DNA from: Malacoraja senta
Taxonomy: Eukaryota
Reading direction: 5' to 3'
NCBI GenBank assembly: GCA_038087875.1
Contig: CM075988.1
Location: 17,238,001-17,302,000 of the forward strand
Length of the DNA stretch: 64,000 nt
A model generated the notes under the pieces. That model made no database searches and had not been told where the DNA came from. It saw nothing but the letters and a program-made list of their open reading frames with translations. Numbering within the stretch: the stretch's first letter is position 1; every line of letters starts with the position of its first letter. Shown piece after piece: positions 1-64,000 of this stretch. The position numbers and the translations under genes are program-made.

Positions 1-784
1 CTTTCCTTTAAAACGTGGTTATCATGCATCTGCTTATCTGATTGTAGATCTCAAAACTTGTCATTTAGCGCATTGCATTGTATCTTTTATTGCCTGAATT
101 TAGACTAGTGCATTTCTCAGCTGAATTAGTACATAGTGGAAATACTTTTATTTGTGCTTCATTTGTTGATTTTCATGTATGAGAAGCCCTTTTTCAGACC
201 ACTGTGTTGTTTGCTGTGGCTACTTTTCTCAATATGCGCAAAAAAGCATTTTTTATATTGAACAAGAATAAAGACTTTGTTTCACATTCAAGACATTTGT
301 TTCACATAAGACTTTGTCTTATTTTCTGATCTACTGAGAGGTGACAATTTTAAACATTTAAAAAGCACAGCATATGAGGCAGCTGAGTCCTTAAATCTCA
401 CAAATGATTGTGAGAATCAAGATGTGAATATATTTTGCCTTCCTCTATTTTGTGTTTTATGATGAAAGGAATATTACATTCAAGTCATGAGACTTTGTAG
501 TGATATTAAAATGAAGACTTCCAGACATCAATTTGATCTTGATAGCAAAGAACTCTCTTTTATTGTGCAATGAAGTAAACAAACAGTGAGAATCAAACGG
601 ATCAGCAAAAAGCTTTTCAACACAACACAACACAACACAAATTTATATATAAACTTCAAGCAATTTTTTCTTTTCAACCCACTCTGTCACCTTATCAATA
701 ACTTGCTTAACTGTGTTAAGCAGAATTTGTCTTTAAAAAGTCTAAGTAACTGATATTTCTGTCCCTGATTATTGTTTCTAAAAA

Positions 785-995
785 GAGTTCCCACGGTAGA
801 ATCACGAGTCACAAAGTTAAACGCACGGGCCACTACGTCCTTACAACGAGTTTAAATGTTTCAATTTTTAACCACAAGAGTACATTTTACTCGTGGAAAA
901 GTTCAAACATGTTTGAACTTTTGCAAGAGTTAACAAGTTTCACGTGTACCTCCCGGGGTCACTCGTGGGTCAACTCGCACAGTGAGACAGCCCTT
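785..995. mobile_element. Degenerate PIF/Harbinger-type MITE, one end only
   Basis: Terminus cagtgagacagcccct followed by tta; 26-bp internal palindrome aaaagttcaaacatgtttgaactttt (897-922) resembles those of the 12639 and 20020 copies. Confidence 0.55.
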
Positions 996-1033
996 TTACC
1001 CCTGAGGTACTGGAAGAGAGAAGGTGGGAGACA

Positions 1034-1715
1034 GTGAGAAAGGGAGGGAAGCATGGAATGCAAACGTCCCCGGGTGTTGTACCTCTTGTGAACAGGTTCA
1101 CCCACTTAGAAGCTGTCGGGACAGAAGACGTTTTAACACTGAGCGGCAGACTGGCTTGCGATGCGAATAGGGCTGTTGAGCCAAAACCAAAAAGGCCAAA
1201 GTCAGGCAACGCCATTGTAGTGGGAGACTCCATTGTGAGAGGTACGGACAGGGGTTTCTGCGGCAACAGACGGGATTCGAGGATGGTGTGCTGCCTTCCT
1301 GGTGCCAGGATCCAGGATGTCACGGACAGAGTGCAGAAAATCCTCAAGGGCGAAGGTGAACAGCCGGAAGTGGTAGTGCATGTCGGCACAAACGATGTTG
1401 GAAAGAAGGGGATGAATATTCTGCAGCATGACTTTAGAGAGCTCGGAAAAATGCTGAAGCAGGACCTCCAGGGTTGTTATCTCCGGTTTGCTTCCAGTTC
1501 CTCGTGCTGGCGAGAGCAGGAACAGGGAGATACGGGACCTGAACGTGTGGCTGAGGAACTGGTGCACGGGGCAGGGATTTAGATTCTTAGATCACTGGGA
1601 TCTGTTTTGGAGTAAAAGGGAACTGTACAAAAGGGACAGATTGCATCTCAACAGGTGGGGGACCAGCATTCTGGCAGGCAGGTTTGCCACTACTACACGG
1701 GTGGTTTTAAACTGA
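1034..1715 (+). pseudogene. CR1 ORF1 SGNH/GDSL esterase domain, frameshifted near 1457
   Basis: Motifs IVVGDSIVRG, CLPGARIQD and VHVGTND in one frame; LLPVPRA...DRLHLN in a second frame. Confidence 0.85.
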
Positions 1716-4700
1716 ATAAGGGGGGTGGGGTGTCGAATGGGATAGTTGAGGATGGAGTTAAAGGGAAAGGGTTTCTTAAATGTGTGAGCGTAGAGACAGA
1801 GGGGTGTAAAATGAGGGTAGAAGCAATAGGTAGCAAGGTGAAAAGTAAAAGTGGCAGGCAGGCAAATCCAGGGCAAAAATCAAAAAGGGCCACTTTTCAA
1901 CATAATTGTATAAGGGGTAAGAGTGTTGTAAAAACAAGCCTGAAGGCTTTGTGTCTCAATGCAAGGAGCATTTATAATAAGGTGGATGAGTTGAATGTGC
2001 TGATAGCTATTAATGACTATGATATAGTTGGGATCACGGAGACATGGCTCCAGGGTAACCAAGGCTGGGAGCTGAACATCCAGGGATATTCAATATCCAG
2101 GAGGGATAGACAGAAAGGGAAAGGAGGTGGGGTAGCATTGCTGATTAGAGAGCAGATTAACGCAATAGAAAGGAAGGACATTAGCTTGGAGGATATGGAA
2201 TCGATATGGGTAGAGCTGCAAAACACTAAGGGGCAGAAAACGCTAGTGGGAGTTGTGTACAGGCCACCTAACAGTAGTAGTGGAGTTGGGGATGGCATCA
2301 AACAGGAAATTAGAAATGCGCGCAACAAAGGTAAAACAGTTATAATGGGTGACTTCAATCTACATATAGATTGGGTGAATCAAATTGGCAAGGGTGCTGA
2401 GGAAGAGGATTTCTTGGAATGTATGCGGGATAGTTTTCTAAACCAACATGTAGAGGAACCAACGAGAGAACAGGCTATTCTAGATTGGGTATTGAGTAAT
2501 GAGGAAGGGATAGTTAGCAGTCTTGTTGTGCGTGGCCCCTTGGGCAAGAGTGACCATAATATGGTTGAGTTCTTCATTAGGATGGAGAGTGACATTGTTA
2601 ATTCAGAAACAAGGGTCCTGAACTTAAAGAAAGGTAACTTTGAGGGTATGAGAAGTGAATTGGCCAAGATAGACTGGCAATTGATTCTTAATGGGTTGAC
2701 GGTAGATATGCAATGGAAGGCATTTAAAGACTGCATGGATGAACTACAACAATTGTTCATCCCAGTTTGGCAAAAAAATAAATCAGGGAAGGTAGTGCAT
2801 CCATGGATAACAAGGGAAATCAGGGATAGTATCAAAACAAAAGATGAATCGTACAAATTAGCCAGAAAAAGCAGCCTACCAGAGGACTGGGAGAAATTCA
2901 GAGTCCAGCAGAGGAGGACAAAGGGCTTAATTAGGAAAGGGAAAATAGATTATGAAAGAAAACTGGCAGGGAACATAAAAAATGACTGCAAAAGCTTTTA
3001 TAGATATGTGAAGAGAAAAAGATTAGTTAAAACAAATGTAGGTCCCTTGCAGTCAGAAACAGGTGAATTGATCATGGGGAACAAGGACATGGCATACCAA
3101 TTGAATAACTACTTTGGTTCTGTCTTCACTAAGGAAGACATAAATAATCTGCCGGAAATAGCAGGGGACCGGGGGTCAAATGAGATGGAGGAACTGAGTG
3201 AAATCCAGGTTAGCCAGGAAGTGGTGTTAGGTAAATTGAATGGATTAAAGGCCGATAAATCCCCAGGGCCAGATAGGCTGCATCCCAGAGTACTTAAGGA
3301 AGTAGCCCCAGAAATAGTGGATGCATTAGTGATAATTTTTCAAAACTCTTTAGATTCTGGAGTAGTTCCTGAGGATTGGAGGGTAGCTACTGTAACCCCA
3401 CTTTTTAAAAAGGGAGGGAGAGAGAAAACGGGGAATTACAGACCAGTTAGTCTAACGTCGGTAGTGGGGAAACTGCTAGAATCAGTTATTAAAGATGGGA
3501 TAGCAGCACATTTGGAAAGTGGTGAAATCATTGGACAAAGTCAGCATGGATTTATGAAAGGTAAATCATCTCTGACGAATCTTATAGAATTTTTCGAGGA
3601 TGTAACTAGTAGAGTGGATAAGGGAGAACCAGTGGATGTGTTATATCTGGACTTTCAGAAGGCTTTCGACAAGGTCCCACATAAGAGATTAGTATACAAA
3701 CTTAAAGCACACTGTATTGGGGGTTCAGTATTGATGTGGATAGAGAACTGGCTGGCAGACAGGAAGCAAAGAGTAGGAGTAAACGGGTCCCTTTCACAAT
3801 GGCAGGCAGTGACTAGTGGGGTACCGCAAGGCTCAGTGCTGGGACCCCAGCTATTTACGATATATATTAATGATTTGGACGAGGGAATTGAATGCAACAT
3901 CTCCAAGTTTGCGGATAACACAAAGCTGGGGGGCAGTGTTAGCTGTGAGGAGGATGCTCAGAGGATGCAAGGTGACTTGGATAGGCTGGGTGAGTGGGCA
4001 AATGCATGGCAGATGCAGTATAATGTGGATAAATGTGAGGTTATCCACTTTGGTGGCAAAAACAGGAAAGTAGACTGTTATCTGAATGGTGGCCGATTAG
4101 GAAAAGGGGAGATGCAACGAGACCTGGGTGTCATGGTACACCAGTCATTAAAAGTAGGCATGCAGGTGCAGCAGGCAGTGAAGAAGGCGAATGGTATGTT
4201 AGCATTCATAGCAAAAGGATTTGAGTATAGGAGCAGGGAGGTTCTGCAGTTGTACAGGGTCTTGGTGAGACCACACCTGGAGTATTGCGTACAGTTTTGG
4301 TCTCCTAATCTGAGGAAAGACATTCTTGCCATAGAGGGAGTACAGAGAAGGTTCACCAGACTGATTCCTGGGATGTCAGGACTTTCATATGAAGAAAGAC
4401 TGGATAGACTCGGTTTGTACTCGCTAGAATTTAGAAGATTGAGGGGGGATCTTATAGAAACGTACAAAATTCTTAAGGGGTTGGACAGGCTAGATGCAGG
4501 AAGATTGTTCCCGATGTTGGGGAAGTCCAGAACAAGGGGTCACAGTTTAAGGATAAGGGAGAAATCTTTTAGGACCGAGATGAGGAAAACATTTTTCACA
4601 CAGAGAGTGGTGAATCTCTGGAATTCTCTGCCACAGAAGGTAGTTGAGGCCAGTTCATTGGCTATATTTAAGAGGGAGTTAGATGTGGCCCTTGTGGCTA

Positions 4701-4744
4701 AAGGGATCAGGGGGTATGGAGAGAAAGCAGGTACAGGATACTGA
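1655..4744 (+). CDS. CR1 ORF2 (APE endonuclease + reverse transcriptase); catalytic FADD reads FADN
   Basis: LNARS, GITETW, GDFN and SDHN (APE); KSPGPD, NYRPVSLTS, LDFQKAFDKV, GVPQGSVLGP and FADNT (RT). True start uncertain. Confidence 0.92.
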   Translation: MGDQHSGRQVCHYYTGGFKLNKGGGVSNGIVEDGVKGKGFLKCVSVETEGCKMRVEAIGSKVKSKSGRQANPGQKSKRATFQHNCIRGKSVVKTSLKALCLNARSIYNKVDELNVLIAINDYDIVGITETWLQGNQGWELNIQGYSISRRDRQKGKGGGVALLIREQINAIERKDISLEDMESIWVELQNTKGQKTLVGVVYRPPNSSSGVGDGIKQEIRNARNKGKTVIMGDFNLHIDWVNQIGKGAEEEDFLECMRDSFLNQHVEEPTREQAILDWVLSNEEGIVSSLVVRGPLGKSDHNMVEFFIRMESDIVNSETRVLNLKKGNFEGMRSELAKIDWQLILNGLTVDMQWKAFKDCMDELQQLFIPVWQKNKSGKVVHPWITREIRDSIKTKDESYKLARKSSLPEDWEKFRVQQRRTKGLIRKGKIDYERKLAGNIKNDCKSFYRYVKRKRLVKTNVGPLQSETGELIMGNKDMAYQLNNYFGSVFTKEDINNLPEIAGDRGSNEMEELSEIQVSQEVVLGKLNGLKADKSPGPDRLHPRVLKEVAPEIVDALVIIFQNSLDSGVVPEDWRVATVTPLFKKGGREKTGNYRPVSLTSVVGKLLESVIKDGIAAHLESGEIIGQSQHGFMKGKSSLTNLIEFFEDVTSRVDKGEPVDVLYLDFQKAFDKVPHKRLVYKLKAHCIGGSVLMWIENWLADRKQRVGVNGSLSQWQAVTSGVPQGSVLGPQLFTIYINDLDEGIECNISKFADNTKLGGSVSCEEDAQRMQGDLDRLGEWANAWQMQYNVDKCEVIHFGGKNRKVDCYLNGGRLGKGEMQRDLGVMVHQSLKVGMQVQQAVKKANGMLAFIAKGFEYRSREVLQLYRVLVRPHLEYCVQFWSPNLRKDILAIEGVQRRFTRLIPGMSGLSYEERLDRLGLYSLEFRRLRGDLIETYKILKGLDRLDAGRLFPMLGKSRTRGHSLRIREKSFRTEMRKTFFTQRVVNLWNSLPQKVVEASSLAIFKRELDVALVAKGIRGYGEKAGTGY

Positions 4745-5679
4745 GTTGGATGATCAGCCATGATCATATTGAATGGCGGTGCAGGCTCGAAGGGCTGAAT
4801 GGCCTACTCCTGCACCTATTTTCTATGTTTCTAACATGCCCCCCCCCCCCCCCCCGAGGCAAAAGGCTTCAAGCATCCACGAGGGAAAATCAATACCTTT
4901 GCAACTGGTAGAATCCAATTGGAGCTTGTAGAATGAGAGCTGATGAGAGATGGGAAGGGGAAATGGTTGCCAGCTCTGCTAAACTCTGCTGGTCTTGTTG
5001 GACAACTGCGGGAAACGTGAGGTGGGATGGACATGGTGAGCCCGAGGGCCAGGTGGACGGAGGAGACACAAGATACTGGAATCTGGAGCAGAAAACAAAC
5101 TGCTAGAGGGGTTCAACAGGTCAGGCAGCTTCTGTGGAGGCAGAGGCAGTTGACGTTATGGATTGGGCATCAGGACTGAGAGTGGAAAGGCAAGATGGCC
5201 AGCGTAAAGAGCAGAAGGGGTTGGGATATGTAGGTGATGGGTTGACTGTGGTGGGTAAAGGATGAAGGGCAGCTATGCTTCCTTACATTGGAAACAACAC
5301 AGTGGAGTCTTTAGCACCTCCCTTGGGTGCACTGGCTTCTGTGGATCATCCCTGTGTTGGAACACCGAAGAATTCAGGCACAAGACTGAGGTGTTGATGG
5401 GTGGATGAAGAGATAATCCTATGAACAAAGAGTAAGCAGTAAATGGGCTGTTACCCTTTGGAGTTTAGAATGGGATTTTTGAGATATGTCTGATCTCGGA
5501 GTTACCTCGACAAGGTTTCTGTTGAGATGAAAGTGGGATTCTAGAAGCAGGGAGCATACCCTCAGGGCATGACCCACAAGAATGAGATGGAAGGGTGTAG
5601 GGACTGGAGGTGGGGGGTTGTTGCCGACTGGTGACGTCTCTGCTCCCAACTTGCCTACGAGCCTCTAACATAATCAAGC

Positions 5680-6030
5680 GCCCCTCACCACCCGGTCATT
5701 CCATCTTCTTACCTCTCCCATCAGACAGAAGATACAAACACTGAACACAGGTACCACCAGATTCAGCAACTGCTTCATCCCCGCTGTTGGCTATTGAACC
5801 CCTCTGAAGCGAAGGATTTAGTCCCGATCTCCCAACCCTCCTCATTATGGTCCTTGTACTTATTATATCTGTACTTTCTCCACAGCTGTAACACTATATT
5901 CTGCAGTTTCCTCTTTGCACCATAGGTTGTACTTAAGTAAGGTCTGATTGTGCTCCTGGACAGCATGATTTGTCTGGATGTCACACAAAACAAGGTTTTG
6001 CACTGTATCCTGGTAACGTGACAATAGGAA
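5680..6030 (+). mobile_element. Rex-Babar (Rex1-like) LINE 3' fragment
   Basis: Degenerate HPGH..LPS.RRY...TTRFSNCFIP coding remnant, then the tttcactgta...gtgacaata 3' UTR. Confidence 0.6.
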
Positions 6031-6179
6031 GCCTATAGTAATCGCTATGAAACTATTGTTGATGCTGCTTTTATGATGGATGGCGTTCAGCAACCTGCAG
6101 CTCTGCTGGGACTTGGAGTAAATTCTTCTGACAAGGCCGTGAATCTGAGATTCTCTAACCCAGTGGGTTGTGGAGTGAA

Positions 6180-6422
6180 TGTGTAGGAAGGAACTGCAGA
6201 TGCTGGTTTAAACCAAAGATAGACACAAAAAGCTGGAGTAACTCAGTGGGACAGGCAGCATTTCTGGAAAGAAGGAATGGGTGACATTTTGGGTCGAGAC
6301 CCTTCTTCAAACTGAAGACAGAAGGGTCCAAAGAAGGGCCTCGACCCAAAACGTCACCCATTCCTTTTCTCCAGAGATGCTGCTTGTCCCGCTGAGTTAC
6401 TCCAGATTTTTATGTCTACCTT
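6180..6422. mobile_element. PLE-terminus-derived inverted-pair element with degenerate hammerhead cores
   Basis: Two inverted ~110-130-bp arms; flanking direct repeats tgggttgtggagtgaa (6164-6179) and tgggtagtggattgaa (6423-6438). Confidence 0.75.
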
Positions 6423-7934
6423 TGGGTAGTGGATTGAAGCTGGGTTTGAAACTACAGATAACACCAAAGTGAATCGAGAATTATGGGGATCAGCAAAAAA
6501 ATGTAGCTGCGAGCCAAAGAATATTCATTCATTTATTCATCATCGTTGAAAACATTAACAACGTAGTGGTGCTGGTTTCCAAAGGGAACGGTGACGGACG
6601 CACGACACATGTGTCCGCCAGTTCCTGCGGACTTCCGCCGCTGGAAGTATAGGATTTTGGTGTGTGTGCTTTATCATCATTCCTTACAATGCTATGTACG
6701 ACAGTGATCGCAACTTCTGCTGAAGTGTGGATGGCCGTTGGCTCGCTAGAAGCTCATCCGCCCTTTGACAGGTCTTGTTTTGGGTCCTTCTGGGGGTCCA
6801 CAGCCCCCTCCTCACCTGGAAAACCAGGTGGGGGAGACGGTTTTGTCACTGACTATCCGACCATGGAGCAGGTACCACGTGATTACATGGTACCCATAGC
6901 GGGGGGAACTCCCCCGACCTGACCTGAATAGCCACATCTTATTGAAATGCAAAGTGTGCTTGAAAGACAGTTTGGACTTTTTCTTGTATCTTGTGTTTCA
7001 ACACAGGCACAATAAGCCGGCAACACAAGACTGGAGAAAAGCACCGATTGTTCTTTCACTATGCTGCTCTGTTCCAGTTAACTCTCTTACTACAACAGTC
7101 AGCTTTAGTTGTTCTCAAGTAAAATTGCCGGGAAGACCTTGAACCTGTGTCGGCCGTGAACTTGTTCTGGTTTTGTAGCATCATTCGCCCTCCCATGCTG
7201 AGACGCTTTTTGCTTCTGTCACACTTCCTGCTGTGTTCAGTGTTTGGACCATTCTTTGTCAGGGAAATGTTCTCACTGCTTTAGCCACCAGGAAAGATTG
7301 GGAATGGAATTCTGTGCTTGAGAGAGCGGTGCTAGAATTCTAGCAAGTGCGGGTAAGCTTGATAAGCTATCATAGTACCATAATCACGCATTTCACAGCA
7401 TCAAACCTTGCATTCTACACCAAGGACATTCATAACGTAGCCACACAGAGAAATATTCTCCAATATCAATGCACAGTACAGCAAATGGGTTGTACAACAG
7501 TTCCACAGACCACGTTTGACAGCCTCACTGTTGAGACCATTAGCACAGACCCAGTGTAATGCTGCAGATCAATTCTATTTCTGAAATATAAATTATTTCT
7601 GTTGCACAACAAAAGCAAGCATATTATTTTTAAATCAAGCCATCAGGCTTGTTCCTTGCTAATGAATCTCTTGAGAGCCTTACCAATTAATAGTGCAAGC
7701 TGCGAGAGAAATTAGACCTTAGTAATTAAACAGCAGGTTATTAAAACCAGTGGACCTCAGCTTGAATAGGAGTTTTGTTCCTTTGGAATATAATGCTGTA
7801 ATTTCATGCAGGGACCAAGTTTGTTCTCCCTTAATGACAAGGATGCCTGCCGCAGGTTCATTTTCTAGGCTGCATGGTTAGATTCGACTTCTGTATTAGA
7901 CTTCCAAAGCACTGAATGTGGAGAATGCAAAAGA

Positions 7935-8235
7935 TCAGCTAGTAGAGCAGTTGTCTCACAGCACCAGAGACCCAGATTCAATCTTGACCTCGGATGCTAT
8001 CTGTGTGGAGTTTACATGTTCTCCCTGTGACCGTGTAGGTTTCCTCCAGGTGCTCCAGGATCCCCCCACATTCCAAATATGCATGGGTTTGTAGATTAAT
8101 TGGCCTCTGTAAATTGCCCCTAGTGAGTAGGGAGTGGATGAGCAAGTGGGATAACATGGAACTAGTGTGAACGGGCGATCAATGTTCAACGTGGACTTGG
8201 TGGGCCAGGAGCCTGTTTCCAATTTGTTTCTTTAA
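7935..8235 (+). mobile_element. HE1-like tRNA-derived V-SINE
   Basis: tRNA-like head (B box ttcaatc), V-domain tgtgtggagttt...ttctccc, HER1-type tail gggcc..gagcctgtttcc. Confidence 0.75.
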
Positions 8236-8976
8236 ATCCTGGCATTCAGCTCACAATTCTGAAATTTGCACTCCCTGACTGTTTAGTCAGGGTTTTTATT
8301 GGTAATTGCACTGGAAAGTTAGACTTGGAAATATGTCACCATTCCTTCATCATCATGGGTTAAGACCCCTCACGTTGACTGCAATGGTTTATAAAGATGG
8401 CTCCCCAACATTTCTCCAGTGCAATTAAAGATGGCATTAGAACTGGCCTTTCCAGTGTTATTATCACAATAATAAATAAAAGGAAAATATGATAACCTTC
8501 ATAAATCACAACACAATTAAAAGATAGTTCAGGCACATCTTAGATAGTGGAAGTGTTCTGGCAGAGGAGATGGGGAAAATTATTTCTGGATGGGGGAGGA
8601 TGGCTGTTTGATCATTTAATTAGCTTGAACCATAGAAAGGAAAGAACTAATAGATTTCTGTAACTTGCCAAACTTGTTGTCTCTTTATTATCTTGTCACA
8701 TTGTTACTTGGACATGCAGCAGAATGCCTTGAATTGACATGGTGTTCAGTGGAATGGGATGTGGGAGGAGCAGAACATTTGAGGTGTAAGAAAGTAGATT
8801 CCTAATAATAACAAAACACAAAGCGCCGGAGGAAGTCAGCGGGTCAGACAGCATCTGCGGATGGATTGGGCAGATGGCATTTTGGGTCAGGATCCTTCAC
8901 GATGCTGTCTGGCTGCAGAGTTCCTCCAGCACTTTGTTTTTTTTTTGTTCAAAGTTCCAGTATCTGCAGTTGTGTG

Positions 8977-9470
8977 TCAAGTCAAGTGAGTTTATTGTCA
9001 TGTGTCCCTGGTAGGACAATGAAATTCTTGCTTTGCTTGAGCACAACAGAACATAGTAGGCATTTACTACAAGGCATTCTATAAATATATACACAATGGT
9101 CAATATACTGATAAAGTGCAAATAACAGTATTGGCTAATAAAGTTCAGTGTTATGTCCAAGCCAGGTTTAATAGCCTGATGGCTGTGGGGAAGTAGCTGT
9201 TCCTGAACCTGGTCGTTGCAGTCTTCAGGCTCCTGTACCTTCTACCTGAAGGTAGTAGGGAGATGAGTGTGTGGCCAGGATGGTGTGGGTCCTTGATGAT
9301 GCTGCCAGCCTTTTTGAGGCAGCGACTGTGGTAGATTCCCTCGATGGAAGGGAGGTCAGAGCCGATGATGGACTGGGCAGTGTTTACTACTTTTTGTAGT
9401 CTTTTCCTCTCCAGGGCACTCAAGTTGCCGAACCAAGCCACGATGCAACCGGTCAGCATGCTCTCTACTG
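8977..9470 (-). mobile_element. Rex-Babar (Rex1-like) LINE 3' fragment
   Basis: ORF 9151-9459: GCIVAWFGN...IIKDPHHPGH..LLPSGRRYRS...RFRNSYFPTAIRLLN; (CTTGA)n tail at 8977-8986. Confidence 0.85.
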
Positions 9471-11465
9471 TGCTCTACTCTACTCTCTCTTCCTAATGAC
9501 AACACTGTGTCAGCCATTTAAGTGGAGTGAGGGTGAGATTTATATCTGTGCTTATTGCAAAAAAAACTATTATATAGCAAAGAAAGTATGGTCAAGGAAA
9601 GAGCGTTCACGTCGCGGCCCTATTTTCACCAATCTTTCCACCACCAGGCACAAGAAGCACAAGAAGCACAAGACTGACACCATTGTATGCAGATGCCGAG
9701 AAGTATGTTCAGCTCTGGCTGAACAACTTCGATTCTTGTGTGTGGATTCGATAAGAAGAAGAAGCAAAGAAAGTAAATTTACTCAAAAATAAGTCTGCTT
9801 GAAGAAAACGGAACATGACTACATTTATGTGAGCAAGGTAGTCTCCCTGGGAAAATAAAAGCAAGATATTCTCTCTGGGCAAAATATGGTAAATGGAAGA
9901 TGATGACGTATAAAGAATGTGCATGGATAGGATAGGTTAGATCTGGAGAAATGTGTGCCGAACACAGGCAGGTGTGACTAGTGTAGATGGGGCATCTTGG
10001 TTGCATGGGCAAGTTGGGCCGAAGGGCCCGTTTCCACTCAGTATTACTCTATGACTCTCTTTGAAAGCCATTCTTGGTCGTAGGTCAAAAGGCTAGATTG
10101 GCTGGGAACTTACCCATTTACCTCCGCTCCGGCTCTAAATATTATCATTTCTCTGTCAGGAAAATTGCTTGGCATGGAGTCTGTCCCTTTTAAGGGACGA
10201 GAGAAGTTAAGCAGAGGATGGCTTATCTTATGAGGCCTATGAGGATTGCTAACCTTATGAGGCCACCCCTGCAGTTGAACTGATGGATGGCATCATGGCT
10301 GAATTCCAATGTTTCGTTTCACATTGCTTGAACATTCATTGGAACCAAGAGTGACGTTGCAGACTGAGCTTCCACATCACAGAAAAGGAACAATGCAACA
10401 AAAATCTTGGCACCAAAATTATTTTTCTACAAAGTTTCCAGGCAACATGCATCAAAACCGCCTAGCAACCCGACGGCTAGAATAAGTGCATAAGATACCT
10501 TACAGTACAAGAGGTGTTGCCACATGCAGAGGGACCCTGCTATGTTTACATCATCAGATGTACACAGAAAATCGTTTTTGGCTTTATTACATTTTATGTT
10601 GGTGGATAATATTTACTGGACTCAGACTGTCTTCTTGCACTTGAGGCAGCAGAAGTCCGCAGCAGGGTGATGCCATCCGGTTCGACATCCATAGGTGCCC
10701 GCCCTAAAAAGGGCGCATGTTCCGGGTTGGCGCCGAGCTGCGGCACTGCTACTGTCTCTGTTTGTTGTCGTTCGCCTGACTGAGGTCAGTTGACAGGCCT
10801 CACCACAGAGACGTCGACAACATGAGCCCCAACTCAGTCTGTCAAGTCAAGTATCTACAATCTCCACAGCAAAAGAATGGTCGACTGTGGTTCATTTGGA
10901 AGGACTCTTGCCTTTGAATGGGGATATGACATGTTGATGTTTCATTCCATGGTACCGCACTGTAGCCTAGTGTGATACTGAAGGAGTTTAGCACTGTTAT
11001 AAAGCCTGAGAGGCACAGAGCTGTACAGTACAGAAGCGGGCCCTTTGGCCAAACATCTATGCTATCTAACTGAGCTAGTCCCATGTGCCTGCACATTACC
11101 CCAGCGCTCCAACGTCGCACTTGTACCTGCCTCTACCACTTCCCCTAGCAGCTCGATCTATGTATGTACTACTCTCTGTGTGAAAATGTTGGCCCTTCCC
11201 GCTCTCACCTTAAACCTATGCTCTCTAGTTTTAGACATCCACAACGTCGCGATATAGACTGTGGATGGTCACCTTATTTATGCCCCGTGTGATTTTGTAC
11301 TGTCACTGGGATTATGTCTGGAGCTGGTAAACAGAGGTTCTTCTTATTGATGAGTGAATGTTTGATCGAACCTTTGGAGTTTGGAAGAGTTTTCCTGGAG
11401 TCTTGGTCAATGCTTATCCCTCAATCAGCACTTGTAAACAGATGTGAATATTTGTGAGATCTTGT

Positions 11466-11663
11466 AATAAAAAGGAACCGCAAACGCTGGTGTATACCAA
11501 AGATAGACACAAAATGCTGATGTAACTCAGCAGGTCAGGCAGCATCTCTGGAGAAAATGGATATTTGATGATCGGTACATTGTCCCAAACCGAAACAGCA
11601 CCTATCCATTTTCTCCAGAGATCCTGCCTGGCCCACTGAGTTACTCCAGCATTTTGTAGCTAC
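11466..11663. mobile_element. PLE-terminus-derived inverted-pair element inserted in an old DeuSINE
   Basis: Inverted arms; 16-bp TSD atttgtgagatcttgt (11450-11465) / atttgtgggatcttgt (11664-11679). Confidence 0.75.
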
Positions 11664-12574
11664 ATTTGTGGGATCTTGTTGTGCGGAAAAATAAATGTCC
11701 AGATTTTGTACGTACAACAATAATTATATGTTAAAAATAACTCATTTGTTGTAAAGTGCCCCGGGGAGACTTGAGATGATGAGAGGAGCTGAAAATAAAT
11801 CCAAATTTTAAAAAAACTTGTCAAATATACATGAAGTTATTGCAAATACAATCCGTTTCAGAAGTGGCATAATTATAGATATAGTGTAGACATTAAACAA
11901 AAGCCATTGTTGTTTTAAAGATGATTGGCCACAGGATCATTAAGTTTAATCAGGTGCAGAAATAACAGCTCTAGCATGATGGATAATTCAGCCTTCATGT
12001 TATAGATGGGACCGGACGCAGGCAGAAACATAATGAATTCAGTGTATTGGTAATCATATCATATGCTTCCTTGCTGTATTTTAATGTGGAATGGTTCGGG
12101 TTTGGGTTGGTTAAATGGGGCATTGTTTGTTGGGACTGCCTTATTAGCGTTTGTTTCCATTTTCAGAGCAGCATTAAATCGAGAAGGACTTGGACCTAAG
12201 CAGCATCTTTCATACCCTCGGGTTATCACTTGATGAGCAGTTGTAATGTTGGAGATATGGCAGATAATTTGCATTCAGCAAGATGCCATAGCAACCAGGG
12301 GATACTGACCAGACTATCTGCTTTAGTGACGTTGGACTGCGGGATTGACATCAGGCGTCCTGCATTTCCTCAAAATTGGATCTTTTACATTTATCTGTGA
12401 GTGAAGGAAAGTGCCCCTCAACATCTCGTCCAAAAGATGGCTCTCTCCAATAGTGCGCCCTTCGTAGTGTGAAAATATGTTTAGAAAATTTTCGCCAAAC
12501 CAGACTTGGGTGCTGAGCATTTGTCCGTTGCCTCGGGCCCAGTCCAGAACCCCCAACCCTGATCGTTCTGAATG

Positions 12575-12612
12575 CAGTCTGAAGAAGGGTTCTGACCCGA
12601 AACGTCACCCAT
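12575..12612 (+). ncRNA. Minimal type-I hammerhead ribozyme motif (PLE-associated)
   Basis: cagt-CTGAAGA-a-gggtt ct gaccc-GAAAC-GTC-acc; core intact. Confidence 0.65.
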
Positions 12613-12638
12613 CTTTTTTGTTCAGAGATACTGCCTAA

Positions 12639-12958
12639 TGGCCCTGTTCCACGGTACGAGTTCATTTCAAGAGCTCTCCCGAGTTTGCCCTGATTCGAAC
12701 TCGGAGATTGACGGTAATGGCCGCTCGTCGGTACTCGGGGCTCTCGTGGACATTTTTCAACACGTTGAAAAATCTTCATGAGTCTTCCCGAGCTTACCTG
12801 CCGTTAGCGAGTCTTCCTGAGTACCTGCCATTAGCGCTAAGAGCCGTCCCCGAGCACCGACGTACCCGCTACGTTCATTCTCCGTGCTTACCACGAGTTT
12901 TATTTTTTTTTAACTCGGGAGAGCTCTTGGAATGAACTCGTACCGTGGGACAGGGCCA
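12639..12958. mobile_element. PIF/Harbinger-type MITE nested in a hammerhead-bearing element
   Basis: ~47-bp TIRs (tggccctgttccacggtacgagttcatt... / ...aatgaactcgtaccgtgggacagggcca); TAA TSD at 12636-12638 and 12959-12961. Confidence 0.88.
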
Positions 12959-15199
12959 TAACCCACAGAGTTACTCCAGCGCTTTGTGCCTATCTTCGGC
13001 ATAAATCAGTATCTGCAGTTCCATCCTACACAGCCAGATTGGTAGTTGAGGTAATATTGGGATCATGCAATGCTTGCCTTGTCAGAGAGACCACAACTAT
13101 TCACAATCGAGGCTATCCAACATGTAGAAATACAGTAGAACACAAAGTGCTGGAGTAACTCAGCAAGTCAGACAGCATCTGTGGAGGGAATGGATAGACA
13201 ACATTTCGGGTTGGGGCCCTAAAGACTAAAGAAGGGTCCCACCCCTAAATGTGACCTAACCATTCCCTCCACAGATGCTGCCTGACCAGCTGAGTTACTT
13301 CAGCACTTAGTGTCTTGCTCCAAGATTCCATCATTGGCAGTTCCTTGTGTCTCCACATGGAACTATGGGGCAATTTTCACCTATCTCAGAAGGTGGAGCA
13401 TCAATGTTGCTCTCTTCCCAATATCATAGTGTAAAACTACAGTGGAGACGACTTTAGTAAGGTGCACCCAATTGCAGCAGGAGGGACCGAGTTGTGGTCC
13501 TGCAAGTCTTTCTACCCCTCCTGCTATCACCTTTCTTTGATCATGCCCGCCAATGAAAGCACCCTTGACATTGACAAAGGCCATGAGAAGAAGACCCACT
13601 CTCATTAGTTTCCTAACAAGCTGAATGGTTTAAACGATCTTGCCAGTATCTCAGCCACAGAGAAAGCTGGTCATTTAGAAAACAGTAAGTGGAAAATGGG
13701 GCTCTTAACGGATTGTCTGAAAGAAATAACGATCATCTGAGGAACAGTAGAATCTGCAGTGAGAACAAAATACTCATTATACTTAGTTAATTGCATGAAT
13801 TAATGAGCTTGACCTGCGAATGCACTTTGGAATCAGTCGTTAGAACTTAAAGGAGATGATTGGAAAAAATGTGATCAGCGAGAAGAGATTATGTAAATAT
13901 GATAAATTCCTTGCATTCTTTCTTCATATTTTCTGGGAATTGATCTGATATGTAAAATATTCTGGGAATTGATCGGAATACTGCTTTGCTATTGCTGAGG
14001 AAAGAATGCTTCAAAGGATAGATTCCAAACTATTTGATTGTCTGCTTTGGAAATAATTTATTTAAATGTCACACTCTTAGTTCTGCACCAGCCCCTCCAC
14101 ACATTATCCCTCCCTTCCTCCCTCATAAAGAATAGCCTATATTTTCGTTAGGCTAATGGGTATGCAGATGTCTTGCTTCCATTTTGGTTCTGTGAGTTCT
14201 CGGTTAAGACCAAGGTAGGAACCACAGACTCTTCCGTGGATGGGGAATATGATCATGGGTGATCTACCCCAGACAATAACTCCTCCTCTGTGCCAGATCT
14301 TCACTGAAATCAATCTCCTCATGATTGCAAAATGTGTCTACCTCTCGCTGGGAAACAGCCAGAATATCCCTTCACAGTTTTGACATTGCTCTTAATTGTG
14401 CCAATTAAAAGATCCATGTCAGGAACTTTTGGGGAATGGGGAAAATAACTTAAAGGAGTGGGAGAAAAAGACCCTCAAATTAAATTTGGGGTCCCCTATT
14501 TCAAGCACATTCGTTTGAGAGTCGAGAGCAAGGAGACTTGAAACTGATCATCAAGCCATTCTGGATTGGATTTGGCAAAACACAAATTTCGAAATTTCCC
14601 TCCCCAACTGGCGACAGTGGGTTGAGTTGAAATTTTAAAGATGGAGATTGAAGTTTTTATTCAGTAAGATTATTAAAGACTAAGGAGTCATGGAGTCATG
14701 CAGTTTGGAATCAAGCCCTTCGGCCCAACTTGCCCATGCCGATCAACCATTCAGGCAATAAAACTAATTTGATGTGTAACTTGGTCAGGGTGTTACTGAA
14801 TGGGGGAAGGGTTTGTGGGGCTGAATTATTTGCTCCTCTTGTTAAGGAAAACATCGGATTTAAAGGAGATTAAATGATTTGACAAATTAAAAATTAAATT
14901 ATGCTATTTGGATAATAATTCAAAGATGGCGATAGCATGAAACTTTATTGCCACTTTTTGAGTGAAGATCTTTCGGGGGGGTACTTTGAAAAGAAAGTTA
15001 ATAGTATATCATTTACACTAATGAATGCAGCATATAAATTCAATGCAATAAGATGAAAAATAATTTTGGGAAATAATTGCGCTTTTGATAGTTTCCCTTA
15101 TTTTCCATCCGTCGGCATACTTTCAGAGTTTGAACTCATGGATTGACTTTGACCATGATATCAAAAACATAAAAAAATTAGGAGCTGTTGTCTCTTCTC

Positions 15200-16200
15200 C
15201 GGCATGCACCAAGATAATAACTGATCTCCTACCTCAGCTCCAAGTTCCTGTTTTATCACGCCATTTTATTCCTTTACTATCTAGATACGTATTAGAATAA
15301 GCTCAATAACCGAGTGTCTCCAATTCTCAAGAGTGAAGAATTGTCTCCAGATCTTAGAGCCGTGATTGTCCCTTATTCTGAGACATGAGCTCTGAATATA
15401 GATTTCTCAACCAGGGAAACCTCCTATACTAGGAGCACCACCTAGCATTCACCTTCTCAACCAGGAAACCTTACTTGCATTCACCCTGCGGTCTTGCAAA
15501 AATTGTATCTCAATGGATAGCTCTCCGCACTTCTGAACTCTAGAGAAAACAGTCTCAATTATTCTTCAACCTGCCATCTTGGGAAGCAATCTGGTGAATC
15601 TTTGTTGTATTCCCTAAAAGTATATTTCTTTTTAGGTCAGAAGATCAAAAATGTAGACAGGAGTGTTCCAAGTGGAATCTCAGCAAGGCCATACATATCT
15701 GCAGTGGGACATCTTTACCTCTCGTAATACGGCAAGATCCCATTTGCCTTCACAGCTGTTCGCTGCACCCATATGTCAGCTTTGAGTTACTTGTGTACAA
15801 GGACACCCAGGTCCCTTTGAACATGAACATTTCTCAATTTCTCACTATTTAAAGAACACTCTGCTCTTCAGTTTTATGTACCAAAATGGATGACTGTACA
15901 CTTTCCACATTATATTCCATCTGCCTTTCATTCGCACTCTCATTCTGCTTGTGTATATCTTTGCATTCTCTTCCCTTTTCACAGTCCCACCTAGTTCTGC
16001 AGTAGGTCTTAATTTGGAAATTTAACACTAAGTTGCCTCAGCCAAACCATTGATGTAGGTTGTGGATAACTGGGGCCCAAGCAGTGAACCTTGCAATACC
16101 CCGCTGGCTACACCTGACCAGCTGGAGAGAGACGTGTTTATTCACACTTCCTGCTTTTTATCTGGGAGCTAATGCTTAAATATGTCTGTTAGTTAACCCC
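15200..16200 (-). mobile_element. Ancient, highly decayed CR1 LINE 3' portion
   Basis: Reverse strand retains GVLQGSLLGPQL-like and downstream RT/3' UTR similarity; no open frame. Confidence 0.55.
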
Positions 16201-17559
16201 CATATAGATTGTGGCATTTCCCTCCTGCTCCTGCCCTTCTTTTGCAGTCCCTCAGAATTGGGGATGAGTTGCTTCCACTTGGCATCTGAGATGGTTGACT
16301 CGACCAACATGGGTACTGCGGGCTCTTCCACTAAATGGGCAGTTAATGCCTATTGAGACATTGTGGGCGATGTTATGTCTCCTCAAGGAGGCATTGTGCA
16401 CATCCATGAACCTTCTCCTCTGCCCTACTATTAATGTTACGCGAGTAGGTTAGAAGTTATCTTTTCTCTCTTTCGTTCCTTTCTAGAATATTGGGATCAG
16501 CTTTGCTACTTTCCCATCTGCAGGAACCATTCCAAAATCTATTGTCTATTGAAAGAGAAAGGGTTTGATGTTAAAGTAAGTGGTCCAGGAATTCCTAATA
16601 CATGAAATATTTACCAACATTTATCTCTGCTTCCATGGTCAATCACTTCATTTGGGTTTTTCATCAACTACAAATGTTATAACTCAGCGGTAGTGCTGCT
16701 CCTTGCCCATTCATTGTTCTCTGGGTTCTTGTCCAGATTAAGACAATCGGGAGGTCTCACAGCCTACACATCATGAATTGGGTTCGATTAGATTTGTTTC
16801 GTTTCACGTATACCAGAGGGCAGTGAAATTCCTTGTTTGCATGTAGCTCATCGAGCAAGCAGTACGCATTGTAATGAAAGATAGGCACCACAATAATTAC
16901 AGTGACAAATGCAAAATAGTAATAACATCTTCCTGCAAAGATTGTAATGCGATCTGATGTAGACAAAAAAAAAGACTGAAGTAGAACAATGGAATAATGG
17001 GATGAGGTAGAGTTGTGTGGTGGGCACATTCACAAAATTGCTACGGAGAGGTCAGGGGAAAGACGTAGTGGACCTATCGACGCAAGGCTTTCATCTGCGC
17101 CCTGAAGTACTGCTGCCTGGTGTACTTTCACTTGATTAAGATGTAAGACTTGCTCAGGGGAGACATGTAGGGAAGTAGAATGCTTTGTCATTTTACAAGA
17201 CCCATTTATATCCTTGATGCCTGACATCTGTGTATTGAAATATTGAAATGCTTTGAAGCTTATTACCTTGCTATGCCTAGATTTCTGATTGAACTTGCTG
17301 TTACTGTACATAAATCGCAGTTTCATTTTAATATTGTGAGTTAATGTGTTTTATATGCTTGGAGTTCTGTTTAGAACAAAAATATTAAGAGCAGAGAATT
17401 ACTTCAATGGATGAGCACTGCAATATTGAAAATAATGGATATTATATTTCACTGACCATTTGAACATTTACGCAATGCAGTGTGTGCTTAATAGTGAAGT
17501 GCCTCGCTTCATTGGTTAACATCTTTAAAGAGGGAGATTTGCCGTTAGAAGCCTATTTT

Positions 17560-17730
17560 GATTTCTTCTTCTTTGGCATTCCCTTGGGATCAAGGATGAA
17601 GCTTGCATTCCTGTTTTGTGAGCTCTGGTATGACTGATGAGGCCAAACTGGGAACTCCGCCACAGATGGGGCAGGACATGGCCGATGGGGTGGGCAGTGT
17701 GAGGAGGTCCACTGCTTTCACTGTTCATCT
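17560..17730 (-). mobile_element. RTE-clade LINE 3' end
   Basis: C-terminal SQFGLISHTRAH motif followed by an (AGA)n-like tail. Confidence 0.6.
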
Positions 17731-17734
17731 AGAC

Positions 17735-18350
17735 ATTCAATAATGACGTGCTGATGCGGAGGCTAGTGGGCTTGAAAGTTGAGGACCAAGAGAACTATAT
17801 CTGCCTGATCTTTCGAGAGGTGGTGCGAGGGCTGACGTGAGGGAAATGGAGGAAATGCATGTAAGTTTTCCATCTCCTATGGCAGCGGGCAACTCGTCTT
17901 TCCCCGAAGAAGGAGAATAATTCATAAGATCCCGAGTGGAAAGCCTCATCTTGAGAATAGTAGTTTTGGAGATGGAGAAAATTAGGGAAAGGAATGACGT
18001 CCATACAGGAAACAGTAGATGAGATCTGGGAGAGGACACTGACATTGATATTTTTCTCCTTCCATTGAATTTGGAGGATTTTACAGATATGGTGTCGGTG
18101 GTATTTTTCCAGTACCTACTGTAGGTAGGTGGTCCAGATCTCAATGTGTAGGAGGGCAGAAATTATCGTGGCCTGGAAGACCATGAGTTTCATGCGAAGC
18201 TTCGGGTCTTCACCATGGGAGCTTTATTGATGAGGTCAGTGTGGGCAGGTTGGTAGAGTACCTTTGCCTTGCAGTGGTTTGGGTAACATCCATTTTCTTG
18301 CCTGCTTAAGTGAAAGACTCCATGATGGATTGGAACTTGGCCTTCAAGCA
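17735..18350 (-). mobile_element. Penelope-like element RT relic
   Basis: VIPFPNFLHLQNYYSQDEAFHSGSYELFSFF resembles the PLE RT thumb (IPFSQFLRLRRICS.DE.F). Confidence 0.6.
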
Positions 18351-20019
18351 TGAGGACATGTGTCATCTCACTGTCGCAGTTCGGTTACTGTTAGGGTGAT
18401 ACTGGTTCTTGTAGATTGCACCGTTCCCATTATTTCTGAGGATTAACTCTGTCTCGGGTGATGTTTGTTGGAGGGAAGGTGCAATATTGGGGTGAGGATT
18501 GAAAAATGCTTTGGGTCAATGATACATGAAGTTTGAAAAATGTTCGACATCACCTACAAAATGATGGATTGAAAGATTTAAGCGAGGTTGAGCGGGTCTC
18601 TGTACGGGGCCTGGTGCTGTTTCCTGCATTTTTGTTGGAGTTATGGTGAGCATCATCTCCACTTTGCATCTAGATAGACAGCGGAAGAATGTCGCACTGA
18701 AACCTTGATGTCTTTCTTTTTAGTTCTGGCAACCAGTTTTTTTGTTGGTTATTTTTTCAGTGATTTAATATAACGTGGGTTCATGCAGGGTAGGATATTG
18801 TCAACAGTGACTGAAGTGGAGATCTCTTTGCAAATCGGCACACGTTAGTGAATGCGTAACTTGAGAAGAGGAAGCAAAAGTGACGGTTAGAACTGGCACG
18901 AATGTAGCGCCAGTCATGGGTTAACGATGTATGTGATGCGGCTCATGGTCAACGTTAGCGGGTTCCCTTGTTATGCAAATACTACAGATCGATACACAGT
19001 GGGATCCCATGAACAGTAAAAAGATAGCTGACCATTAATCTGTTTTATGACGTTGGTTGCATGATAAATGCTGACAAGAACATCTGGATAATTCCCTGTG
19101 GGAGGAGGTGAAAAAGAGATGAGAGGGATTTATCAATGTTAACATCCATTGTGAGAAAGGTACAAGGGACTGTTATGTTTTTAATGAACCACCATGAAAA
19201 GGAGAGATTCTAATAGATTCTTGAAGCATTAGCTTTTGCCTATGTATTCATTGAAATAAAGGGGGAAAAGATGTGCATTTTCCAGCTCCTTTCTAAATCT
19301 TAGTCCATCGCAAACACTTCACAGCCAATAAGTATGTACTTTAAGTGTAATCACTGCTGTGATGAAACTAATTTATCCCTAACAAGCTTCCACAAAGAGC
19401 AATTAATGACCAGACAAAATCTGGGTCAGTAAAGTTAATAGATGGAAATCTTTTGGGTGGGCTGATAGTGATAGTTATCTTGCTCTCCTATAAAACAATG
19501 TTTTGGCATATTTTATATCCACCTGAAAGGATAACAGAGCCCTTGATTATGTAAATGACAAATGGATGCAAGTGAACTTGCAAGACCTAAAAGACAAAGC
19601 ATTCATATTTCAATAAGTTGTGCCTGTCTCTGATAACACCCGTGGCACTTGAACAAGAAAAAAATATTTCTGCATGAGGGTTCGTGTCAAGCACATCGAA
19701 TGTCATTAAAGCAATTCCAGAAGTGCTGTATCAAAATGGTTTTAGACATGCTTAAAATGCACATCACCTACACTAAACATGACCAACAGCTGTTGTATGT
19801 GGAGAGGGGATTTGCTAAATATTCAGAGTTTGTCTTCACCTAAGATCGATATGGTGCCAAAAATGTAAATGTGATTCTGGCCAGGCATGGTAACTGAACA
19901 TTAAATTAGTTAACAGATCGAGCTGATGTTGAATCATTGCTGTGCTTCTGACTAAATCTTTAGGAATGATCAATCGCTCTGAACAGTAAAAGTCAGAAAC
20001 CCATTAAAACCAAAAAATC

Positions 20020-20275
20020 AAACTCGTGGTAAGTACGTAGAATGTATGTTGCGGGTACGTTGGAGCTCGGGACGTCTCAGCGGCTCGTAACGCTAACGGC
20101 AGGTACTCGGTAAACGCGGTAAGCTCAGGAAGACTCGTGAAGACTTTTCAACATGTTGAAAAATGTCCACGGGAGCCCCGAGCACCTACGAGCGGCCATT
20201 ACCGTAAATCTCCGAGTTCGAATTAGGGGAAACTTGGGAGAACTCTTGAATTAGCTTGTACAGTGGGACAGCCCT
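20020..20275. mobile_element. Truncated, oppositely oriented copy of the 12639 Harbinger MITE family
   Basis: Reverse-complement similarity to 12639-12900; ends gtacagtgggacagccct; palindrome ttttcaacatgttgaaaa. Confidence 0.75.
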
Positions 20276-20627
20276 ATTAGTCTTGGAAAAGATCTTGTCT
20301 TTAACTGAAGAGTGAGTGAGGATTCAATTAACATATTTATATTCCCAAGGAGACCTCACAGGTTGGATGCAGAGAAGTTGTTTCTCCTTTTGGTTGAATC
20401 TAGAACAAGGATTACTGTTTAAAAATAAAGAATTGCCCATTTAAGACACAGACATGGAAGTGTTTGCTCTGAAGGTCGTGAGTCTTTGGACCGCTCTTCT
20501 TCAAAGGGAAATGGAAACACATACTTCATTAGACAGGGGATTGCAGGTGGATGGGTAGATGAAGGTGAGATTACTGTCACATCAGCCATGATCTTATTAA
20601 ATAGCAAAGCAGGGGCTGGATGGCTTA

Positions 20628-21176
20628 AGGGCCTGTCCCACGGGCATGCGACTCCATGCGGCAAGCGCGACCTAACCGCAAGCGGGGGTCGCGCGGATGT
20701 CGAGTGATCCCCGTATAGGGCTGGTCCCACCAGCATGCGGCTGCATGCGGCATACGCTACCAAATCGGAAGCGGGGGCCGCGCGGAGGTCGAGTGCTGTC
20801 AAGACGGTGCGTACGGCGGCAAGGCGGTGCGCACGGCCTCGATACGGCTGCGTCTGGCGTCGAGGCGGTGCGCACGGCCTCGATGCGGCTGCGTCCGGCG
20901 TCAAGGCGGTGCGCACGGCCGTCGATGCGGCTGCGTCCGGCGTCAAGGCGGTGCGCACGGCCGTCGATGGGGCAGGCCGTTGCCGCACGGAATTTTTGAA
21001 CAGTGTCAGTTTTTCGGAGCCCCGCGCGATGTCGGGACCAGCTCCGCACAACTCCATGCGGCTCCCGCGATCGAAGTGGGACCGACCACGCGACCTCCGC
21101 GTGGCCCCCGCACGGCACCCGCTTGCGGTTAGGTCGCGCTTGCCGCATGGAGTCGCATGCCCATGGGACAGGTCCT
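20628..21176. mobile_element. GC/CpG-rich PIF/Harbinger-type MITE with internal minisatellite
   Basis: ~59-bp TIRs (agggcctgtcccacgggcatgcgactccatgcggcaagcgcgacctaaccgcaagcggg); TTA TSD at 20625-20627 and 21177-21179; ~4 copies of a 41-42-bp unit at ~20800-20968. Confidence 0.9.
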
Positions 21177-22349
21177 TTACTCAATAGCTTCCTAATTTCC
21201 ATTTTCATAGCTTGCAAACATTCTTCAAAGCCAGATCATCACTCACTTTTGCACAACACGCACAATTTTCTATCGAGGAAGTTGTCTGTGATTAGATGCA
21301 GCTTCCTTTTGCGAGTACTATCTTTGATAAGTTTTTTAATACAAGCTCTTCACACCAGACCTCATCTTCAAAGAAGCTCGACAGGGAAATTCCCTCGTGG
21401 GAATTTTGGGCCTGGGCATGCAGTACATTTCATGCTTTGAAACGGAAACATGGGCAGGGAAAGGTTAAAAAGGAAGAGTGTGTGAAAGCAACTGAGTGAA
21501 GCGTATGGAAAGTCTCTGGTTGTCATGGGGCCCGGGTCCCCAGTGCAGATCAGTATTATTCCGTATGATGTGAGTCTTGCACACACCACTTTGCTTATGT
21601 GATCAAAGTCTCGGGGGGGGGGGGGGAAGGAAGATCCTCAGCTCCAAATAAATCTTGACTGGTGCACATCAGTCAGCGCAGTCTAATTAAGAAAGTGCTC
21701 TTTATTAATACTTCTGAGACCTGAGACGGCGGGGAAAAACATCCATGCTTCCGCGCTGCACAAACCCTAGTTGGTTCCTGGGAATAAAAATACTTGCAAT
21801 TATGCATGATATGTATCAAACTTTGGGCATTTCTTGAAGTGTGGTCCCCAATGGGAGGTAGGAAACAGGGCGGCTAACGTGACAAGGTCTCGCAAGCAGC
21901 GAATGGTGGTGGGAAGATGGGATTTGCACAGGCCAAGAGGGTCACTCAACAGGATGCTACCCAAGGTTGACAGAAAATGCTGGAGTAACTCAGCGGGTGA
22001 GGCAGCATCTCTGGAGAGAAGGAACGGGCGAGACCCTTTGGATCCTACCCAATATCTTTCTGGGCATATTTACTGGTTCTTTTGTGGAGTATTTAAACAA
22101 GATTGGCAGAAAAGGTTTGATAAGAAAACTAAGCACAGATTCCGAAAAGAGGAAGCCTGAGCTGGCTACAAAAGGTGGAAAAGTAGCGAGAGAGCATTCT
22201 CAAGTTAGAGGGGAAACTCATATTATGACGAGGTGTATTCCTGGAAAGTGCTTAGTTAAAATTACATTTCAAAAGGAATTAGATATGCAAAAATGGAAAT
22301 ACACCCATTCATGTTTAATTTTGATGGGTTGATAATGTAATTTTGCAAG

Positions 22350-22842
22350 AATGATCACAGGAATGGTTAGGTTAAGCTATGATGAGCGTTTGTCGGCACT
22401 GGGCCTGTACTCGCTAGAGTTTAGAAAGATGAGGGGGGACCTCATTGAAACATACAGAATAGTGAAAGGCTTGGATAGAGTGGATGTGGAGAGAAAGTTT
22501 CCACTAGTGGGAGAGTCTAGGATTAGAGGTTACAGCATCAGAATTAAAGGACTAGAGATCATAGCCCTAGAATTAAAGGACGTTTTTTTAGGAAGGAGAT
22601 GAGAAATTTCTTTAGTCAGAGGGTGGTGAATCTTTGTCACAGAAGGCAGTGGAGGCCAATTCACTGGATGTTTTCAAGAGAGAATTAGATATAGCTCTTA
22701 GGGCTAAGGGAATCAAGGGATGTGGGGAAAAAGCCAGAACAGGACACTGATTTTGGATGATCAGCCATGTTCATATTGAATGGCAGTACTGGTCCGAAGG
22801 ACTGAATGGCCTACTCCTGCACCTATTTTCTACGTTTCTATG
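22350..22842 (+). mobile_element. CR1 3' fragment
   Basis: LSYDERLSALGLYSLEFRKMRGDLIETY, plus 3' UTR and tail. Confidence 0.85.
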
Positions 22843-23814
22843 TCACCCATTCCTTCTCTCCAGAGATGCTGCCGGTCCTGCTGAGTTACTCCAGCATTTT
22901 GTGTCTACCTTCGATTTAAACCAGCATCTGCAGTTCTTTCCTACACAGATTCTAGATTCGTACAGGTGCTGAGGTTATGGGGAGAAGGCACGATAATGGG
23001 GTTAGGAGGGAGAGATAGATCAGCCATGATTGAATGGCGGAGTAGACTTGATGGGGCGAATGGCCTAATTCTACTCCCATCACTTATATCCTTATGATAA
23101 TGATACTAAGTAAAGTTATACATGCAAATAAAGGTGAATTATAAACTAAGCTGAAAAACATTTCATAAATAAACCATTAATTAAAGTAACACCTACATGT
23201 AACTTCTTTCTGAGATTTATTGACAAGGCAGGACTAAACGATGGCTTGTGGGGGTAGGAGACAAATGAAGCTCTTTGCTGATTGCCTCATGTCAAGCATA
23301 AACAAGTCTGGTGCCTACTTGTAATGTTAAAATTATCCTATGGATTTATTTTATTGCAACAAAAGTGAAAAGGTTACAGGACTTTGATGTCATTGATTTT
23401 TGTTTTATGGGACAAAGTTTTAATGTTAAGAGGTATTATTGGCTCAGTTGCAAGAAGCAAAGGGTAACCGCTTGTAGGCACTTATGCAATTGGAAGGCTG
23501 TTACAGCAGAGTTCCACAAGGCTGAGTATTTAGTCTCCAGCTATTTGTGATATATTTAGACATAAGATGTAGGAGTTATGATGAAGATGTTTGCAGATGA
23601 TATAAAAGTTGACTGCGTTTGGTTGACAGTGAGAGGAAAGATGTAGACTGCAGGAGAATACTGATAGATTGGACAGTTGGATTAAGAAGTAGTAAACAAA
23701 ATCTCCATTTAGAAAAGTGTGTGGTCACGCGTTAGGGGAAATGCAACAAGGCAAGGGAATATGCAATAGATGGGCAGGGTCTAAGATGTGTGGAAGAACA
23801 GAAGAACCGAGAAG

Positions 23815-24350
23815 TCATAGAGGTGGACAACACAGAAATGGGCCCTTGTCTGTGCTGAACATGATGCCAAATTCAACGAACCTCCTCTACCTGCACATGA
23901 TCTATACCCCTCCATTCCCTGCATATCTTTGTGCCTATCTAAAAGCCTTTTAAACACCACGATTGTATCTGCTTCCACCACCACTCCTGGCAGTGTGTTC
24001 CAGGCAACAGCAACCCTCTATGTCGGGGGAAAAGAACTTGCCCTGGACATCTCCTTTAAACTTTGCCTCTCTGACTTTAAAACTGTGCCCTTCATTATAT
24101 TATATTTCCATCCTGGGCAAAAGGTTCTGACTGCCTACCCTGTCTATGCCTCTAAGAATTTTATAGAGTTCTATCAGGTCCCCCTCAGCCTCCAAAGCTC
24201 CAGATGAAACAATCTAAATGTTTCCAACCTCTACTTATAGCTAACCCCCTCTGATCCAGGCAGCATCTATCCTGGTTAACCTATTCTGCACCCTCTCTGT
24301 AGCCTCCACATCCTTCCTATAATGAAGTGATAAGCATTGCAAACAATACT
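23815..24350 (-). mobile_element. CR1/HER1-like 3' fragment
   Basis: VVEADTIVVFKRLLDRH and YRKDVEATERVQ remnants. Confidence 0.75.
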
Positions 24351-26524
24351 GCCAATGTTTCTGGTCACCGTATTGCAGTTCAATATCGCTGACTGGATAG
24401 CGCGCAACAAAAGTTTTCACTGCACCTTGGTACACGTGACAACAAACTAAACTGTAACTGTAGGAAAGGTGAGATTGCCCTGGAGAAGGGCAAAGAACAT
24501 TTGCAAGCATGTTGCCAGCATTTTGGCAAGGTGGAACGAATGGGATAAGCCGGTGTCATGTTGTTTGTGGGGAGATTTAATTGAAGTGTATAATATTATA
24601 AGGCAACTCGACAGAGTAAATAGTTCCAATGTAATGCCCTTTCCAGAGGATAAATATTTGGCACATTTGGAAGAAGGATTAAGGGGAGATGAGAAAAATT
24701 CTATCCACCTCGGGGACTGGAACTCAAAACGGTGCTTGGGGCAGAATTCTTCACCACGTTAAAAAGTGCTTGCATGTGTACTTGAACAACCATGACCTGC
24801 AGAGCGACAGAATTATGGTCAGAAGATGGGAGTAAGCAGTTTTGGTTGTCAAAAACTCGATAGAATGACAGGCCTGTAACATGAATTTTCTAATGGTCCA
24901 CAGTTACAAGATTATTGCCTCGAAATACATCCCAGGTCGATAGTTGGAACGTGTTATATAGTGGCAGCAAGGCATTCTGCTTCACTTCTGTAATTTGATT
25001 CCAGTGAAGTCAATGATTCTGAATTTCAGAAGCAGAATGAAATGTACAACTGCCAGTAGATAGCACAACTTCCTGTGTATATATAGTACTAGGCAATTCC
25101 ATTTCAGTACTGAGGGTGGAAGATAAATATTGACCAGAAACTGAATAATCACCCTTGCTTTTCAATAAAGTGTTGTGGGATCTTATACCTGTGTCTAAGA
25201 GTGCAAACAGGGCTTGGTTTAATTGCACATCCAATAACACTCTCTGACAATATTACACACTTTCATTTTATTTGTCAGAATCCCGGTATTATAACGTTGA
25301 CCTGTGAAGCAACAGTTTTGTGAGGTTTAATCACTGCCTCAAAGTTTTGAAATCAGAAGCTGCAGCCACATAAACGAAGACATATTTATCAGAATAGTGT
25401 GTGGCTGGGAGCCACTTAACGCAAGTGGCCCAGAAACTGAATACTCTATTTATACAACAGTGATTGTTCATCAATGTATGGGTATAATTGTTAGGAAAAA
25501 ATTGAGGTGGTGTCTGGAGCTGACCTCGGGAGTATGCGGATCTGTGGAGAGCAAATCAGCGGGCAGAAAGAACCGAGTGCACTGCCTGAGAGAGTCAGGG
25601 TAAGTTTTTATGCTGACACTTCTTGAGGTTAGAGAGTGACCTATTGATCCACAATTGGAGAGAGGGTTGCAATTCGAATGAGGCAAATGTTCCCAGTGGC
25701 GTATCAGGGAAAGAGGAAGCCATAACCCTTAGGGAGAGAGGAAGGAAAAACAAATCAATTAACAGCCTGAGCACACCTTATAAATAGCACTGTACCAACA
25801 ATGAGGCCGATAGTGTGAAGTCACTATGAATTAACTACATTTGTGCCAACGCATTGATTCTAAAAGATTGCATAAATTTTGATGATCGAGCCAAGGTAAA
25901 GTACATTGTGATTTACTCAGTCTGTCAATATTTAATGAATCAGCTGTTAAAGACCGGGCGATCAGATTAACCTTCAGAGTGCTGACACACACAAGATGGG
26001 CTGAACAGCCCCCTTTGCTGTAAATGGTGATTGTGAAAGTTAAAGTGGGTGCTGTGCTTTCTCAACAGCTTCATGCTGTGCCTGAGTGCGTCAGTGAGTG
26101 TCACACACTTGGGAGGACAATCGAGGTTACACAAAAACGGTAGGAAGGAACTGCAGATGCTGGTTTATGCCGAAGATAGACACAAAATGCTGGAGTAACT
26201 CAGCATCACTGGAGAAAAGAAATAGGTGACATTTTGGGTCAAAACCCTTCTTGGGGTTTCCTTTTCTTCAGAGATGCTGCCTGACCAGCTGAGTTACTCC
26301 AGCATTTTTTATCTATCTGACACAAATTGGGGCTGTATTCCCAGGAATTTGGAAATGAAGGGTTAATTAGTTTGAAATCTTAAGGAGAACTCATGATTTT
26401 GACAGTAACTTCTGTCATCAGTTGCAGAATCTAGGACCGGGGGCACAGACTAAAATGTAGAGGCAGCCTTCTCTGAATTGTTGTATACTCCAATAGTTTG
26501 CAGTTATTTTCCTTAAATGGATCC

Positions 26525-26952
26525 ACAGGGCTTGTATTCACTGGAATTTAGAAGGATGAGAGGGAATCTTATAAAAACATATACAGTAAAATTCTTAAGG
26601 GATTGGACAGGCTAGATGCAGGAAAAATGTTGGGGGAGTCCATAACCAGGGGTCACAGTTTAAGAATAAGGGGTAGGCCATTTAGGACTGAGATGAGGAA
26701 AAACCTTTTTCACCCAGAGAGTTGTGAATCTGTGGAATTCTCTGCCACAGTAGGCAGTGGAGGCCAATTCACTGGATGTTTTCAAGAGAGAGTTGGATAT
26801 AGCTCTTAGGGCTAACGGAATCAAGGGATATGGGGGGAAAGCAGGAACGGGGTACTGATTTTAGATGATCAGCCATGATCATATTGAATGGTGGTGCTGG
26901 CTCAAAGGGCCGAATGGCCTACTCCTGCACCTATTTTGTATGTTTCTATGTT
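26525..26952 (+). mobile_element. CR1 3' fragment
   Basis: DRLDAGKM...RGHSLRIRGRPFRTEMRK; tail ttttgtatgtttctatg. Confidence 0.85.
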
Positions 26953-28648
26953 TAGATACCATTTTCTAGCTGACCCCATGTTATTTTGATATATGTGTGA
27001 CCAATTTTGTGCACCATATTTTGTTGTGTACCCGACCCAAACGTGACCAATCCAGACCGACTTTGCTACAGCCAATCTAAACTCGACATGATCATGACAA
27101 ATCGGCACACGATCCTACCACAACCAATCAAAACCTGCCTTAGAATAGCCAATCCGAACCAACCTAACCATGGCCAGTCTGAAGCCACATCAAGGACTTG
27201 TGTTTACTCCATCCCCAATCATGCCCAGACACCGAGACTGAACGAGACAGGACATTCATACACGTGAAAGCCTCTCTGATCCACAGTAGTGCCTCATAGA
27301 AACATAGAAAATAGGTGCAGGTCCATTCAACCCTTCGAGCCAGCACCGCCATTCAATATGATCATGGCTGATCATCCAAAATCAGTATCCCGTTCCTGCT
27401 TTCTCCCCATATCCTTTAATTCCGTTCATGCACCCTCTAAAGGCAAATGTCACCTCCTGACTGTGGTGCTGAAGCTACGTTCTGTCGATCAAACAGTATT
27501 GCTGATTTGATCCATGTCTGGTTTTGCTGCTGATGACCTGATACTCTGTATCATAAGTACTTTGCACAACTTCTTTCCATATTTCCTTACAACATAGAAG
27601 GAAACCATTTGGCCCATCAAGTCAATGCTGACACCAGGAGTAATCCCGTTTCCCACTAATGTTTCTGGTAACCTATTCTCCACACATTCCATCAACATCT
27701 CACAGATTCTTCTATTTAGCTATGCACAAAGGCCAAATTTCGAATGTATAATTAAACTACAAGCCCGCACAGTTTTGAGAGGTGGGAGGAAACCCGCAAG
27801 GTGCATAATACACAGCACTGGAGATCAGGATTGAACCAGGATTGCTGGCATTGTTAGGTAGCAGCACTACCTGCTATGCCAGTGTGCTGCCCCAAAGGCT
27901 GAAGCTGTCACCTGGGCAACAATCTCCCTCCAATCCCTTGTCAAGTATCACACTATTCATTGACCACAAGTCAAACTGGAACTGTATCTTCCCATCCTGA
28001 CTTGTCCTTTGTTCCCTCTTGGGTTTAACATCTACCACACAGTCTCAATGAACAGTCGCAGAAAGTTGACGTAACATCGTCAAGCTCTTGCGTGTCTTGA
28101 ACTCTTCTGCCAGCTTCAGACAAACCATCAAGAGAAGAAATGTGAAGAAACCTGGAGGGAAACATTGTGACTTTGATTACACACTGAAGATCATTCATTG
28201 GTGACTGGTTCCGAGATTTCAAGTGACAGAATCGTGACACAAGTCAAATGCTGTTAACACTCTTAGTATTGATATATTTGAGCTTGTAAATGTTTCAAGA
28301 ATTTTCATGCACAAATAAGCCTGAGTTGAACAAGTGGGGAGATTGTAAATATTGAACTCATGGGAGAAGGTGGACAAATATTTGGTTGCGGCATTTTCCG
28401 ACCAGGACCAAGACTGAAATCTAGCATACGTACCTCCTTAACACCTTCAAATCTAGCCAAAATGAAGAAAATAAAACTTTGTGTTTCTGATACGTTAAAT
28501 GATTCTGAATGGAGGAGTGTTGAGATAGTTCTTAATGGCCATTCATGCAAAGCTAACTTGGCCACAACCTGCTGGGAGATGTTTGCCGACATGCGGAGAC
28601 AGACAAAGCATGTGGAAGGCTGATCCAGTAAACAACAGTGTTACAATA

Positions 28649-28830
28649 AGATAGAGAAAAAATGCAGGAGTAACTCAGCGGTGCAGGCAGCATCTCTGGA
28701 GAAAAGGAATAGGTGACCTGTTGGGTCGAGACTGTTCTTCAGACTGATGGGATGCTGCCTGACCCGCTGAGATATTCCAGTATTTTGTGTCTATCTTCAA
28801 TGTAAACCAGCTTCTGCTGTTCCTTCCTAT
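28649..28830. mobile_element. PLE-terminus-derived inverted-pair element
   Basis: TSD acagtgttacaata (28635-28648) / acagtgttacgata (28831-28844). Confidence 0.75.
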
Positions 28831-29242
28831 ACAGTGTTACGATATGCTGAGGACGATGAGCTGCGGTGAAATTTGGATAAGGTGTCTACAATGAAATGGG
28901 CAGGAGTGGCCATTCTTCTAAAATGTTGCCATGACCTTTTCAGGTCCTGACCTGAAACATCGCCTGTCCATTCCATCCACAGATGCTATCTGACCCATGG
29001 AGTTCCACCACCACTTTGTGTTTTTTGCATGAAACTGGCAGAAGTTGACAAATTATTTTGTTAACTTTAATAGACAGAAAATTGATTTAAAATTAAAATA
29101 CTGTAAGTGAGATAATCGTGCTATCGTGCATCTGGACAGAATTCAATGGTCATCACTTTACTTGGACCCATGTCAACCAAGCACCAATGGAAAAGTGGCA
29201 TAATATTTGTGACGACTATCCCATAGCTGTTACAGAAGTTAA

Positions 29243-29566
<324 letters not shown>

Positions 29567-32344
29567 TAATGCTAGTAAATTAAAACTTTTTCTTGGATGA
29601 CTGTTCCTTTTTCAAGCCAGACATAAGGATTTATGGTATTCAGGTACATTTGTTTCAGTGGAAGTGTGTAAACCATATATTGTGGGAAGGAACTGCAGAT
29701 GCTGGTTTATATCGAAGATAGACACAAAGTGCTGGAGTAACTCAGCGGGTCAGGCAGCAGCTCTGAAGAAAAGGAATAGTAACGCTTTGGGTCGGAACCT
29801 TTTAGACCTTTATTCTGAAGAAGCGTTCTGACCCAAAATGTCACCTATTCCTTTTTTCCAGAGGTGCTGCCTGACCAGCTGAACTAATCAAGCACTTTGT
29901 GTCTGTCTTCTGTATAAGACCATAGATCCTGTTATGGTTAAAAGATTGCTTAGCCATTCTAGGGTAATTGGTCTCTGTAAATTGCCTCTTATTTGTCGGG
30001 AGTGGATGAGAAAGTGGGATAACATAGAACAGGTGGTCGATGGTCGGTGTGGGCCGAAGGGCCTGTTTCCATGCTCTATCTCCAAACTAAACTAAACTAT
30101 GCTAAAAGGTGTGTGGTAGTATTGTCGTTATGTTGCTGGAGAAAGAACATGATGAACTTGGGACATTGTTAAGTATTCCTTGTTTAAGAGCTTGTAGTCA
30201 GAGGGGCAATGCGGAGAGAAGATGTCAGTTTGAGTACATACTTCTGCTGCAAGTACTGAAATAAATGGCAAGATCATCTGTTTTAGTGATGTCAGTTAAG
30301 AGATAAATATTTACAAGGGGACTGGAAGAACTCCCCTCTTCTTCAGAGCTGTATTGTGAAGTCCTTTACATCCACATTAAGGATGGATCATTAAACACAT
30401 CATCTCTCACAGCAATCCAACTGACTGTAGAGGCCACCATTAAAGAGTAAGCATTTGCTATTTTTTGTTCAAAAATTTGGAATTGCGAAGATAGTTTCAG
30501 TAAAAGGTATTGATCCCAGTTTTTCCTCGATTGGCCAATGTATAATGCAAGTGTCATTCCTGCGATTTTAATTGCCCCTCGTCATGGTAACTTCTACGTT
30601 TCATTTATGGGATTCATATGAGTATTGAACAAAGCAGAACGATGGAAAATGGTTGAGTTAGTGGATTAATTTATCACTTTTCTTTTAAGTCATTATTGAC
30701 AATATTATTCATGGGCAGCCTGATGGTGGTGCTGTTTGTGTGGAGTTTGCTTGCTCTTCCTGTGTGTTTTCTCCACGTGCTCTGATTTTCTGCCAAGTCC
30801 CAAACACATGCTGATAGATTAAATGGCCTCTGCGTTTTACCCCTAGTGTGGCTAAGTGAGAAAATTATAAAGGGGCATTGATAATCAAGGAAGAGAAATA
30901 TAAGTAGCAAGGGTGCATGGGAAATGAGTCATAGAACATGGAAACAGGCCCTTCAGCCCAACTTTCCTTGCCCACCATGATGCCCAATCTAAGCTAGTCC
31001 CATTTGCCCATACCTGGTCCGTATTCTTCTAAACATTTCCTATCCACGTAAGAAGATGGGAAATAGGGATGGGACATAATTGGCCTAATAGCAACCTTCT
31101 GCTTTGGATGAAGGAGGCGGGGATCTCCAATATATAAATATCATTGCATGTACTTAACCCCACAGCGTTGATATATTTGGGGGATTTGATCACCTTATCT
31201 GCCCGTTAGAAGCGACAGCAACTCGCATTGTACCAGGAGCAGACTCATCATATCATCCTAGGGCACATCAGAACTGGAAGTAAATGCCACCAGCAATGCC
31301 ATTCTCCCAAAAAGTAAATAAAATAAATTTCAATGCTGCCAATTCCCCAGTGTGATTTTTTTTTTCACTTTCTTTCTTCTTTTCGCAACTTTGAATTGTC
31401 GTTGCAAGGCCCAGGTGAGCAGTTGCTCAAAATCCCGTGCGAGATCCGTCTCGGAGCGGACTGGCTCAGGACCGGTTACCTGCGGTGCAGTCTGGCGTCA
31501 TGCCTCAGCTTGATGGTGCCGCAGTTATTTTTGGATGTCAAAGCCATTGACTGTGGAGAGGGTGAGAGAGAGGAAGTGTAGTGTTTACTCTATGGAGCAG
31601 TGATTTCCTCTCAGTGGATACTGATTGCTGGAACTGGCAGAGTGAGACAGAATCTCATACCCCATCCAGATTAAGTTCCAAACCAGTTGGCGCCTGCCCT
31701 CTGACAGGAAATATTGGGATGTAATCACAGAAATTAATAATGCAGCCTGTTCCTGTAACTCATGCCTCCTTGCATCAAATATTTAGGGAACGTGTAAATG
31801 CTGCAAAAAGGTACAATTAATAATTCTACATCTATTGGCCTTAATTACCAAGCGATTGTTCAGTAACCCATCACTGACTGGTTTCTCCAGTGGTAATTGA
31901 TCTCAAAGTTATCTTATTAGGGTAATGGGTTCCTGCTTTAAATCCTCCTCTCCTGGAAAGAGTGAGCATGGTTAGGATATGAAAGGAAGTCCCATGCTAC
32001 CCTTTACTCTTGTCCAGCCTAATTACATTGCCTTTCTTCATCCACATATTCTGCTAGTTACAGTCAGATCCATTGAGCAACCCTTGCACAGCTTCACGTT
32101 CAGCAAGGTAGGAGGATTATACATCGGAGTAATAGCAGGCTGCTTGGTCCCACCCATTCAGGGTTTCACTGGGAAGCCCATCCCAAATTGCCCATGGAAT
32201 GTTGGTGGTAATTAGCTCCTAGACGTCACCATCATCTTCTGGTAAGGATACTCCCGCTAAGCTATTGGGGAGGTTGTTCCAGGATTTTGACTCTGTGACA
32301 ATGATGGACTGGTGATAGATTTCCAAATCAGCGTTGCATATGAC

Positions 32345-33389
32345 TAGCAATGTTACAAAATGTTGAGATTTTAAAAATCTAGTCTGCAATTTTCCCCATC
32401 AAATAAAGCATAAAGAGAAGTTTAATTTGACACCTAATTCACTTTCATATCTTCAGTATTAAAAAAGTTATGGCCATTTTCATACTCGGAAATTAGCATC
32501 TTGTTCCCTATTGCTTTTCCATTGACTTAACAAAAAAGCTGTGATCAAGGACAGTCAAAAGCCCATAACTTTCTTAAAAATTAAGAGAACTGAATGAAAT
32601 TTTCAGTTATTATAGATTGAAGCATTCTGAAACAAATATGAAACAATGTTACTTGGATGACCTGAAATTAAAGCATATAATTAGTTAGTTACCCAATTGT
32701 AGCTAATTACAAAATTCAATTACTAGATCTAAAAATCTATCAATTTCTTAAGAAAAGGTTAACATTTTTAAAAAGCCTAAGTGTCCAAATAACATTCACA
32801 CAAGAATTCACAATATAACATGATTTTTAAATCTCATTGTCATGAATTTATAGGCCAAATGGAAGGAATTTAGTGTTTAATTCATGTAAATTAATGGGCA
32901 TTTAAATCATCTTGCGAGTGGGATTTTGTGGAACGCGCTGGTTTGGAACGTTGCATTTGCACTGAATTAAACCCCAATATCGGCAGGAAAAATACTGCCG
33001 GTTGGTATATTTAAATAATCACATTTTCAAAAATTGAAATTTTTATTAAAGGCATCCTAAGAAGCTAGTTTATATGAAAAAATAAACGGTGTACTTTGCC
33101 TTGTCCCGTGCGTGAAATCCGTTCCCGTTGTCGGCTTTGACGGCTTTAGAAGATGCTTTTTAATTTACTCCTGTTATGAAATTATCCAGTCCAGTTTAAA
33201 ATAAATTTAATAAAACCGATGGCGAAGCGATTTTTCTTCAGCTTCTAAACAGCCTTTTCAAAATCGATTTGAATAGTCTGGAGAAATACCGCATTTTAAA
33301 CCCGCCCCCCTCTCAAAGGCGCCAAAGTCGCGCACACGGGCAGTGACAGAACTGCAGCGCCGCTGAAGGTAAGTTTTGTAACATACCTA
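32345..33389. mobile_element. Non-autonomous hAT DNA transposon (1045 bp)
   Basis: 16-bp TIRs tagcaatgttacaaaa / ttttgtaacataccta (2 mismatches); perfect 8-bp TSD catatgac (32337-32344 and 33390-33397); AT-rich, no ORF. Confidence 0.9.
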
Positions 33390-33425
33390 CATATGACTTT
33401 GAAGGGAACCTGTAGAAGCTGATGT

Positions 33426-33656
33426 GTAGAAAGGAACTACAGATGCTGGTTTATACGGAAGATAGACTCGAGTAACTCAGTGGGTCAGGCAGCATCTCTG
33501 GACAACAAATGATTTGTTCAGGCCTTTACCTACCTCCAGTTCCCTCCCCTCTACTTTCAGTATGAAGAAGGGTTCCGACCCGAAACGTCACCCATCTTTT
33601 TCTCCAGAGATGCTGCCTGACTGACCCGTTGAGGTACCCCAGCACTTTGTGTCTAT
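33426..33656. mobile_element. PLE-terminus-derived inverted-pair element
   Basis: Core atgaagaagggttccgacccgaaacgtc (C3 mutated); TSD ctgtagaagctgatgt (33410-33425) / ctgcagaaggtgatgt (33657-33672). Confidence 0.75.
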
Positions 33657-35129
33657 CTGCAGAAGGTGATGTTGTCATCCACTTTAATCCCTTTCTTGAT
33701 GGTGGAGCTGTGGGTTTGGGAGGTGTCCGACCCGCGCGCGAAACCGCTTTTTACTGGGGAAAAAGGGAAGACTACCCTACCACTGACGCTCAATTTGATA
33801 TATTTCTATCGGGTCTGCCCTCAACCTCTGGCATCCCTGAGAAAACAATCCAGGTCTGTCCACTGCCCCCCTTCCCCCCTCCACCTCCTTCCCCTCCTCC
33901 CCCCATTCCTTGTAGCAAATACCCTCTACTCTAGGAATCTCAGCACCCATTCCAACGCCTCCACATCCTTCCTGCATTGGGGCAACCAGAACTGCAAAAC
34001 TGCATGCAATACTCCAAATAATCTATGTGGCACATGCTAGATATCCTTTAAAGACAAATCACATGGACCACTGCCCTTTGCTCTTCAGCCCAGCTTACCT
34101 GAAGTACACAATGGCTGCTGTGAGTAGCTGTTTCTAACACTCTATTCTCCTCACTCCCTTTGCCACCCTGTAGTAAGTCCTCCAACAGCTTCTGACGAGT
34201 GTTTTGCACGTTGAACCAGCAGTCTTGTGTTGCAGATCACACTCTGGCGTTTCAGCTAATGTAGCCTTGGGGGAAGGTACAGTTCAAAGCACTCAGCTGA
34301 ACAGCGCACATTTCATTTTGACGTCCCAGATATAATTATATTTTTATACATTTATTCTCCACGAGCTCGGAGATGGAAATCGGCACAGATTTCACATGCC
34401 CAATGTCACTGTCAGCTGCAGCTGAATGAAGTATATCCAAAGCAAAATGCCTCTTATATTTCCAAATTCATGTCCATTCCTGCATGTGCATTGTGATGGC
34501 AACAGTGAGCAGTTTCTGCTTCCCATACTTTGCACCCTGCGACCTCTGAATGAGATTACTGCGTTAGGAGTAGCTATATTCTGCATCCACAAGCCGCTGG
34601 GTTGAAGCTGTTGACATGCAATTCACAAAGAGGCCCAGAGAGTGATCAAACCAAGGCTCCCTTCACAATTGGCTGAATGTAAACACGCTGCAGTGTAAGC
34701 CTGCACTCTTCACTGAAACCTTCCACATTGCTACACGAAAGAATCTGAATCAATTTGATGTTAACCCTTCTTCATATGACACTGTAGCTGAGATGATCCA
34801 TCTGTACGGTTTGTTTTTAGTACCACAGGTGAAATAACAATTACAAGTTGTACCAATTTATAACACGGGCTGATTTTACGTTGACCTGAAATCAATGGCC
34901 AAGATCACACAGCGTAGGAAGAGGCCCTTTGGACCACGATGTCTATTTTCTGTTGTCCATCCTGAACATGGTGCCAGGTTAAACTGATCTTCTCTGCCCA
35001 CTCCTATCTCTCCACATGCCTATCCAAAGGCCTGTCAAATCGTATTTGCCTCCACCACCTCCTCCCCTGATAGCACATTCCAGGCACCCACCACTCTGTA
35101 TTAAAAATTTGCCCAACACTTTACCTTAG

Positions 35130-35395
35130 ACTTTGGAACGTAGAGATACAGTGTGGAAACAGGCCCTTCTGCCCACCGTGTCTACGCCGCCCAACGATCA
35201 CCCCGTACAATAGCACTATCCTGCACACTAGGGACAATATATCCTACAAGCCTACACGTCTTAGGAGTGTGGGATGAAACGATTACCCGGAGAAAACCCC
35301 CGCAGTCACAGGGAAAACGTCCAAACTCTATAGAGAGAGTACCCGTAGTTAGGATCGAACCTGGGTCTCTTGTGCTGTAAGATGATAACTCCATT
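35130..35395 (-). mobile_element. HE1-like SINE
   Basis: Reverse similarity to the 41720 copy. Confidence 0.75.
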
Positions 35396-35547
35396 GCTGA
35401 CCTTAAAGCTATTTCCTCAATTCTTTGCCATTTCCACACTGGCCTTCTGTCCTTTGGGTCCACACTGTTGGTTCCTCTGACACCCCAGGTACCAGCCTTT
35501 TTTTGGTGGGACCCCACTGCTTAGCGGCTGAGTGCAGCATTAGAGGC

Positions 35548-35880
35548 AGATTCAGATTCAGATTCAGAAAACTTTATTGTCTGTCGTAACAGAAAATCTT
35601 CTTTGACGTGGCTCAACATACAAACAGGACAATGTACTGATAAGCAGTCATACAACACAGATTTCTGCGAGCACACACCGAGTGTATAGATCTTAAAAGC
35701 AAGTATAAAGATTAAAAGCTGTAAAAATAGACAAGATGAAAGTTGTGGATACGTGTAAAGTGACAGTGCGTCAGGGTTAATTTGTCCATTGTTCATTTTT
35801 TATTTAAGCTGTTCATGGCAATGGGTATGAATGAGTTTTTGTGGATGTTTTTCTTAGATAGGGCAGTCTAACTGTATCTT
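35548..35880 (-). mobile_element. Rex-Babar-like LINE 3' end
   Basis: (TCTGAA)n tail; KNSFIPIAMN C-terminal remnant. Confidence 0.55.
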
Positions 35881-36961
35881 AAACGTTGGGATAGTCTCGG
35901 CATAGCATCAACTGCAAGTCATAGAATAGCCTTGTCAACCGGTGAGACCCCCCCCCCCCTCACCCCCAAAATCATCAGCTGTGAGAGCCTTCAATTTTAC
36001 AGACTGTTTGCTAATGCCCTCAATACACCAACACCAACACAGCTCGTTCGTGGAAGGGCAAGGGTGAGGCAGTTTGTATTTTCTTCGAGCCATTGTGGGC
36101 TAATGTTAGAGAGGAAATCCAAGTTCCAAATGATTTTCATTTCCAAGGACAGGCCATTTACTCCAGTTATCACACACATGCCAAAAAATTCACTTACATG
36201 ACATTGTTATCTCTGTGCCGCATAAGTAAATGTTAGGATAGATGACAACTGAAAATTATTTTTCCCCAGAATGAAAAGCAATAATGACTATTTCTGGGGA
36301 ATTTGACATCAGTCTTCAAAATTGCAGTGAGTCATCTTTACTAACCTGACACAGTTTCAGTGCTAGGGATTGATGTGTTGCCATCACACCCTGTGCATGG
36401 CTCCTTCTTAGAACAGCAACTTTGACCACACCGTGCCATTGGGCACTTCTGGCACAGCCTGGCCTTCCCAGTGTAATACTGGACTGGGATCTTTCCAGTA
36501 AAGTAGGTTGGTTTCCTCACCTTCCTGACCCCCCATCTCAACAATACACCACCTCTCAACCTCCAACCGCGCCCTTTACCCTCAGTCTGGTGTTATGGTT
36601 CAATGTGCATTTTATTGTCACGTGAGAAGTGCTCACACAGTGAAATTATTTTTCATATAAACAGTCCATGGGAATATTGCCATACCCCTGATCCTCGATT
36701 AGCAAGTGTACAGAAATAATCCACTGAGCCCGCATGCAAGAATCTCCATGTTTTGGCGCCATTTTCAAAGCCCACGCTCCAGTTCTTATGAGCGGTGCCC
36801 GTTCCAGGCAAGTCCTAGATTGTTGTGGCCCACCACCCATCTCCTTCCTTGGACATGACGTCCCTCTCCTCGCCTGCCCACCTTTGTACAGCAGGGGTGC
36901 TTCCCAACACACCCACACAATGGACCTCCACATTGATCCTGATCTAATTCCCTCCCCCTAG

Positions 36962-37400
36962 TGTCATAGATGATACAGTGTGGAAACAGGCCCTTCAGCT
37001 CAACTTGCCCACACCGGCCAACAAGTTCCAGCTACACTAGTCCTGCCTGCCCACATTTGGTCCATATCCCTCCAAACCTGTCCTATCCATGTATTTGTCT
37101 AACTGTATCTTAAACGTTGGGATAGTCCCAGCCTCAACTACCTCCTCTGGCAGCTCATTCCTTACACCCACCACCCTTTGTGTGAAAATGCTACCACTCG
37201 GATTCCTATTAAATCTTTTCCCCTTCCCCTATGTCCTCTGGTCCTCCATTCACCTCATCTGGGCAAGAGACTCTGTGCATCTACCTGATTTATTCCTATC
37301 ATGATTTAATACACCTCTATAAGATCACCCCTCATCCTCCTGCGCTCCAAGGAATAGTCCCAGCCTACTCAACCTCTGCCTATAGCTCACACCCTCTAGT
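36962..37400 (-). mobile_element. HER1/CR1 3' fragment
   Basis: Reverse of RGDL...VVGV.NELPEEVVEAG; tail gggcctgtttccacactgtatc. Confidence 0.8.
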
Positions 37401-37491
37401 CCCCCTCTACCTTTCTACTCAATTGTTGAATCCACCATTCATCTCCCCCCCCCCCCCCCCCCACTGATCCCAACCATTTGTCTCACCCTTT

Positions 37492-37980
37492 CTTTTTATT
37501 TCCATAAATAAACTTTATTCAGAATAAAGAAAAAATATATACAAAACAGCAACAGTGCAAACACTTCTGACTTTCTAAGCATGATATTCGGTAGTGCTCA
37601 CAAACTATCCTTATACCAAGCATCCTTGCCATTCATGTGACCCCCCCCCTCTGGGTTGATATCCCTTCCGTTATTTGAATGGTGTCTCCACCAGACCCTG
37701 CCCCCCCAAAGTCCTGCCGCTGAAGGACCCTAGACTGTGGTCCTCCCCCATTTGCCTCTCTCTTTCACCTTCCGAACGTGTGCTTCCAATGCTCCCAACA
37801 TACGACTGGTTCAGCCAGGCCTGGGGCTACTAGCCAACATCTGTCCCCACCCTGGACATGTGCTGCACCCAGTCTGTTGTAGGGTGGAACCAATGACCCA
37901 AATGGTTGTGACTTCCCCTCTGCTGTGGCAATGTGGCACAGTGTTTAGGGTGCACTGCACACACCAGGCAATGTAATTTT
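37492..37980 (-). mobile_element. Probable L1/Tx1-clade 3' fragment
   Basis: Poly-T and tttatt on + (AATAAA plus A-tail on -); Cys/His-rich degenerate coding remnant upstream. Confidence 0.4.
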
Positions 37981-38469
37981 ATTTCTTCACATCTGCATCC
38001 CTTCTGACAACTTGCTGATTTCCTCTTCCTGTGCTGTCGCAACGATCACTGTTCCTGTGAAGTTACAGTAGATAGATACAGTCATTCGAGATGTTAAAAG
38101 CCCTTTGATATCAGAAATGGAGGGACACTTAATCATATTGTACCAACAGCTGTTGCCTTTAACAATGTTTCTTAAAGACGCGTTTTAACAGCAGCCACCT
38201 GCTTTCAGGTAGAGCATTACCCGATAATAGTTAAATGGGACCTTAAATAGAGAGCTAGCATAAACTTGATGGGATTCTTCTCAGCCATAATTATTCTATG
38301 ATTTGACGGAAAAACTCTGCAAAAGCTTCACAGGAGCACCCTCGGCCTAAGAAGGAAACATTACAATGCAGTTGATCAAAACTTGTCTCAAATAATAGGT
38401 TATAAAGATTACTTTGAAGGAAAATAAGAAGTAGAATGTTTTCAGGAGGGAATTCCAGATCTAGGGGTG

Positions 38470-39095
38470 CAGAAAACAGTGTGGTAAAGAAGGCATCTGG
38501 TATGCTTGCCTTCATTGGGGGGGGGGGGCATTGAGTATAAGAGTAAGGATGTCATGATGCAACTTAATATGACTTTGGTTAGGCCACGTTTGGAAAAAAT
38601 TGCATGCAGTTCTGATCGCCACATCACAGGAAAGATGTGGAAGCTTTGGAAAGCTTTGCAGAGGTGGATTACCAGAGTTTTGCCGGGATTAGTAGGTATT
38701 AGCTACAGGGAAAGTTTGGACAGACTTGGATTGTTTTCTCTGGAACGCTGGAGTTTGTGGAAAGACCTGATAGAAGTATATAGGGTAGACAGTCAGAACC
38801 TTTTTCCATAGATGGAAACATCAAATTCTAGAGGACATAGCTTTAAAGTGAGAAGAGCAAAATGTAAAGGAGATGTGCAGCACAACATTTTTACACGGAG
38901 GATGGCGAGTGCCTGGAACGTGCTGCCAGGGTTGGTGGTTGAGGCAGATATGATAGTGGCATTTAGGACGCTATTTGATAGGCACATGGAGCGAATGGAG
39001 GTATCTGGATTACGCGCAGGTCGATCAGAAATGGGTTTTAGCATCATACTCAGCACAGACATTGTGGGCCGAAGGGCCTGATCTTATGCTGTATC
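38470..39095 (+). mobile_element. CR1/HER1 3' fragment
   Basis: GIEYKSKDVMMQL..TLVRP; SRGHSFKVR...AWNVLPG. Confidence 0.85.
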
Positions 39096-40437
39096 GATTG
39101 ACAAGATTGCTGATGGTGAGATGAAGAGCCTCAGGGACACACAATAATCAGAATTGGTTGAGTTCAGCGGTTCACAAAGGATAGGGTTGGAGCAGGTCTC
39201 AGAGATAGAGAGGTCCAGGTTCACAGGGGAACACAAACAACAAGGATAGAAATAGTAAAATCAAGTTGTTTGATGAATTTAGACCCAGTCAAAGTCACTG
39301 AATTTGGTGAAATTCAATGAGTTGAGGATTGAAGGTCAGTGAGCTCGGGACTAGTTGGAGTGAATAGGAATTGCCTCTGGACGAAAAAACATTCGATAAA
39401 CCTATTGAACGCAAAACATAAACAACTTCAGATCTTGTCACAACAATCGACAGAGCTGATGACCCGTCTTAAAGCAATTTATTTTATTACACTGGATAGA
39501 TACGAGAAACAGTCTGAGCCAAATGTTTTTAGGATAGTGTCCCTTTAAGAGAGAGATGTAGTTACAGATATCAGTAAGTGTGTGGATGATCCACATCCCT
39601 CTGTAATACTTAAGGTTATGTTGAAGTCCAGACTTTAATATGCAGAGCACTCCTGCAGTAACTAGCCAAGCCCTAGTTCACATTTACATTTTAAATGACA
39701 TAGGATTTGGATACTTATTGCTAACGGCCATTGATTGCTGTGCGGCTATTCTTGGCAAGCACTAAATTTTTTAAACATTTTTGTTCTGTCTATTGGATGG
39801 TAATAGAATAGTTTCCAGCTCTTGGCAGGCAGTGTTACCCTCTAACCTTCTGGGGTCTGGTTGTGACCCAGAGCAAAGCCTTGATGCTATGGCCCCGAAA
39901 ATGGGGCAACTTTCCGCCCAGGCATTAGGAGAAGCAAAGTCAAAACATTTATTCTTCATCTACCATTCAAAAGAAATCTTTCCCCCAAACCTGTTTCGAC
40001 TAATTCCTGCCCTTCGATCCACACGTGTATATATAAAGTTGGAAAACTTCTTGGTAACGATTCATAGGTACAGGCCCACCACCTATTTTCCGGCAACTGA
40101 TGGTCCAGTACCTCCTTTACTCCGGACAGAATTATGAGAGTGCACTTGAAATCCACCCCCGGAAGTCCCCCTGAAAATGGGAGGTGGCCGATCTCAACCT
40201 CATCGGGACTTCCACGGCCAATCAGCAGGACAAATTTGCCCCCCTGCAGCCGGGACTCTGGAACACCAGCCCGATCGGAGCCGGCAGATCCGTTCCCGTA
40301 GCCGAATTCAGAGGCCGACATTGTGGGCCGATATCTCGGCCCCTTGGTGACCTGGGTGGACCATTCTGGAACCGTTGGACTCCTCTCGGAGGCCGTGACC
40401 TCTGGTGTTCTGGCAAAACGGACGATCCAGAAAGGAT

Positions 40438-40527
40438 GTCTGAAGAAGGGTCTCGACCCGAAACGTCCCCCATTCCTTCTCTCCAGAGATGTTGCCTGAG
40501 TTACTCCAGCATTTTGTGTCTATCTTT
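40438..40527 (+). mobile_element. Minimal 90-bp hammerhead-headed insert
   Basis: Begins gt-CTGAAGA(40440)-a-gggtc tc gaccc-GAAAC-GTC(40467); direct repeat gatccagaaa at 40424-40433 and 40528-40537. Confidence 0.75.
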
Positions 40528-41719
40528 GATCCAGAAATGCTCTGGAGTCAACGGTGCCGGAAAATCAGTGGTGGACCTGTACAATTGAAATGGGGTTTAT
40601 CACAGAAAATAAACTTTTTAATGTTTGTTTAACGATATTAATCTGGAGTCAGGGAGTGACCTAAATCACAGGTAGTTCTGTTACAGCCCCTGTTTCTAAA
40701 ATGCAAATAGGATAAAATGTGATTCATGTAGAAACAAGGAACTGCAGAAGGTACACAAAAATGCTGGAGAAACTCAGCGGATGCAGCAGCATCTATGGAG
40801 CGAAGGAAATAGGTAAAGTTTCGGGCCGAAACCCTTCTTCAGACTGATGCTGGTAAAGACACAAAAGGACACAAAGTGTTGAGTAACTCAGCAGGTCAGG
40901 CAGCATTGCTGGAAAACATAGATAAGTGATGTTTCTTAAGAAAGGTCTTGACCCAAAATGTCACATATCCATGTTCTCCAAAGATGCTGCCTGAACTGCT
41001 GAGTTACTTCAGCACTTGTTATCCATAACGTGATTGATGATACAGGGAACGCTATTTATATCAGGCGGGCCTAATTGGTAATAACGAGATTTCGATCGGG
41101 AACGAAAGAAAAAATACTTTGGAAATTGGTAAGCAGATAAAACCTGCCTTGTATTTATATAATGCCCGTAAAATGTTTTAAAAAATTAGAGATCAGTCAA
41201 AATTTGGCAGCTACTTCGATAGGTTTGTGCAACTGACAGAACTTGATCAAAGAGATACTGTTTAAAGAAGCGTAGAATCAAACAACACGGAAACAGGCTC
41301 TTCTGCCCAACTCGTCTATACCGACCAAGATGTCCCATCCAAGTTAGTCCCGTTTTCCAGCATTTGGCCCATATCTGAGCATCTGGAGTGTACCCATGCA
41401 GTCACAGGGAGAACTTGCAATCTCCACACAGACAACACCCGAGGTCAGGATCGAACCATGGTCTCTGGTGCAGTGAGGCAACAGCTCTACCAGCTGCACC
41501 AGTGTGCTGCCCCTGGTAGTGCAAAGGCAATTAGTTTTAGGCATGAGCTATGATTGAGGGAAAGCAGAGAGAACTTTCAAGGTTATAGGCTGCAGGGGAT
41601 AACGGGGAATAGTCTATGGTGGGACGGAGGAGGTGAGAATTATAAAATGAAGGCATGATGTGACTGAGACCTAATGAAGCCAGCAAGGATGGGGGTGCCA
41701 TAAGCAAAGGTTGGTACAT

Positions 41720-42027
41720 GGGCGGCACGGTGGAGCAGCGGTAGAGTTGCCACCTTACAGCGCCGAGACCCGGGCTCGATCCTGACTGCAGGTGCTGTCT
41801 GTACGGAGTTTGTACATTCTCCCTGTTGTCGCGTGGGTTTTTCCCGGGTGCTCCGGTTTCCTCCCACACTGCAAAGATGTACAGGTTTGTAGGTTAATTG
41901 GTTTTGGTAAAATTTGTAAATTGTCCCTAGTGTTGAGGATGGTGTTGATGTATGGGGATCGTTGGTCGGCGCGAAATCGGTGGGCTGAAGGGCCTGTTTC
42001 CGCGCTGTAGCTCTATACTAAATGTAA
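41720..42027 (+). mobile_element. Full-length HE1-like tRNA-derived V-SINE
   Basis: A box tggagcagcgg, B box ggctcgatcc, V-domain, HER1-type tail gggctgaagggcctgtttccgcgctgta. Confidence 0.85.
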
Positions 42028-42789
42028 AGGTGAGTGAGCAGCAGATTCTCCGTGCTTGTTGAGTGGGACACTGGCCAGCGGAGCTCTGGGTTCATCTGGA
42101 CGATTCCGGTCCTACCACTTATGAACATGAACTTATTATTAACATCTGGAACGTTGCAAGAAGAAGCAGATTTTGAAATGAAATGAATACAACAAATAAT
42201 TCAAACACAAAGCATCCCAACGGCATTACAAATGGAAGAGAGATTCAGGTAAATGAACTGTAGGCAAACAAATATATGCACCACTGGCCACAGAGTCAAC
42301 AATGATTACTTTCTAACTACAAACATTTGTCACCTTAATCAGCAAAAATTGCATCAATTCATCCCCGGTTAATCTGAGGCGTTATGGTTGGGAAGCAAAA
42401 TAGAATTCCACAATTGCTGTTCAGAATTACCCGCAGGAAATGAATGGTTTTCCCTGCACAGGGATGTCATATCTGTCCAATGCTGATCCCATAAGGATGA
42501 TTAATTTAATAGTTCTTTGGAAAATGGCACCATTTTTTTCAGCAAAACCTCAAGTTCTGGTGATGGAGGCATTTAGCGTTATAAGTGAATCCTATGAGCA
42601 TTGCTGTAATATATTGACCCTGCTGAATTTTGTTTGCAATGTGTGTTGCTAGGCCATTGCTCTCACTGCATCAGAGCAGCGGAGGATGGCAGATTTCCTT
42701 GCCTGAAAGATGCTAATGAATTTATGATACTCTTGATAGTTTAATCATACGTATTGTTAATACTTGCTTTGTTACAATTACCAAATTTA

Positions 42790-43085
42790 TTTAGTTTAGT
42801 TAAGCTTAGAGATATAGCATGGAAACAGGCTCTTCGACCCACCAAGTCCATGCCGACCATCGATCACCAATTCACACCAGTTCTATGTTAAGCCACTTAT
42901 GCATTCACTCCCTACATACTAGGGTCAATTCACAGAGGCCAATTAGCCTACAAACCAACACATTTTGGGGATATGGGAAGAAACCAGTGCATCTGGAGGA
43001 AACCCTCGCTGTCGCACGGAGTACATGCATACTCCACACAGACAGCACCCTTGGTCAGGATCAAACCTGGGTCTCCAAAGCTAGG
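42790..43085 (-). mobile_element. HE1-like SINE
   Basis: Reverse similarity to 41720-42027 with (TAAAC)-type tail. Confidence 0.75.
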
Positions 43086-43428
43086 TGATAGAATTCTACC
43101 ATTCTACCCAACCGGTAGAATGGATGAGGGTTTCAGGAGACAACAAGGCATTTATAAAGGTAGAACTAGACAGATCTTCTGGTAATTAAATTAAAAATGG
43201 TTTAACAAAAAATACTGAGCAGGTCATTTCAGCCTTCCAGTATCTGCAATTGTTTGATTTTTATTAAACATCGTGGTGGAGAGGTTCAGCTTCTCATTAG
43301 GACAGTGATGAGTTTACCACATAGGGATTAGGACCAATCTATTCTTGTGGTTATTATTTTGCCAAGCAGCCCTGGTGCCTCAGAGAGTTTAAGCAGTGTA
43401 ATTGACATTGATATTTAGGAGGGAGAGC

Positions 43429-43431
<3 letters not shown>

Positions 43432-43483
<52 letters not shown>

Positions 43484-43497
43484 AGAGACAGAGGGAC

Positions 43498-43529
<32 letters not shown>
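43432..43529. repeat. Compound (CA)n(GA)n microsatellite
   Basis: Seen directly in the sequence. Confidence 0.97.
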
Positions 43530-44069
43530 GGAGGAATCGCACATCTAGTGCTCAATGGCGATGCAGGTTCATGGGGAATGTGAGGACAGATGAAGGAATG
43601 TATGACGGGCGAAGCTTTAACCCTGTCTGAACACGAAGGAGGAGACAAAATAAAAACAATCAAAACTCCCTCGTTGTGACTTTTATGAAATAACTAAAAC
43701 CCCTTGTTGTGAGTAGAGGGCAAGCAAGCTCTTTGACGGTCATAGTGACTTGTATACAGTTGGGCGCAGTGCTTTTTTGTAGATGACTCTGAAATTAGGT
43801 TGCGTGAAATCTTCCTGTGAATGATAAATTTATTGGCTCTAGTCCCATTCCAGAGGTTGGAGCACAAAAAAATCGAATCTGTCACTGAGGAAGTTGTCCA
43901 TTGTTAATTGTGACTCAAGTTAATGTTATAAATGGTAGCAGTACTTTTTATGTGGACCAAAAGGTGGCCGTACACAAGTAACAATTCGCATGGCACTATT
44001 GGCTGCTGTACATCAATCTCATTTTGAACTTTTTAACGTATCGTCACATAAGAAGCACTGGATGGGAGT

Positions 44070-44600
44070 ATTTAAAGGAATTGCAGGCGCTGGTTTACAG
44101 AAAGAAAGACAAAGTGCTGAAGTAACTCAGCAGGTCAAGCAGCAACTCTGGAGAACATGTATGGGTGATGTTTTGTGTCGGGATCTTTCTTCAGACTGAT
44201 TGTAATTGGGGGGGGGGGGAGCTGAAAGAGAGTTTGGGCCGGGACAAAGCCAGGCAAGTGATAGGTGGAGAAACAAAGAACTGCAGATGCTACTTTATAC
44301 CAAAGATAGACACAAATTATTGGGGTAACTCAGCGGGTCAGGAGATGCTGCCTGACCCTCTGATATACTCCGGCACTTTGTGTCTATCTTAAGTGATAGG
44401 TGGACACAGGTGAAGGGGTGGGGGAGGCTGTTTAGCAGACGGGTAGATAGAGGCTAGAGGTGAAAAAGAGACAAAAGGGTGTAAGATAAAGAGTGAAGTG
44501 AAAAATGAAGCCAGAGGGAGGAATATAGTTGGAAGAGAACACTGGGAAGGAGATAGGCGGACAGGATGGTGGGAGAATTGGGTGCGCATCTGGGAATATT
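44070..44600 (-). mobile_element. Longer PLE 3' terminal fragment with a nested short family member (44270-44390)
   Basis: Nested insert flanked by perfect 14-bp aagtgataggtgga (44256-44269 and 44391-44404). Confidence 0.7.
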
Positions 44601-45639
44601 TTATTGATTGCTGCATGAATATGCAGGTAAAGAGCTGTTGAGGTGCCAGCTCAGCACATACCTGCCTTGCATCGTAAAAAAAATCTAATTACAAGTTGCT
44701 ACCCGGGAACAATACCTGAGAGTTTGATTGAGCTTGTCAGCAAACCTCTCTGAGCACCATCAATATGCATAATGCTGGTGCAGGGAATCAATCATGCTTT
44801 ATAAATGGAAGTACACTATCCCAGCTGTGTCATCACTAGATTTATTGAGTCGCTGTCTGCTACGGCAATGAAGGGTAAATTGCAGTGAATGAAGCATTTT
44901 AATTTGTGACAAAACGTTCCTCACCTCACCTTGGATAACCCTGCGGCAACTTGAGCTGTCGGTTGTCGGGTTCAGACTTCACTCCCGACAAAAAGCAAAC
45001 TGCTGAATAGCAAAGGTGTAGAGGGGAACGGGCCGAATGCGGGCGAATGGGACGAGCTTAGGTGGGGCATCATGGACGAATTGGGCTGAAGGGCCTGTGT
45101 CCGTGCTGTGTGACCCTGCGACTCGCAGACTCTCTGCTGAAGAAACTCAGCGGGTCAGGCAGCATCTGTGGAGGGAAATGGGCAGACGACGTTTCAAGTC
45201 AAGACCTTTCTTCAGACTGAAACCCCAACCCGAAACTTCTATCCACTTGCTCCATACATGTTGCCTGAACTGCTGAGTTCCTCCAGCATTTTGTGTTTTC
45301 TTTCTCTCAGCACATTATCTGGGGGGGGGGGGGGGTGTCTTCAGTGAAGGAGGTGCCATCTTGCAGATGAACCTGTGCCTTCCAAAAAGGCTTGATGAGC
45401 CAGTTAACATGAGCCAGTTTGTGATGGCCAATAACTGTGGCCCAGTCAGTGATACCTAACATGTGTAAGTAAGTAAGTTTATTGGCCAAGTATTCACATA
45501 CAAGGAATTTGCCTTGGTGCTCCGCCCACAAGTAACAACATGACATACAGTGACAGTTACGAATGACTCCGAAAACACTAAGCATTAATAATAATAAAAC
45601 ATTAATGATACGGAACACGGAATAAATGAACACGGAACA

Positions 45640-46290
45640 TAAAATGGAACAACACAGGAACAGGACCCTTAGGATGTCAATGTCTGTGACGAATATGATG
45701 CCAAGACCAACTCTTAACTGCTTGGACATAATCCACAGCCCCCCATTCCCTGCATATCCATATGCCTATCCAAAAGCCTCTTTTAAATGCTACCATCGTA
45801 TCCGTCTCAACCACCATCCCTGGCAGCGTGTTCCAGGCACCCACTACTGTCTGTGTAAAAAGCAAACTTCCCCCACACATCTTTGTTCCTCTCGCCTTAA
45901 AGCTACGTCCTCTAGTATTTGATATTTCCATCCTGGGAGGAAGGTTCCGACTGTCTACCCAACCTATGCCTCTCATAAGTTAATACACCTCTATCAGTTC
46001 TCCTCACAACCTCTGGTCCAAGTCTGTCCAACTTCTCCATGTCGCTAAAACCCTCTAATCCAGGGAGCATTCTGATAAACCTCCTCTGTACCCTTTCCAA
46101 AGCCTCCTCATCCTTTCTGTAGCGGGGCGACCTGAACTGCATGCAATACTTAAAATGCGACCTACCCATAGTCCTATAAAGCTGCATCATGACTTCCTGA
46201 CTCTTGTATTCAATGCCTCAACCAATGAAGGCAAACATACCATATTCCATGCTTACCACTCTATCTATTAGTGTTGCCACTTTCAGATAG
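45640..46290 (-). mobile_element. CR1/HER1 3' fragment
   Basis: MMQLYRTM...ALERVQRRFIRMLPG; VVGAWNTLPG. Confidence 0.85.
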
Positions 46291-46941
46291 TTATGGACAT
46301 AAGTATGTTTGTAAAATGTCAATGAAAACCCTATTATAATAGTGTTAAACTGCCACAGGGTTTGATGTAGGGCTGCAGAAAATTCCCATTTTATCCTACC
46401 CAACGTCAATCCCTCATTCATAAATATGTTCACTGCAGATTTATCACTCACTGAGCAATCCCATTGTGCATGGTTGCTTCTACGTTTCCCTGTGAAAATG
46501 CACCTCGAAAGAATTTCACCTAATTAATTTTTTACTTTTTCTCATCAGTTACACAACATGACACTTCATTCTCCAGTCAATGAATGCCAATAACACTGCC
46601 GATCGCAACGCCCCAGAGATTCATCCTCACTTCATAGTTTTAGCTTATTATTGTCACGTGCACCGAGGTCCAGCAAAAAGCTTTGTTCTGTGCGTGCCAT
46701 CTAGCCTTTTCTGTGAATGGATAGCAGGCAAACAGAAAGCCTTCCACTGTACCTCGGTGCACGTGACAGTAATAAGCTCAACCATTCTGCGAGGATGAAT
46801 TTTTGAGCATTTTATGGTTTTTATGGATCTGCAAGTTGGTCAAAGGCACTGGATTTAAGGAAAGAAACTAGTATTTCTGTAGCACCTTTTATGACTTCAG
46901 CATATGTTTTGCAACAAGAGAAGTGCGGCCATTGATGCTTA

Positions 46942-47202
46942 ATTTAGTTTATCGTCACGTGTACCGAGGTGTGGTGAAAAGCTTTTATTGCGTGCTAACC
47001 AGTCAGCAGAAAGACAATACATGATTACAATCGATCCATTTACAGTGTATAGATACATGATAAGGGAATAACGTTTAGTGCAAGGTAAAGCTAGCAAAGT
47101 CCGATCAAGGATAGTCCGAGGGTCATTAAAGAGTAGTTCAGCACTGCTCTCTGGTTGTGGTAGGATGATTCAGTTGCCTGATAACAGCTGGGAAGAAACT
47201 GA
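46942..47202 (-). mobile_element. Rex-Babar 3' end
   Basis: SFFPAVIRQLN remnant; UTR ...cctcggtacacgtgacgataaaactaaa. Confidence 0.7.
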
Positions 47203-47834
47203 TGTAATGTAAGAAACAGAGCATTGAAAAAGTGCACAGCAAAATGCAACAAACAACAATGTGAAAATATTGGACAAGTCTCCAGGGATCACTCCTCTAC
47301 TCTTCAAAGCAGTGCGATGGAATCTTTAACATCTACCTGAGATACAGTTGACAATGTATAACTTCCTCAGTGACATTAGATCTTTTCACACTCCAATTTC
47401 TGCACTAGGACTTGAGCCAATACATTTATAATTCAAAGGATGATTCCAGACAACTTAATCTCACTGTCATTGAAATCTAGAGTCTTAATCAAGCTTGCAG
47501 TGCAGCCGTTTGCTCTGATATGACAGAAACTGGAGTAAACATAACAAAAAAAGGGAGAAGAACGTTAATCCTTCTCCATAATTAGAATAAAACTATTCAT
47601 TGAAATTCAAACCTGGTAATCCCCTCAAGGAAACTTAGATAAAGTGGTTAGACCTGAAAATGTCCACGTAGCATTGGAAATTGGGTAAATGTAGATGAGA
47701 CAAATGTTTTAAGATGAATTTATTTTTCTTCATATCCTCCTTGCTTTCATCTTGTCTCTGTTCTTTTGTTGTATAGTGACTATCGCTGGTCCGGAGAACC
47801 TGCCCCCCTAGTGCCTGACACTGGTAGGAATGAA

Positions 47835-48185
47835 GTCATAGAGTCATTCAGCGTTGAACAGGCCCTTTGGCCCAACTTGCGATAGTCCCTGCCTCAACTA
47901 CCTCCTCCGGCTGCACATTCCATACACCAACCACTCTTTCTGTGAAAAAGTTACCCCTCAGGTTCCTATTAAATATTTTTCCCTTCACCTTAAACCTATG
48001 TCTTTTGGTTCTCGATTCCCCCACTCTGGGCAAGAGACTCAGGGCGTTTACCCAATCTATTCCTCTCATGATTATATACACTTCTGTAAGATCACCCCTC
48101 ATCCACCTGCGCTCCAAGGAAAGGAGTCCCAGCCTGTTCAACCTCTCCCTAAAGCTCAGACCCTCGCTTGGCAACATCCTCGTGA
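47835..48185 (-). mobile_element. HER1/CR1 3' fragment
   Basis: LSFRERLNRLGLLSLERRWMRGDLTEVY. Confidence 0.85.
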
Positions 48186-50087
48186 TTGCACAACTGTGCC
48201 CATGCATGCTACCATGTGTGTGGAGGGCACGCAATACAAGGTTTCTAACTGTAAGTCGCTACACGTGATAATAATAAACTAATAGTTTAACTTGGTCAAT
48301 GCCAATGGTCAACATATACATTTCCTCTGTTTCTGAAACCAAAACTGACCATTTCCAAATCTTACCTGATTTTAGCAAAGCTCAAACCAAGACTGATCTA
48401 TGGGTGAACCAGGCCACAATAATAGTCATACAAGTTGGATGTACTTCGGTTACGAAGCAAGGGAAAAAACCTGATAGCCTCTGTGACCATCACTGGCTTC
48501 TAACGGGATGTTCTAGTCTAGTCGAGTGCTCTAGTTGGGTCGTCAGAACCTGGCAACTCTCGAATATAGCTGTTTGTATGCATTGTGTCTTAACCAGGCT
48601 TGTACTTATGCATGGCAATAATCATACTGATCTGTATTCAACAAAGAATCTCACTGTCCCTTGGTACAAGTGATAATAAAGGAAACATTGAACCATATGT
48701 TCTCAGTCGATCAACATCCAACAAAGTCCATGTGCAGAATAACAGTCAAATACACAGGGAACTCAAAGTAAGTTGTTGTGTCCTCTTAATTCAAGAGTTC
48801 CTCATGGACTGCCCAGATATCATTAGTCTCGAAACACAATCCTTGAAAAGAAATGTAACTGTTTTAAGGCAACAATTATTGTTCCCACAACTGATATTAC
48901 AGGTTCTACAGTTCCCTGTTAAACAATGGCATGATTTTACCAAGCCCAGTGATTTTTTTAAATCCGTATTTCTGTAATCCTCGGTAGCCCTTCAATCCAC
49001 TAGTTATCTGTGCACCCAAATGTACCCCACCGCCAAATGTAACGGGTAACAAGCCCTGGAAATTCTCACCCTGAGCATCTTTGCTTTTTTCCTCCTTGAG
49101 GATGCTTCCTAAAACCCAATAACCCAAACTTCTGGTCGTCTTGTCTAACATCTGCCTTTGCATCTCAGCATCAATTTGCTTTTTGCTTGGGAATGCTCCA
49201 GTGGCATGTTTTTGGATTTTTGCTGTCTGAAAGGTGATGTATGAATGGAAGCGGATGTTGCAGACATTTTAACCTGGGTTTTCAGAAAAGGTGGGTAGGG
49301 AATGAGGAGGCAGAAATGTCATGCAGTTTGGGGAGGAAAAAGAGGATATGAAATGGGTGTTGATTTGCAGCATTAATGACGGAGTTAAGAGTTTATTTTT
49401 GCGTGGGGCTGATGACAAAGGAAAATCTGAAAAAGGGCAGTACATGAAGAGAAGGCCCGATTTTTAATATCATTTTACACAATTTCTCTCGATACTGCTG
49501 CTTAAACTGCCAAATGTTTCCATCATTTTCTGTTTTCACTTTAACTAAAGCAAGTCAGTATGGGGGTACGAGGATTGAAGGGGAGGAATGTGAAGGGAAA
49601 TTCCCCTTTGCAGCATATCATACGATATGGATATCTTTCACCAGCTCCAGACTTCCTGCGCTGATTCATAATAAGTGTCTTAGTTCAGTGCAGCCACTGC
49701 TGTAACATTGGAATCCCTGCAGACATCAGCCATGCAGCAATGACCCTGCAAATAGCAATCTAGTACCATTCCCTGAAGGATGAAGATTTGTTCCGGGCAT
49801 TTGGGTATCATTGTTTATTCCACAAAATTATTTATCTTCCTCACTCCTCATCTGTCCATTTACAAGCAGTTTATTTTACAATAGTTGTAATCATTTTTAA
49901 TTTAACATTTATCTATTTGCAGTTTCCAATCTAGCTGTGTAAAAAGGGAAAGGAAATATCACCCTGTCTCGTAACCTTAATTAATTTGCTGAGGGGTTGA
50001 GTTTGCTGTGTGCTGCACAGAATTCAGATGAAGGACATGATTCTGTTTTACATATTTAATGAAAGCCAAGAAACCAATGCAATGACG

Positions 50088-50332
50088 ATGGACACAAAAT
50101 GCTGGAGTAACTCAGCGGAACAGGCAGTATCTCTCTCGAGAGAGAGAGAGAAGGAATGGGTGGCTTTTTGGGTCGAGACCCTTCTTCAGACTGGCTCAGT
50201 CTGAGGAAGGGTCTCGACCTGAAACGTCACTCATTCCTTCTCTCCAAAAATGCTGTCTGTCCCGCTGAGTTACGCCAGCATTTTGTGTCTATCTTCTGCT
50301 TAAACCAGCATCTGCAGTTCCTTCCCACACAT
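50088..50332. mobile_element. PLE-terminus-derived inverted pair with back-to-back hammerhead cores
   Basis: Minus-strand degenerate core at 50160-50192; plus-strand core CTGAGGA(50201)...GAAACGTC(50228) with agt/act stem I. Confidence 0.75.
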
Positions 50333-50939
50333 CTAATGCATTGAGCTGCCTATATGGGGACAATGGGAATGCCAATAGCATGGGTCAGTGACAGCTTTCG
50401 ACACTCTTGATGGCGTAAAAGGACCCCATTTAGCTGCCCAAACTGTCACGGTTGACAGCATGAAAAGCCCCCATGTAGTTGCCTGTGCATTATGCCTGGC
50501 GGCAATGATGCCACAACTGACAGCGAGGAAATTACCTGTCTAGCTGTCTACCTCGCTTGACAAGGTGAAAGTAACCGATTTAGTTTCTCTGGTGGAATCT
50601 TAGAACATAATACATTGCTGGAATTATTTTATTAATAAGAATATATATCAAGTCAGGTTGCTTTTTTACAGATTGTGAGTGAGTGATGGAGACAGATTTT
50701 TTCATCTGAGACCGATAGGTGAGCAATTATTTTTTTTGGCCAGAACTGAAGAATAGTGATGATGGGTTGCTGTCGGATTCAGCGTTGAGCACTCAGGCAG
50801 GGAGTGACTAAGCTGCACAGTGGCGAAGGGGCAGATCCCATCTCCATGGAGTGGACTAAGTTTGACTGCTTAAGTCTGATCCCTTAAAGGCTCTCACTTT
50901 TGAGGCTGCAAAATCCAAGAGTGGGGGCTAATCGCGCTA

Positions 50940-51222
50940 GACATCAGAAATGCAGCGCAGAAACAGGCACTTTCGACCAACCGAGTCTGCGCTGACCAGC
51001 GATCACCCCATACACTAACACTATCCCACACACTTTCGACAATTTACAATTTTTACCGAAGCAAATTCACCCACAAACCTGTATGTCTTTGGAGTGTGGG
51101 AGGAAACCGGAGCACCCGGAGAAAACCCACACAGTCACAGGGAGAATGTACAAACTCTGTACAGACAGCACCCATAGTCTGGATCGAACTTGAGCCTCTA
51201 GCGCTGTAAGGCAGCAACTCTA
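50940..51222 (-). mobile_element. HE1-like SINE
   Basis: Reverse similarity to the 41720 copy. Confidence 0.8.
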
Positions 51223-51340
51223 ACACGTTGAGAGGAGACTACATTGTGAGCACCACTGCTTCACCTGGTCCCTGGATGGTGGGAAGGGAAGAGGTGAAAG
51301 GACAGGTGTTGCATCTTCTACGCTTGAAGGGGAAAATAGG
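51222..51340 (-). mobile_element. Penelope-like element RT-endonuclease linker relic
   Basis: Reverse strand reads FPFKRRRCNTCPFTSSLPTIQGP, like the Cys-rich linker preceding the GIY-YIG domain. Confidence 0.6.
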
Positions 51341-52427
51341 TTGGAACACGTTAGCTTGTCTGTCCTGCAGGTAGCTGCTCAGACACGTCACTGCCCACGT
51401 TGCACCTTCTAAGTGCTACGTTAATCCTTTCACACTTCTGCGTTCACTTCCTGACTTCGAACCTCATTGTGTCTGTCAGCCATTTTCAGAGGAGAACTCA
51501 GAGACCAGTAGGGGGTTAGAATCAACCAGAAGATGAATAAAAGGGGAAATCTGCATTCTTAAAGGACTGAGGTGACTGATAAACTCAAGGGAAAGGTCGA
51601 TCAAGAAGGAGGGAGGGAATGGAAGTTATGTTAAGAAATTGAAATGAATGCTAGAGGGAGACACAAAGTGCTGGGGCAACTCAGTGGGTCAGGCAGCATC
51701 TCTGGAAAAAAAAGGACAGGCAATGTTTCGGGTCGGGACCCATCTTCAGACGCCGAAGAGGTGTCCCGACCCCAAACGTCACCCGTCCTTTTTCTCCAGA
51801 GAAGCTGCCTGACCCGCTGAGTTACTCCAGCACTTTGTGTCTATCTTTAGTATATACCAGCATCTGAAGTTCCATTCTACACATAGTTAAACACTAGGAT
51901 GGACCAGTTTATAAGAACAGCCTGTGATTTTGTAGTAAATATTATTTGTTCTCTGTCACCTTATCCTGGTTACTATTGGCTGCCAACTACTTTCAAGGTG
52001 TACACATCCTGAGCCTTCTACTTCCAAAGTGGTTCATTAGTAATCCTAACTATCTATGTTGTCATCTGAAATAAATTCAATTACAGTTTAGTAATCACTA
52101 CCAAGCATGAATTATCCGTGTTACTTCCAGACAAGTTAATTGTGATGACTAGAGGAAACAGCTGTTATGAAAAATGCTTCCAAATTTTTGATCTCATCAT
52201 TGAAGTTATTTTGTGGAGCCCTGATTAGTTTTTGACTTAATCAACAAGAAAATGTGCTCTTGTAAAAACAACCTGAGGCTTGGCTGCTCTGGGGGTTGGT
52301 GTTCTGTTGAACTGTACTGGCACTGGGGATGATCTCAGATGATTTCCAAAAGAGATATAAGAAGGAAGCTATATTTATGTGGTGGCTGTTGCTATCTCAA
52401 GATGCTTCTGGTGTTTCATTCAATGTT

Positions 52428-52853
52428 TCGGCTCGGCTTGTACTCGCTAGAATTTAGAAGATTGAGGGGGGATCTTATAGAAACTTACAAAATTCTTAAG
52501 GGGTTGGACAGGCTAGATGCAGGAAGATTATTCCCGATGTTGGGGAAGTCCAGAACAAGGGGTCACAGTTTAAGGATAAGGGGGAAGTCCTTTAGGACCG
52601 AGATGAGAAAATCATTTTTTACACAGAGTGTGGTGAATCTGTGGAATTCTCTGCCACAGAAGGTAGTTGAGGCCAGTTCATTGGCTATATTTAAGAGGGA
52701 GTTAGATGTGGCCCTTGTGGCTAAAGGGATCAGGGGGTATGGAGAGAAGGCAGGTACAGGATACTGAGTTGGATGATCAGCCATGATCATATTGAATGGT
52801 GGTGCAGGCTCGAATGGCCTACTCCTTTACCTATTTTCTATGTTTCTATGTTT
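52428..52853 (+). mobile_element. Young CR1 3' fragment, same subfamily as 998-4833
   Basis: Nearly identical to 4408-4833. Confidence 0.92.
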
Positions 52854-53289
52854 CAATTATACTTTATTGTCACCTAGGTACAGTGACATGTTTTGCATAC
52901 AACACACAAAGAGCACAGACAAAGTTACAAAAGTACTTATTAGAGTCCCAGTAGTCCCCCTTTCTTCTTGGCGGTCCCCCAGTTGGGTCCCTCTTTGTTC
53001 CCAGTTAGAGCCACATAACTAGCTAAGTGTTGCAATGGATAATTGTGTGTACAGCAAGCTCCCATGAAATGGAAAACTGATTCAGTACTTAATTTATTAC
53101 TGATTTAGTACTGTTGGCTTCATCCATAAATATTGGTTTATATACTTGGGAGAAATCCTGTGCTCTTATTTGAATAGTCAAGAATCTTTAAATTCTTTAA
53201 AACTTTTGTTGCTACACTGGGAATGTCTGCAGGCACAAAATTCTGGAGGGTTCCCACAACTTTCAGTCATAGTATGTGGCACACTGACT

Positions 53290-53590
53290 CTTATAAGATT
53301 GTGGGTTCCAAGACGGAGATCTGAGCACAAATACCTAACCTCCAATGCAGTACGGGAGGAATGCTACACTTCAGACTGAGATGTTAAAGCTATCTCCCAC
53401 CTGCAACATGCAAGTAAAAGGTCCATCCCATTGCTACTTTGAACAGTGAGAAAGTTATCCCTTGTGTCCTGACCAACAGTTCATCCACACACAACAGTGT
53501 GTAGCAACCTTTGTGCACATATGTGTAGCTAGATTTCCTACATTACAGCAGTAACCATACCAGGACTACTTGGAGAGGCGAGATTGGAGA
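53290..53590 (+). mobile_element. Ancient DeuSINE (SacSINE1/AmnSINE1-like)
   Basis: Deu-domain-like run cagtacgggagg...gagatgttaaa...gtaaaaggtcc...tgtcctgaccaac; other decayed copies near 11390-11800, 12340-12480, 19040-19560, 25100-25260, 30285-30430 and 47200-47350. Confidence 0.55.
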
Positions 53591-53744
53591 TGCTGGAATT
53601 CTAAACAAGAAAAGACAATTGAGTGAACTCAGTGGGCCCATTTCCCACCACAGATGTTGCCTGACCCGCTGAGTTCCTCCACTTGGTCAAGGCTATAACG
53701 TTGGTCAACGTGAAAGGCACGGCAGAAATGCAATTCTTTCATTT

Positions 53745-54290
53745 CTTTTTTTTGTTTTTTGTTTTTTTAATTTATATTTTTACACTAGAAAAGGGAAAGG
53801 GTGAGATTGAGAGAAAGAAGAAGAAAGTGAAGGAAAAAGTGAAAGTGTAGAAAATGTGACAACAAGAAAGAACGAAGACCCTATAAGAACAAAATTAAAA
53901 ACAAAAGAAAAAGAGTTAAGAAATAGACCCTAGAAAAGAAAGAGAAAGAGAAAGAGGGAAAAGAGAAAAACAAATAGTTTTTATGAGCATTACGCAAATG
54001 GGACATACCAACTCTCCAACTTTCATCCCCCCTTACCTGACCTCAGGTTTTTTTTTAAGTACCTTTGCACCCTATTTTTGTAATAATTCTATAAATACAG
54101 ACTACGTCAGGTGGAAGTGATCTGGTTTACCTGCCAGGAGGAGTCTTATCTCTTCTAGGTGTAATGTTTCGAACATATTTGAGATCCACATGTTTATAGT
54201 TGGTATTGGAGCCTTCTTCCAAAATTTTAGGATTAGCTTTTTTCCGGTTATTAACCCATAGTCTATTAGTTTCTTTTGAAACACATTTCT
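53745..54290 (-). mobile_element. L1-clade LINE 3' end
   Basis: KKLILKFWKKAPIPTINMWISNMFETLHLEEIR is a typical fish-L1 ORF2 C-terminus; poly-A tail seen as poly-T at ~53745-53768. Confidence 0.75.
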
Positions 54291-55791
54291 TTCATTTCTG
54301 ACTCGCTCAGTGACATCTGCTGAACCTCGGCATTCTGAGGCCAGGAGGGAGAAAAGCAACACAATGTGGATTCCCAAACCCCCATCGTTATTTAGTGAAT
54401 TCTGCCAGATAGAGTGCGAGGTTCAGATGAGAAAAGGACAGCACTCAGTCACTGCCTGACCCTGGTGAACCATCCACCGTGGTTCTCCAGACCAAGCGCA
54501 TATAGGCAACAAAGAAAGCAGTTACAGGAGAAACAGTGATGGTGATTCTATAGTGACAGTGCAGAAACAGCCAGCAGCTTCGGACAAGGAATGGAAAAAA
54601 ATATTAAGCAGAATAAAACCAAGAAAGGTTTTAATCAGTTCAAAGAAATTAGATTTAATTTAACAATAAAGCAACGCATTCATGAGTGGTAAAAAATAAT
54701 TATTCCAGCCTATTGGAATTAGCTCAATTGCATATCAAATAATAAAAATAGTAATGTCATCAAAATATAAATATGGTAAATCTGTCTCTAAAAGTTCAAT
54801 AGAGATAAATTGAAAGATTATAAAAGTTCACAATGTGTGTATGTGTACATGTGTTTTGTGCACATGTGTAAGTATGTATGTGTGTACCTGTACCTCTGTC
54901 AGAGCAGAATAGCCACATGGATATGCAGGGAATGGACGTATATGGATCACATGCAGGCACAGGAGATTCGTTTAACTGGCATCTTATACGGCATGGACAA
55001 CGTGGGATGTAGGGCCTGGTCCCGTGCTGTACTGTTCTATTTTCTATATGTTCTGAATTTTAATGGGAATTCTAATGGCTAGAAATAGCTGGCACTTCGA
55101 TTCAAGGTTTATTGAGCATCTCTCAATGGACATGACTCACAAAAAGTTGAGTGATGTCTGGCTCCATGCGTTTAAATCATGTAGCACTCCATCTAAATAT
55201 CAATCTTAACATTTCTCCACTGTTGTCAGTTCAGCTTAAATTGCAAAGTTACTGTTTACCCTCAAATGTTTCACTTGCTTGGTTTTCTCCCTCAGGAGTG
55301 AGATGCAGAAGTACTTGTTATTTCTTTCTTCACTCATTTTCCTCAGCAGAGGTACAATTCCACATCAACAAACACGGGTTATACCTATTGTCAGAACTAT
55401 TTGATTCAGCATGATGGAGAATATCAACAAAGATGGATGCAACAATGAATTTGAACATGTTCAATCCTTTTTACACTCATTTTCAGGGTCTGGGCATCGC
55501 TAGCAAAGCCAACGTTTATGGCCTATTAATATTTGATGCAAGACACTGGTGGCAGCAGACCTTCTCGTAGGCCATTATTGGGAAGGGAGTTCCATGACTT
55601 GGAAACTGGCAGTGAAGGAGTGGGTGATGAATTTACATGCAGGGTTACTCAGCGACTACACAGCAACCTGCAGTTGGTGGCGGTGTTCCAATGGACCTGT
55701 TGCCCATGGTCTAATGTTTCGGGATTGACAGGTACTGTCGGAGTAGCCTGGGGAGTAACTGCACACAGTGCACATTGCAGCCTCCGTGCAG

Positions 55792-56490
55792 CATAGAAAC
55801 AGAAAATAGGTGCAGGAGTAGGCCATTCGGCACTTCGAGCCAGCACCGCCATTCAATATGATCATGGCTGATCATCCAAAATCTGTACCCTGTTCCTGCT
55901 TTTTCCCCATATCGCTTGATTCCTTTAGCCCTGAGAGCTAAATCTAACTCTCCCTTGAAAACATCCAGTGAATTGGCCTCCACTACCTTCTGTGACATAG
56001 AATTCCACAGATTCACAACTCTCTGGGTGTAAAGGTTTTTCCTCCTCTCAGTCCTAAATGGCCTACCCCATATTCGTAAACTGTGACCCTGGTTCTGGGC
56101 TCCTCCAACATCAGGAACATTTTTCCTGCATCTAGCCTGTCCAATCCTTTAAGAATTTTATATGTTTCTATAAGATCCCCTCTCAACCTACTAAATTCCA
56201 GTGAATATAAGCCCAGTTGACCCATTCTTTCAGCATATGTCAGTCCCGCCATCACGGAAATTAACCTGGCGAACCTACGCTGCACTCCCACAATAGCAAT
56301 AATGTCCTTCCTCAAATTAGGAGACTGAAACTGCACACAATACTCCAGGTACAGCCTCACCATGGCCCTGTACAACTGTAGTAGGACCTCCTTGCTCCTA
56401 AACTCAAATCCTCTCGCACTGAAGCCCAACATGCCATTAGCTTTCTTCACTGCCTGCTGCACCTGCATGCTTACTTTCAGTGACTGGTAG
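55792..56490 (-). mobile_element. CR1 3' fragment
   Basis: QVQQAVKKANGML...RGDLIETYKIL plus tail. Confidence 0.9.
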
Positions 56491-56504
56491 AGGGAATAAA
56501 TGAG

Positions 56505-56962
56505 CATTATAGAGCTATAGGGGGGTTGAGTAGGCTGGGACTCTGTTCCTTTGAGCGCAGGAGGATGAGGGGTGATCATACAGGAGTGTATAAAGTCACG
56601 AGAGGAATAGATCGAGTAGATGCACAGTCTCTTGCCCAGAGTAAGGGAATGAAAGACCAGAAGGCATAGGTTCAAGGTGAAGGGGAACATATCTAATAGG
56701 AATCTGAGGGGTAACTTTTTCACACAAAGGGTGGTGGGTATATGGAACGAACTGCCAGAGGAGGTAGTTAAGGCACGGTCTATCGCAACGTTTAAGAAAC
56801 AGTTAGATACAGTAGATACATGGTTAGGACTGGTTGGGAGGGATATGGGCCAAACGCAGGCAGATGGGACTAGTGTACCTGGGCGGTTGTTGGCCGGTGT
56901 GGGCAAGTTGGGCCGAAGGGACTGTATACACACTGTATGACTCTATGACTATGACTGTATGA
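56505..56962 (+). mobile_element. HER1/CR1 3' fragment with (CTATGA)n tail
   Basis: RGNFFTQRVVGIWNELPEEVV; tail ctgtatgactctatgactatgac. Confidence 0.88.
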
Positions 56963-57706
56963 GTGTAGTTAGAATTGACACATTCATCAGTGGCAAATGA
57001 ATGAGAATACCAACTTCATAGTTCCACTGCATTCTGCAACCTATGTCAGGAACACACCTCGACTTAACAAGTTGACTTTGTAAGATTGTCCGCATTATTA
57101 CATTGCATGGAAACAGATGGTTGAGAAGGAAGCAATTTGGTATGAAGCCATTTAGGCAATTCTTGATTAGGAGAGGTGCTTTGCTTTTCCTGGGGGTATT
57201 AATAAAATACAAGCTGTACATTGTATACAAATTATTTTACTGTGCTAAAGTAACCCAAGGCATTTTGTAGAATGAAGGAGAGGTTATTAACAATATAAAC
57301 ATTGAGCTGCTTTGGGAGAGGTGACGAAGGACTTGGTTAAAGAGATAGGTTCTAAGGAATTGGTGAAAGGTTATCACCTGGAAAGAGGTCATTTGACTCG
57401 ACAATTAGTGTCGATTCTAGATGGAGACTAAGGGAACCTGGAGATGTGGCATTTGTGCAGGGATGTGGTGTTGAGATTGAGGGTTATGTTTGGTGTAATT
57501 GAAAGGCAGAGGAGGCAGGAAGGACTGAATGGCCTTCTCCTTCTTCCAGTATTATATGTTCTTACGATTCATGCTAGAGCAGTCCAGCAAGTCCCGCTCT
57601 CTTACCTTCTCCCCATTGCTCTGCTAATTGTTTTTCTAGGGAGGTGGTGCAGCCAGCACGCTGTCAAATGCCACAATTGAAACTGCATCCAATGCTATTC
57701 CTGGTA

Positions 57707-57772
57707 ATTAATAATAATAATAATAATAATAGATTTTATTTATATAGCGCTTTTCAGGACTCAAAGTCGCTT
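57707..57772 (-). repeat. (TAA)n microsatellite forming an L2 tail fragment
   Basis: Same adjacent sequence as 60522-60578. Confidence 0.8.
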
Positions 57773-58647
57773 AAAAAGGAAGGTTGAGAAAAGGAAGCAG
57801 GAGAGATAAGGGAGAAAGTGGAAGATTTCCAGAGTTTAGGTCAATGGTAGCTGAAGACCACAGTCAATGAGTGGTGGAAATCAGTGAAGGGAGTAGAATG
57901 GGAGCATTGAATGTGGCCCCATATAAAGTAAACAGGTTTAGTTCTGGGGAGATACAGCATGGAAAGAGACCTTTCTGCCCACTGAATCCATGCCGACCAT
58001 TGTGTTCATTCTAGTTGTTTATAATCCCTAAACGGGGGACAGTTTACAAAGGTCAATTAACCTACAAACCCACACATCTTTGGGATGTGGGAGGAAACCG
58101 GAGTATGCAGATGAAGCCACGCAGCCACAAGGAGAATGTGCAAACTCCACACAGATAACACCTTAGGTCAGGATCGAACTGTGAGGCAGCAGCTCTGTTT
58201 CTGTGCTCCTGTGCTGCCCTTATGCCATAGTTACAATTTACAGCTGCGTAACATGCCGAGAGAGATTACACTATTCCCTCTGGAGAAAGAAATATTCCTG
58301 TTCTATTAGTTCTAAAGATATGGAAGAATTTAGAATTACAGGGATTATTATTAATCTGCTGTCAACCATCGACTAAGGACACATCATTGTTTTAGATGGT
58401 ATTTCTATGCAATATGCATAATGTCCATTTAGGAATAATAACCCAATATAAAGTGATAGAGCATTGCTTATTTTTGATGTTCAGAAACGTATGATGAGGG
58501 CCAGAGTCATTTTATATTTCATGTTGCTGACAAGTTAGCAGGAAAGACCTGAATAAATTCTTACTAGAAAAAAGATTAAGGTGGACAAAATCGAATGAAA
58601 ACTTTTTTTGAGATGATGGCGACAGAGGTTTAGTGTAAAGTCAACAT

Positions 58648-59046
58648 GGTGCGCAGTGGTAGAAACATAGAAACATAGAAAATAGGTACAGGAGTAGGCC
58701 ATTCGGCCTTTCGAGCCTGCACCGCCATTCAATATGATCATGGCTGATCATCCAACTCAGTATCCTGTACCTGCCTTCTCTCCATACCCCCGATCCCTTT
58801 AGCCACAAGGAGTGGCTGCCTTACAGAGCCAGAGACCCGGGTTTGATCCTGACTACAGGTGCTGTATGTGCGGAGTTTGTACGTTCTCCCTGTGACCGCA
58901 TGCTCCAGTTGCCCCTCACACTCCAAAGACATGCAGGATTGTAGGCTAATTGGCTTTGGTAACATTGTAAATTGTCCCTAGTGTGTGTAGGATGGTGCTA
59001 GTATGTGGGGATCGCCTGTTTCCGCACTGTGTCTCTATAAACTAAA
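58648..59046 (+). mobile_element. HE1-like SINE interrupted by an antisense CR1 3' fragment (~58662-58811)
   Basis: SINE head gcgcagtggtag|...|agtggctgccttacag split by a CR1 tail (aaacatag)n. Confidence 0.8.
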
Positions 59047-59476
59047 CGGGTCAGGCTGCATTGTGGAGGGAAACGGACAGATGATGCTTCGTGCTATGGA
59101 GTAGAGGGAAGATTGCTGGTAAAAAGAAATGAGGGAAAGGCAGATTACAAACTAGAGGACCTACAAATCTGAAGAAGGGTCTCGATCCGAAACACCACCC
59201 ATTCCTTCTCTCCAGAGATGCGGCCTGTCCCGCTGAGTTACTCCAGCTTCGGTTTAAACCAGCATCTGTAGTTCCTTCCTAGACAAATGCTAAGGTCTTG
59301 TTATGCAACAGATGTAGACTAGTAAGGGATTCATCAGAATTATTATTCCTGGCATTGTTAGAATCAATATTTATCAATTTTATTAACCAACATTGCATAC
59401 TGAAAGTTACATTGTTGTTACAGAGGGGTAGCCTGATTCAAATTCTGAGTTTGCCATCCAGATAATATTAGAAATA

Positions 59477-59573
59477 GTCTGAAGAAGGGTCTCGACCTGA
59501 ACCGTCACCTATTTCTTTTCTCCAGAGATCTGCCTGGCCCGCTGAGTTGATCCACCTTTTTGTGTCTCTCTTC
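59477..59573 (+). mobile_element. Minimal hammerhead-headed insert
   Basis: Starts gtctgaagaagggtctcgacctgaaccgtc; TSD aatattagaaata (59464-59476) / aatattagagata (59574-59586). Confidence 0.72.
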
Positions 59574-60521
59574 AATATTAGAGATATATCAACTTAAAAA
59601 GAATTGATATTTAGCTTTGTTTTAAAGATGGTTATTCCGTTAGGTCTTGACCGCCATTTTGCTTAAATGTTATTAGCTTCAAGTGTTTTTTTTTCAAATA
59701 AATAGCTTCAGGCGAGGAATCAACTTTGTTCAGCCCCCAGGACAATATGCAGCCAAGGCATCAAAGAGCGAATTAAACCAGTTAATAATTGAGCACTGGG
59801 AAGTTTGTTCACTGTGAGAAAATTAATTAAAAGAAATTATCAGGTTAGTTCAGAAATAGATGTAGATAATGTGAACTGGGATTCAAAGTTGTGTTTGTAT
59901 TCAATAAATTGTATTTAGTTCGCATTTTTAATGACTTGCATTCATTCAGAATATCTAACGTGCTGGAACCCTTCACAGGCGAATTATTAAATAAAATCCG
60001 GTCTCAACCCAAAACTTCATCTATCCGTGTTCTCTAGAGATGCTGCCTGAGCTGCTGAGTTACTCCTGCACTTTGTGCCCTTTTGTCTTTGTTCTACCAT
60101 TTATCTGACCTGATGACCCAAAGCTTGACTTTTAGTGCTCATTTAAACCACCAAAGCTTGGTGGTTTAAATGAGCACTAAATTGAGGGCGAGAGAGAGAG
60201 GGATTTGGGGGATTTCTGTAGTTTATGGCTTTGCTAGCTGAAAACACATTGAGTTTGCTTTGACTGCATTTAGATATGGTATATACCTGATCTGTTTGGA
60301 TAGCATGCAAAGCTGAGCTTTTCACTGTACCTCAGTACATGTGACAATAACAAACCTAAACCGAACCTGGAGGACAACAGATATGTCTGAGAATATGAAA
60401 CAATGAAGGAGGTTGCAGAGTGAAGGGAAAGAACAAAGTTGAAGTGAAAAAGAGATCTGGATTTTAAAAACTGAGGCTTTTCTTGACCAGGAGTTGATAT
60501 AGGACAAAAACCACAAAGGTG

Positions 60522-60830
60522 ATAATAATAATAATACATTTTATTTATATAGCGCTTTTCAGGACTCAAAGTCGCTTTACATTGAGAGTCAAGAATAAAC
60601 AAAACAAAATAGAGCAGTAAGACAGAGATGCAAAGGGGAGGGGAACATGGGGCTAAGGGTATGCAGAGGTGAAGAGATGGGTCTTGAGGCGGGACTGGAA
60701 GATGGTGAGGGACTCAGAATTTCGGATCAGTTGTGGGAGGGAATTCCAGAGCCTGGGAGCTGCCCTGCAGAAGGCTCTGCCTCCAAAAGTGCAGAGGTTT
60801 GATTTCGGAGTGGAATCATGGTTGATGGGT
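60522..60830 (-). mobile_element. L2-clade LINE 3' end
   Basis: GGRAFCRAAPRLWNSLPQLIR...FQSRLKTHLF; (TTA)n tail. Confidence 0.85.
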
Positions 60831-61287
60831 GAATAGGTCTTGAAAGGTGGTGATGGAACAGTTGGATTCAAAGATCATGGAAGGGATGAGGGTAGGGTGA
60901 AGCATTGGGCATTCTAACAGAGGCAGAAATAGGCAGACTTGTAAAAGTGGTCTGGTTAAGTTTCAGACACATTCCCACTGACATAACATGAAGCAGAGGG
61001 GAGCCACTCAGCTCATTGAGTCCATGTTGGTTGTCAGCTGAGCGCGTTCTATTCCCTGTCCTTTTCTTCCTTGTTGCCCGACAGCTTATTCTCTCCCTCA
61101 TATATCCATCAATATTATGGGCTCCACCCTTCCTGACGTCATCTATTGCCAGCCTTGATTTCCGGCCTTTTCCCTCTTCCAGTCTACCCCCCCCCCCCCC
61201 CCCCCCCCCCGCCCCCCTACTTTCAGTAAACATGTCCTGACTCCAATCGTCACTTATTCTTTAACTCCAGAGAATAGGTGACCTGCG

Positions 61288-61560
61288 TTGGTCCATATTC
61301 CTCTAAACCTGTCCTATCCATGTACCTGTCTAAATGTTTTTTTAAACTTTGCGATAGTACCTGCCTCAATTACATCCTCCAGCAGCTCGTTCCATACACC
61401 CACCACCCTTTGTGTTAAAAAGTTACCTCGGGTTCCCATTAAATCGTTCCCCCTCACCTTAAACCTATGTCCTCTGGTTCTCGATTCCCCTACTCTGGGC
61501 AAGAGACTCTGTGCATCTGCCCGACCCATTCCTCTCACCATTTTGTACATGATTTTGTAT
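61288..61560 (-). mobile_element. HER1/CR1 fragment
   Basis: SRTRGHRFKVRG...VVGVWNELLEDV. Confidence 0.8.
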
Positions 61561-61724
61561 CTTTCTTTTTGAAGGGTAGTTAGAGATATGGACAATGCCC
61601 CTATTCTATGAATTAATAACAAGAAGGATATTTTGATGGGGAAACAAAACACAATAAAGCTAATGGAAATGTTCAGAATTGAAATGTGAAGCTAAATCCT
61701 TGGCTGAGAAGACATTTCATGTTA

Positions 61725-62748
61725 CACTGCCCTCCATAATGTTTGGGACAAAGACCCATCATTTATTTATTTGCCTCTGTACTCCACAATTTAAGATTTG
61801 TAATAGAAAAAAATCACATGTTGTTAAAGTGCATTTTATCAGATTTTAATAAGGGCCATTTTTATACATTTTGGTTCAGTTCCCTTCAGTTTTCACTTCA
61901 GCATATAAAAGGCATGCTCAATTGGGTTCAGATCAGGTGATTGACTTGGCCACTCAAGAATTGACCATTTTATAGCTTTGAAAAACTCCGTTGTTGCTTT
62001 AGGAGTATGTTTGGGATCATTGTCTTGCTGTAGAATGAATTGCCGGCCAATGAGTTTTGAGGCTTTTGTTTGAACTTGAGCAGATAGGATGTGTCAGTAC
62101 ACTTCAGAATTCATTGTGCTACTACCATCAGCATTTGCATCATCAATGAAGATAAGTGAGCCAGTACCTTCAGCAGCCATACATGCCCAGGCCATAACAC
62201 CCCCACCACCGTGTTTCACAGATGAGGTGGTATGCTTTGGATCTTGGGCAGTTCCTTCTCTCCTCCATACTTTGCTCTTGCCATCACTCTGATATAAGTT
62301 AATCTTCGTCTCATCTGTCCACAAGACCTTTTTCCAGAACTTTGGTTGTTCTTTTAAGTACTTATTGGCAAACTGTAAGCTGGCCATCCTATTTTTGCAG
62401 CTAACCAGTGGTTTGCATCTTGCAGTGTAGCTTCTGTATTTCTGTTCATGAAGTCTTCTGCGGACAGTGGTCATTGACAAATCCACACCTGAAGAGTATT
62501 TCTGGATCTGTCAGACAGGTGTTTGGGGATTTTTCTTTATTATAGAGAGAATTCCTCTGTCATCAGCTGTGGGGGTCTTCCTTCGCTTGCCAGTCCCTTT
62601 GCGATTAGTAAGCTCACCAATGCTCTTTTTCTTCTTAATGATGTTCCAAACAATTGATTTTGGGTAAGCCTAAGGTTTGGCTGATGTCTCTCACAGTTTT
62701 ATTCTTGTTTCTCAGTCTCATAACGGCTTCTGACTTTCATTGGCACAA
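61725..62748 (-). mobile_element. Tc1 (DD34E-type) transposon relic
   Basis: TA|cactgccctccataatgtttgggac terminus; VLWTDETK, KHGGGGVMAWACM, FILQQDNDPKH and EWPSQSPDLNPIE on -; internal deletion; 5' part replaced by CR1. Confidence 0.9.
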
Positions 62749-64000
62749 CATAAAAGATAAAATAGCCGCACATTTGAATAATAGTAACAGGATCGGTCCG
62801 AGTCAGCATGGATTTATGCAGAGGAAATCATGCCTAACTAATCTTCTGGAATTTTTTTGAGGATGTAACTAGGAAAATTGTTAAGGGAGAGCCAGTGGAT
62901 GTAGTGTATCTGGACTTTCAGAAAGCATTTGATAAGGTCCCACATAGGAGATTAGTGGGCAAAATTAAGGCTCATGCTATTCGGGATAGAGGGCTGAGAT
63001 GGATAGAAAATTGGTTGGCAGACAGGAAACAAAGAGTAGGGATTAACGGGTCCCTTTCAGAATGGCAGGCAGTGACTAGTGGGGTACCGCAAGGCTCGGT
63101 ACTGGGACCGCAGCTATTTACAATATATATTAATGATTTAGATGAAGGGACTACAAGTAACATTAGCAAATCTGCAAATGGTACAAAGCTGGGTGGCAGT
63201 GTGAACTGTGAGGAGGATGCTATGCAAATGGAGCGTGACTTGGACAGGTTGGGTGAGTGGGCAAATGCATGGCAGATTAAGTTTAATGTGGATAAATGTG
63301 AGGTTATCCACTTTGGTAGCAAAAACAGGAAGTCAGATTATTATCTAAATGGTGTCAAATTGGGAAAAGGGGAAGTACAACGGGATCTGGGGATCCTTGT
63401 TCATCAGCCAATGAAAGTAAGCATGCAGGTACAGCAGGCAGTGAAGAAAGTGAATGGCATGTTGACCTTTATAACAAGAGGAGTTGAGTATAGAAGCAAA
63501 GAGGTCCTCCTACAGTTGTAGAGGTCCCTAGTGAGACCACATCTGGAATATTGTGTGCAGTTTTGATCTCCAAATTTGAAGAAGGACTATTGAGGGAGTG
63601 CAGCGTAGGTTCACAAGATTAATTACCGGGATGGCGGGACTGTCATATGCTGAGAGAATGGAGCGGCTGGGCTTGTATACTCTGGAATTTAGGATGAGAG
63701 GGGATCTTATTGAAACATATAAGATTATTAAGGGTTTGGACACGCTTGAGGCAGGAAACATGTTCCCGATGTTGGGGGAGTCCAGAACCAGGGGCCACAG
63801 ATTAAGAATAAGAGGTAAGCCATTTAGAACGGAGATGAGGAAACCTATTTTCACACAGAGAGTTGTGAGTCTGTGGAATTCTCTGCCTCAGAGGGCGGTG
63901 GAGGCCGGTTCTCTGGAAACTTTCAAGAGAGAGCTAGATAGGGCTCTTAAAGATAGCGGAGTCAGGGGAAATGGGGAGAAGGCAGGAATGGGGTACTGAT
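62749..64000 (+). mobile_element. CR1 ORF2 3' portion, disrupted
   Basis: SQHGF, LDFQKAFDKV and GVPQGSVLGP; FADD reads SANG; frameshifts and stops; runs to the window end. Confidence 0.92.

What the first reader, a model, noticed from the sequence alone, without database searches (positions are those of the whole stretch)
6180..60090. Dispersed family of short hammerhead-ribozyme-bearing non-coding retroelements (retrozyme-like, PLE-derived)
Seen: about 20 copies of a ~90-140-bp unit, gtCTGAAGAagggtctcgacccGAAACGTCacccattccttctctccagagatgctgcctgacccgctgagttactccagc...tgtgtctatc. Cores look intact or near-intact at 12579-12606(+), 40440-40467(+), 50201-50228(+), ~45185-45218(-) and ~51722-51752(-). 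Degenerate copies lie near 6290, 6335, 13225, 26230, 28720, 29815, 33560, 40830, 44180, 59170, 59480 and 60000. The unit matches the hammerhead consensus CUGANGA / stem II / GAAA / NUH with a tiny helix III and an extra A after A9. Established: Penelope-like elements carry minimal hammerheads that can cleave as dimers, and retrozymes are non-autonomous hammerhead retroelements. Inference: this is an abundant chondrichthyan SINE-like family mobilised by PLEs. PLE coding relics are present at 17735-18350 and 51222-51340.
Basis: partly seen in the sequence, partly recalled or inferred. Interest (0 to 1): 0.8.

Follow-up and report, generated by a model that had tools for sequence, protein, structure and literature searches.

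The report
Penelope retroelement stumps with hammerhead motif
These are about 40 short, mostly decayed end-pieces of Penelope-like jumping genes in a cartilaginous-fish-like genome, often inserted as mirror-image pairs and carrying a minimal hammerhead ribozyme motif that is predicted, not shown, to cut RNA; the kind of element is known, and here it is very abundant.

Summary
The repeat is real. The window holds 40 units ("arms") of about 60-130 nt, 6% of its bases. The core 31-mer occurs 13,276 times in the 1.94-Gb genome.

The arm is the terminal module of Penelope-like elements (PLEs). In 59 of 59 sampled PLE copies of two lineages, a sense arm follows the RT/GIY-YIG ORF and its 3'UTR.

The arm carries the published metazoan PLE "minimal hammerhead": CUGANGA, an extra A, a G-C-closed stem II, GAAA, a palindromic CG, then UH. 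Only 4 window arms keep it intact; CpG decay broke the rest. No Rfam hammerhead model matches. Cleavage is untested.

Adjacent arms are mostly head-to-head inverted pairs (40 of 47). They have variable centres, independent 3' ends with or without a ~30-nt tail, and 12-15-bp target-site duplications. This is the canonical PLE insertion signature, most likely from priming on both cut DNA strands.

The elements are not tandem, so they are not retrozyme-like, and nothing shows an independent SINE.

This scan reported the same thing earlier in another shark genome. Verdict: a new member of a known kind, of modest interest.

The parts
6183..6426 (.). Head-to-head inverted arm pair. The left arm has the tail (model end 130) and the right arm does not (101). 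Flanks match 10/12 (GGGTTGTGGAGT / GGGTAGTGGATT).
8807..8973 (.). Head-to-head pair. The right arm is 5'-truncated to model position 51.
11469..11668 (.). Head-to-head pair with both arms 5'-truncated (26 and 13). Flanks match 11/12 (TTTGTGAGATCT / TTTGTGGGATCT).
12577..13029 (+). One arm split by an unrelated insertion of about 320 bp: model 1-61 at 12577-12637 and model 62-130 at 12961-13029. Intact minimal-hammerhead motif at 12579-12606.
13133..13347 (.). Head-to-head pair of a divergent lineage (D), decayed.
17897..18022 (-). Relic of PLE coding sequence (RT region): 52% identity over 42 aa to a natural PLE ORF of this genome, E 3e-6.
21952..22945 (.). Two arms, (-) model 21-108 and (+) model 26-131, separated by about 800 bp. 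The spacer includes what looks like a CR1-type LINE 3' end (recalled resemblance, not tested).
26141..26321 (.). Head-to-head pair. The right arm is 5'-truncated to position 36.
28644..28830 (.). Head-to-head pair: left arm without tail, right arm 5'-truncated to 49 and with tail. Directly abutting target-site duplication ACAGTGTTACAA / ACAGTGTTACGA.
28943..29035 (+). Solo arm, model 12-107.
29682..29919 (.). Head-to-head pair.
33426..33663 (.). Head-to-head pair. Flanks match 11/12 (AGAAGCTGATGT / AGAAGGTGATGT).
40438..40544 (+). Solo arm with the best-preserved minimal-hammerhead motif (40440-40467, 0 changes from the family majority).
40738..41026 (.). Cluster of three arms: a young lineage-B arm (40738-40844, -) abutting a head-to-head pair (40844-41026).
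44074..44394 (.). Solo arm (44074-44196, -) and a strongly 5'-truncated head-to-head pair (44275-44394) with an exact 12-bp flank match, AGTGATAGGTGG.
45135..45313 (.). Head-to-head pair. The left arm keeps an intact motif at 45188-45215(-), with stem II AGGU...ACUU.
50082..50328 (.). Nearly full head-to-head pair (both arms start at model 1), with an intact motif at 50201-50228(+). As RNA it folds into one hairpin of -166 kcal/mol.
51257..51334 (-). Relic of PLE coding sequence (linker/endonuclease region): 65% over 26 aa, E 3e-5.
51648..51880 (.). Head-to-head pair. The left arm's motif is near-intact (two changes).
59168..59282 (+). Solo arm with tail.
59477..59578 (+). Solo arm that begins exactly at model position 1 and ends without tail. 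It is flanked by a 13-bp target-site duplication, AATATTAGA[A/G]ATA.
60000..60082 (+). Solo arm, model 12-94, decayed.
5066..5165 (-). Solo arm, model 17-120, decayed.

Best explanation
The ~100-130-nt unit is the terminal module of Penelope-like retrotransposons (it follows the RT/GIY-YIG ORF in 59 of 59 sampled element copies), and the solo units and mirror-image pairs in the window are likely stump-sized insertions made when the element's enzyme primes reverse transcription on one or both cut strands of the target DNA.

Shown here:
- The module has three parts. Positions 3-30 are a minimal hammerhead motif. Positions 50-90 form a block conserved across all four lineages and contain an ATG. 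The 3' end is either at about position 100 or at about position 127-130, which corresponds to an optional ~30-nt 'tail'.
- Pairs are head-to-head, with their 3' ends pointing outward. Their centres vary and their ends are independent.
- Pairs are flanked by 12-15-bp target-site duplications, and the two arms belong to the same lineage.
- Most copies have lost the motif through CpG decay.

Inferred from published PLE biochemistry (PMC11167929):
- The PLE protein binds the RNA just downstream of the hammerhead.
- It starts reverse transcription internally at one of two sites.
- It cuts and extends both DNA strands, and the two cDNAs are then joined head to head.

Inferred from the copies:
- Many templates likely begin at arm position 1, where the element's 3'UTR ends in an initiator-like TCAGTCT.
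- The hammerhead is predicted to act, if at all, only in the coding element's transcript, weakly and probably protein-assisted or as a dimer through the palindromic ACGU. It is not predicted to act in the stumps.
- The copies themselves are most likely inert.
For: Link to PLEs:
- A near-full PLE lies 20 kb left of the window. It has RT ORFs and a GIY-YIG match (Pfam E 2e-4, 22 bits against a 22.6 cut-off).
- Homologues of its RT carry RVT_1, PF26215 and GIY-YIG.
- In 30 of 30 lineage-B PLE loci, a sense arm starts 106-136 nt after the ORF end at model position 1-2.
- In 29 of 29 loci of a second lineage, found through its 3'UTR, the UTR is followed directly by the abundant lineage-A arm, and PLE coding sequence lies upstream.

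Tail:
- Arm ends in the 30 lineage-B PLE loci fall at 86-109 (19 loci) or 124-127 (11 loci), with none between.
- Of the 162 arms in the 264-kb sample, 70 end at 86-111 and 61 at 124-131.
- A 30-40-bp optional tail between two RT start sites is a published PLE hallmark (PMC11167929 main text; PMC3846280 passages).

One insertion event per pair:
- Adjacent arms are -+ in 40 cases, against +- 2, -- 4 and ++ 1.
- Centres and ends vary independently.
- 14 of 40 pairs have >=10/12 matching flanks, against 1.3% of shuffled pairings.
- 5 of 9 young composite inserts (inverted plus direct 5'-truncated PLE) have 8-15-bp duplications by script.
- Arms within a pair differ by a median of 0.19, against 0.28 between pairs.
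- Both arms belong to the same lineage in 13 of 14 pairs with duplications.

Motif:
- The core, the extra A (145 of 156 arms), G10.1-C11.1 (118 of 158) and the palindromic CG all match the four features listed in PMC4209133.
- The descriptor finds 12 hits in 264 kb. Twenty shuffles gave 0 hits in 19 runs and 1 hit in one.
- Across the four lineages, every non-CpG difference within positions 3-30 lies in loop II, at a U-A to U-G wobble, or at H17. Positions 31-49 differ freely.
Against: - 26 of 40 pairs and 50 of 54 solo arms show no clear duplication. Decay or wrongly set ends may explain this, but that is not shown.
- The sharp 5' boundary, with 74 of 162 arms starting at model 1-4, is not what random 5' truncation gives. 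It needs the extra assumption of a short template or a strong stop.
- Raw poly(A) RNA reads showed no place where many molecules begin or end.
- Arm starts are not enriched at the predicted cleavage site: 11 of 162 start at positions 26-32. Cleaved RNA is therefore not visibly the template.
- No Rfam hammerhead model matches, even at E<=10.
- The minimum-energy fold of a solo arm lacks stem II, with z = -1.2.
- Helix I is at best 2 bp + internal loop + 2 bp (by inspection), and it exists only where the PLE 3'UTR lies upstream.
- Stem II shows no real compensatory change.
- The PLE next to the window has a lineage-A inverted arm at its 5' side and no detectable duplication.
Confidence: 0.8

Rival explanations
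1. This is an independent non-autonomous family, SINE-like or retrozyme-like. Short master genes consisting only of the hammerhead module would be transcribed on their own, and their RNA would be mobilised in trans by PLE enzymes.
For: - 74 of 162 arms start at model position 1-4.
- Some solo arms that start at position 1-3 have their own target-site duplications, for example window 59477-59578.
- Only 7 of 42 full-start solo arms have lineage A or B PLE 3'UTR sequence upstream.
- Short arms vastly outnumber coding relics in the 264-kb sample.
- A 2026 preprint argues that animal retrozymes are non-autonomous PLE derivatives (10.64898/2026.07.22.740005; abstract and Results read).
Against: - Each of the two arm lineages tested is the exact end of its own coding PLE lineage.
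- The arms are not in direct tandem: 5 of 47 adjacent pairs are direct. The unit therefore cannot be excised by two ribozymes.
- No tRNA or other polymerase III-type RNA family was found in the window.
- Copies that start at position 1 would lack the upstream sequence in which the PLE promoter is expected, so they could not sustain themselves.
- Pairs fold into a hairpin that buries the motif.
Confidence: 0.12
2. The ~250-bp palindromes are foldback MITEs, moved by a DNA transposase, and the hammerhead resemblance is incidental.
For: Full pairs look like long terminal inverted repeats with constant outer ends (TGTAGGAAGGAAC...GTTCCTTCCTACA), and they fold into a near-perfect hairpin.
Against: - The two outer ends of a pair are independent, each with or without the 30-nt tail.
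- Centres are truncated at different points in each copy.
- Flank duplications are >=12 bp, not short and fixed in length.
- Single arms are common: 75 of 162.
- The arm continues upstream into a retroelement 3'UTR and RT/GIY-YIG ORF in 59 of 59 loci.
Confidence: 0.03
3. The hammerhead-like motif of these lineages is not a working ribozyme. On this view, positions 1-30 are conserved as part of the RNA structure or promoter region used by the PLE, not for self-cleavage.
For: - No Rfam hammerhead hit.
- Helix I is very weak and there is no helix III hairpin (by inspection).
- The predicted fold of a solo arm pairs the core with downstream CCUUCUCUCC.
- Copies do not start preferentially at the cleavage site.
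- No RNA ends were seen there.
- Published min-HHRs cleave poorly in vitro (PMC4209133).
- In an Anolis PLE, catalytic mutants did not affect insertion, and no reads ended at the cut site (PMC11167929).
Against: - All eleven core nucleotides, the extra A, G10.1-C11.1 and the palindromic CG are kept in four lineages whose following 20 nt diverge.
- The Anolis PLE motif cleaves when its protein is added, with the expected C3/G8 rescue (PMC11167929).
Confidence: 0.3

Closest known systems
Minimal hammerheads (min-HHR) in the pLTRs of metazoan Penelope-like elements (Cervera & De la Pena 2014, PMC4209133; dimer cleavage: Lunse, Weinberg & Breaker, RNA Biol, seen only as a reference-list entry, content recalled)
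   Same: - Same conserved core.
[quoted passage not shown]
- G10.1-C11.1 pair.
- No helix III hairpin, only a palindromic 15.2/16.2 (CG).
- Weak helix I.
- Located in the PLE terminal repeat.
- Thousands of scattered single copies.
- Pairs on opposite strands 100-700 bp apart are mentioned for Schistosoma.
   Different: - Stem II is 4-5 bp here, against 7-8 bp in the Schistosoma families.
- Helix I is only 2 bp + loop + 2 bp.
- The host is a cartilaginous fish, which that paper does not list.
- No cleavage data exist for these sequences.
Canonical insertion structure of endonuclease-bearing PLEs: direct and inverted pLTRs, optional 31-bp tail, head-to-head inverted repeats, variable TSDs (Arkhipova, Yushenova & Rodriguez 2013, PMC3846280, passages read)
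   Same: - An inverted terminal copy lies next to a 5'-truncated body.
- An optional ~30-nt extension sits at the outer end of either repeat.
- Head-to-head is the dominant orientation.
- TSDs of 8-15 bp are present in some inserts and absent in others.
- An ATG of the ORF lies inside the repeat.
   Different: - Most inserts here are reduced to the terminal ~100-130 nt on one or both sides.
- They make up about 6% of the sampled DNA.
Poseidon PLE of Anolis carolinensis studied in vitro (Frangieh et al. 2024, PMC11167929, main text read)
   Same: - The module has the same geometry: hammerhead, then a protein-binding region, then internal RT start sites about 70-100 nt past the cut site.
- The two start sites explain the tail.
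- Both DNA strands are cut and extended.
- There is no sign that cleaved RNA is the template.
   Different: - In Anolis the ORF starts at stem II. Here the only ATG of the arm is 23 nt past the predicted cut site.
- No biochemistry exists for the elements described here.
Non-LTR retrozymes of animals (Cervera & De la Pena 2020, PMC7229834, search listing only; Li, Clavereau & Pollet 2026 preprint 10.64898/2026.07.22.740005, abstract and Results read)
   Same: Both are short non-coding hammerhead-bearing repeats related to PLE pLTRs.
   Different: - Retrozymes are direct tandem repeats that yield circular RNA.
- The units here are solo or inverted, so they are not retrozymes by structure.

Membership tests
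Metazoan PLE minimal hammerhead (min-HHR) | Conserved core C3-U-G-A-N-G-A9 ... G12-A-A14 ... U16.1-H17 | tested here: met
   Intact in 4 window arms and in 12 of 58 arms that cover the motif in the 264-kb sample. It is the majority state at every core position. Losses are mainly CpG transitions.
Metazoan PLE minimal hammerhead (min-HHR) | One unpaired nucleotide between A9 and G10.1 | tested here: met
   A at model position 10 in 145 of 156 arms.
Metazoan PLE minimal hammerhead (min-HHR) | G10.1-C11.1 closes stem II | tested here: met
   G-C in 118 of 158 arms and G-U in 20.
Metazoan PLE minimal hammerhead (min-HHR) | No helix III hairpin; positions 15.2/16.2 are palindromic | tested here: met
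   GAAA-CG-UC in the majority and in all strict hits.
Metazoan PLE minimal hammerhead (min-HHR) | Families within a genome show covariation in the helices | tested here: not met
   Stem II shows 0-5 two-sided changes per pair among 158-169 arms. The lineages differ only by U-A versus U-G and in the loop. The lineages are close, so the test has little power.
Metazoan PLE minimal hammerhead (min-HHR) | Helix I of about 4-5 bp | tested here: inconclusive
   By inspection, helix I is 2 bp, a 2x2 internal loop, then 2 bp. It exists only where the PLE 3'UTR lies upstream. Solo arms keep 2 nt of the 5' strand.
Metazoan PLE minimal hammerhead (min-HHR) | Self-cleavage, as a dimer or protein-assisted | not testable with these tools
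   Needs a bench assay. Raw RNA reads showed no ends at the site, which proves nothing for poly(A) libraries.
Canonical hammerhead ribozymes (Rfam Hammerhead_1, _3, _II, HH9, HH10) | Match to the family covariance model | tested here: not met
   0 matches at gathering score in 64 kb. No hammerhead family matches at E<=10 on the best copy, 40400-40560.
Endonuclease-bearing Penelope-like element (insertion products) | The source element encodes an RT plus a C-terminal GIY-YIG endonuclease | tested here: met
   ORFs are listed. GIY-YIG scores E 2e-4 (22 bits, cut-off 22.6). RT homologues carry PF00078, PF26215 and PF01541. 150 scored copies are 92-100% identical to the query at protein level, most of them (133 of 150) without stops inside the match.
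Endonuclease-bearing Penelope-like element (insertion products) | The unit is the element's own terminal repeat | tested here: met
   30 of 30 loci and 29 of 29 loci.
Endonuclease-bearing Penelope-like element (insertion products) | Optional 30-40-bp tail at the 3' end | tested here: met
   3' ends are bimodal at about 100 and about 127-130.
Endonuclease-bearing Penelope-like element (insertion products) | Inverted head-to-head repeats flanked by one target-site duplication | tested here: met
   40 of 47 adjacent pairs are head-to-head. Duplications are documented.
Retrozyme (non-LTR type) | Direct tandem repeats, each with a sense hammerhead, so that a unit can be cut out and circularised | tested here: not met
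   Direct adjacency occurs in 5 of 47 cases. The pair RNA is a hairpin.
Foldback MITE (DNA transposon) | Both terminal inverted repeats complete, with a short fixed-length TSD | tested here: not met
   Ends are independent and centres vary. Duplications are >=12 bp.
tRNA-derived or CR1-tailed SINE | tRNA-like or other polymerase III head; LINE-derived tail | tested here: not met
   No tRNA or other RNA family reaches gathering score in the window. The 3' end is the PLE tail. ARAGORN was not run.

The most novel reading that the evidence does not exclude
Every PLE copy in this genome carries, at the junction of its 3'UTR and terminal module, an initiator-like start (TCAGTCT). This start fires short RNAs that begin exactly at the hammerhead's 5' edge. 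Two such RNAs, held together by the palindromic ACGU of the helix-III-less hammerhead, are loaded onto a dimeric RT/endonuclease and copied onto both cut DNA strands. On this reading the ribozyme motif serves mainly as an RNA dimerisation device, and it explains both the mirror-image stumps and their rise to about 6% of the genome.
Probability: 0.12. Interest if true: 0.6.

Novelty: new member of a known kind. Interest (0 to 1): 0.3.

Why it matters
The finding annotates one of the commonest repeats of this genome, about 6% of the sampled 264 kb, as Penelope-like debris. It is not a new ribozyme-bearing SINE.

It also offers a large natural data set of PLE insertion products: hundreds of thousands of stumps, if the sample is representative (an extrapolation). 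The data set has three useful properties:
- The 5' boundary is sharp.
- The 3' ends fall into two classes.
- The copies form mirror-image pairs flanked by target-site duplications.

These match, in vivo, what was seen in vitro for one lizard PLE: both DNA strands are primed and reverse transcription starts internally.

The finding does not open a new question, and ribozyme activity remains untested.

Tried and rejected
- Rfam gave no hit. A gathering-score scan of the window found 0 families. A permissive scan of the best copy found no hammerhead family.
The relics were confirmed only by tblastn with a natural PLE ORF.
- The foldback-MITE reading was considered. It was rejected on the independent ends, variable centres, long duplications and the link to a coding retroelement.
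- The retrozyme reading was rejected on orientation.
- A stem II covariation test found nothing usable.
- A duplication search around the near-full PLE beside the window found none.
- Thermodynamic folding gives no support for the hammerhead fold in a solo arm.
- RNA evidence: no RNA holder is listed on record for the stretch. One raw poly(A) RNA-seq run of a coded organism was laid, together with three contig sets. The arm is covered about 2,000-4,700-fold in both directions, against about 10-60-fold for the adjacent 3'UTR. However, 94% of reads run on into unlike sequence, and no place where molecules begin or end was reported. This shows read-through of scattered copies, not a defined RNA.
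I used a DNA query instead.
- The Lunse et al. paper is not held.
- Two literature searches found no paper describing these elements in sharks or skates. A third search looked only for the Lunse et al. dimer paper and found it only as reference-list entries. Supplements of the 2026 preprint, which sampled one chondrichthyan, are closed and may hold related families.

Full report
**Observation**

- The 28-nt core occurs 8 times in the window at up to 3 mismatches. The 25-nt downstream motif occurs 20 times. Neither occurs in any of 100 shuffles.
- The 31-nt core, written as in the finding, occurs 13,276 times in the 1.94-Gb genome, with a reversed-pattern control of 0.
- I took the window plus 100 kb on each side and ran an iterated nhmmer search, starting from the copy at 50199-50330. 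It finds 162 units ("arms") in 264 kb (5.8% of the bases), of which 40 lie in the window (6.0%).

The downstream motifs come in (-,+) couples 110-180 bp apart. Printing them shows head-to-head inverted pairs with the hammerhead-like cores at the centre and the 3' ends pointing outward.
- Of 47 cases where two arms lie within 60 bp, 40 are -+, 2 are +-, 4 are -- and 1 is ++. A further 75 arms are solo. Thirteen pairs lie in the window.
- The pairs are not fixed palindromes. Each arm is truncated at its own point at the centre (model start anywhere from 1 to 59). Each ends independently at about position 100 or about position 127-130.
- Over all 162 arms, 70 end at 86-111, 61 at 124-131, and only 17 in between. 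At the 5' side, 74 start at position 1-4.

**What the arm is**

Upstream of some solo arms lies shared sequence. In one case, 20 kb left of the window, this is the C-terminus of a long ORF.
- That locus is a near-full Penelope-like element (PLE), with RT-region ORFs and a GIY-YIG match (E 2e-4, 22 bits, just under Pfam's 22.6 cut-off).
- Homologues of its RT carry RVT_1, PF26215 and GIY-YIG. The closest come from skates, rays and sharks.
- Its C-terminal ORF matches at least 150 scored places in the genome at 92-100% protein identity, most of them (133 of 150) without stops inside the match.
- In 30 of 30 fetched loci, a sense arm begins 106-136 nt after the ORF end, at model position 1-2. It ends at 86-109 in 19 loci and at 124-127 in 11.
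- I found a second, older PLE lineage through the 3'UTR of a decayed copy. In 29 of 29 loci (the query's own place left out), that 3'UTR is followed directly by the abundant arm type of the window, with PLE coding sequence upstream.
- Clustering gives four arm lineages: A (59 arms), B (18), C (15) and D (8), at 8-13% mean divergence from their majority. By nearest lineage, the 39 window arms found at E<=1e-5 are 25 A, 8 D, 5 C and 1 B.

**One event per pair**

Five of nine young composite inserts (an inverted 5'-truncated PLE joined to a direct one) are flanked by duplications of 8-15 bp by script.
- Among the 40 short pairs, 14 have flanks that match at >=10 of 12 positions, against 1.3% of about 780 shuffled pairings. 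Eleven reach >=11, a level never seen in the control. In the window these pairs include 11469-11668, 28644-28830, 33426-33663 and 44275-44394.
- Four of 54 solo arms also have such flanks, against 0.7% in the control. One is window 59477-59578, which begins exactly at position 1.
- The two arms of a pair are more alike (median distance 0.19, n=33) than arms of different pairs (0.28, n=1023). They belong to the same lineage in 13 of 14 pairs with duplications.

**Comparison with what is known**

These are the published hallmarks of endonuclease-bearing PLEs.
- Direct and inverted pseudo-LTRs, an optional 31-bp tail, head-to-head repeats as the commonest form, and TSDs that are present or absent are all described in PMC3846280 (passages read).
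- In vitro, an Anolis PLE protein cuts and extends both DNA strands. It starts reverse transcription internally at two sites whose spacing is the tail. It needs the RNA just downstream of the hammerhead (PMC11167929, main text read).
- My reading follows from this. The arm is that recognition and initiation module. Solo arms are one-sided stumps and pairs are two-sided stumps. The biochemical steps are inferred by analogy and are not shown here.

**The sharp 5' boundary**

The boundary at position 1-4 is not explained by random truncation.
- The 3'UTR of the coding elements ends in TCAGTCT, which resembles an initiator (my inspection).
- PLE pLTRs are reported to hold promoters (PMC6765202 and PMC3846280, passages read).
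- I therefore infer that many templates are short RNAs starting there. This is untested.
- In one locus, a 611-codon open frame starts at the arm's ATG at position 53. This fits published reports that the pLTR contains the start of the ORF.

**The hammerhead**

- A strict descriptor gives 12 hits in 264 kb. Twenty shuffles gave 0 hits in 19 runs and 1 hit in one.
- In the window the motif is intact at 12579-12606(+), 40440-40467(+), 50201-50228(+) and 45188-45215(-).
- Only 12 of 58 arms that cover the motif keep it. The losses are mostly CpG transitions, as expected for neutral decay.
- Between the four lineages, changes inside positions 3-30 are confined to loop II, one wobble and H17, while positions 31-49 vary. 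This is mild evidence of constraint in the active elements.

Several results count against calling it a proven ribozyme.
- No Rfam model matches.
- Stem II shows no compensatory change.
- Helix I is very weak.
- A solo arm does not fold into the motif by minimum energy.
- A pair folds into a hairpin of -166 kcal/mol that buries the core.
- Copy starts are not enriched at the cut site: 11 of 162 start at positions 26-32.
- Raw RNA reads show deep, bidirectional read-through coverage of arms but no defined ends.

**Verdict**

The PLE origin and the min-HHR identity are supported. The retrozyme-like and independent-SINE readings are not.

The kind is known (PMC4209133, PMC3846280, PMC11167929, and the 2026 preprint 10.64898/2026.07.22.740005). 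Earlier agents of this scan described the same palindromic PLE stumps in another shark genome. I reached the reading before that look-up, and I took from it the pointer to PMC3846280.

It is a new member of a known kind, notable mainly for its abundance.

Noticed in passing
window 12638-12960: An unrelated repeat of about 320 bp is inserted inside an arm. The arm's model positions 1-61 and 62-130 lie on either side of it. The insert contains its own inverted segments (…GAGCTCTCCCGAGTTTGCCCTGATTCGAACTCGGAGA…).
   Followed up: no
window 22040-22840: Between two arms lies about 800 bp. Its translation (…FFSQRVVNLCHRRQWRPIHWMF…-like) resembles the C-terminus and 3' UTR of a CR1-type LINE (recalled resemblance, not tested). 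Its 3' end abuts the arm one or two bases before the predicted hammerhead cut site.
   Followed up: no
L014:6062-8930 (about 61-64 kb left of the window): Three lineage-B head-to-head pairs lie about 1.3 kb apart. Their inverted symmetry extends beyond the arm into flanking AGACAGAGAGACTGTTGGCGG. This looks like a tandem array of a longer palindromic unit.
   Followed up: no
L061 (G000:C353:14000-20000), minus strand: This PLE copy has the longest open frame seen (820 codons). It has no detectable arm after the ORF. Instead there is about 1 kb of proline-rich low-complexity tandem repeat that is open in all three frames.
   Followed up: no
L063:3168-5268 (oriented minus strand of G000:C12:22076200-22082200): A direct arm (model 1-130) is fused to a 5'-shortened PLE body, so that a 611-codon frame starts at the arm's own ATG (model position 53). 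A second arm follows the ORF, giving direct pseudo-LTRs.
   Followed up: partly
L018:9706-9819 and 7019-9705: The near-full lineage-B PLE beside the window carries, head-to-head at its 5' end, an arm of lineage A rather than its own lineage. No target-site duplication was found around the composite.
   Followed up: partly
window 45299-45313: A run of about 15 G directly follows the right arm of the pair at 45135-45313.
   Followed up: no
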